From: an archaeon
GTDB taxonomy: Archaea; Thermoproteota; Nitrososphaeria; Nitrososphaerales; Gagatemarchaeaceae
Assembly (NCBI GenBank): GCA_021819105.1
Contig: JAKASK010000002.1
Coordinates: 86,992-118,991 of the forward strand
Length of the DNA: 32,000 nucleotides
Direction: 5' to 3'
Below the pieces are notes generated by a model. It was not told the DNA's origin, ran no database searches, and saw only the letters and a program-made list of their open reading frames with translations. Made by a program: the position numbers and the translations under genes. Below are positions 1 through 32,000 of this stretch, piece after piece; position 1 is the stretch's first letter; each line of letters starts with the position of its first letter.

Positions 1-69
1 TGGTAGTGACGAGCCTCGTCATGTCTCTCGGCGTCGGCTACCTTCTCTTCGTAGGGATATTCCAGGTCC

Positions 70-1158
70 TCATACCCGGAAGGTAGGCGGCGCCGGGGTC
101 CGGCCGTACCCCCTGCCGACGACGTAGAGGCTGACGGCGAGTGCGGCCACGCTCACGATCGGGGGGACCACGGCGCCCCAGAGGTTGGAGTACACGGCCT
201 GCACCGTTGCCACCCCTCCGAACACCACAGAGACAAGGGTCGGCGCCAGGCAGGAAGGGCAGGTCGCGGTATACCCGAGGAAAGCGCCCACACCTGACAG
301 CGTCGCGCTAGCCGAGCAGGCGCCTCCCATCCTCTGGCTCCTCCTCACCAGGTTGTAGGTCGCGACGACCGCTGACGCGACCAGCACGGACATCGCCACC
401 GCGAGAGCAAGCTCGAACGGCTGGAAGATGAAATTGACGAACTGGTTCAGCTGCACGAGGACGTAGGGGGTGTAGATCGCCGTCTCCGCCACGCTCCCCG
501 GCGCCGGCCCGCTGGTGAACACGTATGCCCAGGGGTACAGGCCGAGGGGTGACTGGACGAAGTTGCCGGGCGCGGTGTTGTACCCGGTGATCACTATCTC
601 GTTGACGAGGATTTCGTAGGTCACAAAGTAGAGCGCCCCTGTCAGGTATGCCGTCAGCCTGAGCCTCCTTTCGGAGAGCGGGGCGCGTAGGAATGGGAAG
701 GCGGCGACGACGAGGTACGGTATGCCGATGACTGCGGCGACTCCAAGGGAGACGACGTACACCCCCCCTGCCAGGTCCGCAGGCGAAGACGGGTACGGGT
801 AGCTGGCGGCGAGCAGGAACTTCATCGACCCGAAGGCCACGACCGCCAGCGTCGCCGATGCGAGCGCGGCGACAGGGCCCTTTTTCGCTCCTCCCGGGGC
901 GGGGGGCGAAGCGCTCCCGGTCTCAGACACAGGGTCCGCGTTGCTGGGCCTGCCTCTGCGGAGGAGCAGGGTCAGGCCCACCGCGAGCGAAGCGGCAAGG
1001 TAAACTGCCACCGAAGAAAGTCCGGACGCCCCCCCTTGGCTCACTGCATAGTAGGAGATCAGCAGCGGCAGGCCGAACATCAGGGCGACCACGAAGAATG
1101 CGTAGGAGCGTAGGACCCCCGCCGGTTCTACCGAGAAGTCCAAGGCTCCACCCTGCAC
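70..1158 (-). CDS. Polytopic membrane protein with membrane-embedded CPSC motif (uncharacterised; paralog of 23064..23939)
   Basis: 362-aa ORF with a GTG start downstream of a TATA-like CTTAAATT (about 1186-1195, minus strand). Many hydrophobic helices. The C-terminal module GGACSASATL...GYTATCPSCLAPTL aligns by eye with TCCGSPG...GLFTGCPTCAGLFL of the 23064 ORF. Confidence 0.7.
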   Translation of the reverse strand: MQGGALDFSVEPAGVLRSYAFFVVALMFGLPLLISYYAVSQGGASGLSSVAVYLAASLAVGLTLLLRRGRPSNADPVSETGSASPPAPGGAKKGPVAALASATLAVVAFGSMKFLLAASYPYPSSPADLAGGVYVVSLGVAAVIGIPYLVVAAFPFLRAPLSERRLRLTAYLTGALYFVTYEILVNEIVITGYNTAPGNFVQSPLGLYPWAYVFTSGPAPGSVAETAIYTPYVLVQLNQFVNFIFQPFELALAVAMSVLVASAVVATYNLVRRSQRMGGACSASATLSGVGAFLGYTATCPSCLAPTLVSVVFGGVATVQAVYSNLWGAVVPPIVSVAALAVSLYVVGRGYGRTPAPPTFRV

Positions 1159-1214
1159 CTGTCGCCGCGGACCCGACGACCGAATTTAAGCCTCTTCACG
1201 AGACTCCGCGCCTG

Positions 1215-1394
1215 TCAGATCTGGACCACCCGGGAGAGGATGACGTAGACGACCGCGCCCGCCGCCGCGGTTATCCCAAGGCTCGTGACCAGGTAGTACT
1301 GGTGCGGAAGAACCCCGTAGGCCACGTACATCGCGCCTCCCGCGACCACAGAAAGACTGGCTATTATGCTGAAGAAGATGTTGAAGCTCTTCAA
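1215..1394 (-). CDS. Small two-TM membrane protein, 59 aa (absent from the ORF track)
   Basis: Hand translation from TTG at 1394 to TGA at 1215-1217 gives MKSFNIFFSIIASLSVVAGGAMYVAYGVLPHQYYLVTSLGITAAAGAVVYVILSRVVQI. Third-codon positions are about 80% G/C, like confirmed genes here. It has two hydrophobic helices and is one residue under the 60-aa track cutoff. Confidence 0.45.
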   Translation of the reverse strand: MKSFNIFFSIIASLSVVAGGAMYVAYGVLPHQYYLVTSLGITAAAGAVVYVILSRVVQI

Positions 1395-1433
1395 CTGCTT
1401 GGGCGGAGCCGGCTGGGCGATATAAGGAGTCAG

Positions 1434-1441
1434 CCTTAAAT
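1434..1441 (+). promoter_or_regulatory. TATA-like box (CCTTAAAT) for cupredoxin gene 1468
   Basis: A/T-rich octamer about 30 nt upstream of the TTG start at 1468. The same A/T element read on the minus strand lies upstream of the 1215..1394 ORF. Confidence 0.5.
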
Positions 1442-1442
1442 C

Positions 1443-1456
1443 CCTAACTGGTTCGG
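1443..1456. promoter_or_regulatory. Palindromic operator-like site CCTAAC-TG-GTTCGG
   Basis: 6-2-6 inverted repeat lying between the TATA-like box (1434-1441) and the TTG start (1468) of the first cupredoxin. One of seven copies of the family. Confidence 0.6.
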
Positions 1457-1467
1457 ATTCACCAAGC

Positions 1468-1908
1468 TTGAAGCGGAAGTACGTTTACCTCTCACTGGAG
1501 ATAATAGCCATCCTCGCGGTGACCTACCCGGTCATCTGGTCGGTCTACGCCGGGACCACCAGCGGCAACGCGCCGTTCTCCTGTCCCCCGCTGATCCCCT
1601 GCGACAACAACGCGCAGCCTGTCAGCACGACATGCACGACCTTCTGCATCATCAACATTCAGAACGCTGCCTTCTCTCCGGCCAACATCAACGTCACCCA
1701 GGGCGCCACCCTGGAGTGGGTCAACCTTGACTCGATAGCCCATACTTCGACGGCCGTCTACTCGGGCGCCTGGAACTCAGGGGTGATACCGCCAGGCGGG
1801 CACTTCCTCCTGACAGTCAACCTCGCGCCCGGGACGTACTACTACCAGTGCAACGTGCACCCGTTCATGACCGGCCAGATCAACGTGCTCCCCGCGGGCA
1901 GCACCTGA
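1468..1908 (+). CDS. Membrane-anchored type-1 (blue) copper protein, amicyanin/plastocyanin-like cupredoxin
   Basis: 146 aa with an N-terminal TM anchor. Cupredoxin pattern FSPANINVTQGATLEWVNLDSIAHT...GTYYYQCNVHPFMTGQINV. Ligand set is His...Cys-x2-His-x2-Met; CNVHPFM has the same spacing as the amicyanin loop CTPHPFM. Confidence 0.88.
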   Translation: MKRKYVYLSLEIIAILAVTYPVIWSVYAGTTSGNAPFSCPPLIPCDNNAQPVSTTCTTFCIINIQNAAFSPANINVTQGATLEWVNLDSIAHTSTAVYSGAWNSGVIPPGGHFLLTVNLAPGTYYYQCNVHPFMTGQINVLPAGST

Positions 1909-1921
1909 ACGCGGTTGGTTC

Positions 1922-1935
1922 CCTAACCCGTAAGG
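1922..1935. promoter_or_regulatory. Palindromic operator-like site CCTAAC-CC-GTAAGG (one mismatch)
   Basis: Lies 14 nt after the stop of the 1468 gene and 17 nt upstream of the T-rich TATA-like TTTTTTATT (1953-1961) that precedes GTG 1982. Confidence 0.45.
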
Positions 1936-1981
1936 GACGAATCCGATACCCTTTTTTATTCGGCTTTCCGGGATTTATCCC

Positions 1982-2599
1982 GTGGGCTCAGGAGTCAGAG
2001 CCATCCTTGTCTTCCTTGGCGGGATGCTGTTCACCGTCGCGTTAGGGGTAGCAACACAGTACAACATGCTGGTCCTGGCGCTCGGATCCATCGGGAGCAT
2101 GCTCTTCGCCCTCCGCGAGGGGTTCGTAGCCACAGGAGAAGAGGGAAGGGGGGCCACTAAGCTTCCGGTCAGGTGGATCTGGTTCGTAGGTTGCGTCGCC
2201 CTGGTCCTGCTGACGCTCACACCGATCCTTGGAGCCTACTCACCTACGATTGCCGCGACTGGGGGCGGTGGAGGCGGAGGTGGAGGTGCGGCACCCTCGG
2301 GGCTGACCCCGACATGCGGGAACCCGTGCATCATCATCATCAGGAACTCGGCCTTCGGTAGCGGCTCGCAGCTCCAGAACGGGAACGGATACGTCGTGGT
2401 GAAGGCGGGGACCACTGTGACCTGGGAGAACCGCGACAACACCCAGCACACCACTACCTCGACGGCCAGCCCGCCGCTCTGGGACAGCGGCATCCTGAAT
2501 CCAGGCCAGCAGTTCTCGCATACCTTCAACACCCCGGGGACATTCTCGTACATCTGCAACGTGCACCCGATGGCAGGAACTGTCGTAGTCGTATCCTAG
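1982..2599 (+). CDS. Membrane-anchored type-1 cupredoxin with 3 N-terminal TM helices and a poly-Gly linker
   Basis: 205 aa with a GTG start. Run of Gly codons at 2261-2287. Cupredoxin pattern VTWENRDNTQHTTTS...GTFSYICNVHPMAGTVVVVS (His...Cys-x2-His-x1-Met). Confidence 0.85.
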   Translation: MGSGVRAILVFLGGMLFTVALGVATQYNMLVLALGSIGSMLFALREGFVATGEEGRGATKLPVRWIWFVGCVALVLLTLTPILGAYSPTIAATGGGGGGGGGAAPSGLTPTCGNPCIIIIRNSAFGSGSQLQNGNGYVVVKAGTTVTWENRDNTQHTTTSTASPPLWDSGILNPGQQFSHTFNTPGTFSYICNVHPMAGTVVVVS

Positions 2600-2675
2600 A
2601 ACGCCTCTGTTCGGAAGCGCCTGCTTTGTGTCCTCTGCTGTGACTTGGCCATAGGGTGACTTTCTGCGCCCGTTC

Positions 2676-3143
2676 ATGCTCCAGGTCGGAGCGGCAGCCT
2701 TCCTCCTGTACGCTGCGCACAGGTTCTATCTGCAGTTTCTCCTGGTCGTCTGGGGGGCGGCCGTCATGGCTGGCATCGCCATCTATGAGAGGAGGGCAGT
2801 TGGGTGGACGCAAGTCCCGAAGGCGCTGGCCGAGGCAGGCAGGCTGGTCGAGCTGCGGCAGCGCCTGGCAGCCATCGAAGAGGAGCTTTCGGCGTCGAGC
2901 AAGGAAGAGGATGCGCGACACCTGCGCGCGTGGAAGGGGTCTGCCGAGCAAGGAATCCGAAAGACGGGGTGGTCGGTTGGGGAGTCAGGGCTCGAGGACA
3001 TCCAGAGCGCCTCGGGCCCCGATGGAATGGGCCCCCTGCCACCGCGGGGGGGACCCGGAAGCGGCGGAGCCAGCAGGAGCGCGAGTGGAGTCACCTGCTG
3101 GATTCGTTCGACGAGTAGGAGGTTCTGGCGTCCGAGCCGCTAG
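2676..3143 (+). CDS. Hypothetical 2-TM plus coiled-coil protein, probably frameshifted near 3046-3052
   Basis: ATG ORF with two N-terminal hydrophobic helices and a heptad-like segment (LVELRQRLAAIEEEL). High GC3 holds in this frame only to about 3050. After the G7 run the neighbouring frame has the coding-like GC3 and ends ...QQEREWSHLLDSFDE at TAG 3116-3118. Confidence 0.4.
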   Translation: MLQVGAAAFLLYAAHRFYLQFLLVVWGAAVMAGIAIYERRAVGWTQVPKALAEAGRLVELRQRLAAIEEELSASSKEEDARHLRAWKGSAEQGIRKTGWSVGESGLEDIQSASGPDGMGPLPPRGGPGSGGASRSASGVTCWIRSTSRRFWRPSR

Positions 3144-3169
3144 AGTCCGCCAGGGCCAGGCTCGAGCTG

Positions 3170-3436
3170 ATGGCGGCGAACGTCAGAGCGCACTGTCGGC
3201 TGCTGAGGGAACTCGAGCGCAGAAGCAGTAACCCGGGGGACTATGGAGACGCCTGGGCTCCCTTCGCTTCGACCGCCAAAAGGGCGACGTCGGACCACGA
3301 CGTCCGAGTCCATGCCTCCAGGAAGGCCAGGGCGAAGTTAGACGGCCCCTACGACTTGGCCACCTCCAGGGGCCCGGTTGCAGGGGAAGCGGCAGGGACG
3401 GAGAAGCTGGAAGATGACGCTGAACGCCGGAAGTAA
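3170..3436 (+). CDS. Hypothetical protein (88 aa)
   Basis: ATG ORF with high GC3 by hand count. It is in the same frame as the post-frameshift tail of the upstream gene. No recognisable motif. Confidence 0.35.
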   Translation: MAANVRAHCRLLRELERRSSNPGDYGDAWAPFASTAKRATSDHDVRVHASRKARAKLDGPYDLATSRGPVAGEAAGTEKLEDDAERRK

Positions 3437-3448
3437 GTTGCTGCGGAC

Positions 3449-4429
3449 TCAGCTCGTCGTGCCGCAGGCAGTCGCGTGGCTGGTGCAGTAGGGGTTAGGG
3501 AGGACCACCAGGTAGCCGAACATCCCATTGGAGACGTGGTAGTGGCAGAAGAACTCGTAGATGCCGGGCTGCGTTGCCTGGAAAGCCGCCACCCCGTACA
3601 CTTCGGAGTACCCTGCCGAGGTGTTGAGCAGGATCATGTGGACTAGGTTGTCCACCGGGACGTCTTGGATGGACGGAGGGCTGATGGTCGGAACGCCGTT
3701 CTGTGCGACGACGAAGTTGGTCGCGGGCGAGGTCACTGGCATGAGGGCAGTCCCGGACACGCAGTACACTCCTGAAACCCCTGCGGACTCCTGCGCAAAT
3801 GTCCCGCTGTTCGAGCACGACCCGGGAATGTTGGCGTTGGTCACGAAGTTGTGCATCCCTGCCATCGAGTCGTTGATCTGGAAGTTGTAGTACCCTGTGG
3901 CAAGGGTGAAGGTGTGGGCGTCGGTATCGTTGTGAATGAACATTATCTGCACTATGTCCCCTTGGTTCACCACTATCTGGTTAGGGCAGAACCGGTCCTG
4001 ACCAGTATTGTCAGTGTTGCACCAGTCAATCTTGTAGGCTACAGTCTTCGGCTGGACCCCCAGCGAGGCGAGCGCCGCGTTGAGGCTCGAACTCACGGCA
4101 GAAACCCCGGAGTTGGAATTCGCCGTGCTTTGAGCCTGGAAGGCGACCGAGAGAGAAGCGAGAGCGATCAAGATTGCTACCACTGCGACCGCGAGCGCCG
4201 CCCAAACTGTGCTCGAGGAGGTGGTCCCGCCGCCAGAGGCGACGGATGGGGCGCTCAGTGACCCTCTGTAGGCTGCGCCGAAGAAGAGCACTCCGGAGCC
4301 GATCGGGAGAAGTATCAGAGCCGATAGCATCGCGATGAACCCGGGCGTGACGTTCACGAACACACCATAGAACAGGAACATGCCCACCAGAGCAAGCAAG
4401 AGCCCGACCGAAGTTAGGGTTCTATTCAA
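3449..4429 (-). CDS. Membrane-anchored blue copper protein, sulfocyanin/rusticyanin-like cupredoxin
   Basis: 326 aa with a TTG start, 3 N-terminal TM helices and a Ser/Thr/Gly linker. C-terminal cupredoxin motifs: IMFIHNDTDAHTFTL...GIYEFFCHYHVSNGMFGYLVVL (His...Cys-x2-His-x4-Met). The GMFG.LVV tail resembles rusticyanin GMFGKIVV. Confidence 0.8.
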   Translation of the reverse strand: MNRTLTSVGLLLALVGMFLFYGVFVNVTPGFIAMLSALILLPIGSGVLFFGAAYRGSLSAPSVASGGGTTSSSTVWAALAVAVVAILIALASLSVAFQAQSTANSNSGVSAVSSSLNAALASLGVQPKTVAYKIDWCNTDNTGQDRFCPNQIVVNQGDIVQIMFIHNDTDAHTFTLATGYYNFQINDSMAGMHNFVTNANIPGSCSNSGTFAQESAGVSGVYCVSGTALMPVTSPATNFVVAQNGVPTISPPSIQDVPVDNLVHMILLNTSAGYSEVYGVAAFQATQPGIYEFFCHYHVSNGMFGYLVVLPNPYCTSHATACGTTS

Positions 4430-4444
4430 CCAATCACTGCTCGG

Positions 4445-4458
4445 CCTAACAGGTTAGG
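4445..4458. promoter_or_regulatory. Perfect palindromic operator-like site CCTAAC-AG-GTTAGG
   Basis: Perfect 6-2-6 inverted repeat between the TATA-like CTTTAAAAG (4467-4475) and the TTG start (4429) of the sulfocyanin-like gene. Confidence 0.65.
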
Positions 4459-4466
4459 GAAGGTTG

Positions 4467-4475
4467 CTTTAAAAG
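4467..4475 (-). promoter_or_regulatory. TATA-like box for the sulfocyanin-like gene
   Basis: CTTTAAAAG, about 42 nt upstream of the TTG at 4429 on the minus strand. Confidence 0.45.
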
Positions 4476-4580
4476 TGTTTAATCTTCCGTTCGTCTCCGC
4501 CGATTTACTGAAGATTCGTTCGGGAAAGTGGTCATGCTGACGGGCGGTGCGCCGCCCCGACAGAAAGTTCCCGACACTCA

Positions 4581-4590
4581 CTAAAAATAT
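4581..4590 (+). promoter_or_regulatory. TATA-like box for beta-propeller gene 4612
   Basis: CTAAAAATAT, centred about 26 nt upstream of the GTG at 4612 (leaderless geometry). Confidence 0.5.
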
Positions 4591-4611
4591 GACCGAAGGT
4601 TAGGTCCGATT

Positions 4612-6120
4612 GTGAATGTCGAGCGACTGCGCAGTTCGCGCCTGCTCTGTGCTCTGCTGATTGCGTTCTATCTGACGTCTTCGTCCCTCGCTGCGTCGGC
4701 TTACGGGAGCGGAGGATCCCACTCCGGGAACGGGACGGCACCTGGGCAGGACGCGTCGCCTCCGATCTCGACGGTCGCCGTCAATCAGAGCTCGGCTTAT
4801 CCGCTTGGCGTCGCGGCCGACAGGTCTGGCAACGTCTGGTTCGCAGAAGACAACCTCGACGCCCTGGCAGTGTACTCCCCCTCCAATGCGACCATGAAGA
4901 CGTTCCCCATCCCCACCCCGCACCACCTCGCATGGATTTGGTTCATGATCTTCGACGGAAATGGGAGCCTCTGGTTCTCGGACGCGTCGCAGCAGCTACT
5001 GTGGAGGTTCGACCCGGCCACAGGGGCCTTCGCCAACTACACCGCAGGCACGGCTTACCCGATGGTGCTGCACTACGACCAGCAAAGGAACAGGATGTGG
5101 TTCACGTCTCTGACGACCAGCCAGGTTGGTTACTTCGACATCGCGGGAGAGAGCGCGGTCCTCGACAGGGTCGTGAACCTCAGCTCGTCTGTCACCGGGT
5201 CGGGGGTCGCAGGTATCACCGTCGACTCTGCGGGCAACGCGTACGTGGCGGAGGCGCTACAGGCGAAGATCGTGGAGCTGGACGGCAACACCCTATCCAT
5301 CATCAGGACCTGGGAACTCACGCCCGGTTCTCAGCCTGTCGGGCTTGCGCTCGACCCCGCCCGGGGGCGCCTATGGTTTACAGACCACGCGTCGAGCTTC
5401 TTCGGGTACGTTGAACTGGACTCGGCTGGCTTCGTGGAATACCCCACGTCGCTCTTGTTCACCGGGGGCGAGTACGCCTTCACGCTCCCATATTGGATTA
5501 CCGTCTCCTCCTCCGGAGACGTGTGGTTCAACGAGCACATAGCCAACCGGATCGGCAGATTCGACCCTGCAACCCTGCAGCTTACGGAGTTCAACATCCC
5601 GACCAACAGCTCGTCCCCCCTGATGATCTCGGTGGACGACCGGACCGGGCAAGTCTGGTTCACCGAGTTTGCAGGCAACGCTCTGGGAGAGGTCGACGAG
5701 AATTCCACGCTCGGAGTCTCCGTCAGCGACAGCATCGCCGCGGGGACAGCAGCCCCTACGATATCGTTCACGAGCACCCCGAACCCCGCACCGGCTGCTC
5801 CCCCGACGGTCAGCATCACAGGGGAAAGCACGGGGGAACCCGGGCCCGCCTTCGGGGCGACCGCCAGCGCCCAGGAGAGCGCCTTCCTGGTCAGCGTGAC
5901 GGCCAACCGTGCGGGACCAGGGAACTACACGGCCGCCGTCTGCTACCAATACGCCTACGTCAATCAGTGCGGGTACCTCATGCTGGTGGTGCCGCCGCCA
6001 GGGTCCTCTCTTCCACTACTCTACTCGGTCTATGCAGCGACCGGGGTGGGGGTCGTAGTGCTGGTCCTTGCTCTCTTGCGCGAGACGCGGAGCGCCCGGC
6101 GCCGGCCGCGCACTGCGTGA
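4612..6120 (+). CDS. Surface-exposed beta-propeller repeat protein (Vgb/streptogramin-lyase-like, NHL-type) with C-terminal TM anchor
   Basis: 502 aa with a signal-peptide-like N-terminus. Repeated blades: SGNVWFAEDN, GSLWFSDAS, NRMWFTSLT, GRLWFTDHA, GDVWFNEHIANRIGRFDP, GQVWFTEFAGNALGEVD. Several N-x-S/T sequons. C-terminal hydrophobic helix followed by RETRSARRRPR. Confidence 0.8.
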   Translation: MNVERLRSSRLLCALLIAFYLTSSSLAASAYGSGGSHSGNGTAPGQDASPPISTVAVNQSSAYPLGVAADRSGNVWFAEDNLDALAVYSPSNATMKTFPIPTPHHLAWIWFMIFDGNGSLWFSDASQQLLWRFDPATGAFANYTAGTAYPMVLHYDQQRNRMWFTSLTTSQVGYFDIAGESAVLDRVVNLSSSVTGSGVAGITVDSAGNAYVAEALQAKIVELDGNTLSIIRTWELTPGSQPVGLALDPARGRLWFTDHASSFFGYVELDSAGFVEYPTSLLFTGGEYAFTLPYWITVSSSGDVWFNEHIANRIGRFDPATLQLTEFNIPTNSSSPLMISVDDRTGQVWFTEFAGNALGEVDENSTLGVSVSDSIAAGTAAPTISFTSTPNPAPAAPPTVSITGESTGEPGPAFGATASAQESAFLVSVTANRAGPGNYTAAVCYQYAYVNQCGYLMLVVPPPGSSLPLLYSVYAATGVGVVVLVLALLRETRSARRRPRTA

Positions 6121-7742
6121 GACCTCCTGGCCAGTAGAAGGCCCAGACCAGCCGCGGCGACCGAAGCCGCAGCAACGGAGACGACGATCCAGACGGGAAA
6201 GGGAGCGCCTGGCGTCACGATCAACTTCAGGATCGCGGAGTAGATCACCCCTCCCTGGGCAGTCGCGCTGAGGGTCAGGTAGTATACCCCTGGGTTCAGC
6301 CCCCCGAGGGAGAGGGTCAGCCCTGACGTCGCCCGAGAACCAGGGGCGAGGGTGACAGCGGAGCTATTGAACGCGGCCGTCATGTTCCGGAGCTGGCCCG
6401 TGATGGTGACCCCGCTCACCGAAAGAGAGAGGGTCGTGGAGTTCCCCGCGGCTTGGTAGAAGGACAGGGGGACGGTGACCTTCCCCCGGGCCCCAACCGT
6501 GAGATAGGAGTCAGGGAGCGTGAGCGAAAGGCGGGTCGGGCTCTGAATGGGCACGACCTCCCCTATGGCGTCCCCGCCTATCTCCACGAACCAGAGCCTG
6601 CCGTTGCGGTCCAGGGTAACAGAGTAGACCCCGGCTATGGCCGTGTCGCAGCATGCAACTGGATACTCGGTCATGACGCCAGAGGATGGTATGAACGCGG
6701 CGATCCTGTTCCCGTAGTGCTCCCCGATCCAGACCGTGCCGTTACTGTCGACGGCGATCCCGTTGGGGAAGGTGACAGAGTATCCGAGGGCGCCGAAGGT
6801 CTGGGAGGTCCAGTACTTCACCAGCGACTGGGTGTTGGGGTCGTAGCTGTCAAAGGAACTGTCGACGTGCTCCGTCAGCCACAGCTTCCCGGAAGGGCTG
6901 AGCGCTATGCCGCTGGGGGTCCGGATGCTCGAGTTGATGACCTCTGTGGTGCCTACGAAAGACGTCGGGTGCGTGAACGCGAAGACGTATGTCTGGTTCA
7001 GCGGCGCGAACTCGGTTATCCCCTGGCTGGTCCCGTTCTGGAGCTGCGAGATGACCGCCCTGCCAAGCATGTCCGAGTCGGCAGCGGTGAACCACAGGTT
7101 TCCCTTCCCGTCGAGCGCCATCCCCGCAGGCGCAGACTGGAAGACGGGGAGGTCGAAGCTGCTGAAGGTATCCGTCGCGGGGTTGAACTCGTCAATCTGG
7201 TTGGAGAAGAGGCAGGCGACCCAGATGTCGCCAGACGGGTCGGCCAAGACGGCCCCGGGTCCGCACTGCACTGCCTGGGTCGAAGCGTCCAGGGCCACCG
7301 TCTCGCCAGGGATGGGGTACTCCGCAATCGAGGCTCGGCCGGCTGGGAGTTCACCCAGCTTGTTCGAGGTCAGCTCCACGAACCAGATGTTCCCATGGGT
7401 GTCTGAAGCCACCGCGTCGGGGTTCGAGTGGTTGGTGGGGATCGGGTACTGAGTGAAGTTCCCCGAAGCCGGGTCGTACTCCCCGAGCTGGTTGGTGCCC
7501 TGCTCCACGAACCAGACGTTGCCCTGGGGGTCGGTGGTGATGGACCATGGCTCGGAGTTGCCTGCAGGGATGCGGTGCTGTACCAGGGCGTAACCGTCGG
7601 CCCAGACGAAGCTGTCACCGCCCGACTGCGAGGTGAGTTGCGCCCTGGCGGGACCGGGAGAGGCGGTGGTCAGTGCTACGGCGAGGAGCAGGAAGATGGT
7701 GGCGACGCTGGTGCCCGTCCGTACCCATTTGGGAAGCGACAT
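6030..7742 (-). CDS. Surface-exposed beta-propeller repeat protein (Vgb/NHL-like) with Ig-like stalk and C-terminal TM anchor; paralog of 4612..6120
   Basis: 570 aa with an ATG start and a signal peptide. Blades: GNVWFVEQGTNQLGEYDP, GNIWFVELTSNKLGEL, GDIWVACLFSNQIDEFNP, GNLWFTAADSDMLG, GKLWLTEHVDSSFDSYDP, GTVWIGEHYGNRIAAF, GRLWFVEIGGDAIGEV. These are followed by a beta-rich domain, a TM helix and an Arg-rich tail. Confidence 0.8.
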   Translation of the reverse strand: MSLPKWVRTGTSVATIFLLLAVALTTASPGPARAQLTSQSGGDSFVWADGYALVQHRIPAGNSEPWSITTDPQGNVWFVEQGTNQLGEYDPASGNFTQYPIPTNHSNPDAVASDTHGNIWFVELTSNKLGELPAGRASIAEYPIPGETVALDASTQAVQCGPGAVLADPSGDIWVACLFSNQIDEFNPATDTFSSFDLPVFQSAPAGMALDGKGNLWFTAADSDMLGRAVISQLQNGTSQGITEFAPLNQTYVFAFTHPTSFVGTTEVINSSIRTPSGIALSPSGKLWLTEHVDSSFDSYDPNTQSLVKYWTSQTFGALGYSVTFPNGIAVDSNGTVWIGEHYGNRIAAFIPSSGVMTEYPVACCDTAIAGVYSVTLDRNGRLWFVEIGGDAIGEVVPIQSPTRLSLTLPDSYLTVGARGKVTVPLSFYQAAGNSTTLSLSVSGVTITGQLRNMTAAFNSSAVTLAPGSRATSGLTLSLGGLNPGVYYLTLSATAQGGVIYSAILKLIVTPGAPFPVWIVVSVAAASVAAAGLGLLLARRSHAVRGRRRALRVSRKRARTSTTTPTPVAA

Positions 7743-7799
7743 CAGAAGATGGAAACCGCGCCGGCTCGCAATGCAGTTTAACCTTTCCCCGGAAGACGG

Positions 7800-8288
7800 T
7801 CACTGACCGGGGGCTGGCTGTCCGCCGGCGGCGCCTTCTCGCTTGTTGTCGACGTACATCAGCGTCGCGGCCATCGTGACGATCCCGAATATCGCAGTCG
7901 CGAAGCAGAAATGGGTCGTCGCGATCAACGCGCTCAGCCCTGAGCCGACTACCTCCCCGCCTATCACCACCTGGATTGGGACCAGTATTATCGCGAGCAG
8001 CATGAGGCGGGAGGACAGCTGAGGCCTCGGCTTCATCCTCCATGCCGCGATGGCGGCGAAGAGTATCACCAGCCCGGTCACGACGCTGAGGAACCTGTGC
8101 AGATACTCGATCAGCGTCGGATAGTGGCTCAGCGCAGGGAACAGGGTGCCGTTGCACAGGGGCCAGCTGGCACCGAAGCCAGTGCCGCACCCGGCGCCGT
8201 AGCCTCCGAGGGTGACGTAAGCCCCCCAGGCGTTCAGGATGTAGATGGCGAGGGCTGCTGCGTAGACCCAGTACCTGGCCGAAGACAA
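7800..8288 (-). CDS. ctaA: Heme A synthase, compact 4-helix archaeal form (CtaA/Cox15 family)
   Basis: 162 aa with a TTG start and 4 TM helices. The Cys-pair loop GCGTGFGASWPLCNG and the conserved His residues in EYLHRF and TTHFCF are typical of CtaA. The size matches the compact variant described for Aeropyrum. Confidence 0.7.
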   Translation of the reverse strand: MSSARYWVYAAALAIYILNAWGAYVTLGGYGAGCGTGFGASWPLCNGTLFPALSHYPTLIEYLHRFLSVVTGLVILFAAIAAWRMKPRPQLSSRLMLLAIILVPIQVVIGGEVVGSGLSALIATTHFCFATAIFGIVTMAATLMYVDNKREGAAGGQPAPGQ

Positions 8289-8386
8289 GTGGTTTCATCA
8301 CGCGCGCCAGTGAATTGTAGTTAAGAGTTTCGAGCCGTCGGACCCCAGATGGTTTAAATCAAAAACAGAATCGGTGGGAGGCAGTC

Positions 8387-8842
8387 TTGGGGACCGTTGT
8401 CCGAGAGATCGAAGTGGATGCTCCCCTTGAGGCTGTGTGGAAGGTCGTCTCCGACATCGACAACGAGCCGGAGTACTGGCACGGGACGCGCGAAGTGGTC
8501 AACCTGCGGAGGGAGGGGAGCGTGACGGAAAGGGTGGTCGATCAGAATTTCATGGGGACAAGGGTGAAGCAGCGGGTCACCCTCAACCCCGAAGAGTCGG
8601 TCGAAGTCGACTATCTGAAGGGGACGACGGTGGGGAGGAAAACCGTCAGCATTGCGAGAGTTGGGGATGGGAGGTACGTGGTAAGGGCTTCCTGGAACGT
8701 TCATTTTACAGGGATGCTTGTGCTGATCACGCCGGTCATCTGGAACCACATAGTCAGGGGCACGGAGAACGCCCTTGCGCGGATCAAAGAAGCGGCGGAA
8801 GGGAGGGCCGACGCCCCTGCCGGCGGGCAGGCGTCGAACTGA
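8387..8842 (+). CDS. SRPBCC (START/Bet v1/polyketide-cyclase-like) ligand-binding protein
   Basis: 151 aa with a TTG start. The N-terminus VVREIEVDAPLEAVWKVVSDIDNEPEYW is the typical SRPBCC opening. A TATA-like TTTAAATC lies about 25-30 nt upstream. Confidence 0.65.
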   Translation: MGTVVREIEVDAPLEAVWKVVSDIDNEPEYWHGTREVVNLRREGSVTERVVDQNFMGTRVKQRVTLNPEESVEVDYLKGTTVGRKTVSIARVGDGRYVVRASWNVHFTGMLVLITPVIWNHIVRGTENALARIKEAAEGRADAPAGGQASN

Positions 8843-8851
8843 CGGGGTCGA

Positions 8852-9373
8852 GTGTCCGTGGATAGAAGGGCCATTGTAGTCGCGGCTGCCGTGGTGGTGG
8901 TCATCGCGGTCGGCGCCTCCCTCGAGCTTGGCTTGCTGCCCTTGACGGGGGGTGGCGGTGGGACCACCAGTTCCTCCTGCTCGTCCTGCTCCCCGCCGGT
9001 CGTGGATGTGGTCATGCCCGCGATCGGGAGTTCGGGGAACTACACGAACCCAGACCGCATGATCAACATGACGGCCGGGGAGACGAGGAGCTTGGAGGTC
9101 GACGTCTACCCCACCGTCCCCCTTGCATTCACCATGAACTTCACCACCGTGCTTGCTCCCGACCAGGCGGGCCTGTCCCCGGCGCACGGGATAGGCGCCA
9201 CCTTCGACCCCTCGAACTTCACGGTGGCGGCCAACGTGATGGGGGTGACGTCCATGACCCTGGCCGTCGCGCTGACCGCGGCCAAGGGGACGTACGACGT
9301 CGTGGTATCCGCGGCCAACCGGTCCAACAGCACCGAGGTCTGGGGGCTCTACTTCGAGATATCCGTGAGCTAG
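8852..9373 (+). CDS. Membrane-anchored extracellular protein with Gly/Ser/Thr linker, CSSC motif and an Ig-like (CARDB-type) domain
   Basis: 173 aa with a GTG start 10 nt after the SRPBCC gene. N-terminal TM, then linker GGGGGTTSSSCSSCSPP, then a beta-rich domain with N-x-S/T sequons resembling the stalk of the 6030 protein. Confidence 0.6.
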   Translation: MSVDRRAIVVAAAVVVVIAVGASLELGLLPLTGGGGGTTSSSCSSCSPPVVDVVMPAIGSSGNYTNPDRMINMTAGETRSLEVDVYPTVPLAFTMNFTTVLAPDQAGLSPAHGIGATFDPSNFTVAANVMGVTSMTLAVALTAAKGTYDVVVSAANRSNSTEVWGLYFEISVS

Positions 9374-9375
9374 CC

Positions 9376-9389
9376 CCTAACAGCTAAGG
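9376..9389. promoter_or_regulatory. Palindromic operator-like site CCTAAC-AG-CTAAGG (two mismatches)
   Basis: Lies 3 nt after the stop of the 8852 gene and directly upstream of the A/T-rich ATAAATAA (9391-9398) that precedes GTG 9412. Confidence 0.4.
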
Positions 9390-9411
9390 CATAAATAACG
9401 ACGACGATGAA

Positions 9412-9594
9412 GTGCTAGGCACGAGACCCGAAACATTAGGGAAGTTCGCCATCATCCTGGGGGCAGCGCTGTTCGCGGTGCTAATGGACACCCTCCTCAT
9501 CCCCGTGGGACCCACCGTCGGCCCGATCATCGTCGGGGTCATGACTCTCCTGGCCTTGGCTCTGCTGGTCGTCGGCCTAGTGAAGAAAGGTTAG
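9412..9594 (+). CDS. Small two-TM membrane protein (60 aa)
   Basis: GTG ORF with two hydrophobic helices and a KKG end. No conflicting strong ORF. Confidence 0.45.
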   Translation: MLGTRPETLGKFAIILGAALFAVLMDTLLIPVGPTVGPIIVGVMTLLALALLVVGLVKKG

Positions 9595-9711
9595 GCCGTC
9601 CTGAGGGCGAACAGATTCAAAGGGATACACGCCGAACCCTCTATTGGACCGTAAATCCAGTCGAAGATTTTGGACGCTGCGTTGGTCTGACGGGCGCGGA
9701 AGGCCGCGAGT

Positions 9712-10926
9712 TTATGGTGACTTCTCGGCGGGGTGGCCGTACTGGTTGTTGTAGCCTGGGAATCCGCTGTTGGTCTGGAAGTTGAAGCCCCACCAGAAGG
9801 ACACGCTGCTGTAGTAGAGCAGATAGGTCTCGCTACCCTGGCCTTGGGTAATCGCGAAGGCGATGTAGTAGTCCGAGGACGAGCTCGGGTTCATCTGGAG
9901 CTGATAGTTGTTCTCTCCGTGCTTCGAGAGAACCGAAGTCGACAGGGCCCTGACGAACTCTACGGTCCAGCTGTTGGTCTGGGCGTTGTAGACCCCCCTC
10001 GACTGTACCATGAACGGATTCATGAACTGGCTGACCCCGGTCGCGCTGGATGCGTTCGAGCCGTAAAGGCCTTGGGTGTTGATGTAGGGGAACTGGGTAG
10101 ACCCGGGGATACCGCCTATCTGATAGAACGACGTCGAGTTGGCGTATCCGTCGACTGCGTAGGAAGCTCCCGGCGAGAGGCCGAAGTCTGCCGTGTTCAC
10201 GGCCGTGCCGTTGGGGAAGGTCATGCCGGGATATCCTGTGTCTGCGGAGGAGTTGTCGGTGGGGTTGCTCTGCCACATCCAAAGCTCAGCGGAGCCGCCG
10301 GAACCAGTCCCGAGCGCTCCCGTGGTCCCGGGGACCATCTTCGGCTTGTAGGAGACCTGATACCAACCGGAGGTATTGGCTCCCGGATGGATTCCCAGCA
10401 TCACGATGGCCTGCTCGGGGTAGGTGTACTGAGACCCTTGGGCGAGCTGGTAGAACCCTACGTCCTGCGGGTACAGCCCACCGTAGCAGCTCGAAGTCGG
10501 GTAGAGGCAGGCGGGGTCATACATCGGGAACAGCCTGCCCGCGGGGTTCCCGGTATCATTCAGCATCGGTATTCCGGACGAGCCGTAGCTGGGGGAGCTC
10601 CCGAAGTTGGGGAACTGAAGCTTCACAATTAGCAGCGCCGTCCCTGATACGTTGGCCCAGGCCATCTGCACCTTTGCGAGGGTTGTCTCACCGGAAGGCG
10701 GATAGTTGCTAGACGGGATCAGCGGCACAGACTCTGTCGACACCCCGCTCCAGAAAGGCTCGGAACCGGGGCTGGCAAGGTTCGGCGTCCCGCTCACCTG
10801 GGGGACATAGATCGTGGAGAGCTGCGACGAGTACGCGTTGATCGCGTAGGAGACTGTGAACATCGAGATGAACAGGATGAACACCCAGGTTACGCCGACC
10901 CAGAAATATTTCGATGTTCTCCGCAA
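9712..10926 (-). CDS. Extracellular N-glycosylated protein, DOMON/ethylbenzene-dehydrogenase-like (CbsA cytochrome b558/566-like)
   Basis: 404 aa with a TTG start and an N-terminal TM anchor. At least 7 N-x-S/T sequons. Segments PFWSGVSTESVPL...AKVQMAWANVSGTALLIVKLQF and NSWTVEFVRAL...YYIAFAITQG...VSFWW match the EB_dh/DOMON pattern as I recall it (W...v.l...vkaa.d...; W.v.f.R.L...vafAv). Confidence 0.55.
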   Translation of the reverse strand: MRRTSKYFWVGVTWVFILFISMFTVSYAINAYSSQLSTIYVPQVSGTPNLASPGSEPFWSGVSTESVPLIPSSNYPPSGETTLAKVQMAWANVSGTALLIVKLQFPNFGSSPSYGSSGIPMLNDTGNPAGRLFPMYDPACLYPTSSCYGGLYPQDVGFYQLAQGSQYTYPEQAIVMLGIHPGANTSGWYQVSYKPKMVPGTTGALGTGSGGSAELWMWQSNPTDNSSADTGYPGMTFPNGTAVNTADFGLSPGASYAVDGYANSTSFYQIGGIPGSTQFPYINTQGLYGSNASSATGVSQFMNPFMVQSRGVYNAQTNSWTVEFVRALSTSVLSKHGENNYQLQMNPSSSSDYYIAFAITQGQGSETYLLYYSSVSFWWGFNFQTNSGFPGYNNQYGHPAEKSP

Positions 10927-11040
10927 GGACTGGCCTCAACCACTAATTAGGGCGCATATTTATCTTTCACCCAACGCTGAGACGTTCGACCCGCGTTCAC
11001 CTGTTAGGGATGTCTGCTGTGAAACCCTTAAGTAAAGCAG

Positions 11041-11247
11041 ATGGGTGCGCCAAGTCCGTTGCTGCCTATCCTCCAGGTCGCGACGACTTTCAGCGTCTTC
11101 GGTCTTTACTATTTCGTGTTCGGGCTCTTCGCCGCTCTGGGGCTGGTCATGCTCGGGATCATTCTTCTCGCAGAGCCGGACCCGCAGTACGACCTGTCGG
11201 AGATAATGGGGCCCGACGAGGACCCGGCCGACCAGACGGCGTCCTAG
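11041..11247 (+). CDS. Small two-TM membrane protein with acidic tail (68 aa)
   Basis: ATG ORF with hydrophobic helices followed by an acidic tail (DPQYDLSEIMGPDEDPADQ). Confidence 0.5.
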   Translation: MGAPSPLLPILQVATTFSVFGLYYFVFGLFAALGLVMLGIILLAEPDPQYDLSEIMGPDEDPADQTAS

Positions 11248-11253
11248 ACCGGC

Positions 11254-11991
11254 TTACTTTTTGCCTGTAGTGTTCTTTCTGTTCGCTGCGGCCTTCCCAT
11301 CCGCCGCGTCCCTTTTCGCCTTCGCTGACTTCGTGTAGTAGTACCTCATGGAGAGGAAGGCGCTCCCCCCCACTGCGAACGCGATTACGAAGACCAGTTC
11401 GTAGGCCACCTCGCCGTTGAACCCGGACGGCGGCCCTGAGGGAATGGCTATGTTCGAGGAGGCCAACTCCACAACCGAAGTTCCCGCGCTCTCCTCCACC
11501 ATGAGCCCCGTGGCCCTGTCGAACCAGAAGTTGACGGTGGTTCCGTTGACGTCCGTCCCCGTGAACTCCATCGTGGAGAAAGTCCCCGCGGGGACCGAGG
11601 CCGTGTTGTTGTGTAGGAAGGTGGCGCTCACGTTCTGGAAGGCGATGTGCCCCGACGAGAGGCTGGCGAGGGACACCGCAGGAAAGTTGACGGGGTTTAC
11701 GATGTTGTCAGTGATGTTCATGGTGCTGATGAACGGGTTGAGGTCCGTTCCCGCGGTGATGTTCTCGAAGATGTGGAGCCTCATCGACCCGTTCCCGAAG
11801 ATGCTCGTCACCGTGTAGGTGATGTTCCCCACCACCCCCGAGAAGTACGCGATGAACCCACCCTGTGCGGTGTAAGAGGCGAAGGCACCCTCGACTGCAT
11901 AGGGAGGAGACGCCGCTGCAGCGGCAGAAGCCAGCTGGGTGGCGAACAGCAGCAGGACTGCGACGGCTGCGAATGCGTGAAGATAGCGCAA
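11254..11991 (-). CDS. Secreted, C-terminally membrane-anchored glycoprotein (hypothetical)
   Basis: 245 aa with a TTG start and a signal peptide (LLLFATQLASAAAAA). Many N-x-S/T sequons. C-terminal TM followed by a Lys-rich tail. Confidence 0.65.
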   Translation of the reverse strand: MRYLHAFAAVAVLLLFATQLASAAAAASPPYAVEGAFASYTAQGGFIAYFSGVVGNITYTVTSIFGNGSMRLHIFENITAGTDLNPFISTMNITDNIVNPVNFPAVSLASLSSGHIAFQNVSATFLHNNTASVPAGTFSTMEFTGTDVNGTTVNFWFDRATGLMVEESAGTSVVELASSNIAIPSGPPSGFNGEVAYELVFVIAFAVGGSAFLSMRYYYTKSAKAKRDAADGKAAANRKNTTGKK

Positions 11992-12040
11992 CCTAGGGCG
12001 ACCTTCGACGCATCGGTAATAAGGTTGAGTCGGGCTCTGG

Positions 12041-12550
12041 TTAGTTGCCCTGGCCGATCTCTGCAGCCATGGCGCCGGACGGCTGACCGTTCTCCAGGTA
12101 CCTCTTTACCATCGAGCAGCTCTTTTCGATGCCCATCTCGACTTCTTTCTTTATCTTCAACTTGTCGATGGCGGCGCCCAGGAGCCCGTAGCCGAGCTCA
12201 TAGTCTGCCTCGAAGGTCAGCTTTGTACCCCCCTGCATCGGCTGGAAGTGGACGGCGATGTCGTTCTTCTTGAACGGACCGTTGATCGCCTTCGTCTTGA
12301 TCAGCCTGTTGTCCTCGTACTCTGTCGTCTCGTTGTCCCATTCAAGTTCTCTCCCGCCGAAGTTCCCCGAAATCCTGAAGATAGTGCCCACCCCGAAGTT
12401 GTCCTTCACCTTCACCGGGGTCACCCTAATGCTTACGTCTGCAGGGAACGATTTTGCTATGTGCTCCGGCCTCGCGTAGTATGCAAAAACTGCCGCGACA
12501 GGAGCAGAGATGTCAACGCTGCGGGAAACTTTCGTCAACGGGCATTGCAT
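12041..12550 (-). CDS. SRPBCC (START/CoxG-like) ligand-binding protein
   Basis: 169 aa with an ATG start. The opening VSRSVDISAPVAAVFAYYARPEHIAKSFP is the typical SRPBCC opening. Confidence 0.65.
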   Translation of the reverse strand: MQCPLTKVSRSVDISAPVAAVFAYYARPEHIAKSFPADVSIRVTPVKVKDNFGVGTIFRISGNFGGRELEWDNETTEYEDNRLIKTKAINGPFKKNDIAVHFQPMQGGTKLTFEADYELGYGLLGAAIDKLKIKKEVEMGIEKSCSMVKRYLENGQPSGAMAAEIGQGN

Positions 12551-12582
12551 GATTAGGTTTCTATTTATAGATTTCTTGCAGC

Positions 12583-12596
12583 CCTAACAGGTTCGG
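12583..12596. promoter_or_regulatory. Palindromic operator-like site CCTAAC-AG-GTTCGG
   Basis: Lies in the 54-bp spacer between the stop of 12605..13054 and the ATG of the SRPBCC gene (12550), upstream of TATAAATAG (12561-12569, minus strand). Confidence 0.5.
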
Positions 12597-12604
12597 GTAG
12601 CGTC

Positions 12605-13054
12605 CTACTCCAGCCGGATTCTGACCATATCCTTCGGGGGGGCGTTCCCCAGGCCATCGTCCTTGGGGCTCTCGCGGGCTACCGAGAGGATCTTCGAGGG
12701 GGTCTGGACCAGGACATCGCCGGTGCTCCTCGACATGGACACGGTCACCGAGCGGCCTACGAACAGGGTGAACCCGACATTCTCCCCGGCAGTGCAGAAG
12801 TACATAACACGCCCGTCCCTGTCTACCTCGATCCGCCCTATCGAAGTCCGCGCCTCGAATATCTCGCCAGACACCGGTGAGTGCAGTTCGATGGTCAGCT
12901 TCTCCGTCGCCTCCTTCGAGTCGCCTCCCGCCTTCCCGGACGTGAGTTCTATCTGAAGGACCGGACGTGTGCCGTCGGCGCGAAACCTGTAGGTCTTGGT
13001 TTCAAGGGGATGCGCCGGTTCGGTAGGCGGAGGTGGGACCTGGCTGCCTGACAA
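12605..13054 (-). CDS. Hypothetical soluble beta-rich protein
   Basis: 149 aa with a TTG start about 25 nt downstream of the TATA-like CCTTATAC. No motif recognised. Confidence 0.55.
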   Translation of the reverse strand: MSGSQVPPPPTEPAHPLETKTYRFRADGTRPVLQIELTSGKAGGDSKEATEKLTIELHSPVSGEIFEARTSIGRIEVDRDGRVMYFCTAGENVGFTLFVGRSVTVSMSRSTGDVLVQTPSKILSVARESPKDDGLGNAPPKDMVRIRLE

Positions 13055-13128
13055 CGGAACGGACCCGGAGTTGGCGGTATAAGGCCGTTCAGGACCGGCG
13101 GAAGCAGGTATGCGGAATCAGGGAGTGC

Positions 13129-13347
13129 CTAGAGGTCTTCGTCCTTCGGGCCGTTGCCCCAAGCGCCAATCAGCATGTAGATGAACAGTATCCCCACTGC
13201 CCCGACTATCGATATCAGCGTCAGCCCAGTTATGAGCGTCCCGAACCTATTGAACGGCTCCGCGTTGTACAGGTAGTATAGCGGGAACATCCCCAACACG
13301 TAGATGACCGCGCCGATGACCCACAGTTCCTCTTTGAGCTCCACCAT
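13129..13347 (-). CDS. Small two-TM protein, last gene of the oxidase operon (72 aa)
   Basis: Its ATG lies 1 nt after the stop of the preceding micro-ORF. Two hydrophobic helices. Confidence 0.6.
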   Translation of the reverse strand: MVELKEELWVIGAVIYVLGMFPLYYLYNAEPFNRFGTLITGLTLISIVGAVGILFIYMLIGAWGNGPKDEDL

Positions 13348-13348
13348 C

Positions 13349-13528
13349 TCACCAGAAGCTCGCTATGGCCCCCGCCACCATTGATATCGCTCCGCCGAGC
13401 ACCATCGTCTGGACCGCCCACTCGTTCTCGAAGAAGCCGTGCGAGCTGGCGCTCCCTATCGCGAGAATCCAGAACACCCAAGGTACGACGAATACGGCGA
13501 GTGCGATCAGCCTCCTTCGTGCCACCAT
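13349..13528 (-). CDS. Small two-TM protein, 59 aa, translationally coupled to oxidase subunit I (absent from the ORF track)
   Basis: Hand translation gives MVARRRLIALAVFVVPWVFWILAIGSASSHGFFENEWAVQTMVLGGAISMVAGAIASFW. Its ATG shares the A of the subunit I TGA (TGATG). One residue under the track cutoff. Confidence 0.55.
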   Translation of the reverse strand: MVARRRLIALAVFVVPWVFWILAIGSASSHGFFENEWAVQTMVLGGAISMVAGAIASFW

Positions 13529-15297
13529 CAGCTTTTGCCTCCATCCGTCCCCGCGGCCTGTGCGCCGAGCTCACTCCCGCGCATCCTGCTCAACTTCAGC
13601 ATCTTGGCTATCGCCCTCGACACCCCGGCCATCCTTGACGAACCCCGACCGCTTGAGCTTGGCGTTGCCGCCGGGACCGGAGCGAGCTTCAGCCCCACCG
13701 GAACCGGGACCCGCGTGTAGATCACGTTGGGGTCGTAGGTCCCCTCGTTGATTTTCGCCTGGGTCTCAAGGGCCATCCCAGCCGTCAGCCAGACCGGTAC
13801 CGACACCGGGTTAGGCTTGCCCATTCTCCATGTCATGAGGACGTTGGTCGTGAACGCTATCACAGAAATCCCGGCAAGCCACGCCCCTATCATCGCCATC
13901 TGGAACCAGGGCTCGTACAGAGCCGGCCAGGCGATCTCTCTCCTTACTGCCCCTTCGATCCCCTGGACTTTGAAGGCGACTTCTAGGGCGCCCATGCCCA
14001 CCGACCAGCCGATGAAGTGGAAGATGCCGAGGCCGGGGGAGTAGAGCTTCCTGCCGAGGAGTTCCGGGATCATCCAGTACAGGAATGCGAAGAACGACCC
14101 CAGCGTGAACGTCGCCATCATGAAGTGGATGTGAGCAGGGATCCACATGGTGTTGTGGACAGTGAAGTCGAGCGCAGGGATAGGCTGCAACGGCTCCGCG
14201 GTCGCCCCTCCCACGATGTTGCCCGCGATGGCTGCGATTATGAAGAGAAGGCTGGCGTCGTACTTCGGCTTCGTGTACTTCAGGGTGATCAGGAGTATGG
14301 TCCAGATTATCACGAACGGGACCGCGATCATCTCCGTGGCCACCTGGGCGAAGACATCCCTGATCCAGAGCGGAATCGGGTCCACGGCCATGTGGTGGAT
14401 GTACACCGACATGCTGAGCACGAACAAGACGGGTATCATGTATCTGACCATGCGCTCGCTGTACACAGGCCTCTTCGCGTAGATCGTGACCATCCAGACG
14501 GCCAGGCCGAGCACGAGGAAAGACCCGAAGTACACGAGCGGATGGCTCTCGAACCAGAACGCGGCTCTGAATACCTCCACGTTGGGGATCGCGAAGACGT
14601 CGAACCCGAGGCCTCCCAGCGGAGAGAGTATGGTCCAGATGATCGCCCCGAGGACCGTGATTATCCCGATGCCCATTGCGATGCAGTCCATGATGATGAA
14701 CGATACAGGGATGGAGAACTTTTCGTTGGGAAGCTTGTCTACGTAAGCCGTAGCTATCAGGGCTATGATCAGGAGCTCGTCTCCGACGAACTGGATCAGT
14801 TCAGCCACATAGAACGAAGCAGGGTTCTTCAGGGGGATCAGGAAAGTGAACATGTACTGCGAGTTCGAGCCGATGACCATCATCAGCCCAAAGACAACCA
14901 GCCAGTGTCCGAGGTTAGCCATCCACGGCATACCGAGTTTCTTCGTCCCCCTTATGGTGGGGACGGCGTAGTAGGCGATTGAGAAGCCCAGGGTGAAGAT
15001 TGTTCCGAAGAACATCACCACCGCGTGGTATGTCATCATCTGGAAGTAGGCGATGGTGGAATAACCAAGTTCCTGCAACGGAAGGAGGTTCCCTGTGAAG
15101 GAGAACCCTGACTGGGTCCTCAGGTCGAGGCCGAATGACCCGGCTATGAAAAGCCACATCATCCCGAAGCAGACAAGCTTGATCGAGAAGTGTTTGTACC
15201 CCTTGCTGTAAATGATCGACTTGAATATGTTGAACGCCTTGTTGGGCACTTCCTCCTCTTCTATCTCGGGGGCGACCGGCTCGGACTTCGCTGACAT
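13528..15297 (-). CDS. coxA: Heme-copper oxidase subunit I (B-type-like)
   Basis: 589 aa with more than 12 TM helices. Ligand motifs: helix II His (MTYHAVVMFFG); CuB His plus cross-link Tyr (ESHPLVYF, compare the ba3 HPIVYF); IHHMAV; and WIPAHIHFMMA. Confidence 0.95.
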   Translation of the reverse strand: MSAKSEPVAPEIEEEEVPNKAFNIFKSIIYSKGYKHFSIKLVCFGMMWLFIAGSFGLDLRTQSGFSFTGNLLPLQELGYSTIAYFQMMTYHAVVMFFGTIFTLGFSIAYYAVPTIRGTKKLGMPWMANLGHWLVVFGLMMVIGSNSQYMFTFLIPLKNPASFYVAELIQFVGDELLIIALIATAYVDKLPNEKFSIPVSFIIMDCIAMGIGIITVLGAIIWTILSPLGGLGFDVFAIPNVEVFRAAFWFESHPLVYFGSFLVLGLAVWMVTIYAKRPVYSERMVRYMIPVLFVLSMSVYIHHMAVDPIPLWIRDVFAQVATEMIAVPFVIIWTILLITLKYTKPKYDASLLFIIAAIAGNIVGGATAEPLQPIPALDFTVHNTMWIPAHIHFMMATFTLGSFFAFLYWMIPELLGRKLYSPGLGIFHFIGWSVGMGALEVAFKVQGIEGAVRREIAWPALYEPWFQMAMIGAWLAGISVIAFTTNVLMTWRMGKPNPVSVPVWLTAGMALETQAKINEGTYDPNVIYTRVPVPVGLKLAPVPAATPSSSGRGSSRMAGVSRAIAKMLKLSRMRGSELGAQAAGTDGGKS

Positions 15298-15301
15298 CTT
15301 A

Positions 15302-15898
15302 TCAGCTCGCTGACCCGTTCAGAATCTCGGGCAGGTTCCCGCCCAACATCTTCGATTGCAGCGCCACGCCCGCTGAGCCGTGCGGCACCACTATGATCAG
15401 GGCGTCCATCCAGGGGTGTCCCAGACCCTGGGCGGTCACTCCGCAGTACTCAGAGCACATGACGTGGTAGAGGGACTGGTTGCCCTGGAACACCGTCGGC
15501 TGGAAGTTCCAAGTCACGAAGTCTGTGTACCCAGGAACGGCCATGACACCGAACTGAATCCCCTGTGTGGCGAAATTCCCTTCCGTGTTGACGTAGAACC
15601 CGTGGGTCACGTCCATGCTGCGGACGATGAACAACACAGGCACCCCTGCCTGAACCACTGTCACTGTAGGAGCCCCCACCACGTGCGGTGAGAACAGGAA
15701 CTGCCACTGCTCGCATGTCACGTAGACCACCTGATAGGGGCCCTGAATCGGCGGGTAGTCTGCCTGGGCGACCCCTTCCCCTACGTTGTTGGCAATCTGG
15801 TAGCCGGCGTAGTCGTAGGGAGTGTAGACAACCTCGAGGACCACGACGGTCAGGAACAGTATTAGCGTCCACGCAACCAGAACATTGCGCTTCTTCAA
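15302..15898 (-). CDS. coxB: Heme-copper oxidase subunit II with CuA cupredoxin domain (single TM)
   Basis: 198 aa with a TTG start, ending 4 nt upstream of subunit I. CuA ligands are DVTHGF ... CSEYCGVTAQGLGHPWM (Cys-x3-Cys-x8-His-x2-Met). Confidence 0.9.
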   Translation of the reverse strand: MKKRNVLVAWTLILFLTVVVLEVVYTPYDYAGYQIANNVGEGVAQADYPPIQGPYQVVYVTCEQWQFLFSPHVVGAPTVTVVQAGVPVLFIVRSMDVTHGFYVNTEGNFATQGIQFGVMAVPGYTDFVTWNFQPTVFQGNQSLYHVMCSEYCGVTAQGLGHPWMDALIIVVPHGSAGVALQSKMLGGNLPEILNGSAS

Positions 15899-15906
15899 AA
15901 CGACGG

Positions 15907-15920
15907 CCTAACGTGTTAGG
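15907..15920. promoter_or_regulatory. Perfect palindromic operator-like site CCTAAC-GT-GTTAGG
   Basis: Perfect 6-2-6 inverted repeat between the TATA box (15925-15934) and the TTG start (15898) of the oxidase operon. Confidence 0.65.
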
Positions 15921-15924
15921 GTTG

Positions 15925-15934
15925 AATTAAAAAA
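15925..15934 (-). promoter_or_regulatory. TATA box (TTTTTTAATT) of the oxidase operon
   Basis: A/T decamer centred about 31 nt upstream of the TTG at 15898. Confidence 0.55.
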
Positions 15935-15984
15935 CCTTTACAATCTCAGGGTAGACCGATTCTACGGGTAGGTATTAGGGGGGC

Positions 15985-16812
15985 CTAGTGGAGAAGGGCG
16001 GCGAAATAGAGCAACAGGATGCCCAGGGCCAGGAACCCGAAGACCTCCGGCCCATAGTGGGCAGGCACCCGGCCTTTCCCTTCCACCCCTGAACCGATCG
16101 GCTCCACCAGCCTGACGGTCGCATAAAGAGCGGCCGTGACCCCGAATGCGAAGAGGTAGGTGGTGTCGAACGAGTAGAAGTATCCCAACGCTGCGCCGAC
16201 GGCGGACGGCCCTGCGAAGAGGAGCCCCAGCAGGGGGACCTCCCACCAGCGGCCGCTGCCTGGACCCCCCTTCAGATAGACGGCATACAAGATGGCGACG
16301 ATGCCGGCCTCGAGGAACTTGTGGATGGGATAGGAGACTAAGGCAGGGAAGGTGACGAAGGCCTGGATCAGGGTCTGGAGGTAGCTCCCTGTCGAGGGCG
16401 CCGACGCCACCGCCGAGACGGCGCTCCACCCTTCGCCCAACCCGTGTACCCCCATCACGAGGGCGACCGCCGCCGGGATGAGGAAGGTCGCATTCCTGCT
16501 TGGGGTGCGCCCCGGCACGGGCACAGAAGCCTGATCGAAGAAAGCGAGGACCGCCACGCCGGCCACGAAGGCGCCTATGAGCATCAGGTGGGGGAACCCT
16601 CCGAAAAGGTAGAACGGATAGAGTGATCTGTTCTCCCCAAGGGAAGCAGCCTCCCCCATGGTGTCGTAGAAGAACCAGAAAGCCAGTCCGACCCCGAAGG
16701 CTGCAAGGTACCTTTCGCGCACCTTCAGCGCCGGAAGGAGGTAGAGTGAGGCATAGACTGGCACGAAGGTGGCCAGAGCCAGGCTCCCCACGATAACCGC
16801 GAAGGATATCAT
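15985..16812 (-). CDS. Polytopic membrane protein, divergent ZIP-like metal permease (tentative)
   Basis: 275 aa with about 8 TM helices. GVHGLGEGWS and IHKFLEAGIV resemble the paired ZIP motifs HNxPEGxA and H(K/N)xPEG. Lies downstream of the CuA-like cupredoxin gene. Confidence 0.45.
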   Translation of the reverse strand: MISFAVIVGSLALATFVPVYASLYLLPALKVRERYLAAFGVGLAFWFFYDTMGEAASLGENRSLYPFYLFGGFPHLMLIGAFVAGVAVLAFFDQASVPVPGRTPSRNATFLIPAAVALVMGVHGLGEGWSAVSAVASAPSTGSYLQTLIQAFVTFPALVSYPIHKFLEAGIVAILYAVYLKGGPGSGRWWEVPLLGLLFAGPSAVGAALGYFYSFDTTYLFAFGVTAALYATVRLVEPIGSGVEGKGRVPAHYGPEVFGFLALGILLLYFAALLH

Positions 16813-16885
16813 TTCTTGGGCGTGGTTTCCGCGGTTCCCAGGCGTGTTAAGACTTGCGTCCGGTGGACCCGACGGACCGCCGTGC

Positions 16886-17464
16886 CTAGGACACCACCAG
16901 GGCTCCGTTCTGCATCGATGGGTGGATGGAGCAGAATATGCCGCAGTACACCCTGAACGTCCCCGCCTCCGTCGCGGTGAAGGTCACGTCGTAGGACTGG
17001 CCCGCCGGGATGGTGACGAGGTTTTGTTGCCCGTTCTGCTGGATGTCATCATAGTAGGTTATCTGGAACCCGTGAGGCTCGCTGGGTGCGCAGTTGATCA
17101 CATGTATCGACACCACCTGGCCCACCTTCACGTTCATGATTGGCCACTGGGTCGTGGTAGGGACGTAGAGGCTCCCGTTGAGGCCACCGTAGGGGCTTGG
17201 GTAGTCTCCCTCGACTATCAGAAAGTAGGCGTGGCCGCCTGAGCCTCCGCTCGCCACGTGCTCAACCTGGGTGCCGTTGGTCTGCGGCACCGAGCTGCAC
17301 GTCGCTTGCATGAAGCTCGGCTCGCCCGTAGGTGGGGGCGACGAGGAGGAGAGCACAAGGAAGGCGGCCCCGCCGATGGCCAGCAGGACCACTCCTCCGA
17401 GCAACAGATACTTGTTGCGATTCGAACTCCTGGGGCCGCCCGCCGAGCCAGCTACGGCGGTCAA
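16886..17464 (-). CDS. Membrane-anchored CuA-like cupredoxin (subunit-II-like, non-canonical loop)
   Basis: 192 aa with a TTG start 37 nt after the thioredoxin stop, and one TM. Motifs SEPHGFQITYYD ... TFRVYCGIFCSIHPSMQNGALVVS give His...Cys-x3-Cys-x2-His-x2-Met. Confidence 0.8.
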   Translation of the reverse strand: MTAVAGSAGGPRSSNRNKYLLLGGVVLLAIGGAAFLVLSSSSPPPTGEPSFMQATCSSVPQTNGTQVEHVASGGSGGHAYFLIVEGDYPSPYGGLNGSLYVPTTTQWPIMNVKVGQVVSIHVINCAPSEPHGFQITYYDDIQQNGQQNLVTIPAGQSYDVTFTATEAGTFRVYCGIFCSIHPSMQNGALVVS

Positions 17465-17501
17465 TCTGCGTCTCCGGCCCTTGTTGGCATCGGTGGAGGA
17501 C

Positions 17502-17837
17502 CTATGCCACCTTCACGAAGTTCTCGAGCTTGGATTTCAGCACTGCGGAGGGGACCGCGCCGACGATGATGTCTTCGACCTTCCCCTTCGCGAAGAACAT
17601 CACGGTGGGGATGCTCATGATCCCGAACTGCATGGCCAGCTCCTGGTTCGCGTCGGTGTCGACCTTCACGAACTTCACCTTGCCGGCGTACTCCTTTGAC
17701 AGCTGGTGAATCACTGGCTCCATCATCTTGCACGGCCCGCACCAGTCAGCATAGAAGTCGACCATGACGGGCTGCGGAGACTTCACCACCTCTTCCTGGA
17801 ACTTGCTTGCCTGCACCGCTACAACTGAGTCTGTCAT
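17502..17837 (-). CDS. trxA: Thioredoxin
   Basis: 111 aa with the WCGPCK active site and a typical thioredoxin fold sequence. TATA-like GATTTATGAA lies about 32 nt upstream. Confidence 0.95.
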   Translation of the reverse strand: MTDSVVAVQASKFQEEVVKSPQPVMVDFYADWCGPCKMMEPVIHQLSKEYAGKVKFVKVDTDANQELAMQFGIMSIPTVMFFAKGKVEDIIVGAVPSAVLKSKLENFVKVA

Positions 17838-17864
17838 TTCTGATGCAGCGACCGGTTCCCCCCT

Positions 17865-17874
17865 TCATAAATCT
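17865..17874 (-). promoter_or_regulatory. TATA-like box for the thioredoxin / CuA-like cupredoxin transcription unit
   Basis: GATTTATGAA (minus strand), centred about 32 nt upstream of the ATG at 17837. Confidence 0.5.
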
Positions 17875-17923
17875 GCCTTGGCCCGGAGTGGATGAGGTTA
17901 GGACCAACGTCGGCTAGGTCGCC

Positions 17924-18511
17924 TCAGACGACATCCAGGACCTTGAGCGTCCAGGACCCCGAAATGAGCACCCCGAGGGCGCCCATCCCCATCAGGAAAG
18001 AGTTCGAGTCCAGGTTCTGCGAAGACGAGTAGACCGTGTAGAACCCGGGCTGCCAGACGAGCATCATGGAGCCCATCATCCCGACCGAGAGGAACGTCAG
18101 CAGGAGCGCGCCTGCCCTGAACCCCCTGGGCATGGCAGTCACCGTGGTCCCGACCAGCACTCCGACGCCCAGGTAGGTGAGGTCGGCAACATACCTGAGC
18201 CCGACGTTGAGCACCGTCGCGTCGAAGGTGGGGGGGAAGTTCCAGAAAGCTAGCACAGCCCCGGGGATGATGAGCCCTCGGAGCAGGCTCCAACCCCAGC
18301 TCTTCTTCCTGTCCTTCCCTTCCGGATCTGTCCGCAGCCTTTCGAGGCCGTAGCCCAGCGAGATGGAATAGACGACGAGCAGGGCGCACTCGACCATCCT
18401 GGCCGTCAGATTGGCGTTCTCTAGCGCGTCGACCGGGGGGACCAAGATGGCCGCAATCAGCAGCACAGATGTCAGGACGAGGATGTTCGTCCGTCCCCGA
18501 TAGTCACCCAA
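17924..18511 (-). CDS. Polytopic membrane protein, possibly CtaG-type (caa3_CtaG-like) oxidase assembly factor
   Basis: 195 aa with a TTG start and about 5 TM helices. FWNFPPTFDATVLNVGLRYVADLTYLGVGVLVG resembles the W.P.lfd.a....l.h..fl..G core of the Bacillus-type CtaG family, but the usual His residues are missing. Met-rich segments (MMGSMM, MGMG). Confidence 0.35.
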   Translation of the reverse strand: MGDYRGRTNILVLTSVLLIAAILVPPVDALENANLTARMVECALLVVYSISLGYGLERLRTDPEGKDRKKSWGWSLLRGLIIPGAVLAFWNFPPTFDATVLNVGLRYVADLTYLGVGVLVGTTVTAMPRGFRAGALLLTFLSVGMMGSMMLVWQPGFYTVYSSSQNLDSNSFLMGMGALGVLISGSWTLKVLDVV

Positions 18512-18671
18512 ACTCAGATTCGTGATTACCTAGCCGCTCCTGAGGCCGCGCCCCCTTTCAGTCATTTGAACCTTCTCAGCAGCGCTTCGCCGCCCTCAAT
18601 CCTTAAAGTCGGGAAGAGGTGCTGAGGCCTGTTCTTTTGAAAGCTGCCAGGCACCACAGAGGTCTTCCTAG

Positions 18672-20771
18672 ATGACCCCGGGTGACCTTCTCCTCTGGGC
18701 CCTGGCCGCTTCGATGGCGTCGGTCATCTCCTACTCGCTGAAGTGGACCGTCGAGAACAGGAACAGGGCAGGGTCCCTGGCGGTCCCGCTGGTGGTCTTC
18801 GTCCTGGTGATGATGCTGTCGATGGTCGTCAGCGCAGTGGTCTACTTCTCCGCGCCGAGCCTGGGAACCCTCGTCGACCTCGTCGTGGTGAACATGATCG
18901 TCATGGGCGGCGGGGCCCTCCCGTTCGTCCTGGTCATCTTCAGGTCTCTCCTTGCAGAGGAAGGGAGCCCTCCAGGGACGGCGACCCAGGTCGATGCCGG
19001 CGCGAAGGTCCGCAGGTCGTGGGGAGGGCCGGGGCCGGCCGCGGCAGTGGTCACTCTTGTGCTCCTGAACGAGTTCTTCATGGGGTGGGCCTTTCAGCTT
19101 GCAGGAGGCACCTTTCCGGCGGCTCCAGGCCAAGGCTTCGTTCCGCTCTTCTCCGCGGTGGTGAGCTCATACTGGTTCCTCTTCACCATGGCCTTCGAGA
19201 TGGCGTTCACGGCCTTCCTACTCAGGAAGGAGATTTCGAGCGCACTCCTCGTGGTCATCGCCTTCCAGGCGGCTGTTATGTTCCTCTCCCCACCCGCCTT
19301 CGTAAACCCGGGGTGGGTGACCGCCAGCGTGTTCGGCAGCAGCATCCTGATGATCCTTCTGTTCATCTACGCCTTCGAGCACCTCGCAAAGAACCCGATG
19401 GTGGGTCGGACCCTCTCGAGGTACCTCATCCTCCTCTTCGGAGCCTACGCCGCGATGATGGCGGGCCTCTTCATCTGGGAGCTGAGCTCTTCCGCGTTCC
19501 TCTTTTCCCTGTCCATCCTGGCAGAAATGGGCGTCTACCTCGGCGTGGTCATGGGGGCGGACGGAGCGACGTCGATGAAGTCATGGAAGTCTGACCCGTG
19601 GTGGGTCCTCGGGGTGCTCACAGCCCTCTTTGTTGGGGAGTTCTTCATGGGAGCCCTGCTCGACGCGCAGGTGAGTGGGACGCAAGCGCTCTTCGCGACC
19701 GCGAGCCTGGTTCCGATTTCAGGCGGGGCGATCGGGTTGCTGAGCTCGTCGGTCTTCGACTTCCTCGGGTTCTTTTCCGCCGTCACCCTCTCCCCCTGGT
19801 TCCTAGTCATGATGGGGGCGGAGATGGGCGCGCTCGTCTTCTTCAGGATGAGGGAGGTAAGGGAGCTCGAGACCAGGGTGAGGCTTGGCATGGTGATCGT
19901 CGCCTACGGCGTCTACACCGTTCTCCTTCCCAACTTCCTGATACCGGGCTCGGCGCTCCCGAAGATTCCTTTCATAGGGTGGAACATGGGGGTCGGGACA
20001 GGCGGCCCGGTCGCGCCTGCGCTCTTGGTGGCCCTTGTCGGGACCTACGTCTTTTCGGGGGCCCTGTCGTTCCTCTTCGGGGCCCGGCAGTTCTGCTCCA
20101 TGTTCTGCAGCGCGGCGCTGATGTACCAGGGGACGTTCTATGACTCGATGAAGAGCTTCAACAGGACTTCGGCTATCGGCAGGAAGCTCCTCACCAGCAG
20201 GTTGTCTGACCTCTACAAGGCCGTGTTCTCGCTGGTGTGGGTCTCCCTCATCGCCGCCGTCGTTGTGTCCTACCTTGACTCCACGGGGGTCGCCCGACTC
20301 TACGTCTTTGGGACGGACCCGACCGTCTTCCTGTACACCTTCTACTTCGGCTTCCTCTGGTACATCGTCTTCGTGACGATACCCTTCGTCGGTACCTACG
20401 GCTGCGTGACTTTAGGGTGGTGCCACTGGGGCACCTTCAACCAGATAGTCAGCAGGCTGGGGTTCTTCAAGCTGAAGGTCCGTGACCCGAACGTCTGCGT
20501 GACCTGCGAGACAAAGGACTGCGCGAAGGCGTGTCCGGTGGGGCTCACGGACATGCCGGGGAGCTTCATGGCGAAGGGGGAGTACAAGAGCTCGAAGTGC
20601 ATCGGAGTGGGCGACTGCGTCGGAGCGTGTCCCTACAGCAACGAATACTTCTTCGACGTGAGGGGATGGCTTCGGGGTAGATCGAAAGGCGGGGGCGGGG
20701 CCATGGTCGACCTCGATTTCACCCTGAGTCGCGGCGTCGGGCAGCCAGAGAGCAGGCCCGCGGTCTCTTGA
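18672..20771 (+). CDS. Large membrane polyferredoxin: duplicated multi-TM N-terminal domain fused to a NapH/CcoG(FixG)-like Fe-S module
   Basis: 699 aa. Internal duplication: NEFFMGWAF...FSAVVSSYWFLFTMAFEMAFTAFLLRKE versus GEFFMGALL...FSAVTLSPWFLVMMGAEMGALVFFRMRE. The C-terminal half has ARQFCSMFCS and GCVTLGWCHWG (NapH/FixG-like membrane Cys motifs), then CVTCETKDCAKACP and CIGVGDCVGACP ferredoxin motifs. Confidence 0.8.
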   Translation: MTPGDLLLWALAASMASVISYSLKWTVENRNRAGSLAVPLVVFVLVMMLSMVVSAVVYFSAPSLGTLVDLVVVNMIVMGGGALPFVLVIFRSLLAEEGSPPGTATQVDAGAKVRRSWGGPGPAAAVVTLVLLNEFFMGWAFQLAGGTFPAAPGQGFVPLFSAVVSSYWFLFTMAFEMAFTAFLLRKEISSALLVVIAFQAAVMFLSPPAFVNPGWVTASVFGSSILMILLFIYAFEHLAKNPMVGRTLSRYLILLFGAYAAMMAGLFIWELSSSAFLFSLSILAEMGVYLGVVMGADGATSMKSWKSDPWWVLGVLTALFVGEFFMGALLDAQVSGTQALFATASLVPISGGAIGLLSSSVFDFLGFFSAVTLSPWFLVMMGAEMGALVFFRMREVRELETRVRLGMVIVAYGVYTVLLPNFLIPGSALPKIPFIGWNMGVGTGGPVAPALLVALVGTYVFSGALSFLFGARQFCSMFCSAALMYQGTFYDSMKSFNRTSAIGRKLLTSRLSDLYKAVFSLVWVSLIAAVVVSYLDSTGVARLYVFGTDPTVFLYTFYFGFLWYIVFVTIPFVGTYGCVTLGWCHWGTFNQIVSRLGFFKLKVRDPNVCVTCETKDCAKACPVGLTDMPGSFMAKGEYKSSKCIGVGDCVGACPYSNEYFFDVRGWLRGRSKGGGGAMVDLDFTLSRGVGQPESRPAVS

Positions 20772-20776
20772 GAGGG

Positions 20777-22012
20777 TCAGTCTTGAAGGGGAGGTGGTCG
20801 GGCGACGACCCCCGCCCTGGACTTCGCCATCGCGTCTGAAAGCGGGGTGCTCTTCAGCTCGTCCGCTGAGGGGTTGTATGTGACCAGGGTCGCCCCTTCG
20901 ACGACGCGCCAGACCAGCTTCTCCAGCCCCAGGCGGGCCACGGCGTCCGAGACCTCCTCCGCCTTCACCCTGGTCCTCGGGTGCCTGGTGATGATGGCGC
21001 AGCAGTCCTTGTACTCCTCCAGCGACAGGTCGTAGGTGGAGATCCGCCTTGCCATCCCGATTATCTCCTCCTTGTCGAAAGTGAGGAGCGGCCTCAGGAT
21101 TGGAAGGCTGGACCCCCGGTCGAAGGCACCGATGTTCCAGAGGGTCTGGGACGCGGCCTGCGAAAGCGAGTCCCCGGTCACGATCGCAGAGGCGCCGAAC
21201 CACGGCGCAAGGGCCTCGCAGGTCATCCGCATGAACCTCCTGAACAAGGAAGGCTCGAGGCCGCCCTCCTCCCCCGAAGTGGCTAGCTGATACTCGGCGA
21301 AGGGGACAAGGACCATGGTGCTCTTCCCTCCATAGGAAGAGAGGGCCTTCACGAGCCGGGGGACCTTGCTTTCGAAGGTGGCGAGAGGGGAAGGCGCGAG
21401 GTAGAAGTGGACGTAGACCGGGACGCATCCGCGCTTCATCGTCAACCAGGCGGCCACGGGGGAGTCGATGCCCCCCGAGAACAGCACCATCACGCGCCCC
21501 GCGGTCCCGACCGGAAGGCCCCCAGGCCCTCCCTGTTTTCTGGAGTAGACGATGGCGTTGCTCCTGGTGACGTCGACATGGAAGACGACCTCGGGGTGGG
21601 AAAGGTCGACCCTCTTCCCTGTCTGCTCCACGACAGCGCCCCCCAGGTCCGCCGCGATCTCCTGCGACTTCATGGGGAACGACTTGTCCGACCGCCTCGC
21701 CTCGACTTTGAACGTACTTCCGGCGGCCTCCCTTGCCAGCTGTAGAACCGAGGAGCGGATCTTCGGGAGGTCCCTCTCGACGATGGAGGCGGGAGAGAAC
21801 CACGCGACCCCGAAGGTAGAGCTTATGCTCCTTTCGATCTTTTCATCCGGCCCGTCGGCCGAGACAAGCAGCCTTCCTTCGCTGAGCGTTACCTGAGGCT
21901 GCATCCCCGATAAGGCACGGTAGAGGTTCCTCCTCAGGGTGCGGACGAACTCGGGCCTGTTCTTCCCCTTGAGCGCGACTTCGGCATAGTGCACTACGTA
22001 GACCCGAGCCAT
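20777..22012 (-). CDS. thiI: tRNA 4-thiouridine synthase / sulfurtransferase ThiI
   Basis: 411 aa. N-terminal ferredoxin-like plus THUMP region (VHYAEVALKGKNRPEF) and the PP-loop SGGIDSPVAAW. Confidence 0.9.
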   Translation of the reverse strand: MARVYVVHYAEVALKGKNRPEFVRTLRRNLYRALSGMQPQVTLSEGRLLVSADGPDEKIERSISSTFGVAWFSPASIVERDLPKIRSSVLQLAREAAGSTFKVEARRSDKSFPMKSQEIAADLGGAVVEQTGKRVDLSHPEVVFHVDVTRSNAIVYSRKQGGPGGLPVGTAGRVMVLFSGGIDSPVAAWLTMKRGCVPVYVHFYLAPSPLATFESKVPRLVKALSSYGGKSTMVLVPFAEYQLATSGEEGGLEPSLFRRFMRMTCEALAPWFGASAIVTGDSLSQAASQTLWNIGAFDRGSSLPILRPLLTFDKEEIIGMARRISTYDLSLEEYKDCCAIITRHPRTRVKAEEVSDAVARLGLEKLVWRVVEGATLVTYNPSADELKSTPLSDAMAKSRAGVVARPPPLQD

Positions 22013-22063
22013 CTCGGGGCAGCCTCGGCGTGCGCGGATAAAGCAGTTCGGGCGACTGGAGGC

Positions 22064-22930
22064 TCAGTGAAGGACCGCGGCCACCATGGCCACCAGGAAG
22101 ATAACGGCCAGGTACGGGCTCGAGAACTTGAACGCCAGCCATGCGTTTGCCTTGGTGGGGGACCTGAACAGCTTGATGTTCGTCGCCAGGAGGAGGAGGT
22201 CGAACACCAGCGCGACCCCGAGATACACGAAGAACCCGAGGCCAAGGAAGTAGTAGGCAAAGAGGAGGCTGACGGGTATGAGCATGAGGGTGTTGACCAC
22301 TATGTACCGCGACGCGGCCTGGGGGCCCACGATCGATGGGAGCATCGGTACGTTCACAGCCGAGTAGTCCTCCTCCGTTATCACCGCGAGCGACCAGAAG
22401 TGGCTCGGGGTCCAGACGAAGACGAGAGCCCCAAGCAGCCATCCCACCAGCGGGCTCTGGAAGGTCACCGCGTACCAGCCTGCAAGGGCAGCGCAGCTCC
22501 CCGCGAACCCCCCCAGCACGATGTTCCAGCTGGTCCTGGGCTTCAGAAAAAGGGTGTAAACCGGAACGTAAACGAACGCGCCCAGCCCTATGAAGAAGGT
22601 CGCGGCGAGGTCGAGGGTGAGCAACGCGACGGCAATCCCGGCAATGAGGAGACCGAACCCTAGGTAGAGGGCGTGGCCCGCAGGGACGATCTTGCCCGAG
22701 GGGAGGGGCCTCCCCATGGTCCTCTTCATCTTGGAGTCCATGCCGATTTCCAAGTAGCTGTTCAGCGCCAGGGCGCCGCTCGACGCCAGTGCCCCCCCTG
22801 CCAGGACCCCCAGAAGGGTAATGGGTGGGGGGATGCCTCTCGCCGCGACCACCGCCGAGCCCAGCGCGGCCATCAGTAGAAGCGGCGTTATCTTGGGTTT
22901 GGTCAGGGCGAGATAGTCAGAGAAACTCAA
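22064..22930 (-). CDS. ctaB: Protoheme IX farnesyltransferase (heme O synthase), UbiA family
   Basis: 288 aa with a TTG start. N-terminal YLALTKPKITPLL and a polytopic UbiA-type sequence with a Pro-containing loop RPLPSGK. Confidence 0.9.
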   Translation of the reverse strand: MSFSDYLALTKPKITPLLLMAALGSAVVAARGIPPPITLLGVLAGGALASSGALALNSYLEIGMDSKMKRTMGRPLPSGKIVPAGHALYLGFGLLIAGIAVALLTLDLAATFFIGLGAFVYVPVYTLFLKPRTSWNIVLGGFAGSCAALAGWYAVTFQSPLVGWLLGALVFVWTPSHFWSLAVITEEDYSAVNVPMLPSIVGPQAASRYIVVNTLMLIPVSLLFAYYFLGLGFFVYLGVALVFDLLLLATNIKLFRSPTKANAWLAFKFSSPYLAVIFLVAMVAAVLH

Positions 22931-22949
22931 TCAGCAAGGCTCCGTTTGG

Positions 22950-22963
22950 CCGAACGCCTTAGG
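22950..22963. promoter_or_regulatory. Palindromic operator-like site CCGAAC-GC-CTTAGG
   Basis: Lies in the divergent ctaB / CPTC-membrane-protein control region, 20 nt upstream of the ctaB TTG (22930) and downstream of the weak A/T element at 22971-22980. Confidence 0.45.
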
Positions 22964-23063
22964 GGCGTGTATTTTGGTCTTCCGTGCGTCGCAGGGTTTC
23001 AAGGTGACGCTTTTCTCGAGCCCCTGAAGAACGGATTTAAGCCTCCCTGAGCGCGAAAGTCTC

Positions 23064-23939
23064 GTGGAGCCTTCCCTCCCCCGTCCATCCCTCGCTCTGG
23101 GGGCGCTGGCCTTCGCCGGCGGGTGCGCTTGGGTGGTCGGAGACTCGCTGTACTGGTACTTCACCCAGCGCTATGTGTTCGGGCAGGGCGCAGCCGTCGC
23201 AGAGGTGACCGGGTTCTATGGGATCTTAGCGGCAGGCATCTGTCTGGCCGTGGTCGGAGCCTGGCTCCTCGGAAGGGGACTCGCCAGGCGCGGAGGAGGA
23301 CCGCCTCAGTCGGTGTGGACCGTTATTTCAGAGACCCTCGCATCAAGGACCGACGTAAGGATAGGGGTCGCTGGAGGGGCGCTCTACGGAGTCGCATACC
23401 TCTTCGTGTCCAGCATCGTCGTCTACCAGCCCACCGTCAACTTCCAGACGTTCTACGGCGCCACGGGGACGTCGGTGGCCGCGGCCACATGCTGCGGCTC
23501 CCCGGGGACGGTGCCAGAACTCATCGTATATCTCGCCCCCCAGTGGCACCTGGCGCTCCAGCTGCTCCCACTGGACGCCCTCTTCGCGGCTGTGATACCA
23601 ATACTCGTAGGCTTCAACGTCGCGGTGGCCGCCCATGCGCTACGGAATAGGTTGCTCAGGTCCAACGCAGGGTGGCTGGGGCCCGTCGGGATAACAGCCG
23701 GGCTCTTCACCGGGTGCCCGACCTGCGCCGGGCTCTTCCTTGCCGGCGCCCTTGGCGGCCTTGGCGCCACCACCCTCGCCGTCGCCCTTGCTCCCTACCA
23801 GCTGCTGTTCGTGGCGCTGAGCATCCCCGTCCTCATCGTCAGCCCTCTGGTGGTGGCGACCTACGCAGGGAAGGCGGCGCTCGCGGCGTGCCTGGTCCCA
23901 GCAAAGGCCCAGAGCCCCGTCGGGCCTGTAAATCCTTAA
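23064..23939 (+). CDS. Polytopic membrane protein with vicinal CC and membrane-embedded CPTC motif (uncharacterised; paralog of 70..1158)
   Basis: 291 aa with a GTG start and about 7 TM helices. Motifs AATCCGSPG and GLFTGCPTCAGLFLAGALGG are collinear with the C-terminal half of the 70..1158 protein. Confidence 0.7.
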   Translation: MEPSLPRPSLALGALAFAGGCAWVVGDSLYWYFTQRYVFGQGAAVAEVTGFYGILAAGICLAVVGAWLLGRGLARRGGGPPQSVWTVISETLASRTDVRIGVAGGALYGVAYLFVSSIVVYQPTVNFQTFYGATGTSVAAATCCGSPGTVPELIVYLAPQWHLALQLLPLDALFAAVIPILVGFNVAVAAHALRNRLLRSNAGWLGPVGITAGLFTGCPTCAGLFLAGALGGLGATTLAVALAPYQLLFVALSIPVLIVSPLVVATYAGKAALAACLVPAKAQSPVGPVNP

Positions 23940-23945
23940 GATATC
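23934..23945 (+). promoter_or_regulatory. TATA-like box for tRNA-Tyr
   Basis: CCTTAAGATATC, centred about 26 nt upstream of tRNA position 1 (23966). Confidence 0.5.
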
Positions 23946-23965
23946 TCGGCCGGTCGGGCGTCCGT

Positions 23966-24084
23966 CCCGCAGTAGCTCAGCCTGGTAGAGCTTCCGGCTG
24001 TAGAGGTCGGCTATTGGCTGACCCGTCCAGCCTACTCAGGCCACAGTCACCGGAGTGTCGTCGGCTCAAATCCGACCTGCGGGA
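23966..24084 (+). tRNA. tRNA-Tyr (anticodon GTA) with a 45-nt canonical intron; CCA not encoded
   Basis: Hand-folded cloverleaf. Acceptor CCCGCAG/CTGCGGG (C1-G72, the archaeal Tyr identity pair); D stem GCTC/GAGC; anticodon stem TCCGG/CCGGA; loop CT-GTA-G|intron|A; variable loop GTGTC; T arm GTCGG-CTCAAAT-CCGAC; discriminator A. Confidence 0.88.
24004..24048 (+). other. tRNA intron at canonical position 37/38 with bulge-helix-bulge motif
   Basis: CUGU (positions 32-35) pairs with intron ACAG. It is flanked by the 3-nt bulges AG|A and UC|A that carry the splice sites. The outer helix is GGUC/GGCC. Confidence 0.75.
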
Positions 24085-24191
24085 TTTACAAATAGACCAG
24101 GGGTGACCCTGTTCTTTGACTCCGGGCCGTTCCCTGCCTCTTTTCCATGGCCAGCCTGGAACCGCGCGTATATTTGCCCGGGGGCGACAAA

Positions 24192-25193
24192 TCAGACCTG
24201 GCAGGGCCCCGGATAGCTCACTCCCGTGGGGAAGACGTTCCCGGAGCTGTCGACCGTGAGCTGGATGGAAGGCAGGCTGGCGGATGCAGGGCCGCGCACG
24301 ACTCTGCCTGACGAGTCGAAGATCGAGCCGTGGCATGGGCAGAAGAACTCCTTCGCCGACGAGTCGTAGTAGCCGCTCATGTCGCAGCAGACGTGCGTGC
24401 AGTACATGCTCAGCGCGGTCAGGGTACCGTCGGAGTTCTTGATGAGCGCGTTAGGGTAGCCCGCGGGATACTCGAAGTAGACTGGGGTGCCCACCTTCAG
24501 GTCGTTGATGTTGGCCACAGACCCATGGACTGACCCGGTGGTCGTGGTCGGCCTGACAGAGCTAGTCGGCGCAGGGAGTTTCATCGAACCCACCAGCACC
24601 CCAACCCCCACCAGCCCTGCGAGTCCTGCCGCCGCCCTGATGAACCCCCTGCGGGTGTAGTCCAGCCTCTGGGACCTGCTCTTCCTGCGGGAGAGATATC
24701 GGGCGTGCGGCCTCCCCAGGACTCCGGCGGCCACGACCCCGGCCTGAAGGGCAAGCAGGAGGTCGAAGGCACCTAGGCCGAAGAGGTAGTGCGCGAAGTA
24801 GGGGATTGTCATGTTGTACTGCGGAGCGGTGAAGACGTCCCCCGCCTGGAGGACGAACCCGAGGACCCCAGCGGCGATGGAGGGGAGGTAGACCGACTTC
24901 GACGACGCCAGGCTGTAGACCCCGAGCACGAAGTCCATGACGGCGATGATTATCAGGCCGACCGCGTGGGAGACGGCGAGCAGCCAGAGGGACGCGTCGG
25001 TAGCCAGTAGGTAGACCCCTGCTGCGGAGGAAAGGAGGAGCATCGCGCCGGTCGCGAGCTGGATCCGCCGGAACCCCTTGACTGCGGCGTCCTTGGTCGA
25101 AGCCGCCTGGCCCTGAGAAGCAGCCCTGACGTCCGGGCATCCGAGGGCGTCCCGTCGAGCGCCCTGCTGGCTGCGGAGGTGGGCCCGCTGCAT
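24192..25193 (-). CDS. Rieske [2Fe-2S] protein fused to an N-terminal 4-TM domain
   Basis: 333 aa. The ATG lies about 27 nt downstream of the TATA-like CTTATTACAAATC. The C-terminal Rieske boxes are CTHVCC...CPCHGS. An internal twin-arginine signal-like segment YTRRGFIRAAAGLAGLVGVG is preceded by four hydrophobic helices. Confidence 0.85.
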   Translation of the reverse strand: MQRAHLRSQQGARRDALGCPDVRAASQGQAASTKDAAVKGFRRIQLATGAMLLLSSAAGVYLLATDASLWLLAVSHAVGLIIIAVMDFVLGVYSLASSKSVYLPSIAAGVLGFVLQAGDVFTAPQYNMTIPYFAHYLFGLGAFDLLLALQAGVVAAGVLGRPHARYLSRRKSRSQRLDYTRRGFIRAAAGLAGLVGVGVLVGSMKLPAPTSSVRPTTTTGSVHGSVANINDLKVGTPVYFEYPAGYPNALIKNSDGTLTALSMYCTHVCCDMSGYYDSSAKEFFCPCHGSIFDSSGRVVRGPASASLPSIQLTVDSSGNVFPTGVSYPGPCQV

Positions 25194-25213
25194 GAGTGGG
25201 GCACAGGGACCCT

Positions 25214-25226
25214 GATTTGTAATAAG
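25214..25226 (-). promoter_or_regulatory. TATA-like box for the Rieske fusion gene
   Basis: CTTATTACAAATC (minus strand), centred about 27 nt upstream of the ATG at 25193. Confidence 0.45.
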
Positions 25227-25254
25227 AGGTTGTGGTACAGTTGTCTAAGTGGCG

Positions 25255-25566
25255 CTAGTCCTTCATTACCAGCCCGAAGAAGAAAGAGAGCAACGCCGCC
25301 AGCTCGAGGACGGCGACCAAGACCTCGTCGGCGTCCAGCCCAGGGAAGAAGAGCACCTCGATGTTGCGGACGGCCACGCTCGCCGCGAACAGCCCGAAGG
25401 CTGAGGAGATGAGGAGGAGCCTCCGAAGCCGGGTCTTGCGGTAGGCGGTGAGGGAAAGAGCGAGCAGGACCACGGCGACCCCTGCGACGACCGCGTTGAG
25501 CAGCGCCGCGGTGCCCGCGTCCTCCCCGAGCCCAGCCAGCTGGAGGAACGAGAGGAGCTGGATCAT
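25255..25566 (-). CDS. Small 3-TM membrane protein co-transcribed with the wHTH regulator
   Basis: 103 aa. Its ATG overlaps the regulator stop (ATGA at 25563-25566). Three hydrophobic helices. Confidence 0.65.
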   Translation of the reverse strand: MIQLLSFLQLAGLGEDAGTAALLNAVVAGVAVVLLALSLTAYRKTRLRRLLLISSAFGLFAASVAVRNIEVLFFPGLDADEVLVAVLELAALLSFFFGLVMKD

Positions 25567-26156
25567 CTGCCGCCGTCGTTCCCTTCGCCGGAGAGGGCCA
25601 TCACGGCGTCGGCGAGCCTCGACGACCAGCGCTCCCAGACCCCGGGGTGGAAGCTCCTGATGAAGCTCGCGATCTCCGAGCCGTCGCCGGCCACCCTGTA
25701 GGACGAGAACCTCCCCGACTGCTGCCTCTCCACCAGCCCGAGCTGGACAAGCCGCTTAAGGTTCCAGGATACGCTTGGGGGCGATATGGCGAGCGCCCCT
25801 GCGAGGTGCTCCTGGCTCGAGCCAGGCTCCTCGATTAGGTGGAGGATGACCTCCCTGGGGGTCCTCTGGGCGAGGGCGCTGAGGATCACCCCCTCCCTTT
25901 CACCGAAGAGCCCCCCCGGGTAGAAACGCCTGTACAGACCTCTCCGCGAAGAGGTGACTGTCCCTTCCTTCTCCAGCCGGTCGACGTGGTACTGCACGTC
26001 CCCAATGCCCAGCCCCAGGTCCCTGCAGACCTTCCTCAGGTGCACCCCCGGGTGCGCCCTGATGTGGCCCAGGACCTTCTGCCTGTTGGTGGCCCCCTTA
26101 CCCCCTGGACCCCTGCCCGCTCCGGCGTCTCCCTCAATGAAACGCGTTGTAACCAT
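25563..26156 (-). CDS. Transcriptional regulator with two winged-helix (ArsR/MarR-like) domains
   Basis: 197 aa. First wHTH is VLGHIRAHPGVHLRKVCRDLGLGIGDVQYHVDRLEKEGTVTS. Second is VILHLIEEPGSSQEHLAGALAISPPSVSWNLKRLVQLGLVERQ. TATA-like CTTAATATCC lies about 24-30 nt upstream. Confidence 0.8.
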   Translation of the reverse strand: MVTTRFIEGDAGAGRGPGGKGATNRQKVLGHIRAHPGVHLRKVCRDLGLGIGDVQYHVDRLEKEGTVTSSRRGLYRRFYPGGLFGEREGVILSALAQRTPREVILHLIEEPGSSQEHLAGALAISPPSVSWNLKRLVQLGLVERQQSGRFSSYRVAGDGSEIASFIRSFHPGVWERWSSRLADAVMALSGEGNDGGR

Positions 26157-26248
26157 CCCCTCGGGAGCCGCGACTGGATATTAAGCTGCCGAGCGCCCGG
26201 AAGGCAGACTCCCGCGAGGGGTTCCGAAGTTCCAGCTTCCAAAGACAT

Positions 26249-26473
26249 ATGGAGGGGTCGGAGACGGCCTCCCGAACAGCGTTGAAGGTCTGGATACCCG
26301 TAGCGGTCGGCGGGATGATAGTTGTAGCCTATGCCTTCTTCTACTCCCTCAGTGCAGCCGAGTCTCAGGGAGCCACCCCCTTTGGGCTGGCGAACACAGT
26401 GGGCCTCGTTGGGGTTTTTGTGGCCCTGATCGCTGCTGGGTTCATACTCAGGCGGGCAACGCCGCACCAGTGA
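26249..26473 (+). CDS. Small two-TM membrane protein (74 aa)
   Basis: ATG ORF divergent from the regulator operon, with two hydrophobic helices. Confidence 0.5.
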   Translation: MEGSETASRTALKVWIPVAVGGMIVVAYAFFYSLSAAESQGATPFGLANTVGLVGVFVALIAAGFILRRATPHQ

Positions 26474-26526
26474 CAGCTGAAATCCAGAAACCTTAAGAAA
26501 CGTAAACGGCCCGTGGCCATCGAACC

Positions 26527-27018
26527 TTGGACAAAGAGTTCGTCGCCCTTTCTATCGTCTTCCTCATCCTGGGCGTCGTCGGCATCCTTCTCTTCAGCAG
26601 CATCATGCCTCCTTACTTTTCCCTGTCTCCTGTGATGACCCCTGCCGGGGACGGGTGCTATTGCCTGATTTCAAGCCCCGAGCCGGGCGCAGCGCAGAGC
26701 ACCTCGAGCATCCTGCTTGCGCTGGGGGTCATGTTCTTCCCCATGGGGTTGATGAAGGGCGGGCTTCCGTCGTTCAAGAGGGCGGCGCCCCCGGCTGGGC
26801 CAGCCAACCTCCCCGCTGCGAAGGTCCCTAGCCCTCTCCCGATCGGGAGCGGCAGCTACTTCGCCTTCGGGATAGTCCTCCTGCTAGTCGGCGTCGACGC
26901 GCTCCTCGTCCCGGGTTACCTGGTCTTCCAGAACGTCTACTACGTCATCGCGGGTATCCTGCTCACAGCCGCCGGAGCCATCTCGTCGTTCTGGGGCCTG
27001 CGCAGGCGAAATCAGTAG
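26527..27018 (+). CDS. Hypothetical 4-TM membrane protein
   Basis: 163 aa with a TTG start, hydrophobic helices and a Pro/Ala-rich loop. Confidence 0.55.
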   Translation: MDKEFVALSIVFLILGVVGILLFSSIMPPYFSLSPVMTPAGDGCYCLISSPEPGAAQSTSSILLALGVMFFPMGLMKGGLPSFKRAAPPAGPANLPAAKVPSPLPIGSGSYFAFGIVLLLVGVDALLVPGYLVFQNVYYVIAGILLTAAGAISSFWGLRRRNQ

Positions 27019-27072
27019 CGTCCCAGGGCCGAGGAACCGTTTTATCCCCCGTCGGGGCGGGCTGCGAAAGCG

Positions 27073-27669
27073 TTGAGTCCTGAAACCCGCAGGGGAAGGA
27101 AGACGAAGGGGGCCGAGCAGAAGGCAGAAGGCGCGTTGAAGGAAGCTGAAGTGGAGGTCGAGAAGGCCGCAAGAGCGGTCAAGCATGAAGTGAAGAGGGT
27201 GGAGAAGGCGGCGAAGGGGGCAAGGACCCCCAAGGTCGCACTTGCAAGGCCTACGGGCCGGGTTCCCGAGGCGACTGTGACAGCGAGGCATGAGACCGGG
27301 ACGATAACTCGGCCGGGGAGAGGGTTCTCCCTCGGTGAACTTTCGGGGGCGGGGATGGCCCCGAGGCTGGCGGCGAGGTGGGGGGTGAAGGTCGACCCGA
27401 AGCGGAGGAGCGTACTTCAGGGCAACGTCAGCTCGCTCAGCGGGTGGCGTTCGCACGCTTCGGCTGGCGCGGCCGTGAAGAAGGAAGCGAAGATGGCAGA
27501 AGTCAGGGTCGAAGAGGCGGCGAAGGGGGCCGAGGTGGCGGTCGAAGTCGTCGAGAGGGAAGCCGTGCAGGCGGAGAAGGCGGTCAAGAAGGAAGCCAAG
27601 AAGGCCGAGGCCGCCGTGAAGAGAAAGGTCGAGAAAAAGCCCCGGCCTAAGAAGAAAGAAAGCTCCTAG
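27073..27669 (+). CDS. rpl13e: Ribosomal protein L13e with Lys/Glu/Ala-rich N- and C-terminal extensions
   Basis: 198 aa with a TTG start. The core RPGRGFSLGELSGAGMAPRLAARWGVKVDPKRRS matches the L13e signature (GRGFS..EL...gi.vD.RR). It is flanked by repetitive (K/E)(K/E)AAKGA-type segments. Confidence 0.65.
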   Translation: MSPETRRGRKTKGAEQKAEGALKEAEVEVEKAARAVKHEVKRVEKAAKGARTPKVALARPTGRVPEATVTARHETGTITRPGRGFSLGELSGAGMAPRLAARWGVKVDPKRRSVLQGNVSSLSGWRSHASAGAAVKKEAKMAEVRVEEAAKGAEVAVEVVEREAVQAEKAVKKEAKKAEAAVKRKVEKKPRPKKKESS

Positions 27670-28613
27670 AAGCCGGCCCCGGGCTCTCGCGCTGCCATGA
27701 ACAGGTACTGCTGAGCGTATCCGGCGTTTCTCCCAAAGTGGCGCCTTACCGACCTGGAGACCGTCTCGTACTCTTTCGCCGACAGCCTGGCCCTGCCGTC
27801 CCTCCTTAGCCGGGCGCGGAGAGGCTTGCTCAGGAGCCGTGGGTACGAATCCGATATCACCCTCGTCATCCACACGTCGATGGGGAACGCCTCGTCCTTG
27901 CCGAAGGAGTAGAGCAGGGCGCAGTCCGCGACCTTGGGCCCCACCCCAACCAGGACCTTCTTTCCGAAGAGCTCGCTGAGGAGGAGCTTGCGAGACTCCT
28001 CGTATGGGAGCGATGCGACCTTCTCGAAGTCGACCTGTCCGTTATTCACCGCCGTGGCTGCGCTCTTGAGAAACGGAGCCCTGTAGCCGAGCCCGCCTGA
28101 CCTCAGGTCAGAGATGGTAGCCTCCGCGAGATCTCCTGGTGTGGGGAAGGCGTAGTAGGTCTCGCCCTCGAACTCGAAGGCCCTGCCGAACCTGGCGCTG
28201 ATTTCGGCGACCATCTTCTTGATCCGGGGGATGTTCGCGTTGGTCGCGAGTATGAAGGAAGCGAGGCACTCCCACCTGTCCTGCCTGACCAGGCGTAGCC
28301 CGTAGAACTTCTCGACTGCCTCTGTAATCGGCTTGTCCTTCGAGATGGAACCGAGGACGCTCTCGAGGTCCTCGTCCAGCCGGAAGTAGGAGGTGAAGAA
28401 CGCGCTGTCGAGCCTGTCCGAGCTGGTAACGCATCGCAGCATGTCCCCTCCCTGCCTCGCCTTGACGGCGCCCCCGGAGACGACTCCGAGCCACCATTCT
28501 CCCGTCCTCCTCCACCTGAAGACCTGCCCGCTGTCGAGGGTATGGTCGAGGCTGAAGGGCGAGACCAGCGGTATGGCGAACTCCACCCGACGTTCTGGTC
28601 TCCCGTGATACAA
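27666..28613 (-). CDS. ogg: 8-oxoguanine DNA glycosylase / AP lyase (OGG, HhH-GPD superfamily)
   Basis: 315 aa as tracked. OGG N-domain motif LDSGQVFRWRR and HhH-GPD motif GVGPKVADCALLYSFGKDEAFPIDVW. The true start is probably the internal GTG at 28586 (VEFAIPL...), because only 5 bp separate the tracked starts of this gene and its divergent neighbour. Confidence 0.85.
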   Translation of the reverse strand: MYHGRPERRVEFAIPLVSPFSLDHTLDSGQVFRWRRTGEWWLGVVSGGAVKARQGGDMLRCVTSSDRLDSAFFTSYFRLDEDLESVLGSISKDKPITEAVEKFYGLRLVRQDRWECLASFILATNANIPRIKKMVAEISARFGRAFEFEGETYYAFPTPGDLAEATISDLRSGGLGYRAPFLKSAATAVNNGQVDFEKVASLPYEESRKLLLSELFGKKVLVGVGPKVADCALLYSFGKDEAFPIDVWMTRVISDSYPRLLSKPLRARLRRDGRARLSAKEYETVSRSVRRHFGRNAGYAQQYLFMAAREPGAGF

Positions 28614-28618
28614 GACTC

Positions 28619-29962
28619 TTGTGGAACGCAGTTGAAATAGAGCCCGCTGAGGCGGTCCTGAGGTTGTCGCCTGAATACGAACGGACCACCGGAGGCTCGG
28701 AGCGGCTCTTCCGGAGGGCGCGCAGGGTCTTCGCGGGAGGGATAAACCACAACGCGCGGTATTACGAACCGTATCCCATCTTCGTGAGCAGGGCGAAGGG
28801 GCAGCACATATGGGACGAAGACGGCAACAGGTTCACGGACTACTGGATGGGGCACATGGCACTCATCCTGGGCCACTCCCCCAAGGCAGTGGTCGACGCC
28901 CTACGTGGGCAGATTGCTAACGGGACCCACTACGGAATGGGGAGCAGCCTGTCCGTCGAACTTGGAGAGGAGATACAGAAGACGGTGCCCTGCGCCGAGA
29001 TGCTCAGGCTTTGCAACACCGGTGCCGAAGCCACGATGTACCTGGTCCGGCTCGCCAGGGGATACACGGGGAAGAGGGTCGTGATCAAGATGGCGGGGGG
29101 TTGGCACGGCTACAACACGGAGCTGAACAAGGGAGTGCATAGGCCGTTCGACAGGGCCGAGAGCGCCGGGATCCTGGCTGAGGAGCAGGAGTTCGTGAAG
29201 ACGGTCAGGTTCAACGACCTCGAGGCGGCCGAGCGCGCGGTCAGAGAAGCCCGAGGGGACGCCGCGGTGATCTTCCTGGAGCCCGTGTTGGGTGCGGGAG
29301 GGTGCATCCCCGCGGACGAGGGGTATCTGAAGGGGCTCAGGGAGCTTGCGGACAGGTCAGGGACCCTGCTCGCCTTCGATGAAATCATCACAGGGTTCAG
29401 GGTCGCGCTCGGAGGGGCCCAGGAAAGGTACGGCGTCACCCCAGACCTCGCCTCTTTCGGGAAGATAGCGGGAGGAGGGCTCCCCCTCGGGCTGGTCGCG
29501 GGGAGGAAGGAGATACTCTCTCTGGCCGACCCTTCAAGGAAGGAGAGGTTCGTCTCCATCGGGGGCGGGACTTTCTCCGAGAACCCGTTGACCATGGTCG
29601 CGGGACTGGCGACGGTGAAGCACCTGAGGAAGAACGCGAAGTCCATCTATCCTAGGCTCGAGAAGTTGGGGGCGCGTCTAAGGGATGGGGTCGACAGGGA
29701 GTTCGGGGAGAACGGGATCGAGGCGCATACTACCGGGATGGGGTCCCTCTTCCTCACGCACTTCGGTACTGTGCCGACCAGCCCAGAAGAGACGTCCACC
29801 GAGGACAAGCCGATGCAGAAGAGATACGCGCTGGCCTTGATGCCCAGGGGGCTCTTCATCCTGCCGGGGCACCCTGGCGGGATTTCGACCGCCCACACAG
29901 ACGCGGACATCGGACGTCTCGTCAACGAAAGCGGGACTCTTTCTGCCACTATGAGACACTAG
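28619..29962 (+). CDS. Class-III PLP aminotransferase, glutamate-1-semialdehyde 2,1-aminomutase (HemL)-like
   Basis: 447 aa as tracked. FDEIITGFRVALGGAQERYGVTPDLASFGKIAGGGLPLG is the HemL-type PLP-lysine region. The N-terminal GGINHNARYY departs from the canonical GGVNSPVRAF. An alternative TTG start at 28664 lies about 26 nt after the TATA-like TGAAATAG. Confidence 0.85.
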   Translation: MWNAVEIEPAEAVLRLSPEYERTTGGSERLFRRARRVFAGGINHNARYYEPYPIFVSRAKGQHIWDEDGNRFTDYWMGHMALILGHSPKAVVDALRGQIANGTHYGMGSSLSVELGEEIQKTVPCAEMLRLCNTGAEATMYLVRLARGYTGKRVVIKMAGGWHGYNTELNKGVHRPFDRAESAGILAEEQEFVKTVRFNDLEAAERAVREARGDAAVIFLEPVLGAGGCIPADEGYLKGLRELADRSGTLLAFDEIITGFRVALGGAQERYGVTPDLASFGKIAGGGLPLGLVAGRKEILSLADPSRKERFVSIGGGTFSENPLTMVAGLATVKHLRKNAKSIYPRLEKLGARLRDGVDREFGENGIEAHTTGMGSLFLTHFGTVPTSPEETSTEDKPMQKRYALALMPRGLFILPGHPGGISTAHTDADIGRLVNESGTLSATMRH

Positions 29963-30292
29963 GACGGCCGGGAACGGGCTCCGAAGTTTCAGCGTCCCGA
30001 CTCCTCCCTGCTACCTGCCGCCGGGGGCGTCCGTTGGGCCCGCGGGTCCCCAAGGGTTGCGGCGCCGGGCGGGTTGCCAGAAGACCTTGGCCTGCGGGTG
30101 CTAGAGGGCGTCGTTCAGAGCTCTCAAAGATCGGGTCCCCGACGGGCCGACAGCTCCACCGTCCGAGCGGCGCGGAGCGCATTGGACGAACATGCCGACG
30201 GAGCTGGCCCAACCCCCCCTTCCATCGAAGAGACCGGAGGCATGGCCCGAGCGAAGAATCGGATTACAAAAGACGGGACCGGGGCCAGGCTA

Positions 30293-30907
30293 CTAGATTG
30301 CCTTCCCCAGTCGAGCGTCAGCTTCGGACCAGTTTACGACGTTCCACCATGCGTCGACGTACTTTGCTTTGTCGTTGAGGTATTGGAGGTACCAACTGTG
30401 CTCCCAGAGGTCGGAGCACACGATGACCGCGGACTGGGCGATATGGTTCAGGTTGTGCTTCTCTACCTGCGAGATGATGAGTTGTTCGCTGGCTGGTTCG
30501 TATATCAGCATCGCCCAGCCGCTCCCTTCGACCGTCTTTGAGGCGTCAGAGAACTGCGCCTTGAATTTGTCGAAGCTTCCGAAGTCTTTGTTGATCTGGT
30601 CGGCTAGTTTCCCGCCAGGCGTCCCGCCCCCCTTCCCTGCAGGCGCCATGTTCGGCCAGAAGAGCGAATGGAGGATATGGCCGTCTGCATTGAATCCAAA
30701 GTCGCGGAGCACAGCTTTGATGTCGATCTGGAGTTCGCCCTTCCTGGCCTTGTCCAGCTTCTCCATCGCGGCGTTCGCCCCGTTGACGTAGCCTTGGTGG
30801 TGCTTGTCATGGTGCAAAGTCATGATCTGTCTGGATATGTGCGGCTCGAGGGCTTCGTACGAGTACGGCAAAGGTGGCAGTGTGTAGTTCTTCATGTGAG
30901 AAACCAA
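30293..30907 (-). CDS. sod: Fe/Mn superoxide dismutase
   Basis: LPPLPYSYEALEPHISRQIMTLHHDKHHQGYV and DLWEHSWYLQY are classic Fe/Mn-SOD motifs. The likely true start is the ATG at 30895 (MKNYTLPPLPY). Confidence 0.95.
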   Translation of the reverse strand: MVSHMKNYTLPPLPYSYEALEPHISRQIMTLHHDKHHQGYVNGANAAMEKLDKARKGELQIDIKAVLRDFGFNADGHILHSLFWPNMAPAGKGGGTPGGKLADQINKDFGSFDKFKAQFSDASKTVEGSGWAMLIYEPASEQLIISQVEKHNLNHIAQSAVIVCSDLWEHSWYLQYLNDKAKYVDAWWNVVNWSEADARLGKAI

Positions 30908-30933
30908 GATTCCATTGCGTAAAAACTTGTCTG

Positions 30934-31599
30934 CTACGCGGTGATCGACGCCTTCGTCTTCTTCGCCTTCTCCCAGTCTTCGAGGAAGCGCTTCAGCCCC
31001 GCGTCGGTGAGCGGGTGCTGCATCATCTTCTCCATGACCTCCGGCGGCATTGTGGCTATGTCGGCTCCGACCTTGGCCGCTTCGAGGACGTGCTGCGGGT
31101 GCCTGATGCTCCCCACCAGGACCTCCGCCTTCAGACGATAGTTGTCGCGTATCTTCACCAGGTCCTCGACCACTTCCATCCCCCGCTGCCCGATGTCGTC
31201 CAGTCGGCCTATGAACGGGCTGATGAACGAAGCGCCCGCCTTGGCGGCCAGGAGCCCTTGGTTCGCGGAGAAGACCAGGGTCACGTTGACCCGCATCCCG
31301 GCCTGGCTGACGGCCCTGGTCGCCCTCAGCCCTTCGGGGATCATAGGTATCTTGACGACGACGTTGGGTGCGATGGTAGCGAGGTGCTTCGCCTCGGCGA
31401 CCATGCCGGCGAAGTCGGTGCTCACCACCTCGGCGCTGACGTCCCCCTTCACCTCCCTGCAGATTGCGGCGACTATCTCCTCGAACTCGCCCGGCTCCCT
31501 CGCCACCAGGGTCGGGTTGGTGGTGATGCCGTCCACTATGCCCATCTGGTTGAGCTTCTTGATCTGTGCGAGGTTGGCTGTGTCGAGGAAGAGCTTCAT
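30934..31599 (-). CDS. Transaldolase / fructose-6-phosphate aldolase (short TalC/Fsa type)
   Basis: 221 aa. MKLFLDTANL...GITTNPTL and the active-site region VVKIP are typical of the about 220-aa transaldolase subfamily. Confidence 0.9.
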   Translation of the reverse strand: MKLFLDTANLAQIKKLNQMGIVDGITTNPTLVAREPGEFEEIVAAICREVKGDVSAEVVSTDFAGMVAEAKHLATIAPNVVVKIPMIPEGLRATRAVSQAGMRVNVTLVFSANQGLLAAKAGASFISPFIGRLDDIGQRGMEVVEDLVKIRDNYRLKAEVLVGSIRHPQHVLEAAKVGADIATMPPEVMEKMMQHPLTDAGLKRFLEDWEKAKKTKASITA

Positions 31600-31633
31600 C
31601 CTTGTCTCAACGGCCCAAGTTTGATATTAAAGG

Positions 31634-32000
31634 CTACTGCGGCTTCAGCCCCAATGCCGCCTGCTCGATGTTGGCGGCCGTGAGGCCGTACTTCTTCAGC
31701 AGCTCCCCGGCCTCGCCGCTCTCGCCGAAGGTGTCCATGACCCCCACCCTCTTCATCGGCGTCGGGCGAACCTCTCCGAGGACTTCCGCCACCGCTGACC
31801 CCATCCCGCCTATGATGTTGTGCTCCTCGGCGGTCACCACCCTGCCGCAACTTTGCGCGACCCTGGCAATCGCGTCCGAGTCGACCGGCTTGATGGTGTG
31901 CAGGTCGACCACAGAAGCAGAGACCCCCTTCGACTTCAGGGACTCGGCCGCCTTCAGGGCCTCCGGGACCATTATCCCGCACGCGATAAGCGCGACGTCG
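31634..32000 (-). CDS. Transketolase, C-terminal subunit (partial; continues beyond the window)
   Basis: The C-terminal sequence LHTIKPVDSDAI...VVTAEEHNIIGGMGSAVAEVL...GESG matches the transketolase C-terminal/pyrimidine-binding subunit. The reading frame is open to the window edge. Confidence 0.85.
   Translation of the reverse strand, partial: DVALIACGIMVPEALKAAESLKSKGVSASVVDLHTIKPVDSDAIARVAQSCGRVVTAEEHNIIGGMGSAVAEVLGEVRPTPMKRVGVMDTFGESGEAGELLKKYGLTAANIEQAALGLKPQ

Follow-up and report, generated by a model that had tools for sequence, protein, structure and literature searches.

A fox-like respiratory gene island with blue copper proteins in a thaumarchaeon of the family Gagatemarchaeaceae

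It is already accepted that Thaumarchaeota use copper-based electron carriers. In the Sulfolobales, FoxD and FoxC have been proposed as an Fe(II)-oxidising cytochrome b, and to our knowledge the Fe(II) role of the Fox system rests on expression and distribution rather than on a purified enzyme. Within that order the fox cluster is confined to oxidisers of iron or pyrite, and Fe(II) induces foxA-D (PMC5461723, PMC3312321). As a reference we used the M. sedula fox region (CP000682.1 428908-450620), in which a FoxA-type gene lies beside a second COX1 copy and is followed by a divergent gene row that fits, by order and sizes, the published order foxA-A'-I-B-C-D-E-F-J-G-H (PMC7325606); two foxA copies have been reported for M. 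sedula (PMC3312321).

We called genes by GC3 bias in the window (the whole 32,000-nucleotide stretch analyzed) and assigned families by Pfam and NCBIfam scans, which support most component labels of the original prediction. Relatives of oxidase subunit I were sought by exhaustive phmmer against 1.84 billion representative proteins, and the comparison loci comprised L001-L009 with the oxidase module, L010 with the Rieske region, and L011 with an A1-type oxidase. The island is about 26 kb long, with its left border just past position 1, housekeeping genes beyond, and its right border at about 26156, at an HTH regulator. It contains four cupredoxins, a heme-copper oxidase operon, an EB_dh-fold protein, a Rieske protein, heme O and heme A synthases, and maturation candidates. 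A six-frame scan of stop-to-stop ORFs of at least 50 aa across the whole window found no CxxCH motif, confirming the predicted absence of a heme-c protein, and no cytochrome b family match was found in the window or in the 10 kb past its left end.

The island shares homologs of FoxA, FoxB, FoxC, and FoxF with the Sulfolobales fox cluster. These genes and their immediate neighbors are:

13528 to 15297 (−): heme-copper O2 reductase subunit I, FoxA homolog (Pfam COX1, 206 bits)
15302 to 15898 (−): subunit II with CuA site, FoxB homolog (34% identity to M. sedula FoxB, E 3e-36)
13129 to 13528 (−): pair of small membrane subunits with two helices each (13349-13528 and 13129-13347), conserved next to subunit I
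15985 to 16812 (−): polytopic membrane protein without assigned function, immediately 5' of subunit II
11254 to 11991 (−): C-terminally anchored extracytoplasmic protein (245 aa) of unknown function, co-conserved
9712 to 10926 (−): membrane-anchored extracytoplasmic EB_dh/DOMON-fold protein, FoxC homolog, putative heme b carrier
8852 to 9373 (+): extracytoplasmic protein with an N-terminal anchor and no assigned function, likewise co-conserved with the module
17924 to 18511 (−): DUF1404/CtaG-like membrane protein, FoxF homolog, candidate copper-insertion factor

The COX1 match and the CuA motif of subunit II bear out the predicted heme-copper oxidase operon. All six His ligands of subunit I and its HPLVY Tyr align with A-type oxidases, and this complete set of metal ligands and cross-link Tyr supports O2 reductase chemistry; the D-channel Asp/Glu and K-channel Lys are substituted. 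M. sedula FoxA and FoxA' are 38-39% identical to subunit I over the full length (E 1e-130 to 1e-136). Only two of the 1.84 billion representatives matched it at E ≤ 1e-30, one of them full-length; this protein, P0311 (39% identity, 396 bits), heads a cluster with M. sedula, M. hakonensis, and M. yellowstonensis proteins, and the next match drops to 114 bits. By contrast, identity to the A1-type oxidase usual in the phylum is 22% (A1 CoxAC of L011). The CuA loop of subunit II (CSEYCG-VTAQG-LGHPWM) has a five-residue insertion that is kept in all related loci, and M. sedula FoxB has the same rare insertion (CAEYCG-TAATG-LGHSWL).

Synteny across relatives, a check proposed with the original prediction, showed the core module to be co-conserved in several thaumarchaeal MAGs, some of them from mine drainage. 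In L001-L009, subunit II is followed by subunit I, the small subunits, the 245-aa protein, and the FoxC-like protein, with the small subunits immediately 3' of subunit I throughout and homologs of the 245-aa protein between subunit I and the FoxC-like gene in all 8 loci that reach past subunit I (L001-L008). The 245-aa protein has 8 sequons and lacks conserved Cys or His, while homologs of 8852-9373 adjoin the FoxC-like gene in L001, L002, L004, L005, L007, and L008. The small subunit at 13129-13347 weakly matches a 68-aa fox-cluster ORF by profile (11.8 bits). Cupredoxins, DUF1404, propellers, and SRPBCC genes also lie near the oxidase module in relatives. The protein at 15985-16812, earlier labeled a ZIP-like permease, gave no match in Pfam, NCBIfam, or PDB sequences to support that label, and has homologs only in L001 and L007 among the compared loci.

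M. sedula FoxC scores 152 bits (E 1.5e-47) with the family profile of 9712-10926, and the two proteins are 33% identical over 254 aa by BLASTP. Pfam EB_dh was found in 18 of the 19 family members (best E 1e-20), the window copy falling under the Pfam cutoff, and the best PDB match of the AF2 model is EbdC (2ivf_C, E 1.3e-10, TM 0.73), with NxrC matched too; together these results uphold the predicted extracellular EB_dh-like protein. The published best structural match of FoxC is likewise EbdC 2IVF (PMC10654088). The protein has a single TM segment, at its N-terminus, and 7 N-glycosylation sequons, and its heme binding is only putative because no His or Met is invariant in the family. The FoxF homolog matches Pfam DUF1404 (46 bits) and, weakly, Caa3_CtaG, its L008 homolog matches both families, and the M. 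sedula fox-cluster DUF1404 protein matches its profile at 48.6 bits (E 7e-16).

Further electron carriers of the island are as follows:

1468 to 1908 (+): anchored type-1 cupredoxin, amicyanin-like loop, H...CNVHPFM (Pfam Cupredoxin_1 and Copper-bind, both above cutoff)
1982 to 2599 (+): anchored type-1 cupredoxin, H...CNVHPM (Pfam Copper-bind and Cupredoxin_1)
3449 to 4429 (−): anchored type-1 cupredoxin of large size with a plastocyanin-like CxxHxxxxM loop, H...CHYHVSNGM (weak Pfam matches; weak cupredoxin and rusticyanin matches)
16886 to 17464 (−): anchored cupredoxin with CuA-like H...CxxxCxxHxxM ligand set, H...CGIFCSIHPSM (NCBIfam/PDB)
24192 to 25193 (−): Rieske [2Fe-2S] protein, CTHVCC...CPCHGS (Pfam Rieske, 48 bits)

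All four predicted cupredoxins have ligand motifs, with Pfam support for three and NCBIfam/PDB support for the fourth. The latter (16886-17464) has no Pfam match; it weakly matches the NosZ CuA domain and nitrosocyanin in NCBIfam, its PDB matches are NirK cupredoxin domains, and a 42% identical homolog adjoins the A1-type COX2 in L011. Homologs of 1468-1908 lie close to the oxidase in L002, L004, L005, and L008. NCBI annotation places the start of 1982-2599 at 2099. The Rieske protein has a conserved N-terminal four-helix membrane domain, followed across more than 440 homolog clusters that cover it, with an invariant H76, an LQxGDxxTAPQY motif, and FAxYLFGLxAFDLL; there is also an internal TAT-like RRGF motif, and structure comparison found no match for the membrane domain. 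The absence of an adjacent cytochrome b is real, as predicted, but is normal in the lineage and no special mark of the island.

The maturation and accessory genes are:

70 to 1158 (−): polytopic membrane protein with C-terminal CPSC motif, without family match; homologs in L004 and L005
4612 to 6120 (+) and 6030 to 7742 (−): two convergent C-terminally anchored Vgb-lyase/NHL-type beta-propellers (Pfam Vgb_lyase, 104 and 146 bits)
7800 to 8288 (−): compact heme A synthase, 162 aa (Pfam COX15-CtaA, PF02628, 59 bits against a cutoff of 29.9); kept in L001 and L007
8387 to 8842 (+): SRPBCC (Polyketide_cyc2) protein (Pfam, 44 bits); kept in L007
12041 to 12550 (−): operator-controlled SRPBCC (Polyketide_cyc2) protein (Pfam, 44 bits), operator at 12583-12596
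17502 to 17837 (−): thioredoxin (Pfam Thioredoxin, 114 bits); kept in L001 and L007
18672 to 20771 (+): 699-aa polytopic protein, about 14 helices, C-terminal 2x[4Fe-4S] NapH/CcoG-like domain
22064 to 22930 (−): heme O synthase, CtaB (TIGR01473, 252 bits against a cutoff of 210)
23064 to 23939 (+): second polytopic membrane protein, CPTC motif, without family match (Pfam, NCBIfam)

Both heme synthases score above cutoff, in line with their predicted presence, and the earlier labels of thioredoxin, CtaG-like protein, CcoG-like polyferredoxin, and two CPxC membrane proteins hold. The 699-aa protein matches Pfam Fer4_10 and Fer4_7 and NapH/MauN (29 bits), and in its N-terminal part it weakly resembles FoxH (the 258-aa protein of the M. 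sedula fox cluster, profile 18 bits; BLASTP E 0.002). The CPSC protein matches the M. sedula 623-aa fox-cluster protein, which also has a CPSC motif, at BLASTP E 0.002 in a 15-protein database; 23064-23939 shares only the motif ...R-x-N-x-G...CP[ST]C with it, not significantly. Beta-propellers of this type lie near the oxidase in L001, L002, L004, L005, L007, and L008, and a search for redox motifs in those at 4612-7742 found none. Homologs of 12041-12550 (62-90% identity) are present in L001, L002, L004, L007, and L008.

The following features bear on regulation:

15907 to 15920, 1443 to 1456, 1922 to 1935, 4445 to 4458, 9376, 12583 to 12596, and 22950 to 22963 (operator-like): operator copies
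25255 to 26156 (−): small membrane protein (25255-25566) and HTH regulator (25563-26156; HTH_HVO_0163_N and MarR/ArsR winged helix)

The palindrome CCTAAC-N2-GTTAGG gave 8 matches (≤2 mismatches) against 0.64 expected, a number reached in 0 of 100 shuffles, so the shared operator motif of the original prediction stands. It is common to at least six transcription units. The copy at 15907-15920 is flanked by a TTTTTTAA box on one side and the start codon of subunit II on the other, and is kept upstream of subunit II in L001 and L007; that at 4445-4458 is exact, 16 nt upstream of cupredoxin 3449-4429, and kept in L001. Those at 1443-1456 and 1922-1935 lie by cupredoxins 1468-1908 and 1982-2599, and the operator-like site at 22950-22963 lies by the heme O synthase gene. 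These statistics and the conservation in relatives support a single regulon, for which the HTH regulator is a candidate operator-binding factor. The HTH, small-TM, and Rieske genes also occur together in L010, and a similar HTH gene lies within the oxidase cluster of L007.

The island is best read as a thaumarchaeal counterpart of the FoxA-FoxB-FoxC-FoxF core of iron-oxidising Sulfolobales. The claim that it matches no described cluster fails for this core and is right for the accessory set alone: three type-1 cupredoxins, beta-propellers, SRPBCC proteins, and the operator set it apart from fox, as does the lack of counterparts of FoxD, FoxI, and FoxJ in the comparison with M. sedula fox proteins, with FoxG likeness at motif level only. 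Because of the homology to the Sulfolobales fox cluster, the resemblance to iron-oxidation systems is stronger than first thought. The predicted copper and heme b chain likewise stands, but an Fe(II) donor found no support in the sequence itself. Electrons would enter outside the membrane at the FoxC-like putative heme b protein and pass to CuA of subunit II, directly or via the type-1 cupredoxins, then to heme a and heme a3-CuB, where O2 would be reduced; proton-motive force would be built at least by charge separation. The four-TM Rieske protein, encoded beside the island, is a general respiratory component of the lineage and could connect the copper carriers with the quinone pool.

By analogy with the FoxCD/FoxAB proposal in Sulfolobales, Fe(II) is the most likely donor, although this is the least certain step, and we put forward a Fox-type, cytochrome-c-free chain from putative Fe(II) through heme b and copper carriers to O2 only tentatively, at somewhat under an even chance. 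Substrate specificity is not transferable from FoxA because identity is only 38-39%, and the missing FoxD counterpart counts against Fe(II). A serious rival is that the island oxidase is a general terminal oxidase: in the related genome L011, the same Rieske gene and flanking housekeeping genes accompany a conventional A1 oxidase, whose COX2 has a one-mismatch operator copy upstream. Also counting against an Fe(II) oxidase, the heme A and heme O synthase genes were seen nowhere but inside the island, and Gagatemarchaeaceae (UBA183) are predicted to be heterotrophic (PMC10640624). Against this stands the suggestion of iron oxidation already made for these families from "rus" matches (PMC10833072), among them CADDZS01, a common AMD family whose type assembly is L002 (PMC10833072). 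We infer that L001 (93% identity; isolate name REEA69) belongs to the rare-earth mine-drainage archaeal genome study cited in PMC10833072.

The lineage inhabits acidic mine drainage, peat, and soil. What is already known is the fox-type core; what is new, as judged by homology, is its distant thaumarchaeal form combined with blue copper proteins. A fox-like island of this kind would make common soil and mine-drainage archaea candidate iron oxidisers.

We took the GC3-supported ORFs of the window as its gene set and scanned their translations with Pfam and NCBIfam. A compact set of genes runs from position 70 to ~26156. To the left of the window, two small ORFs are followed by housekeeping genes (tRNA synthetases, AMMECR1, RadA), and to the right of the gene for an HTH regulator lies a housekeeping block (L13e, OGG, an aminotransferase, SOD, transaldolase and transketolase). 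Because housekeeping genes occupy both flanks, the island is bounded on both sides, with a length of ~26 kb. The GC content of the window (~62%) fits the range of 54-62% reported for Gagatemarchaeaceae (PMC10640624).

Features of the island (positions in the window)
1468-1908: type-1 cupredoxin, Pfam match and His/Cys/His/Met ligand set
1982-2599: type-1 cupredoxin, Pfam match and His/Cys/His/Met ligand set
3449-4429: type-1 cupredoxin, Pfam match and His/Cys/His/Met ligand set
7800-8288: heme A synthase, compact (162 aa), exceeding the model cutoff
9712-10926: EB_dh-like protein (FoxC-like)
13528-15297: heme-copper oxidase subunit I (FoxA-like), by Pfam/NCBIfam
15302-15898 (-): CuA-bearing subunit II (FoxB-like)
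16886-17464: fourth cupredoxin, with a CuA-like H...CxxxCxxHxxM set
17924-18511: DUF1404/CtaG-like protein (FoxF-like), by Pfam/NCBIfam scans
18672-20771: 699-aa polytopic protein with a 2x[4Fe-4S] domain (polyferredoxin), by Pfam/NCBIfam scans
22064-22930: heme O synthase, exceeding the curated cutoff
24192-25193 (-): Rieske protein
Elsewhere in the island: thioredoxin, by Pfam/NCBIfam scans; two polytopic membrane proteins with CPSC and CPTC motifs

The original prediction had described four cupredoxins alongside heme-copper oxidase genes, and both were confirmed by Pfam/NCBIfam matches and ligand motifs; for the three type-1 cupredoxins, these matches and motifs predict copper binding. Heme O and heme A synthases, also anticipated, both scored above their model cutoffs, and the proposed thioredoxin, CtaG-like protein, polyferredoxin and CPxC membrane proteins were borne out by family scans or motifs. 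The claim that no heme-c protein is encoded held as well, with no CxxCH motif in any six-frame ORF of at least 50 aa in the window. The assignment of 15985-16812 as a ZIP-like metal permease had to be abandoned, as this protein has no family signature in Pfam, NCBIfam or the PDB.

Several further elements lie among these genes. The 849 bp between two of the cupredoxin genes (2600-3448) hold no convincing gene; an annotated 155-aa ORF there (2676-3143, +) is Arg/Ser-rich, failed the GC3 coding-bias filter and has no family match. Two convergent beta-propeller genes overlap by 91 bp (6030-6120) at their 3' ends, and these ends code for Arg-rich cytoplasmic tails that follow C-terminal anchors. 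The polyferredoxin gene is separated from that for heme O synthase by a gene for ThiI (tRNA 4-thiouridine/thiamine sulfur transfer; 20777-22012, -), which keeps its position in two related archaeal loci, L001 and L007, and has no evident tie to respiration. ARAGORN calls no tRNA in the window, overlooking an intron-containing tRNA gene of 119 nt (23966-24084, +) that scores 48.9 bits with the Rfam tRNA model. This gene lies between those for the CPTC membrane protein and the Rieske protein, at the junction of the oxidase island with the Rieske-housekeeping segment. We rejected the idea that the island was inserted at this tRNA, having seen no integrase and no compositional break.

To place the oxidase, we performed an exhaustive phmmer search of 1.84 billion representatives with subunit I. 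This resulted in 805 matches at E<=1e-3, only two of which reached E<=1e-30: a 134-aa fragment of the oxidase's own clade and P0311 (39% identity, 396 bits), whose cluster includes ABP94661.1 of Metallosphaera sedula along with M. hakonensis and M. yellowstonensis MK1 sequences. The next match after P0311 scored 114 bits, and this FoxA cluster was the only full-length match with E<=1e-30 in the entire set. The library, made up of 50%-identity representatives, holds the oxidase's own clade only as fragments (P0312, P0318, P0326 and P0395), so that the size of the clade is not readable from the phmmer search.

The M. sedula FoxA homolog was found at CP000682.1 428908-450620, where it adjoins a second COX1 copy. 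The gene row on the opposite strand encodes proteins of 172 aa, 203 aa (a weak COX2 match), 80 aa, 548 aa, 322 aa, 68 aa, 202 aa (a DUF1404 protein), 50 aa, 623 aa and 258 aa. This row agrees with the gene order foxA-A'-I-B-C-D-E-F-J-G-H published for Metallosphaera (PMC7325606), and the two COX1 genes agree with a report that M. sedula has foxA in duplicate (PMC3312321), compared with a single copy here. The fox letters of individual M. sedula ORFs, FoxF included, are presumptive assignments from gene order. We compared the window proteins with this cluster by BLASTP and by family profiles built from the related loci.

Matches between island proteins and the M. sedula fox cluster
Subunit I and FoxA/FoxA': 38-39% identity, full length; E 1e-130 to 1e-136; profile 449-472 bits
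Subunit II and FoxB: 34% identity; E 3e-36
EB_dh-like protein and FoxC: 33% identity over 254 aa, plus an N-terminal segment; profile 152 bits, E 1.5e-47
DUF1404 protein and FoxF: profile 48.6 bits; Pfam DUF1404 on both proteins
Polyferredoxin, N-terminal half, and the 258-aa protein (FoxH-like): 18 bits; pairwise E 0.002
Small ORF 13129-13347 and the 68-aa ORF (FoxE): 11.8 bits

None of the window proteins or family profiles matched FoxD (the 322-aa M. sedula ORF, a polytopic partner of FoxC), FoxI or FoxJ. The two CPxC membrane proteins have only a C-terminal CP[ST]C motif in common with FoxG, a motif-level match on which we did not take them for FoxG homologs. The N-terminal membrane part of the polyferredoxin carries a motif N-E-x-x-M-G...S-Y-W-F...E-M that is also present in the 258-aa M. 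sedula protein, with a second, weaker copy near residue 374. Such a pattern suggests that in the polyferredoxin a FoxH-like module has been duplicated and joined to a ferredoxin domain of the NapH/CcoG kind.

Subunit II provides a further link. Its CuA loop, CSEYCG-VTAQG-LGHPWM, carries an insertion of 5 residues after the second Cys and before the His; the insertion is present in all related loci and likewise in FoxB (CAEYCG-TAATG-LGHSWL). As a derived character held in common, it supports the Fox relationship, and it may tune the CuA potential in Fox-type oxidases. In M. sedula FoxB itself (7120-7731, -, of the fox-cluster locus L012), the axial Met is replaced by Leu. The island has the oxidase core of the Fox type, but in another class of archaea, in another habitat, with other accessory genes and under a regulon of its own. 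This contradicts the original view that the gene combination matches no described cluster, since its core is homologous to the Sulfolobales fox cluster; the "iron-oxidation-like" part of that interpretation stands, for a stronger reason than the one first offered.

Subunit I retains the catalytic residues of an oxidase. Its six His ligands for heme a, heme a3 and CuB (one H in helix II, the H of HPLVY, HH, and H..H in helix X), together with the cross-link Tyr of HPLVY, align with A-type oxidases in the PDB. The D-channel Asp is replaced by Lys and the Glu by Leu, and the K-channel Lys by a hydrophobic residue. Taken together, the metal ligands, the Tyr and the channel changes indicate an O2 reductase with B-like features rather than a tyrosine-less NO reductase. 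At 589 aa the protein has no COX3 domain, and its identity to the fused A1 CoxAC in L011, a related locus with a conventional A1-type oxidase, is 22%; with neither a subunit I+III fusion nor D-/K-channel residues, it is not an A1-type CoxAC, the form commonly reported from this phylum. It scored 124 bits with the CtaD model TIGR02891, for which the cutoff is 671.

The 404-aa FoxC-like protein had been described as EB_dh-like, a description that gained support at the family level: the window copy alone falls under the Pfam cutoff, and 18 of the 19 family members match EB_dh (PF09459; best E 1e-20). The AlphaFold model (pLDDT 63.5, pTM 0.69) has a fold matching EbdC; in Foldseek, the only strong PDB matches were ethylbenzene dehydrogenase gamma (2ivf_C, E 1.3e-10) and NxrC (7b04_C). 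The former is the same top match as that reported for FoxC (EbdC, 2IVF; PMC10654088). The FoxC-like protein differs from these heme b subunits in being membrane-anchored, unattached to a molybdoenzyme and about twice as long, with insertions. For the Met/Lys axial ligand pair of EbdC, a profile search of PDB sequences gave nothing relevant for a residue-level alignment; the family has a near-invariant VSYKPKM and a loop of low pLDDT, with no invariant His or Met.

Next, we characterized the distribution of the module. Subunit I has ~67 homolog clusters at 68-92% identity, and the next identity level is 27%. All named homologs come from Thaumarchaeota/Nitrososphaerales MAGs except P0034, a 72%-identical protein on a 4.3-kb contig labelled "Rhabdochlamydiaceae bacterium" by NCBI; this contig is probably mis-binned, because every other named homolog is from Thaumarchaeota. 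A haloarchaeal origin, to which the 62% GC and HTH matches to HVO_ models had pointed, was rejected because the homologs are from Thaumarchaeota/Nitrososphaerales MAGs. One locus, L001 (93% identity), is from Thaumarchaeota isolate REEA69, whose name suggests a link to the rare-earth mine-drainage archaeal genome study cited in PMC10833072. A second, L002 (CADDZS010000068.1), belongs to the assembly that gives its name to the GTDB family CADDZS01, common in acid mine drainage (PMC10833072). Relatives of the lineage are known from acid soil, peat and mine drainage (PMC10833072, PMC10640624).

Across the nine related loci with the oxidase module (L001-L009), the gene for subunit II is followed in a fixed order by those for subunit I, the pair of small membrane ORFs, an anchored protein of 245 aa and the EB_dh-like protein; another anchored protein, of 173 aa, is kept in most. 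The FoxC-like gene adjoins the oxidase in every related locus that reaches far enough, and the DUF1404 protein, cupredoxins, Vgb-lyase/NHL propellers and an SRPBCC protein are encoded close by. In L007 (82% identity) nearly the entire 25 kb is preserved, the genes for ThiI, thioredoxin, the polyferredoxin and both heme synthases (O and A) among them. This retained order and the near-complete island in L007 show that the co-location is conserved, not due to chance. A metagenome scan with the CoxAC of L011 found 48 loci, none of them on contigs with the Fox-type module.

The shared operator motif noted earlier proved well above chance: the palindrome CCTAAC-N2-GTTAGG occurs at 8 sites with at most 2 mismatches in the window, where 0.64 are expected. 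Seven of these 8 lie in short intergenic regions directly upstream of start codons, preceding the genes for the three type-1 cupredoxins, an SRPBCC protein, a small ORF, oxidase subunit II and heme O synthase. The subunit II operator is located between a TTTTTTAA box and the start codon, the position expected for an archaeal repressor site. It is conserved in L001 and L007, and the operators upstream of the large cupredoxin and SRPBCC genes are conserved in L001. In L011, a copy with one mismatch (ACTAACGGGTTAGG, 14220-14233) lies ~40 nt upstream of the conventional A1-type COX2, so the regulon seems linked to respiration in general rather than to the Fox-type oxidase alone. The HTH protein encoded at 25563-26156 is a plausible candidate for binding the operator. 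Identity with the N. viennensis copper-limitation promoter motif was rejected, the published motifs being different sequences.

The Rieske protein has cluster-binding boxes CTHVCC and CPCHGS, with the disulfide Cys, that are invariant across its family. They follow a conserved four-helix N-terminal domain (residues ~40-205) and an internal twin-arginine-like motif, RRGF. Actinobacterial QcrA is likewise built of several N-terminal TM helices, an internal twin-arginine motif and a Rieske domain, and the protein scored 53 bits with NCBIfam bc1_QcrA_actin; in contrast to QcrA, there are four helices here, unrelated in sequence and with invariant motifs of their own, and no QcrB or QcrC is encoded nearby. 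The membrane domain contains invariant H76, D66, Q116, D119, TAPQY and D144, along with the motif LQxGDxxTAPQY and the stretch FAxYLFGLxAFDLL. It matches no Pfam family, and its AF2 model (pLDDT 65) found no PDB match better than E 0.09, all being generic helix bundles. We rejected a cytochrome b-like heme domain, given a single invariant His and no structural match; it could be a partner domain of an uncharacterised kind, forming a quinone site or binding heme.

That the Rieske gene has no adjacent cytochrome b gene was upheld and extended: no cytochrome b family match was found in the window, in the 10 kb past its left end, or next to the Rieske gene of two further loci, L010 and L011. The Rieske family comprises >440 clusters, compared with ~67 for the oxidase family. 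In L010 and L007 the Rieske gene is not beside the Fox-type oxidase, and in L011 it is beside the conventional A1 oxidase, with the same housekeeping flanks as in the window. This wider distribution and the contexts in L010 and L011 mark the Rieske protein as a general respiratory component of the lineage that borders the island.

Comparison with known systems places the island closest to the fox cluster of Sulfolobus metallicus, Sulfurisphaera tokodaii and Metallosphaera spp. That cluster has been described only in Sulfolobales growing on Fe(II) or pyrite, with foxA-D strongly expressed on Fe(II); FoxCD is proposed to be a cytochrome b that accepts electrons from Fe(II), FoxAB the oxidase, and a multicopper protein, sulfocyanin or rusticyanin-like protein the carrier (PMC5461723, PMC3312321, PMC7325606, PMC10654088). 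Both systems have homologous heme-copper oxidase subunits I and II, FoxC and FoxF, the CuA-loop insertion, the EbdC-like FoxC fold, a nearby Rieske gene, no c-type cytochrome, and blue copper proteins (in Sulfolobales Mco, sulfocyanin or rusticyanin-like). They differ in host and setting (Nitrososphaeria with relatives in acid soil, peat and mine drainage, versus hot springs), with identities of 30-39%; FoxD, FoxI and FoxJ lack counterparts here, while FoxG is represented by the CPxC motif only and FoxH weakly. The island in turn adds three anchored type-1 cupredoxins, the CuA-like cupredoxin, beta-propellers, SRPBCC proteins, heme O/A synthases, thioredoxin, the polyferredoxin and the shared operator.

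With the chain of ammonia-oxidising Thaumarchaeota (A1 CoxAC/CoxB, Rieske/cytochrome b), the island has in common its phylum, the lack of cytochrome c, and plastocyanin-like cupredoxins that are anchored in the membrane and presumed to carry electrons to an oxidase with CuA. The oxidase here, however, is not of the A1 type, an EB_dh-fold protein belongs to the module, and the 4-TM Rieske protein has no neighbouring cytochrome b. The SoxNL-CbsAB cytochrome ba complex, a bc1 analogue of Sulfolobales implicated in iron and sulfur lithotrophy (PMC5461723), likewise pairs its Rieske protein with a mono-heme b protein, extracytoplasmic and glycosylated, that replaces cytochrome c1, a likeness of CbsA to the FoxC-like protein drawn from description rather than sequence comparison. 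It differs in its SoxN-type cytochrome b, absent here, and the FoxC-like gene goes with the oxidase genes rather than with the Rieske gene.

A 2023 survey gave Gammaproteobacteria and Cyanobacteria as the nearest non-Sulfolobales FoxA homologs and Marsarchaeota for FoxBCD, with Nitrososphaerota unmentioned (PMC10654088). Two broad studies of non-ammonia-oxidising Nitrososphaeria listed type A oxidases, cytochrome bd and one B-type case (PMC10833072, PMC10640624), and iron oxidation was suggested for UBA183 and CADDZS01 from "rusticyanin" hits only (PMC10833072). We found no report of fox genes in Thaumarchaeota in the literature searched, whose coverage was incomplete, leaving novelty unproven.

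The components of the island, their homologies, membrane anchoring, predicted outside location and shared operator are established; iron oxidation as a physiological activity is something we infer. Our preferred reading, held tentatively, is a Fox-type oxidase system fed by Fe(II). An extracytoplasmic donor would reduce the FoxC-like putative heme b protein, and electrons would pass, directly or via type-1 cupredoxins anchored in the membrane, to the CuA centre in the FoxB-like subunit and on to heme a and heme a3-CuB, the putative site of O2 reduction. The heme O and heme A synthases would provide the hemes, and the DUF1404/CtaG-like protein, thioredoxin, CPxC proteins and NapH/CcoG-like polyferredoxin would serve copper and thiol handling. 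Fe(II) as donor is the weakest step, presumed from fox homology and the habitat of relatives. Against it stand the missing FoxD, the modest identity to the Sulfolobales proteins, the lack of identified heme ligands in the FoxC-like protein, a relative in which an ordinary oxidase holds the island's place, and the predicted heterotrophy of the related family Gagatemarchaeaceae. Quite possibly, then, the island instead encodes the main aerobic terminal oxidase of an organotroph, fed by quinol: electrons would flow from the quinone pool to Rieske (with another partner or its own 4-TM domain), to the cupredoxins and a FoxC-like protein acting as a cytochrome c1/CbsA-like relay, and to the oxidase, with fox likeness reflecting common oxidase ancestry, not iron oxidation. 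In L011 the same Rieske gene and L13e-to-transketolase block carry A1 CoxAC/COX2, preceded by the one-mismatch operator, and a homolog of the CuA-like cupredoxin also occurs beside an A1 oxidase; heme O/A synthase and copper-insertion genes lie within the island. Gagatemarchaeaceae and related lineages are predicted aerobic heterotrophs, and 5 of 19 genomes lack a KEGG-detectable Complex IV (PMC10640624), where a divergent oxidase scoring so far below the TIGR02891 cutoff (124 versus 671 bits) could be what was missed. Such a route has to contend with the lack of cytochrome b or another known quinol-oxidising partner near the Rieske gene in three genomes, with a Rieske family far wider than the oxidase family and a Rieske gene apart from the oxidase in L007 and L010, with a sole close relative tied to Fe(II) growth, and with the exposed FoxC-like protein retained beside the oxidase.

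We weighed two other readings. An extracytoplasmic donor other than iron (reduced humics/phenolics, Mn(II), Cu(I) or reduced sulfur), bound or processed by the beta-propeller and SRPBCC proteins, seems improbable to us. Genes for Vgb-lyase/SGL/NHL propellers and for SRPBCC proteins accompany the oxidase genes in distantly related loci and are missing from the M. sedula fox locus, an SRPBCC gene bears the operator, and FoxD is absent; yet the propellers have no cofactor or redox motif, no particular alternative substrate is indicated by the sequence, and a similar propeller near the L011 A1 oxidase means that they may simply be common surface proteins. We also considered the propellers and CuA-like cupredoxin as a split lactonase-type NosZ, and rejected this on finding only Vgb-lyase/NHL matches and no His-rich CuZ pattern. 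An enzyme acting on something other than O2 is very hard to credit. In its favour are the strong divergence from mainstream oxidases, with so few matches at E<=1e-3 among 1.84e9 representatives, and the B-like channel features; against this, the cross-link Tyr and all three CuB His are present, whereas novel NOR families are without the Tyr (PMC11214002), heme A synthase is encoded, and the island holds no denitrification gene.

A broader proposal follows the Fe(II)-fed reading, and we regard it as rather unlikely as a whole: that mesophilic Thaumarchaeota which do not oxidise ammonia, and which abound in peat, mine drainage and acidic soils (they are related to families CADDZS01 and UBA183/Gagatemarchaeaceae), use a Fox-type oxidase, connected through blue copper proteins, to oxidise Fe(II) or some other donor outside the cell, with the 4-TM Rieske protein replacing a cytochrome b-containing complex III as quinone link. 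If true, the archaeal Fox pathway would reach a second class, and moderate temperatures, beyond the hot-spring Sulfolobales. The conserved module supplies a defined set of genes with which iron oxidation by archaea of acid soils and mine drainage can be tested, and the operator with its candidate regulator offers a handle on the controlling signal. As an oxidase type overlooked by standard annotation and far under standard model cutoffs, it may account for genomes scored without Complex IV. It also provides a data point on whether Thermoproteota, before the rise of ammonia oxidisers, exchanged or inherited their heme-copper oxidases and copper carriers.

Follow-up and report, generated by a model that had tools for sequence, protein, structure and literature searches.

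A recurring 6-2-6 palindrome at copper and respiratory gene promoters as a candidate operator in a high-GC Nitrososphaerota clade

Why does one short inverted repeat recur in front of genes for blue-copper proteins and respiration in a single stretch of archaeal DNA? The stretch analysed here (32,000 nucleotides, hereafter the window) belongs to the metagenome-assembled genome of an uncultured soil or mine archaeon, a member of the Nitrososphaerota (Thaumarchaeota) with 62% GC. Thaumarchaeota beyond the ammonia oxidisers are uncultured, and to our knowledge their transcriptional control is essentially uncharted. A first-pass annotation of the window had listed seven copies of a palindrome with two 6-bp halves and a 2-nt centre, and had read them as the DNA site of a regulator. 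The coordinates and sequences of all seven were borne out (Table 1). Promoters in the window are leaderless, with the TATA-like box ending 21-27 nt 5' of most start codons. Transcription starts were predicted from the TATA position and this leaderless spacing.

Table 1. Palindromes, lone half-sites and candidate regulator gene in the window
Feature	Position	Strand	Sequence	Surroundings	Gene concerned
Site 1	1443..1456	.	CCTAACTGGTTCGG	1 nt past TATA-like box 1435-1441	cupredoxin 1; 11 nt before TTG start (1468)
Site 2	1922..1935	.	CCTAACCCGTAAGG	13 nt past cupredoxin 1 stop; 16 nt 5' of TATA 1952-1960	cupredoxin 2 (start 1982)
Site 3	4445..4458	.	CCTAACCTGTTAGG (gene strand), perfect palindrome	8 nt past TATA 4467-4474 (minus strand)	sulfocyanin-like cupredoxin; 15 nt before TTG start (4429)
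Site 4	9376..9389	.	CCTAACAGCTAAGG	2 nt past stop of 173-aa gene; 1 nt before TATA 9391-9398	60-aa membrane protein (9412-9594)
Site 5	12583..12596	.	CCGAACCTGTTAGG (gene strand)	8 nt past stop of orphan 149-aa gene; 13 nt 5' of TATA 12562-12569	SRPBCC protein; start 12550 or, more likely, TTG at 12538
Site 6	15907..15920	.	CCTAACACGTTAGG (gene strand), perfect palindrome	4 nt past TATA 15925-15932	CoxII-CoxI oxidase operon; 8 nt before TTG start (15898)
Site 7	22950..22963	.	CCTAAGGCGTTCGG (gene strand)	4 nt past TATA-like box 22968-22975	ctaB (heme O synthase); 19 nt before TTG start (22930)
Half-site	10946..10952	-	CCCTAAT	4 nt past TATA (10957-10964)	CbsA-like gene (start 10926)
Half-site	11003..11009	-	CCCTAAC, then AGGTGA	between CbsA-like gene and small divergent ORF 11041-11247	
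Tandem winged-helix protein	25563..26156	-		HVO_0163-type N-terminal HTH + ArsR/MarR-like HTH	

The seven sites share the 14-bp consensus CC(T/G)(A/T)A(C/G)-NN-(C/G)T(A/T)(A/C)GG. Exactly seven matches to it occur in the window, compared with a mean of 0.11 and a maximum of 2 in 200 Markov-1 simulations; this test is partly circular because the consensus was fitted to the same seven sites. The strict pattern CCKAACNNGTTMGG gave 4 exact matches against 0.00 expected, and none of 100 shuffles reached 4. When a position weight matrix was run on the window, all seven sites scored at least 17.3 and the next-best match 8.6. Allowing up to 2 mismatches raised the number to 9 matches in the window vs. 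4.75 expected, and the two additional 2-mismatch matches (437 and 3972), both inside genes, look like chance.

The intergenic location of every site, as first annotated, was confirmed. Intergenic DNA makes up 11.8-12.5% of the window and contains all seven; random placement would give this with a probability of about 0.12^7 = 4e-7 by our own arithmetic. The further claim that the paired arrangement is restricted to intergenic DNA also held in the window, where no consensus match lies within a gene. The survey of the source genome covered about 52 kb, namely the window plus 20 kb of flanking housekeeping DNA, and no palindrome was found in those 20 kb. When no more than 1 mismatch is allowed, loci of the high-GC clade contain 25 matches in 243 kb vs. 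2.3 expected. The corresponding number for low-GC relatives is 1 match in 213 kb vs. 1.4 expected. Within these 52 kb of the source genome, and within the ~243 kb of loci from the clade, the palindrome is enriched in intergenic over coding DNA.

Orthologous promoters were compared among relatives. L001/L028 are 72-83% identical to the window in nucleotide sequence, and the sulfocyanin-like proteins of L029 and L035 are 79-81% identical to that of the window. These lineages retain the palindrome at every orthologous promoter examined. It is absent from low-GC relatives with the same gene island. The site at the sulfocyanin-like promoter (site 3) is the most widely kept: 8 of 9 high-GC lineages have it. 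Among these 8 lineages, pairwise identity averages 94% in the half-sites, 73% in the central NN, 51% in the spacer to the TATA box and 42% upstream. Site 4 is retained in L001/L028, L029, L034 and L035 with its imperfect half CTAAGG unchanged and a central dinucleotide of AG, TG or CG. Site 5 is retained in L001/L028, L029 and L035 (central dinucleotide CT, GT or GG) and lost in L031 and L033.

Other sites are more narrowly distributed. Orthologues of site 2 were found in L029 and L038, with a 2-mismatch form in L028. In L028 and L029 the palindrome of site 1 has moved 4-5 nt toward the start codon, and the TATA box and the start codon are unmoved; no palindrome was found at this cupredoxin 1 promoter in L031, L033, L034, L038 or L039. 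Site 6 is retained in L001 with the centre changed from AC to GC, and 18 low-GC relatives have no palindrome at this position, though the TATA-to-start spacing is conserved. Site 7 is identical in L001 and L036, and L037 has one half degraded to CCAAAG. At this ctaB promoter the block from TATA box to motif is conserved as a whole, so that its conservation is not specific to the motif. The sites are gained and lost between lineages in a way that is typical of transcription-factor-site turnover. Their graded presence may provide a small natural example of a regulon growing from one ancestral promoter.

The recurrence might be incidental, arising from chance, base composition, promoter duplication or a small repeat or mobile element of the REP or MITE type. 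Three of the targets are paralogous cupredoxins, for which promoter duplication is conceivable, and the hexamer CCTAAC alone is overrepresented in the window (18 copies vs. 8.9 expected). Against this, the match statistics exclude chance, the flanks of the seven sites have no common similarity outside 14-15 nt, and coxII, ctaB, the SRPBCC gene and the gene for the 60-aa protein are unrelated to the cupredoxins. Moreover, the sites are orthologously placed, are selectively conserved relative to their flanks, and have copies restricted to one functional island. The conservation pattern refutes an incidental origin of any of these kinds, and we consider it extremely unlikely.

Imperfect halves such as CTAAGG persist in five lineages without compensating changes, which fits protein recognition and not base pairing. 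This bears on the reading of the repeat as a hairpin formed by RNA or single-stranded DNA, which might serve as a terminator, as a processing site or as a structure at the 5' end. Three sites lie just past stop codons, and a hairpin with a 5-bp stem and a 4-nt loop is geometrically possible. The first-pass annotation had called a hairpin implausible on account of a 2-nt loop. Its argument was imprecise, as the 4-nt loop could form; its conclusion stands. Folding energies of the cores are 0 to -2.1 kcal/mol, with non-significant z-scores of -1.5 to +0.2 against shuffles, and no site matches an Rfam family. The mismatched halves GTAAGG and GTTCGG, like CTAAGG, persist uncompensated across lineages. 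Four sites are placed 3' of the TATA box and 5' of the predicted start, and so are not expected in transcripts at all. The hairpin reading is largely refuted and, in our estimate, very improbable.

Every site lies 1-16 nt from the nearest TATA-like box. Four of them had been assigned a repressor-type position between TATA box and start codon, and the distances agree: the sites at 1443, 4445, 15907 and 22950 are 1-8 nt 3' of a TATA-like box and 8-19 nt 5' of the start codon. As also described earlier, the other three (1922, 9376 and 12583) are 2-13 nt past a stop codon and 1-16 nt 5' of the next TATA box. Such regular proximity to the TATA box might indicate a specialised core-promoter element whose reader is not a classical regulator but an alternative basal factor (a paralogue of TFB or TBP) that would direct transcription of the gene set. 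Several TFB paralogues are encoded by Thaumarchaeota, which would suit this idea. So would a polarity relative to transcription: in gene orientation, C precedes the motif at 7 of 7 sites vs. G after it at 2 of 7, an asymmetry not predicted for a purely symmetric dimer site. The element, however, stands on either side of the TATA box, its spacing varies from 1 to 16 nt, and at cupredoxin 1 it has shifted by 4-5 nt. This disfavours a basal factor, because a fixed geometry would not tolerate variable placement. The element is also palindromic, unlike a BRE or an initiator element. We regard a core-promoter element as quite unlikely.

Because the palindrome recurs in promoters and is kept by relatives, a regulator that switches these genes jointly most likely docks on it. 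It is probably a DNA-level operator of a dimeric or two-domain transcription factor that co-regulates respiratory and copper genes in one high-GC Nitrososphaerota clade. The earlier reading as a regulator's DNA site is supported by the confinement to promoters, by orthologous conservation, and by half-sites that are constrained relative to a variable centre and spacer. That a protein binds here, and whether it represses or activates, is our inference, as is the signal, which might be Cu, O2 or an electron donor. The predicted regulon comprises the three cupredoxins, the CoxII-CoxI heme-copper oxidase, heme O synthase, the SRPBCC protein and the 60-aa membrane protein. At cupredoxin 1, the sulfocyanin-like gene, coxII and ctaB the site would fill the stretch from the TATA box to the predicted transcription start, and a protein bound there would block the recruitment of RNA polymerase and so repress transcription. 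At cupredoxin 2, the 60-aa protein gene and the SRPBCC gene, with the site 1-16 nt 5' of the TATA box, the same factor could recruit TBP/TFB and activate. Where the site abuts the TATA box (the 60-aa protein gene), it might instead occlude the BRE.

A candidate conserved operator offers a concrete handle on regulation in uncultured Thaumarchaeota. It predicts that two proteins of unknown function are switched together with blue-copper proteins, the terminal oxidase and heme O synthesis. This predicted co-switching would place the two, the SRPBCC protein and the 60-aa membrane protein, within the respiratory module. The palindrome may also serve as bait for finding its regulator. The general principles of archaeal regulation are unchanged by this finding.

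No matching motif was found in the literature searched, and the closest parallels are in architecture. TrmBL1 of Pyrococcus furiosus recognises the Thermococcales glycolytic motif TATCAC-N5-GTGATA; a site 3' of the TATA box blocks polymerase recruitment and represses, and a site 5' of the BRE/TATA activates (PMC4706686). The likeness to such TrmBL1/SurR-like, position-dependent logic lies in a short palindromic operator, a predicted one in our case, on either side of the TATA box serving one metabolic gene set. The TrmBL1 motif is 6-5-6 vs. 6-2-6 here, and sequence, phylum and gene set are different. Near the island we saw no gene of the TrmB family. CopR of P. furiosus binds the semi-palindrome TTNNCAWWWTGNNAA directly 5' of the BRE and is likewise an example of an archaeal palindromic site adjoining the core promoter of copper-related genes (PMC7830388). 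Its motif, in contrast, is AT-rich and unrelated to the window palindrome, and it governs copper detoxification (copA) instead of cupredoxins or the oxidase. The CopR protein forms an Lrp-type octamer and carries a TRASH domain; no such gene was seen here. Within the same phylum, copper-responsive genes of Nitrososphaera viennensis have the predicted promoter motifs TTCSGSMTTTGWACYANT and an AT-rich 27-mer, which are common to copper-related genes and conserved in close relatives (PMC7785015). These sequences are unrelated to ours and contain no 6-2-6 palindrome. N. viennensis is an ammonia oxidiser, and its motifs rest on transcriptome data, whereas ours were derived from genomic DNA.

The words CCTAAC and GTTAGG themselves lead to another system. 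Papers on DtxR are the main literature matches for them, and the DtxR/IdeR iron-box consensus TTAGGTTAGCCTAACCTAA contains both hexamers, so that the sites might be iron boxes bound by a metal-dependent DtxR-family repressor. The likeness is limited to these words. By direct sequence comparison, the iron box has its half-sites in the opposite order (GTTAGG, then CCTAAC), overlapping at the centre of a 19-bp element that binds two dimers, whereas the window element is CCTAAC-NN-GTTAGG in 14 bp. A DtxR-family gene was not seen in the 52 kb surveyed. Iron boxes are a very unlikely explanation of the sites.

As to the identity of the factor, no transcription factor other than the tandem winged-helix protein was recognisable in the 52 kb surveyed, and this protein is a weak candidate for the regulator of the palindrome. 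Its gene forms a conserved cluster with those of a small membrane protein and a Rieske protein. No motif was found in its own promoter in the window, L036 or L037. Homologues with 50-80% identity are widespread in Nitrososphaerota, far beyond the motif-bearing clade. They include one on a 1.83-Mb contig that also carries a sulfocyanin homologue (P0017); the locus of P0017, L039, shows one near-match upstream at most. Neither a distribution matching that of the motif nor autoregulation through it was found. The sole hint in favour of this protein is a clade-specific recognition helix, WNLKRL vs. WHLKRL. One can imagine that it binds the palindrome as a built-in pseudo-dimer, with its activity set by the adjacent small membrane and Rieske proteins, and that the regulon spread from the sulfocyanin-like promoter to the oxidase, heme O synthase and the other cupredoxins in one sub-clade. 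We think this scheme unlikely. If true, a membrane-linked redox or copper sensor would directly gate the putative Cu-/Fe-dependent respiratory chain of acid-soil and mine Thaumarchaeota.

Isolated half-sites near other starts had been noted as well, and the two near the CbsA-like gene proved to be conserved; those at 4598 (propeller gene) and 17897 (trx) were not. The CCCTAA at 10946..10952 is retained in position in L028, L029, L033 and L035, and no recognisable second half accompanies it. The half-site at 11003..11009 is retained in L028, L029 and L035; L031 and L039 lack it. Conserved lone half-sites by the CbsA-like gene suggest that recognition is perhaps not strictly dimeric. At the trx position, one relative (L037) has a near-full site.

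The 14-bp inverted repeat that the first-pass annotation had picked out by eye at seven places was found exactly at all seven positions, and every copy lies, as claimed there, in intergenic DNA (7/7 within the non-coding 12% of the window). The strict pattern CCKAACNNGTTMGG gave 4 matches in the window compared with none in any shuffle of it. A wider consensus covering all sites gave exactly 7 matches versus a mean of 0.11 in 200 Markov-1 simulations, a test that is partly circular since the consensus was fitted to these same sites. With a weight matrix, the seven sites scored at least 17.3 bits and the next best window position 8.6 bits. When two mismatches were allowed, two additional matches appeared (437 and 3972); both are within genes and look like chance occurrences. 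All seven sites agree in the outer CC/GG and in the A/T at positions 5 and 10, and the two central bases are free to vary. No site with up to one mismatch was found in the 10-kb flanks on either side of the window, whose gene content is housekeeping (tRNA synthetases, RadA, pentose-phosphate pathway, MMPL transporter). Across the 52 kb surveyed, the motif is a property of the island and not of promoters generally. The flanks of the individual sites are unrelated and their targets include non-paralogous genes, so the idea that the motif is a repeat element or a duplicated promoter fails.

The island encodes four cupredoxins, two beta-propeller proteins, heme A synthase, heme O synthase, a CbsA-like protein, two SRPBCC proteins, CoxII-CoxI, thioredoxin, a DUF1404 protein and a Rieske protein. 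For most window genes a TATA-like box ends 21-27 nt 5' of the start codon, in many cases a TTG; this spacing suggests that the transcripts are leaderless or near-leaderless. About 13 of the 29 window genes have an apparent TTG start 21-27 nt past such a box (for example those at 1468, 4429, 10926, 15898 and 22930) and have the look of leaderless transcripts that begin with a codon other than ATG. Most relatives keep TTG as the start of coxII.

Positions of the motif sites and of other features discussed in the text
Feature	Locus	Coordinates (strand)	Relation to TATA box	Distance to start codon
Class I site, cupredoxin 1	window	1443	1 nt past	11 nt
Class I site, sulfocyanin-like	window	4445	8 nt past	15 nt
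Class I site, coxII	window	15907	4 nt past	8 nt
Class I site, ctaB	window	22950	4 nt past	19 nt
Class II site, cupredoxin 2	window	1922	16 nt before	
Class II site, 60-aa membrane protein	window	9376	1 nt before	
Class II site, SRPBCC	window	12583	13 nt before	
Tandem winged-helix protein	window	25563-26156 (-)		
Regulator/membrane protein/Rieske cluster	window	24192-26156 (-)		
Same cluster	L036	10001-11964		
Same cluster	L037	8733-10677		
Orphan 149-aa protein	window	12605-13054 (-)		
Palindrome ACGGC-ATA-GCCGT	L039	9950-9975		
Small membrane-protein ORF	window	11041-11247 (+)		
Split gene	window	2676-3436 (+); frames 2676-3143, 3170-3436		
Unsplit counterpart	L031	10991-11806		
Unsplit counterpart	L035	10814-11611		
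tRNA	window	23966-24084 (+)		
RadA, intein comparison	L029	20835-20930		
RadA, intein comparison	L038	1-420		
RadA, intein comparison	L022	1-996		

The sites fall into the two arrangements that had been described from the sequence: four between the TATA box and the start codon (class I) and three upstream of the TATA box, directly after the preceding stop codon (class II). The usual distance from TATA box to transcription start is about 25 nt, which places the class I sites just 5' of the transcription start predicted from the TATA position, where they overlap DNA needed by TFB and RNA polymerase. A dimeric (or two-domain) DNA-binding protein may recognise the CCTAAC half-sites. Bound at a class I promoter, such a protein would shut out RNA polymerase and thereby repress. 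Bound at a class II promoter, directly upstream of BRE/TATA, it would be an activator, or alternatively a repressor where the site abuts the TATA box. Such a position rule, with the operator after versus before the TATA box, is documented for TrmBL1 (PMC4706686). The binding, sign and signal steps of this mechanism are what we infer. The presence of blue-copper proteins, heme-copper oxidase and heme O synthase in the island suggests copper, oxygen or an electron donor as signals, all three plausible and none preferred.

An RNA hairpin had been considered implausible by the first-pass annotation, and this judgment held. The predicted energies are weak (0 to -2.1 kcal/mol), covariation is absent and mismatches are conserved without compensation, and the site position is upstream of the predicted transcription starts; Rfam and tRNA scans gave no match at any of the sites. 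The DtxR iron box has the words CCTAAC and GTTAGG in common with the motif, but it carries them in reverse order within a 19-bp frame and was rejected. The motif also has a polarity. Read in gene direction, the base 5' of it is C at 7/7 window sites and in 27/29 orthologous site sequences, and the base 3' of it is G in only 12/29 orthologous site sequences, an asymmetry that a symmetric dimer site does not account for. Because of this polarity we retain a small probability that an alternative basal factor reads the motif as a specialised core-promoter element, although sites on either side of the TATA box with variable spacing are hard to reconcile with such a role.

With the sulfocyanin-like protein and the tandem winged-helix protein as queries, database searches turned up high-GC relatives in a graded series (loci L028, L029, L035, L031, L033, L034, L038, L039, L036 and L037). 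Their 243 kb contain 25 matches with up to one mismatch against 2.3 expected, one of the 25 being a double count from the overlap of L028 with L001, the locus of the closest relative. All are within island intergenic regions. Conservation at orthologous promoters, which had been proposed as a check, was found for cupredoxin, coxII and ctaB. The sulfocyanin-like site is present in 8/9 lineages, the 60-aa protein site in 5, the SRPBCC and cupredoxin 2 sites in 4 each, the cupredoxin 1 site in 3, the ctaB site in 3 plus a fourth half-decayed, and the coxII site in 2/2 lineages where it was examinable. At the trx promoter, L037 has a near-full site and the window keeps a half-site only. Across eight lineages, mean pairwise identity along the sulfocyanin-like promoter is 42% far upstream, 93% in the TATA block, 51% in the spacer between TATA box and motif, 94% in the half-sites, 73% at the two central bases and 40% in the final 9 nt 5' of the start codon. 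In L028 and L029 the cupredoxin 1 palindrome lies 4-5 nt nearer the start codon with TATA box and start codon unmoved, which argues for selection on the presence of the palindrome and not on an unchanging run of bases. Judged from these alignments, this matches the way transcription-factor binding sites evolve. The most distant high-GC lineage, L039, has a different perfect palindrome (ACGGC-ATA-GCCGT) at its sulfocyanin-like promoter, in the place that the motif occupies in other lineages, and a near-match, CCTAACAGGTTCGC, about 110 nt 5' of the start codon.

A CoxII search of public genomes and metagenomes gave one close relative (L001, REEA69; 97% protein identity, 72-83% DNA identity) and about twenty distant ones with CoxII 69-81% identical and 42-52% GC. 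Published GC values of the non-ammonia-oxidising Group I.1c family Gagatemarchaeaceae span 54-62% (PMC10640624), and the window, at about 62%, is at the top of that range. The distant low-GC relatives hold the island core genes and the TATA-to-start spacing in common with the window. Across 213 kb of low-GC relatives the motif gave 1 near-match versus 1.4 expected, and at the orthologous promoters of 18 of them (CoxII 69-81% identical) neither the motif nor a replacement palindrome was found.

On sequence evidence, the motif is a well-supported candidate operator, lineage-restricted, that would define a small regulon of respiratory and copper genes in uncultured Thaumarchaeota. It follows the logic of palindromic operators known from archaea, among them the TrmBL1 motif and the CopR site, is unlike the predicted copper-related promoter motifs of Nitrososphaera viennensis in sequence, and matched none of the archaeal palindromic operators findable in the literature. 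Such an operator is useful to specialists and not surprising.

Within the 52 kb surveyed, only the tandem winged-helix protein is recognisable as a regulator. As cognate regulator it was rejected: family members at 50-80% identity are widespread and occur also in lineages without the motif, and its own promoter has no motif in the window, L036 or L037. The sole pointer in its favour is a hint from its second recognition helix, where a clade-specific change (WNLKRL versus WHLKRL) is seen. No close solved structure was found. Its gene forms a conserved cluster with those of a 103-aa membrane protein (weak DUF5985/DUF7471 matches) and the Rieske protein. In L034, a small ArsR-like gene and DUF8036 stand beside the Rieske gene in the regulator's place; at E 1e-6 this ArsR-like gene has no homology to the winged-helix gene of the window. 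The orphan 149-aa protein was examined as a possible regulator because its family is confined to the high-GC clade, a distribution matching that of the motif (29 members among 5.8 billion proteins, none below 56% identity; about 20 representative relatives). It is predicted to be all-beta in an AlphaFold model of modest confidence (pLDDT 65), with no significant fold match and no Pfam or NCBIfam match, and nothing in it appears to point to DNA binding. None of the other neighbouring proteins of no known function has an HTH domain.

Several minor features of the region were also observed. A small conserved membrane-protein ORF of about 62-68 aa adjoins the CbsA-like gene within an apparent 327-bp intergenic gap and is annotated as a gene in relatives. 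Two frames in the window correspond to one 250-271-aa protein in relatives, which suggests a frameshift or assembly error. A tRNA spanning 119 nt, found by Rfam and missed by ARAGORN, is probably an intron-containing archaeal tRNA. RadA of some relatives contains an intein bearing a LAGLIDADG endonuclease, which the window lineage lacks. About 9 kb past the right end of the window there is a Cas12f1/TnpB-like gene.
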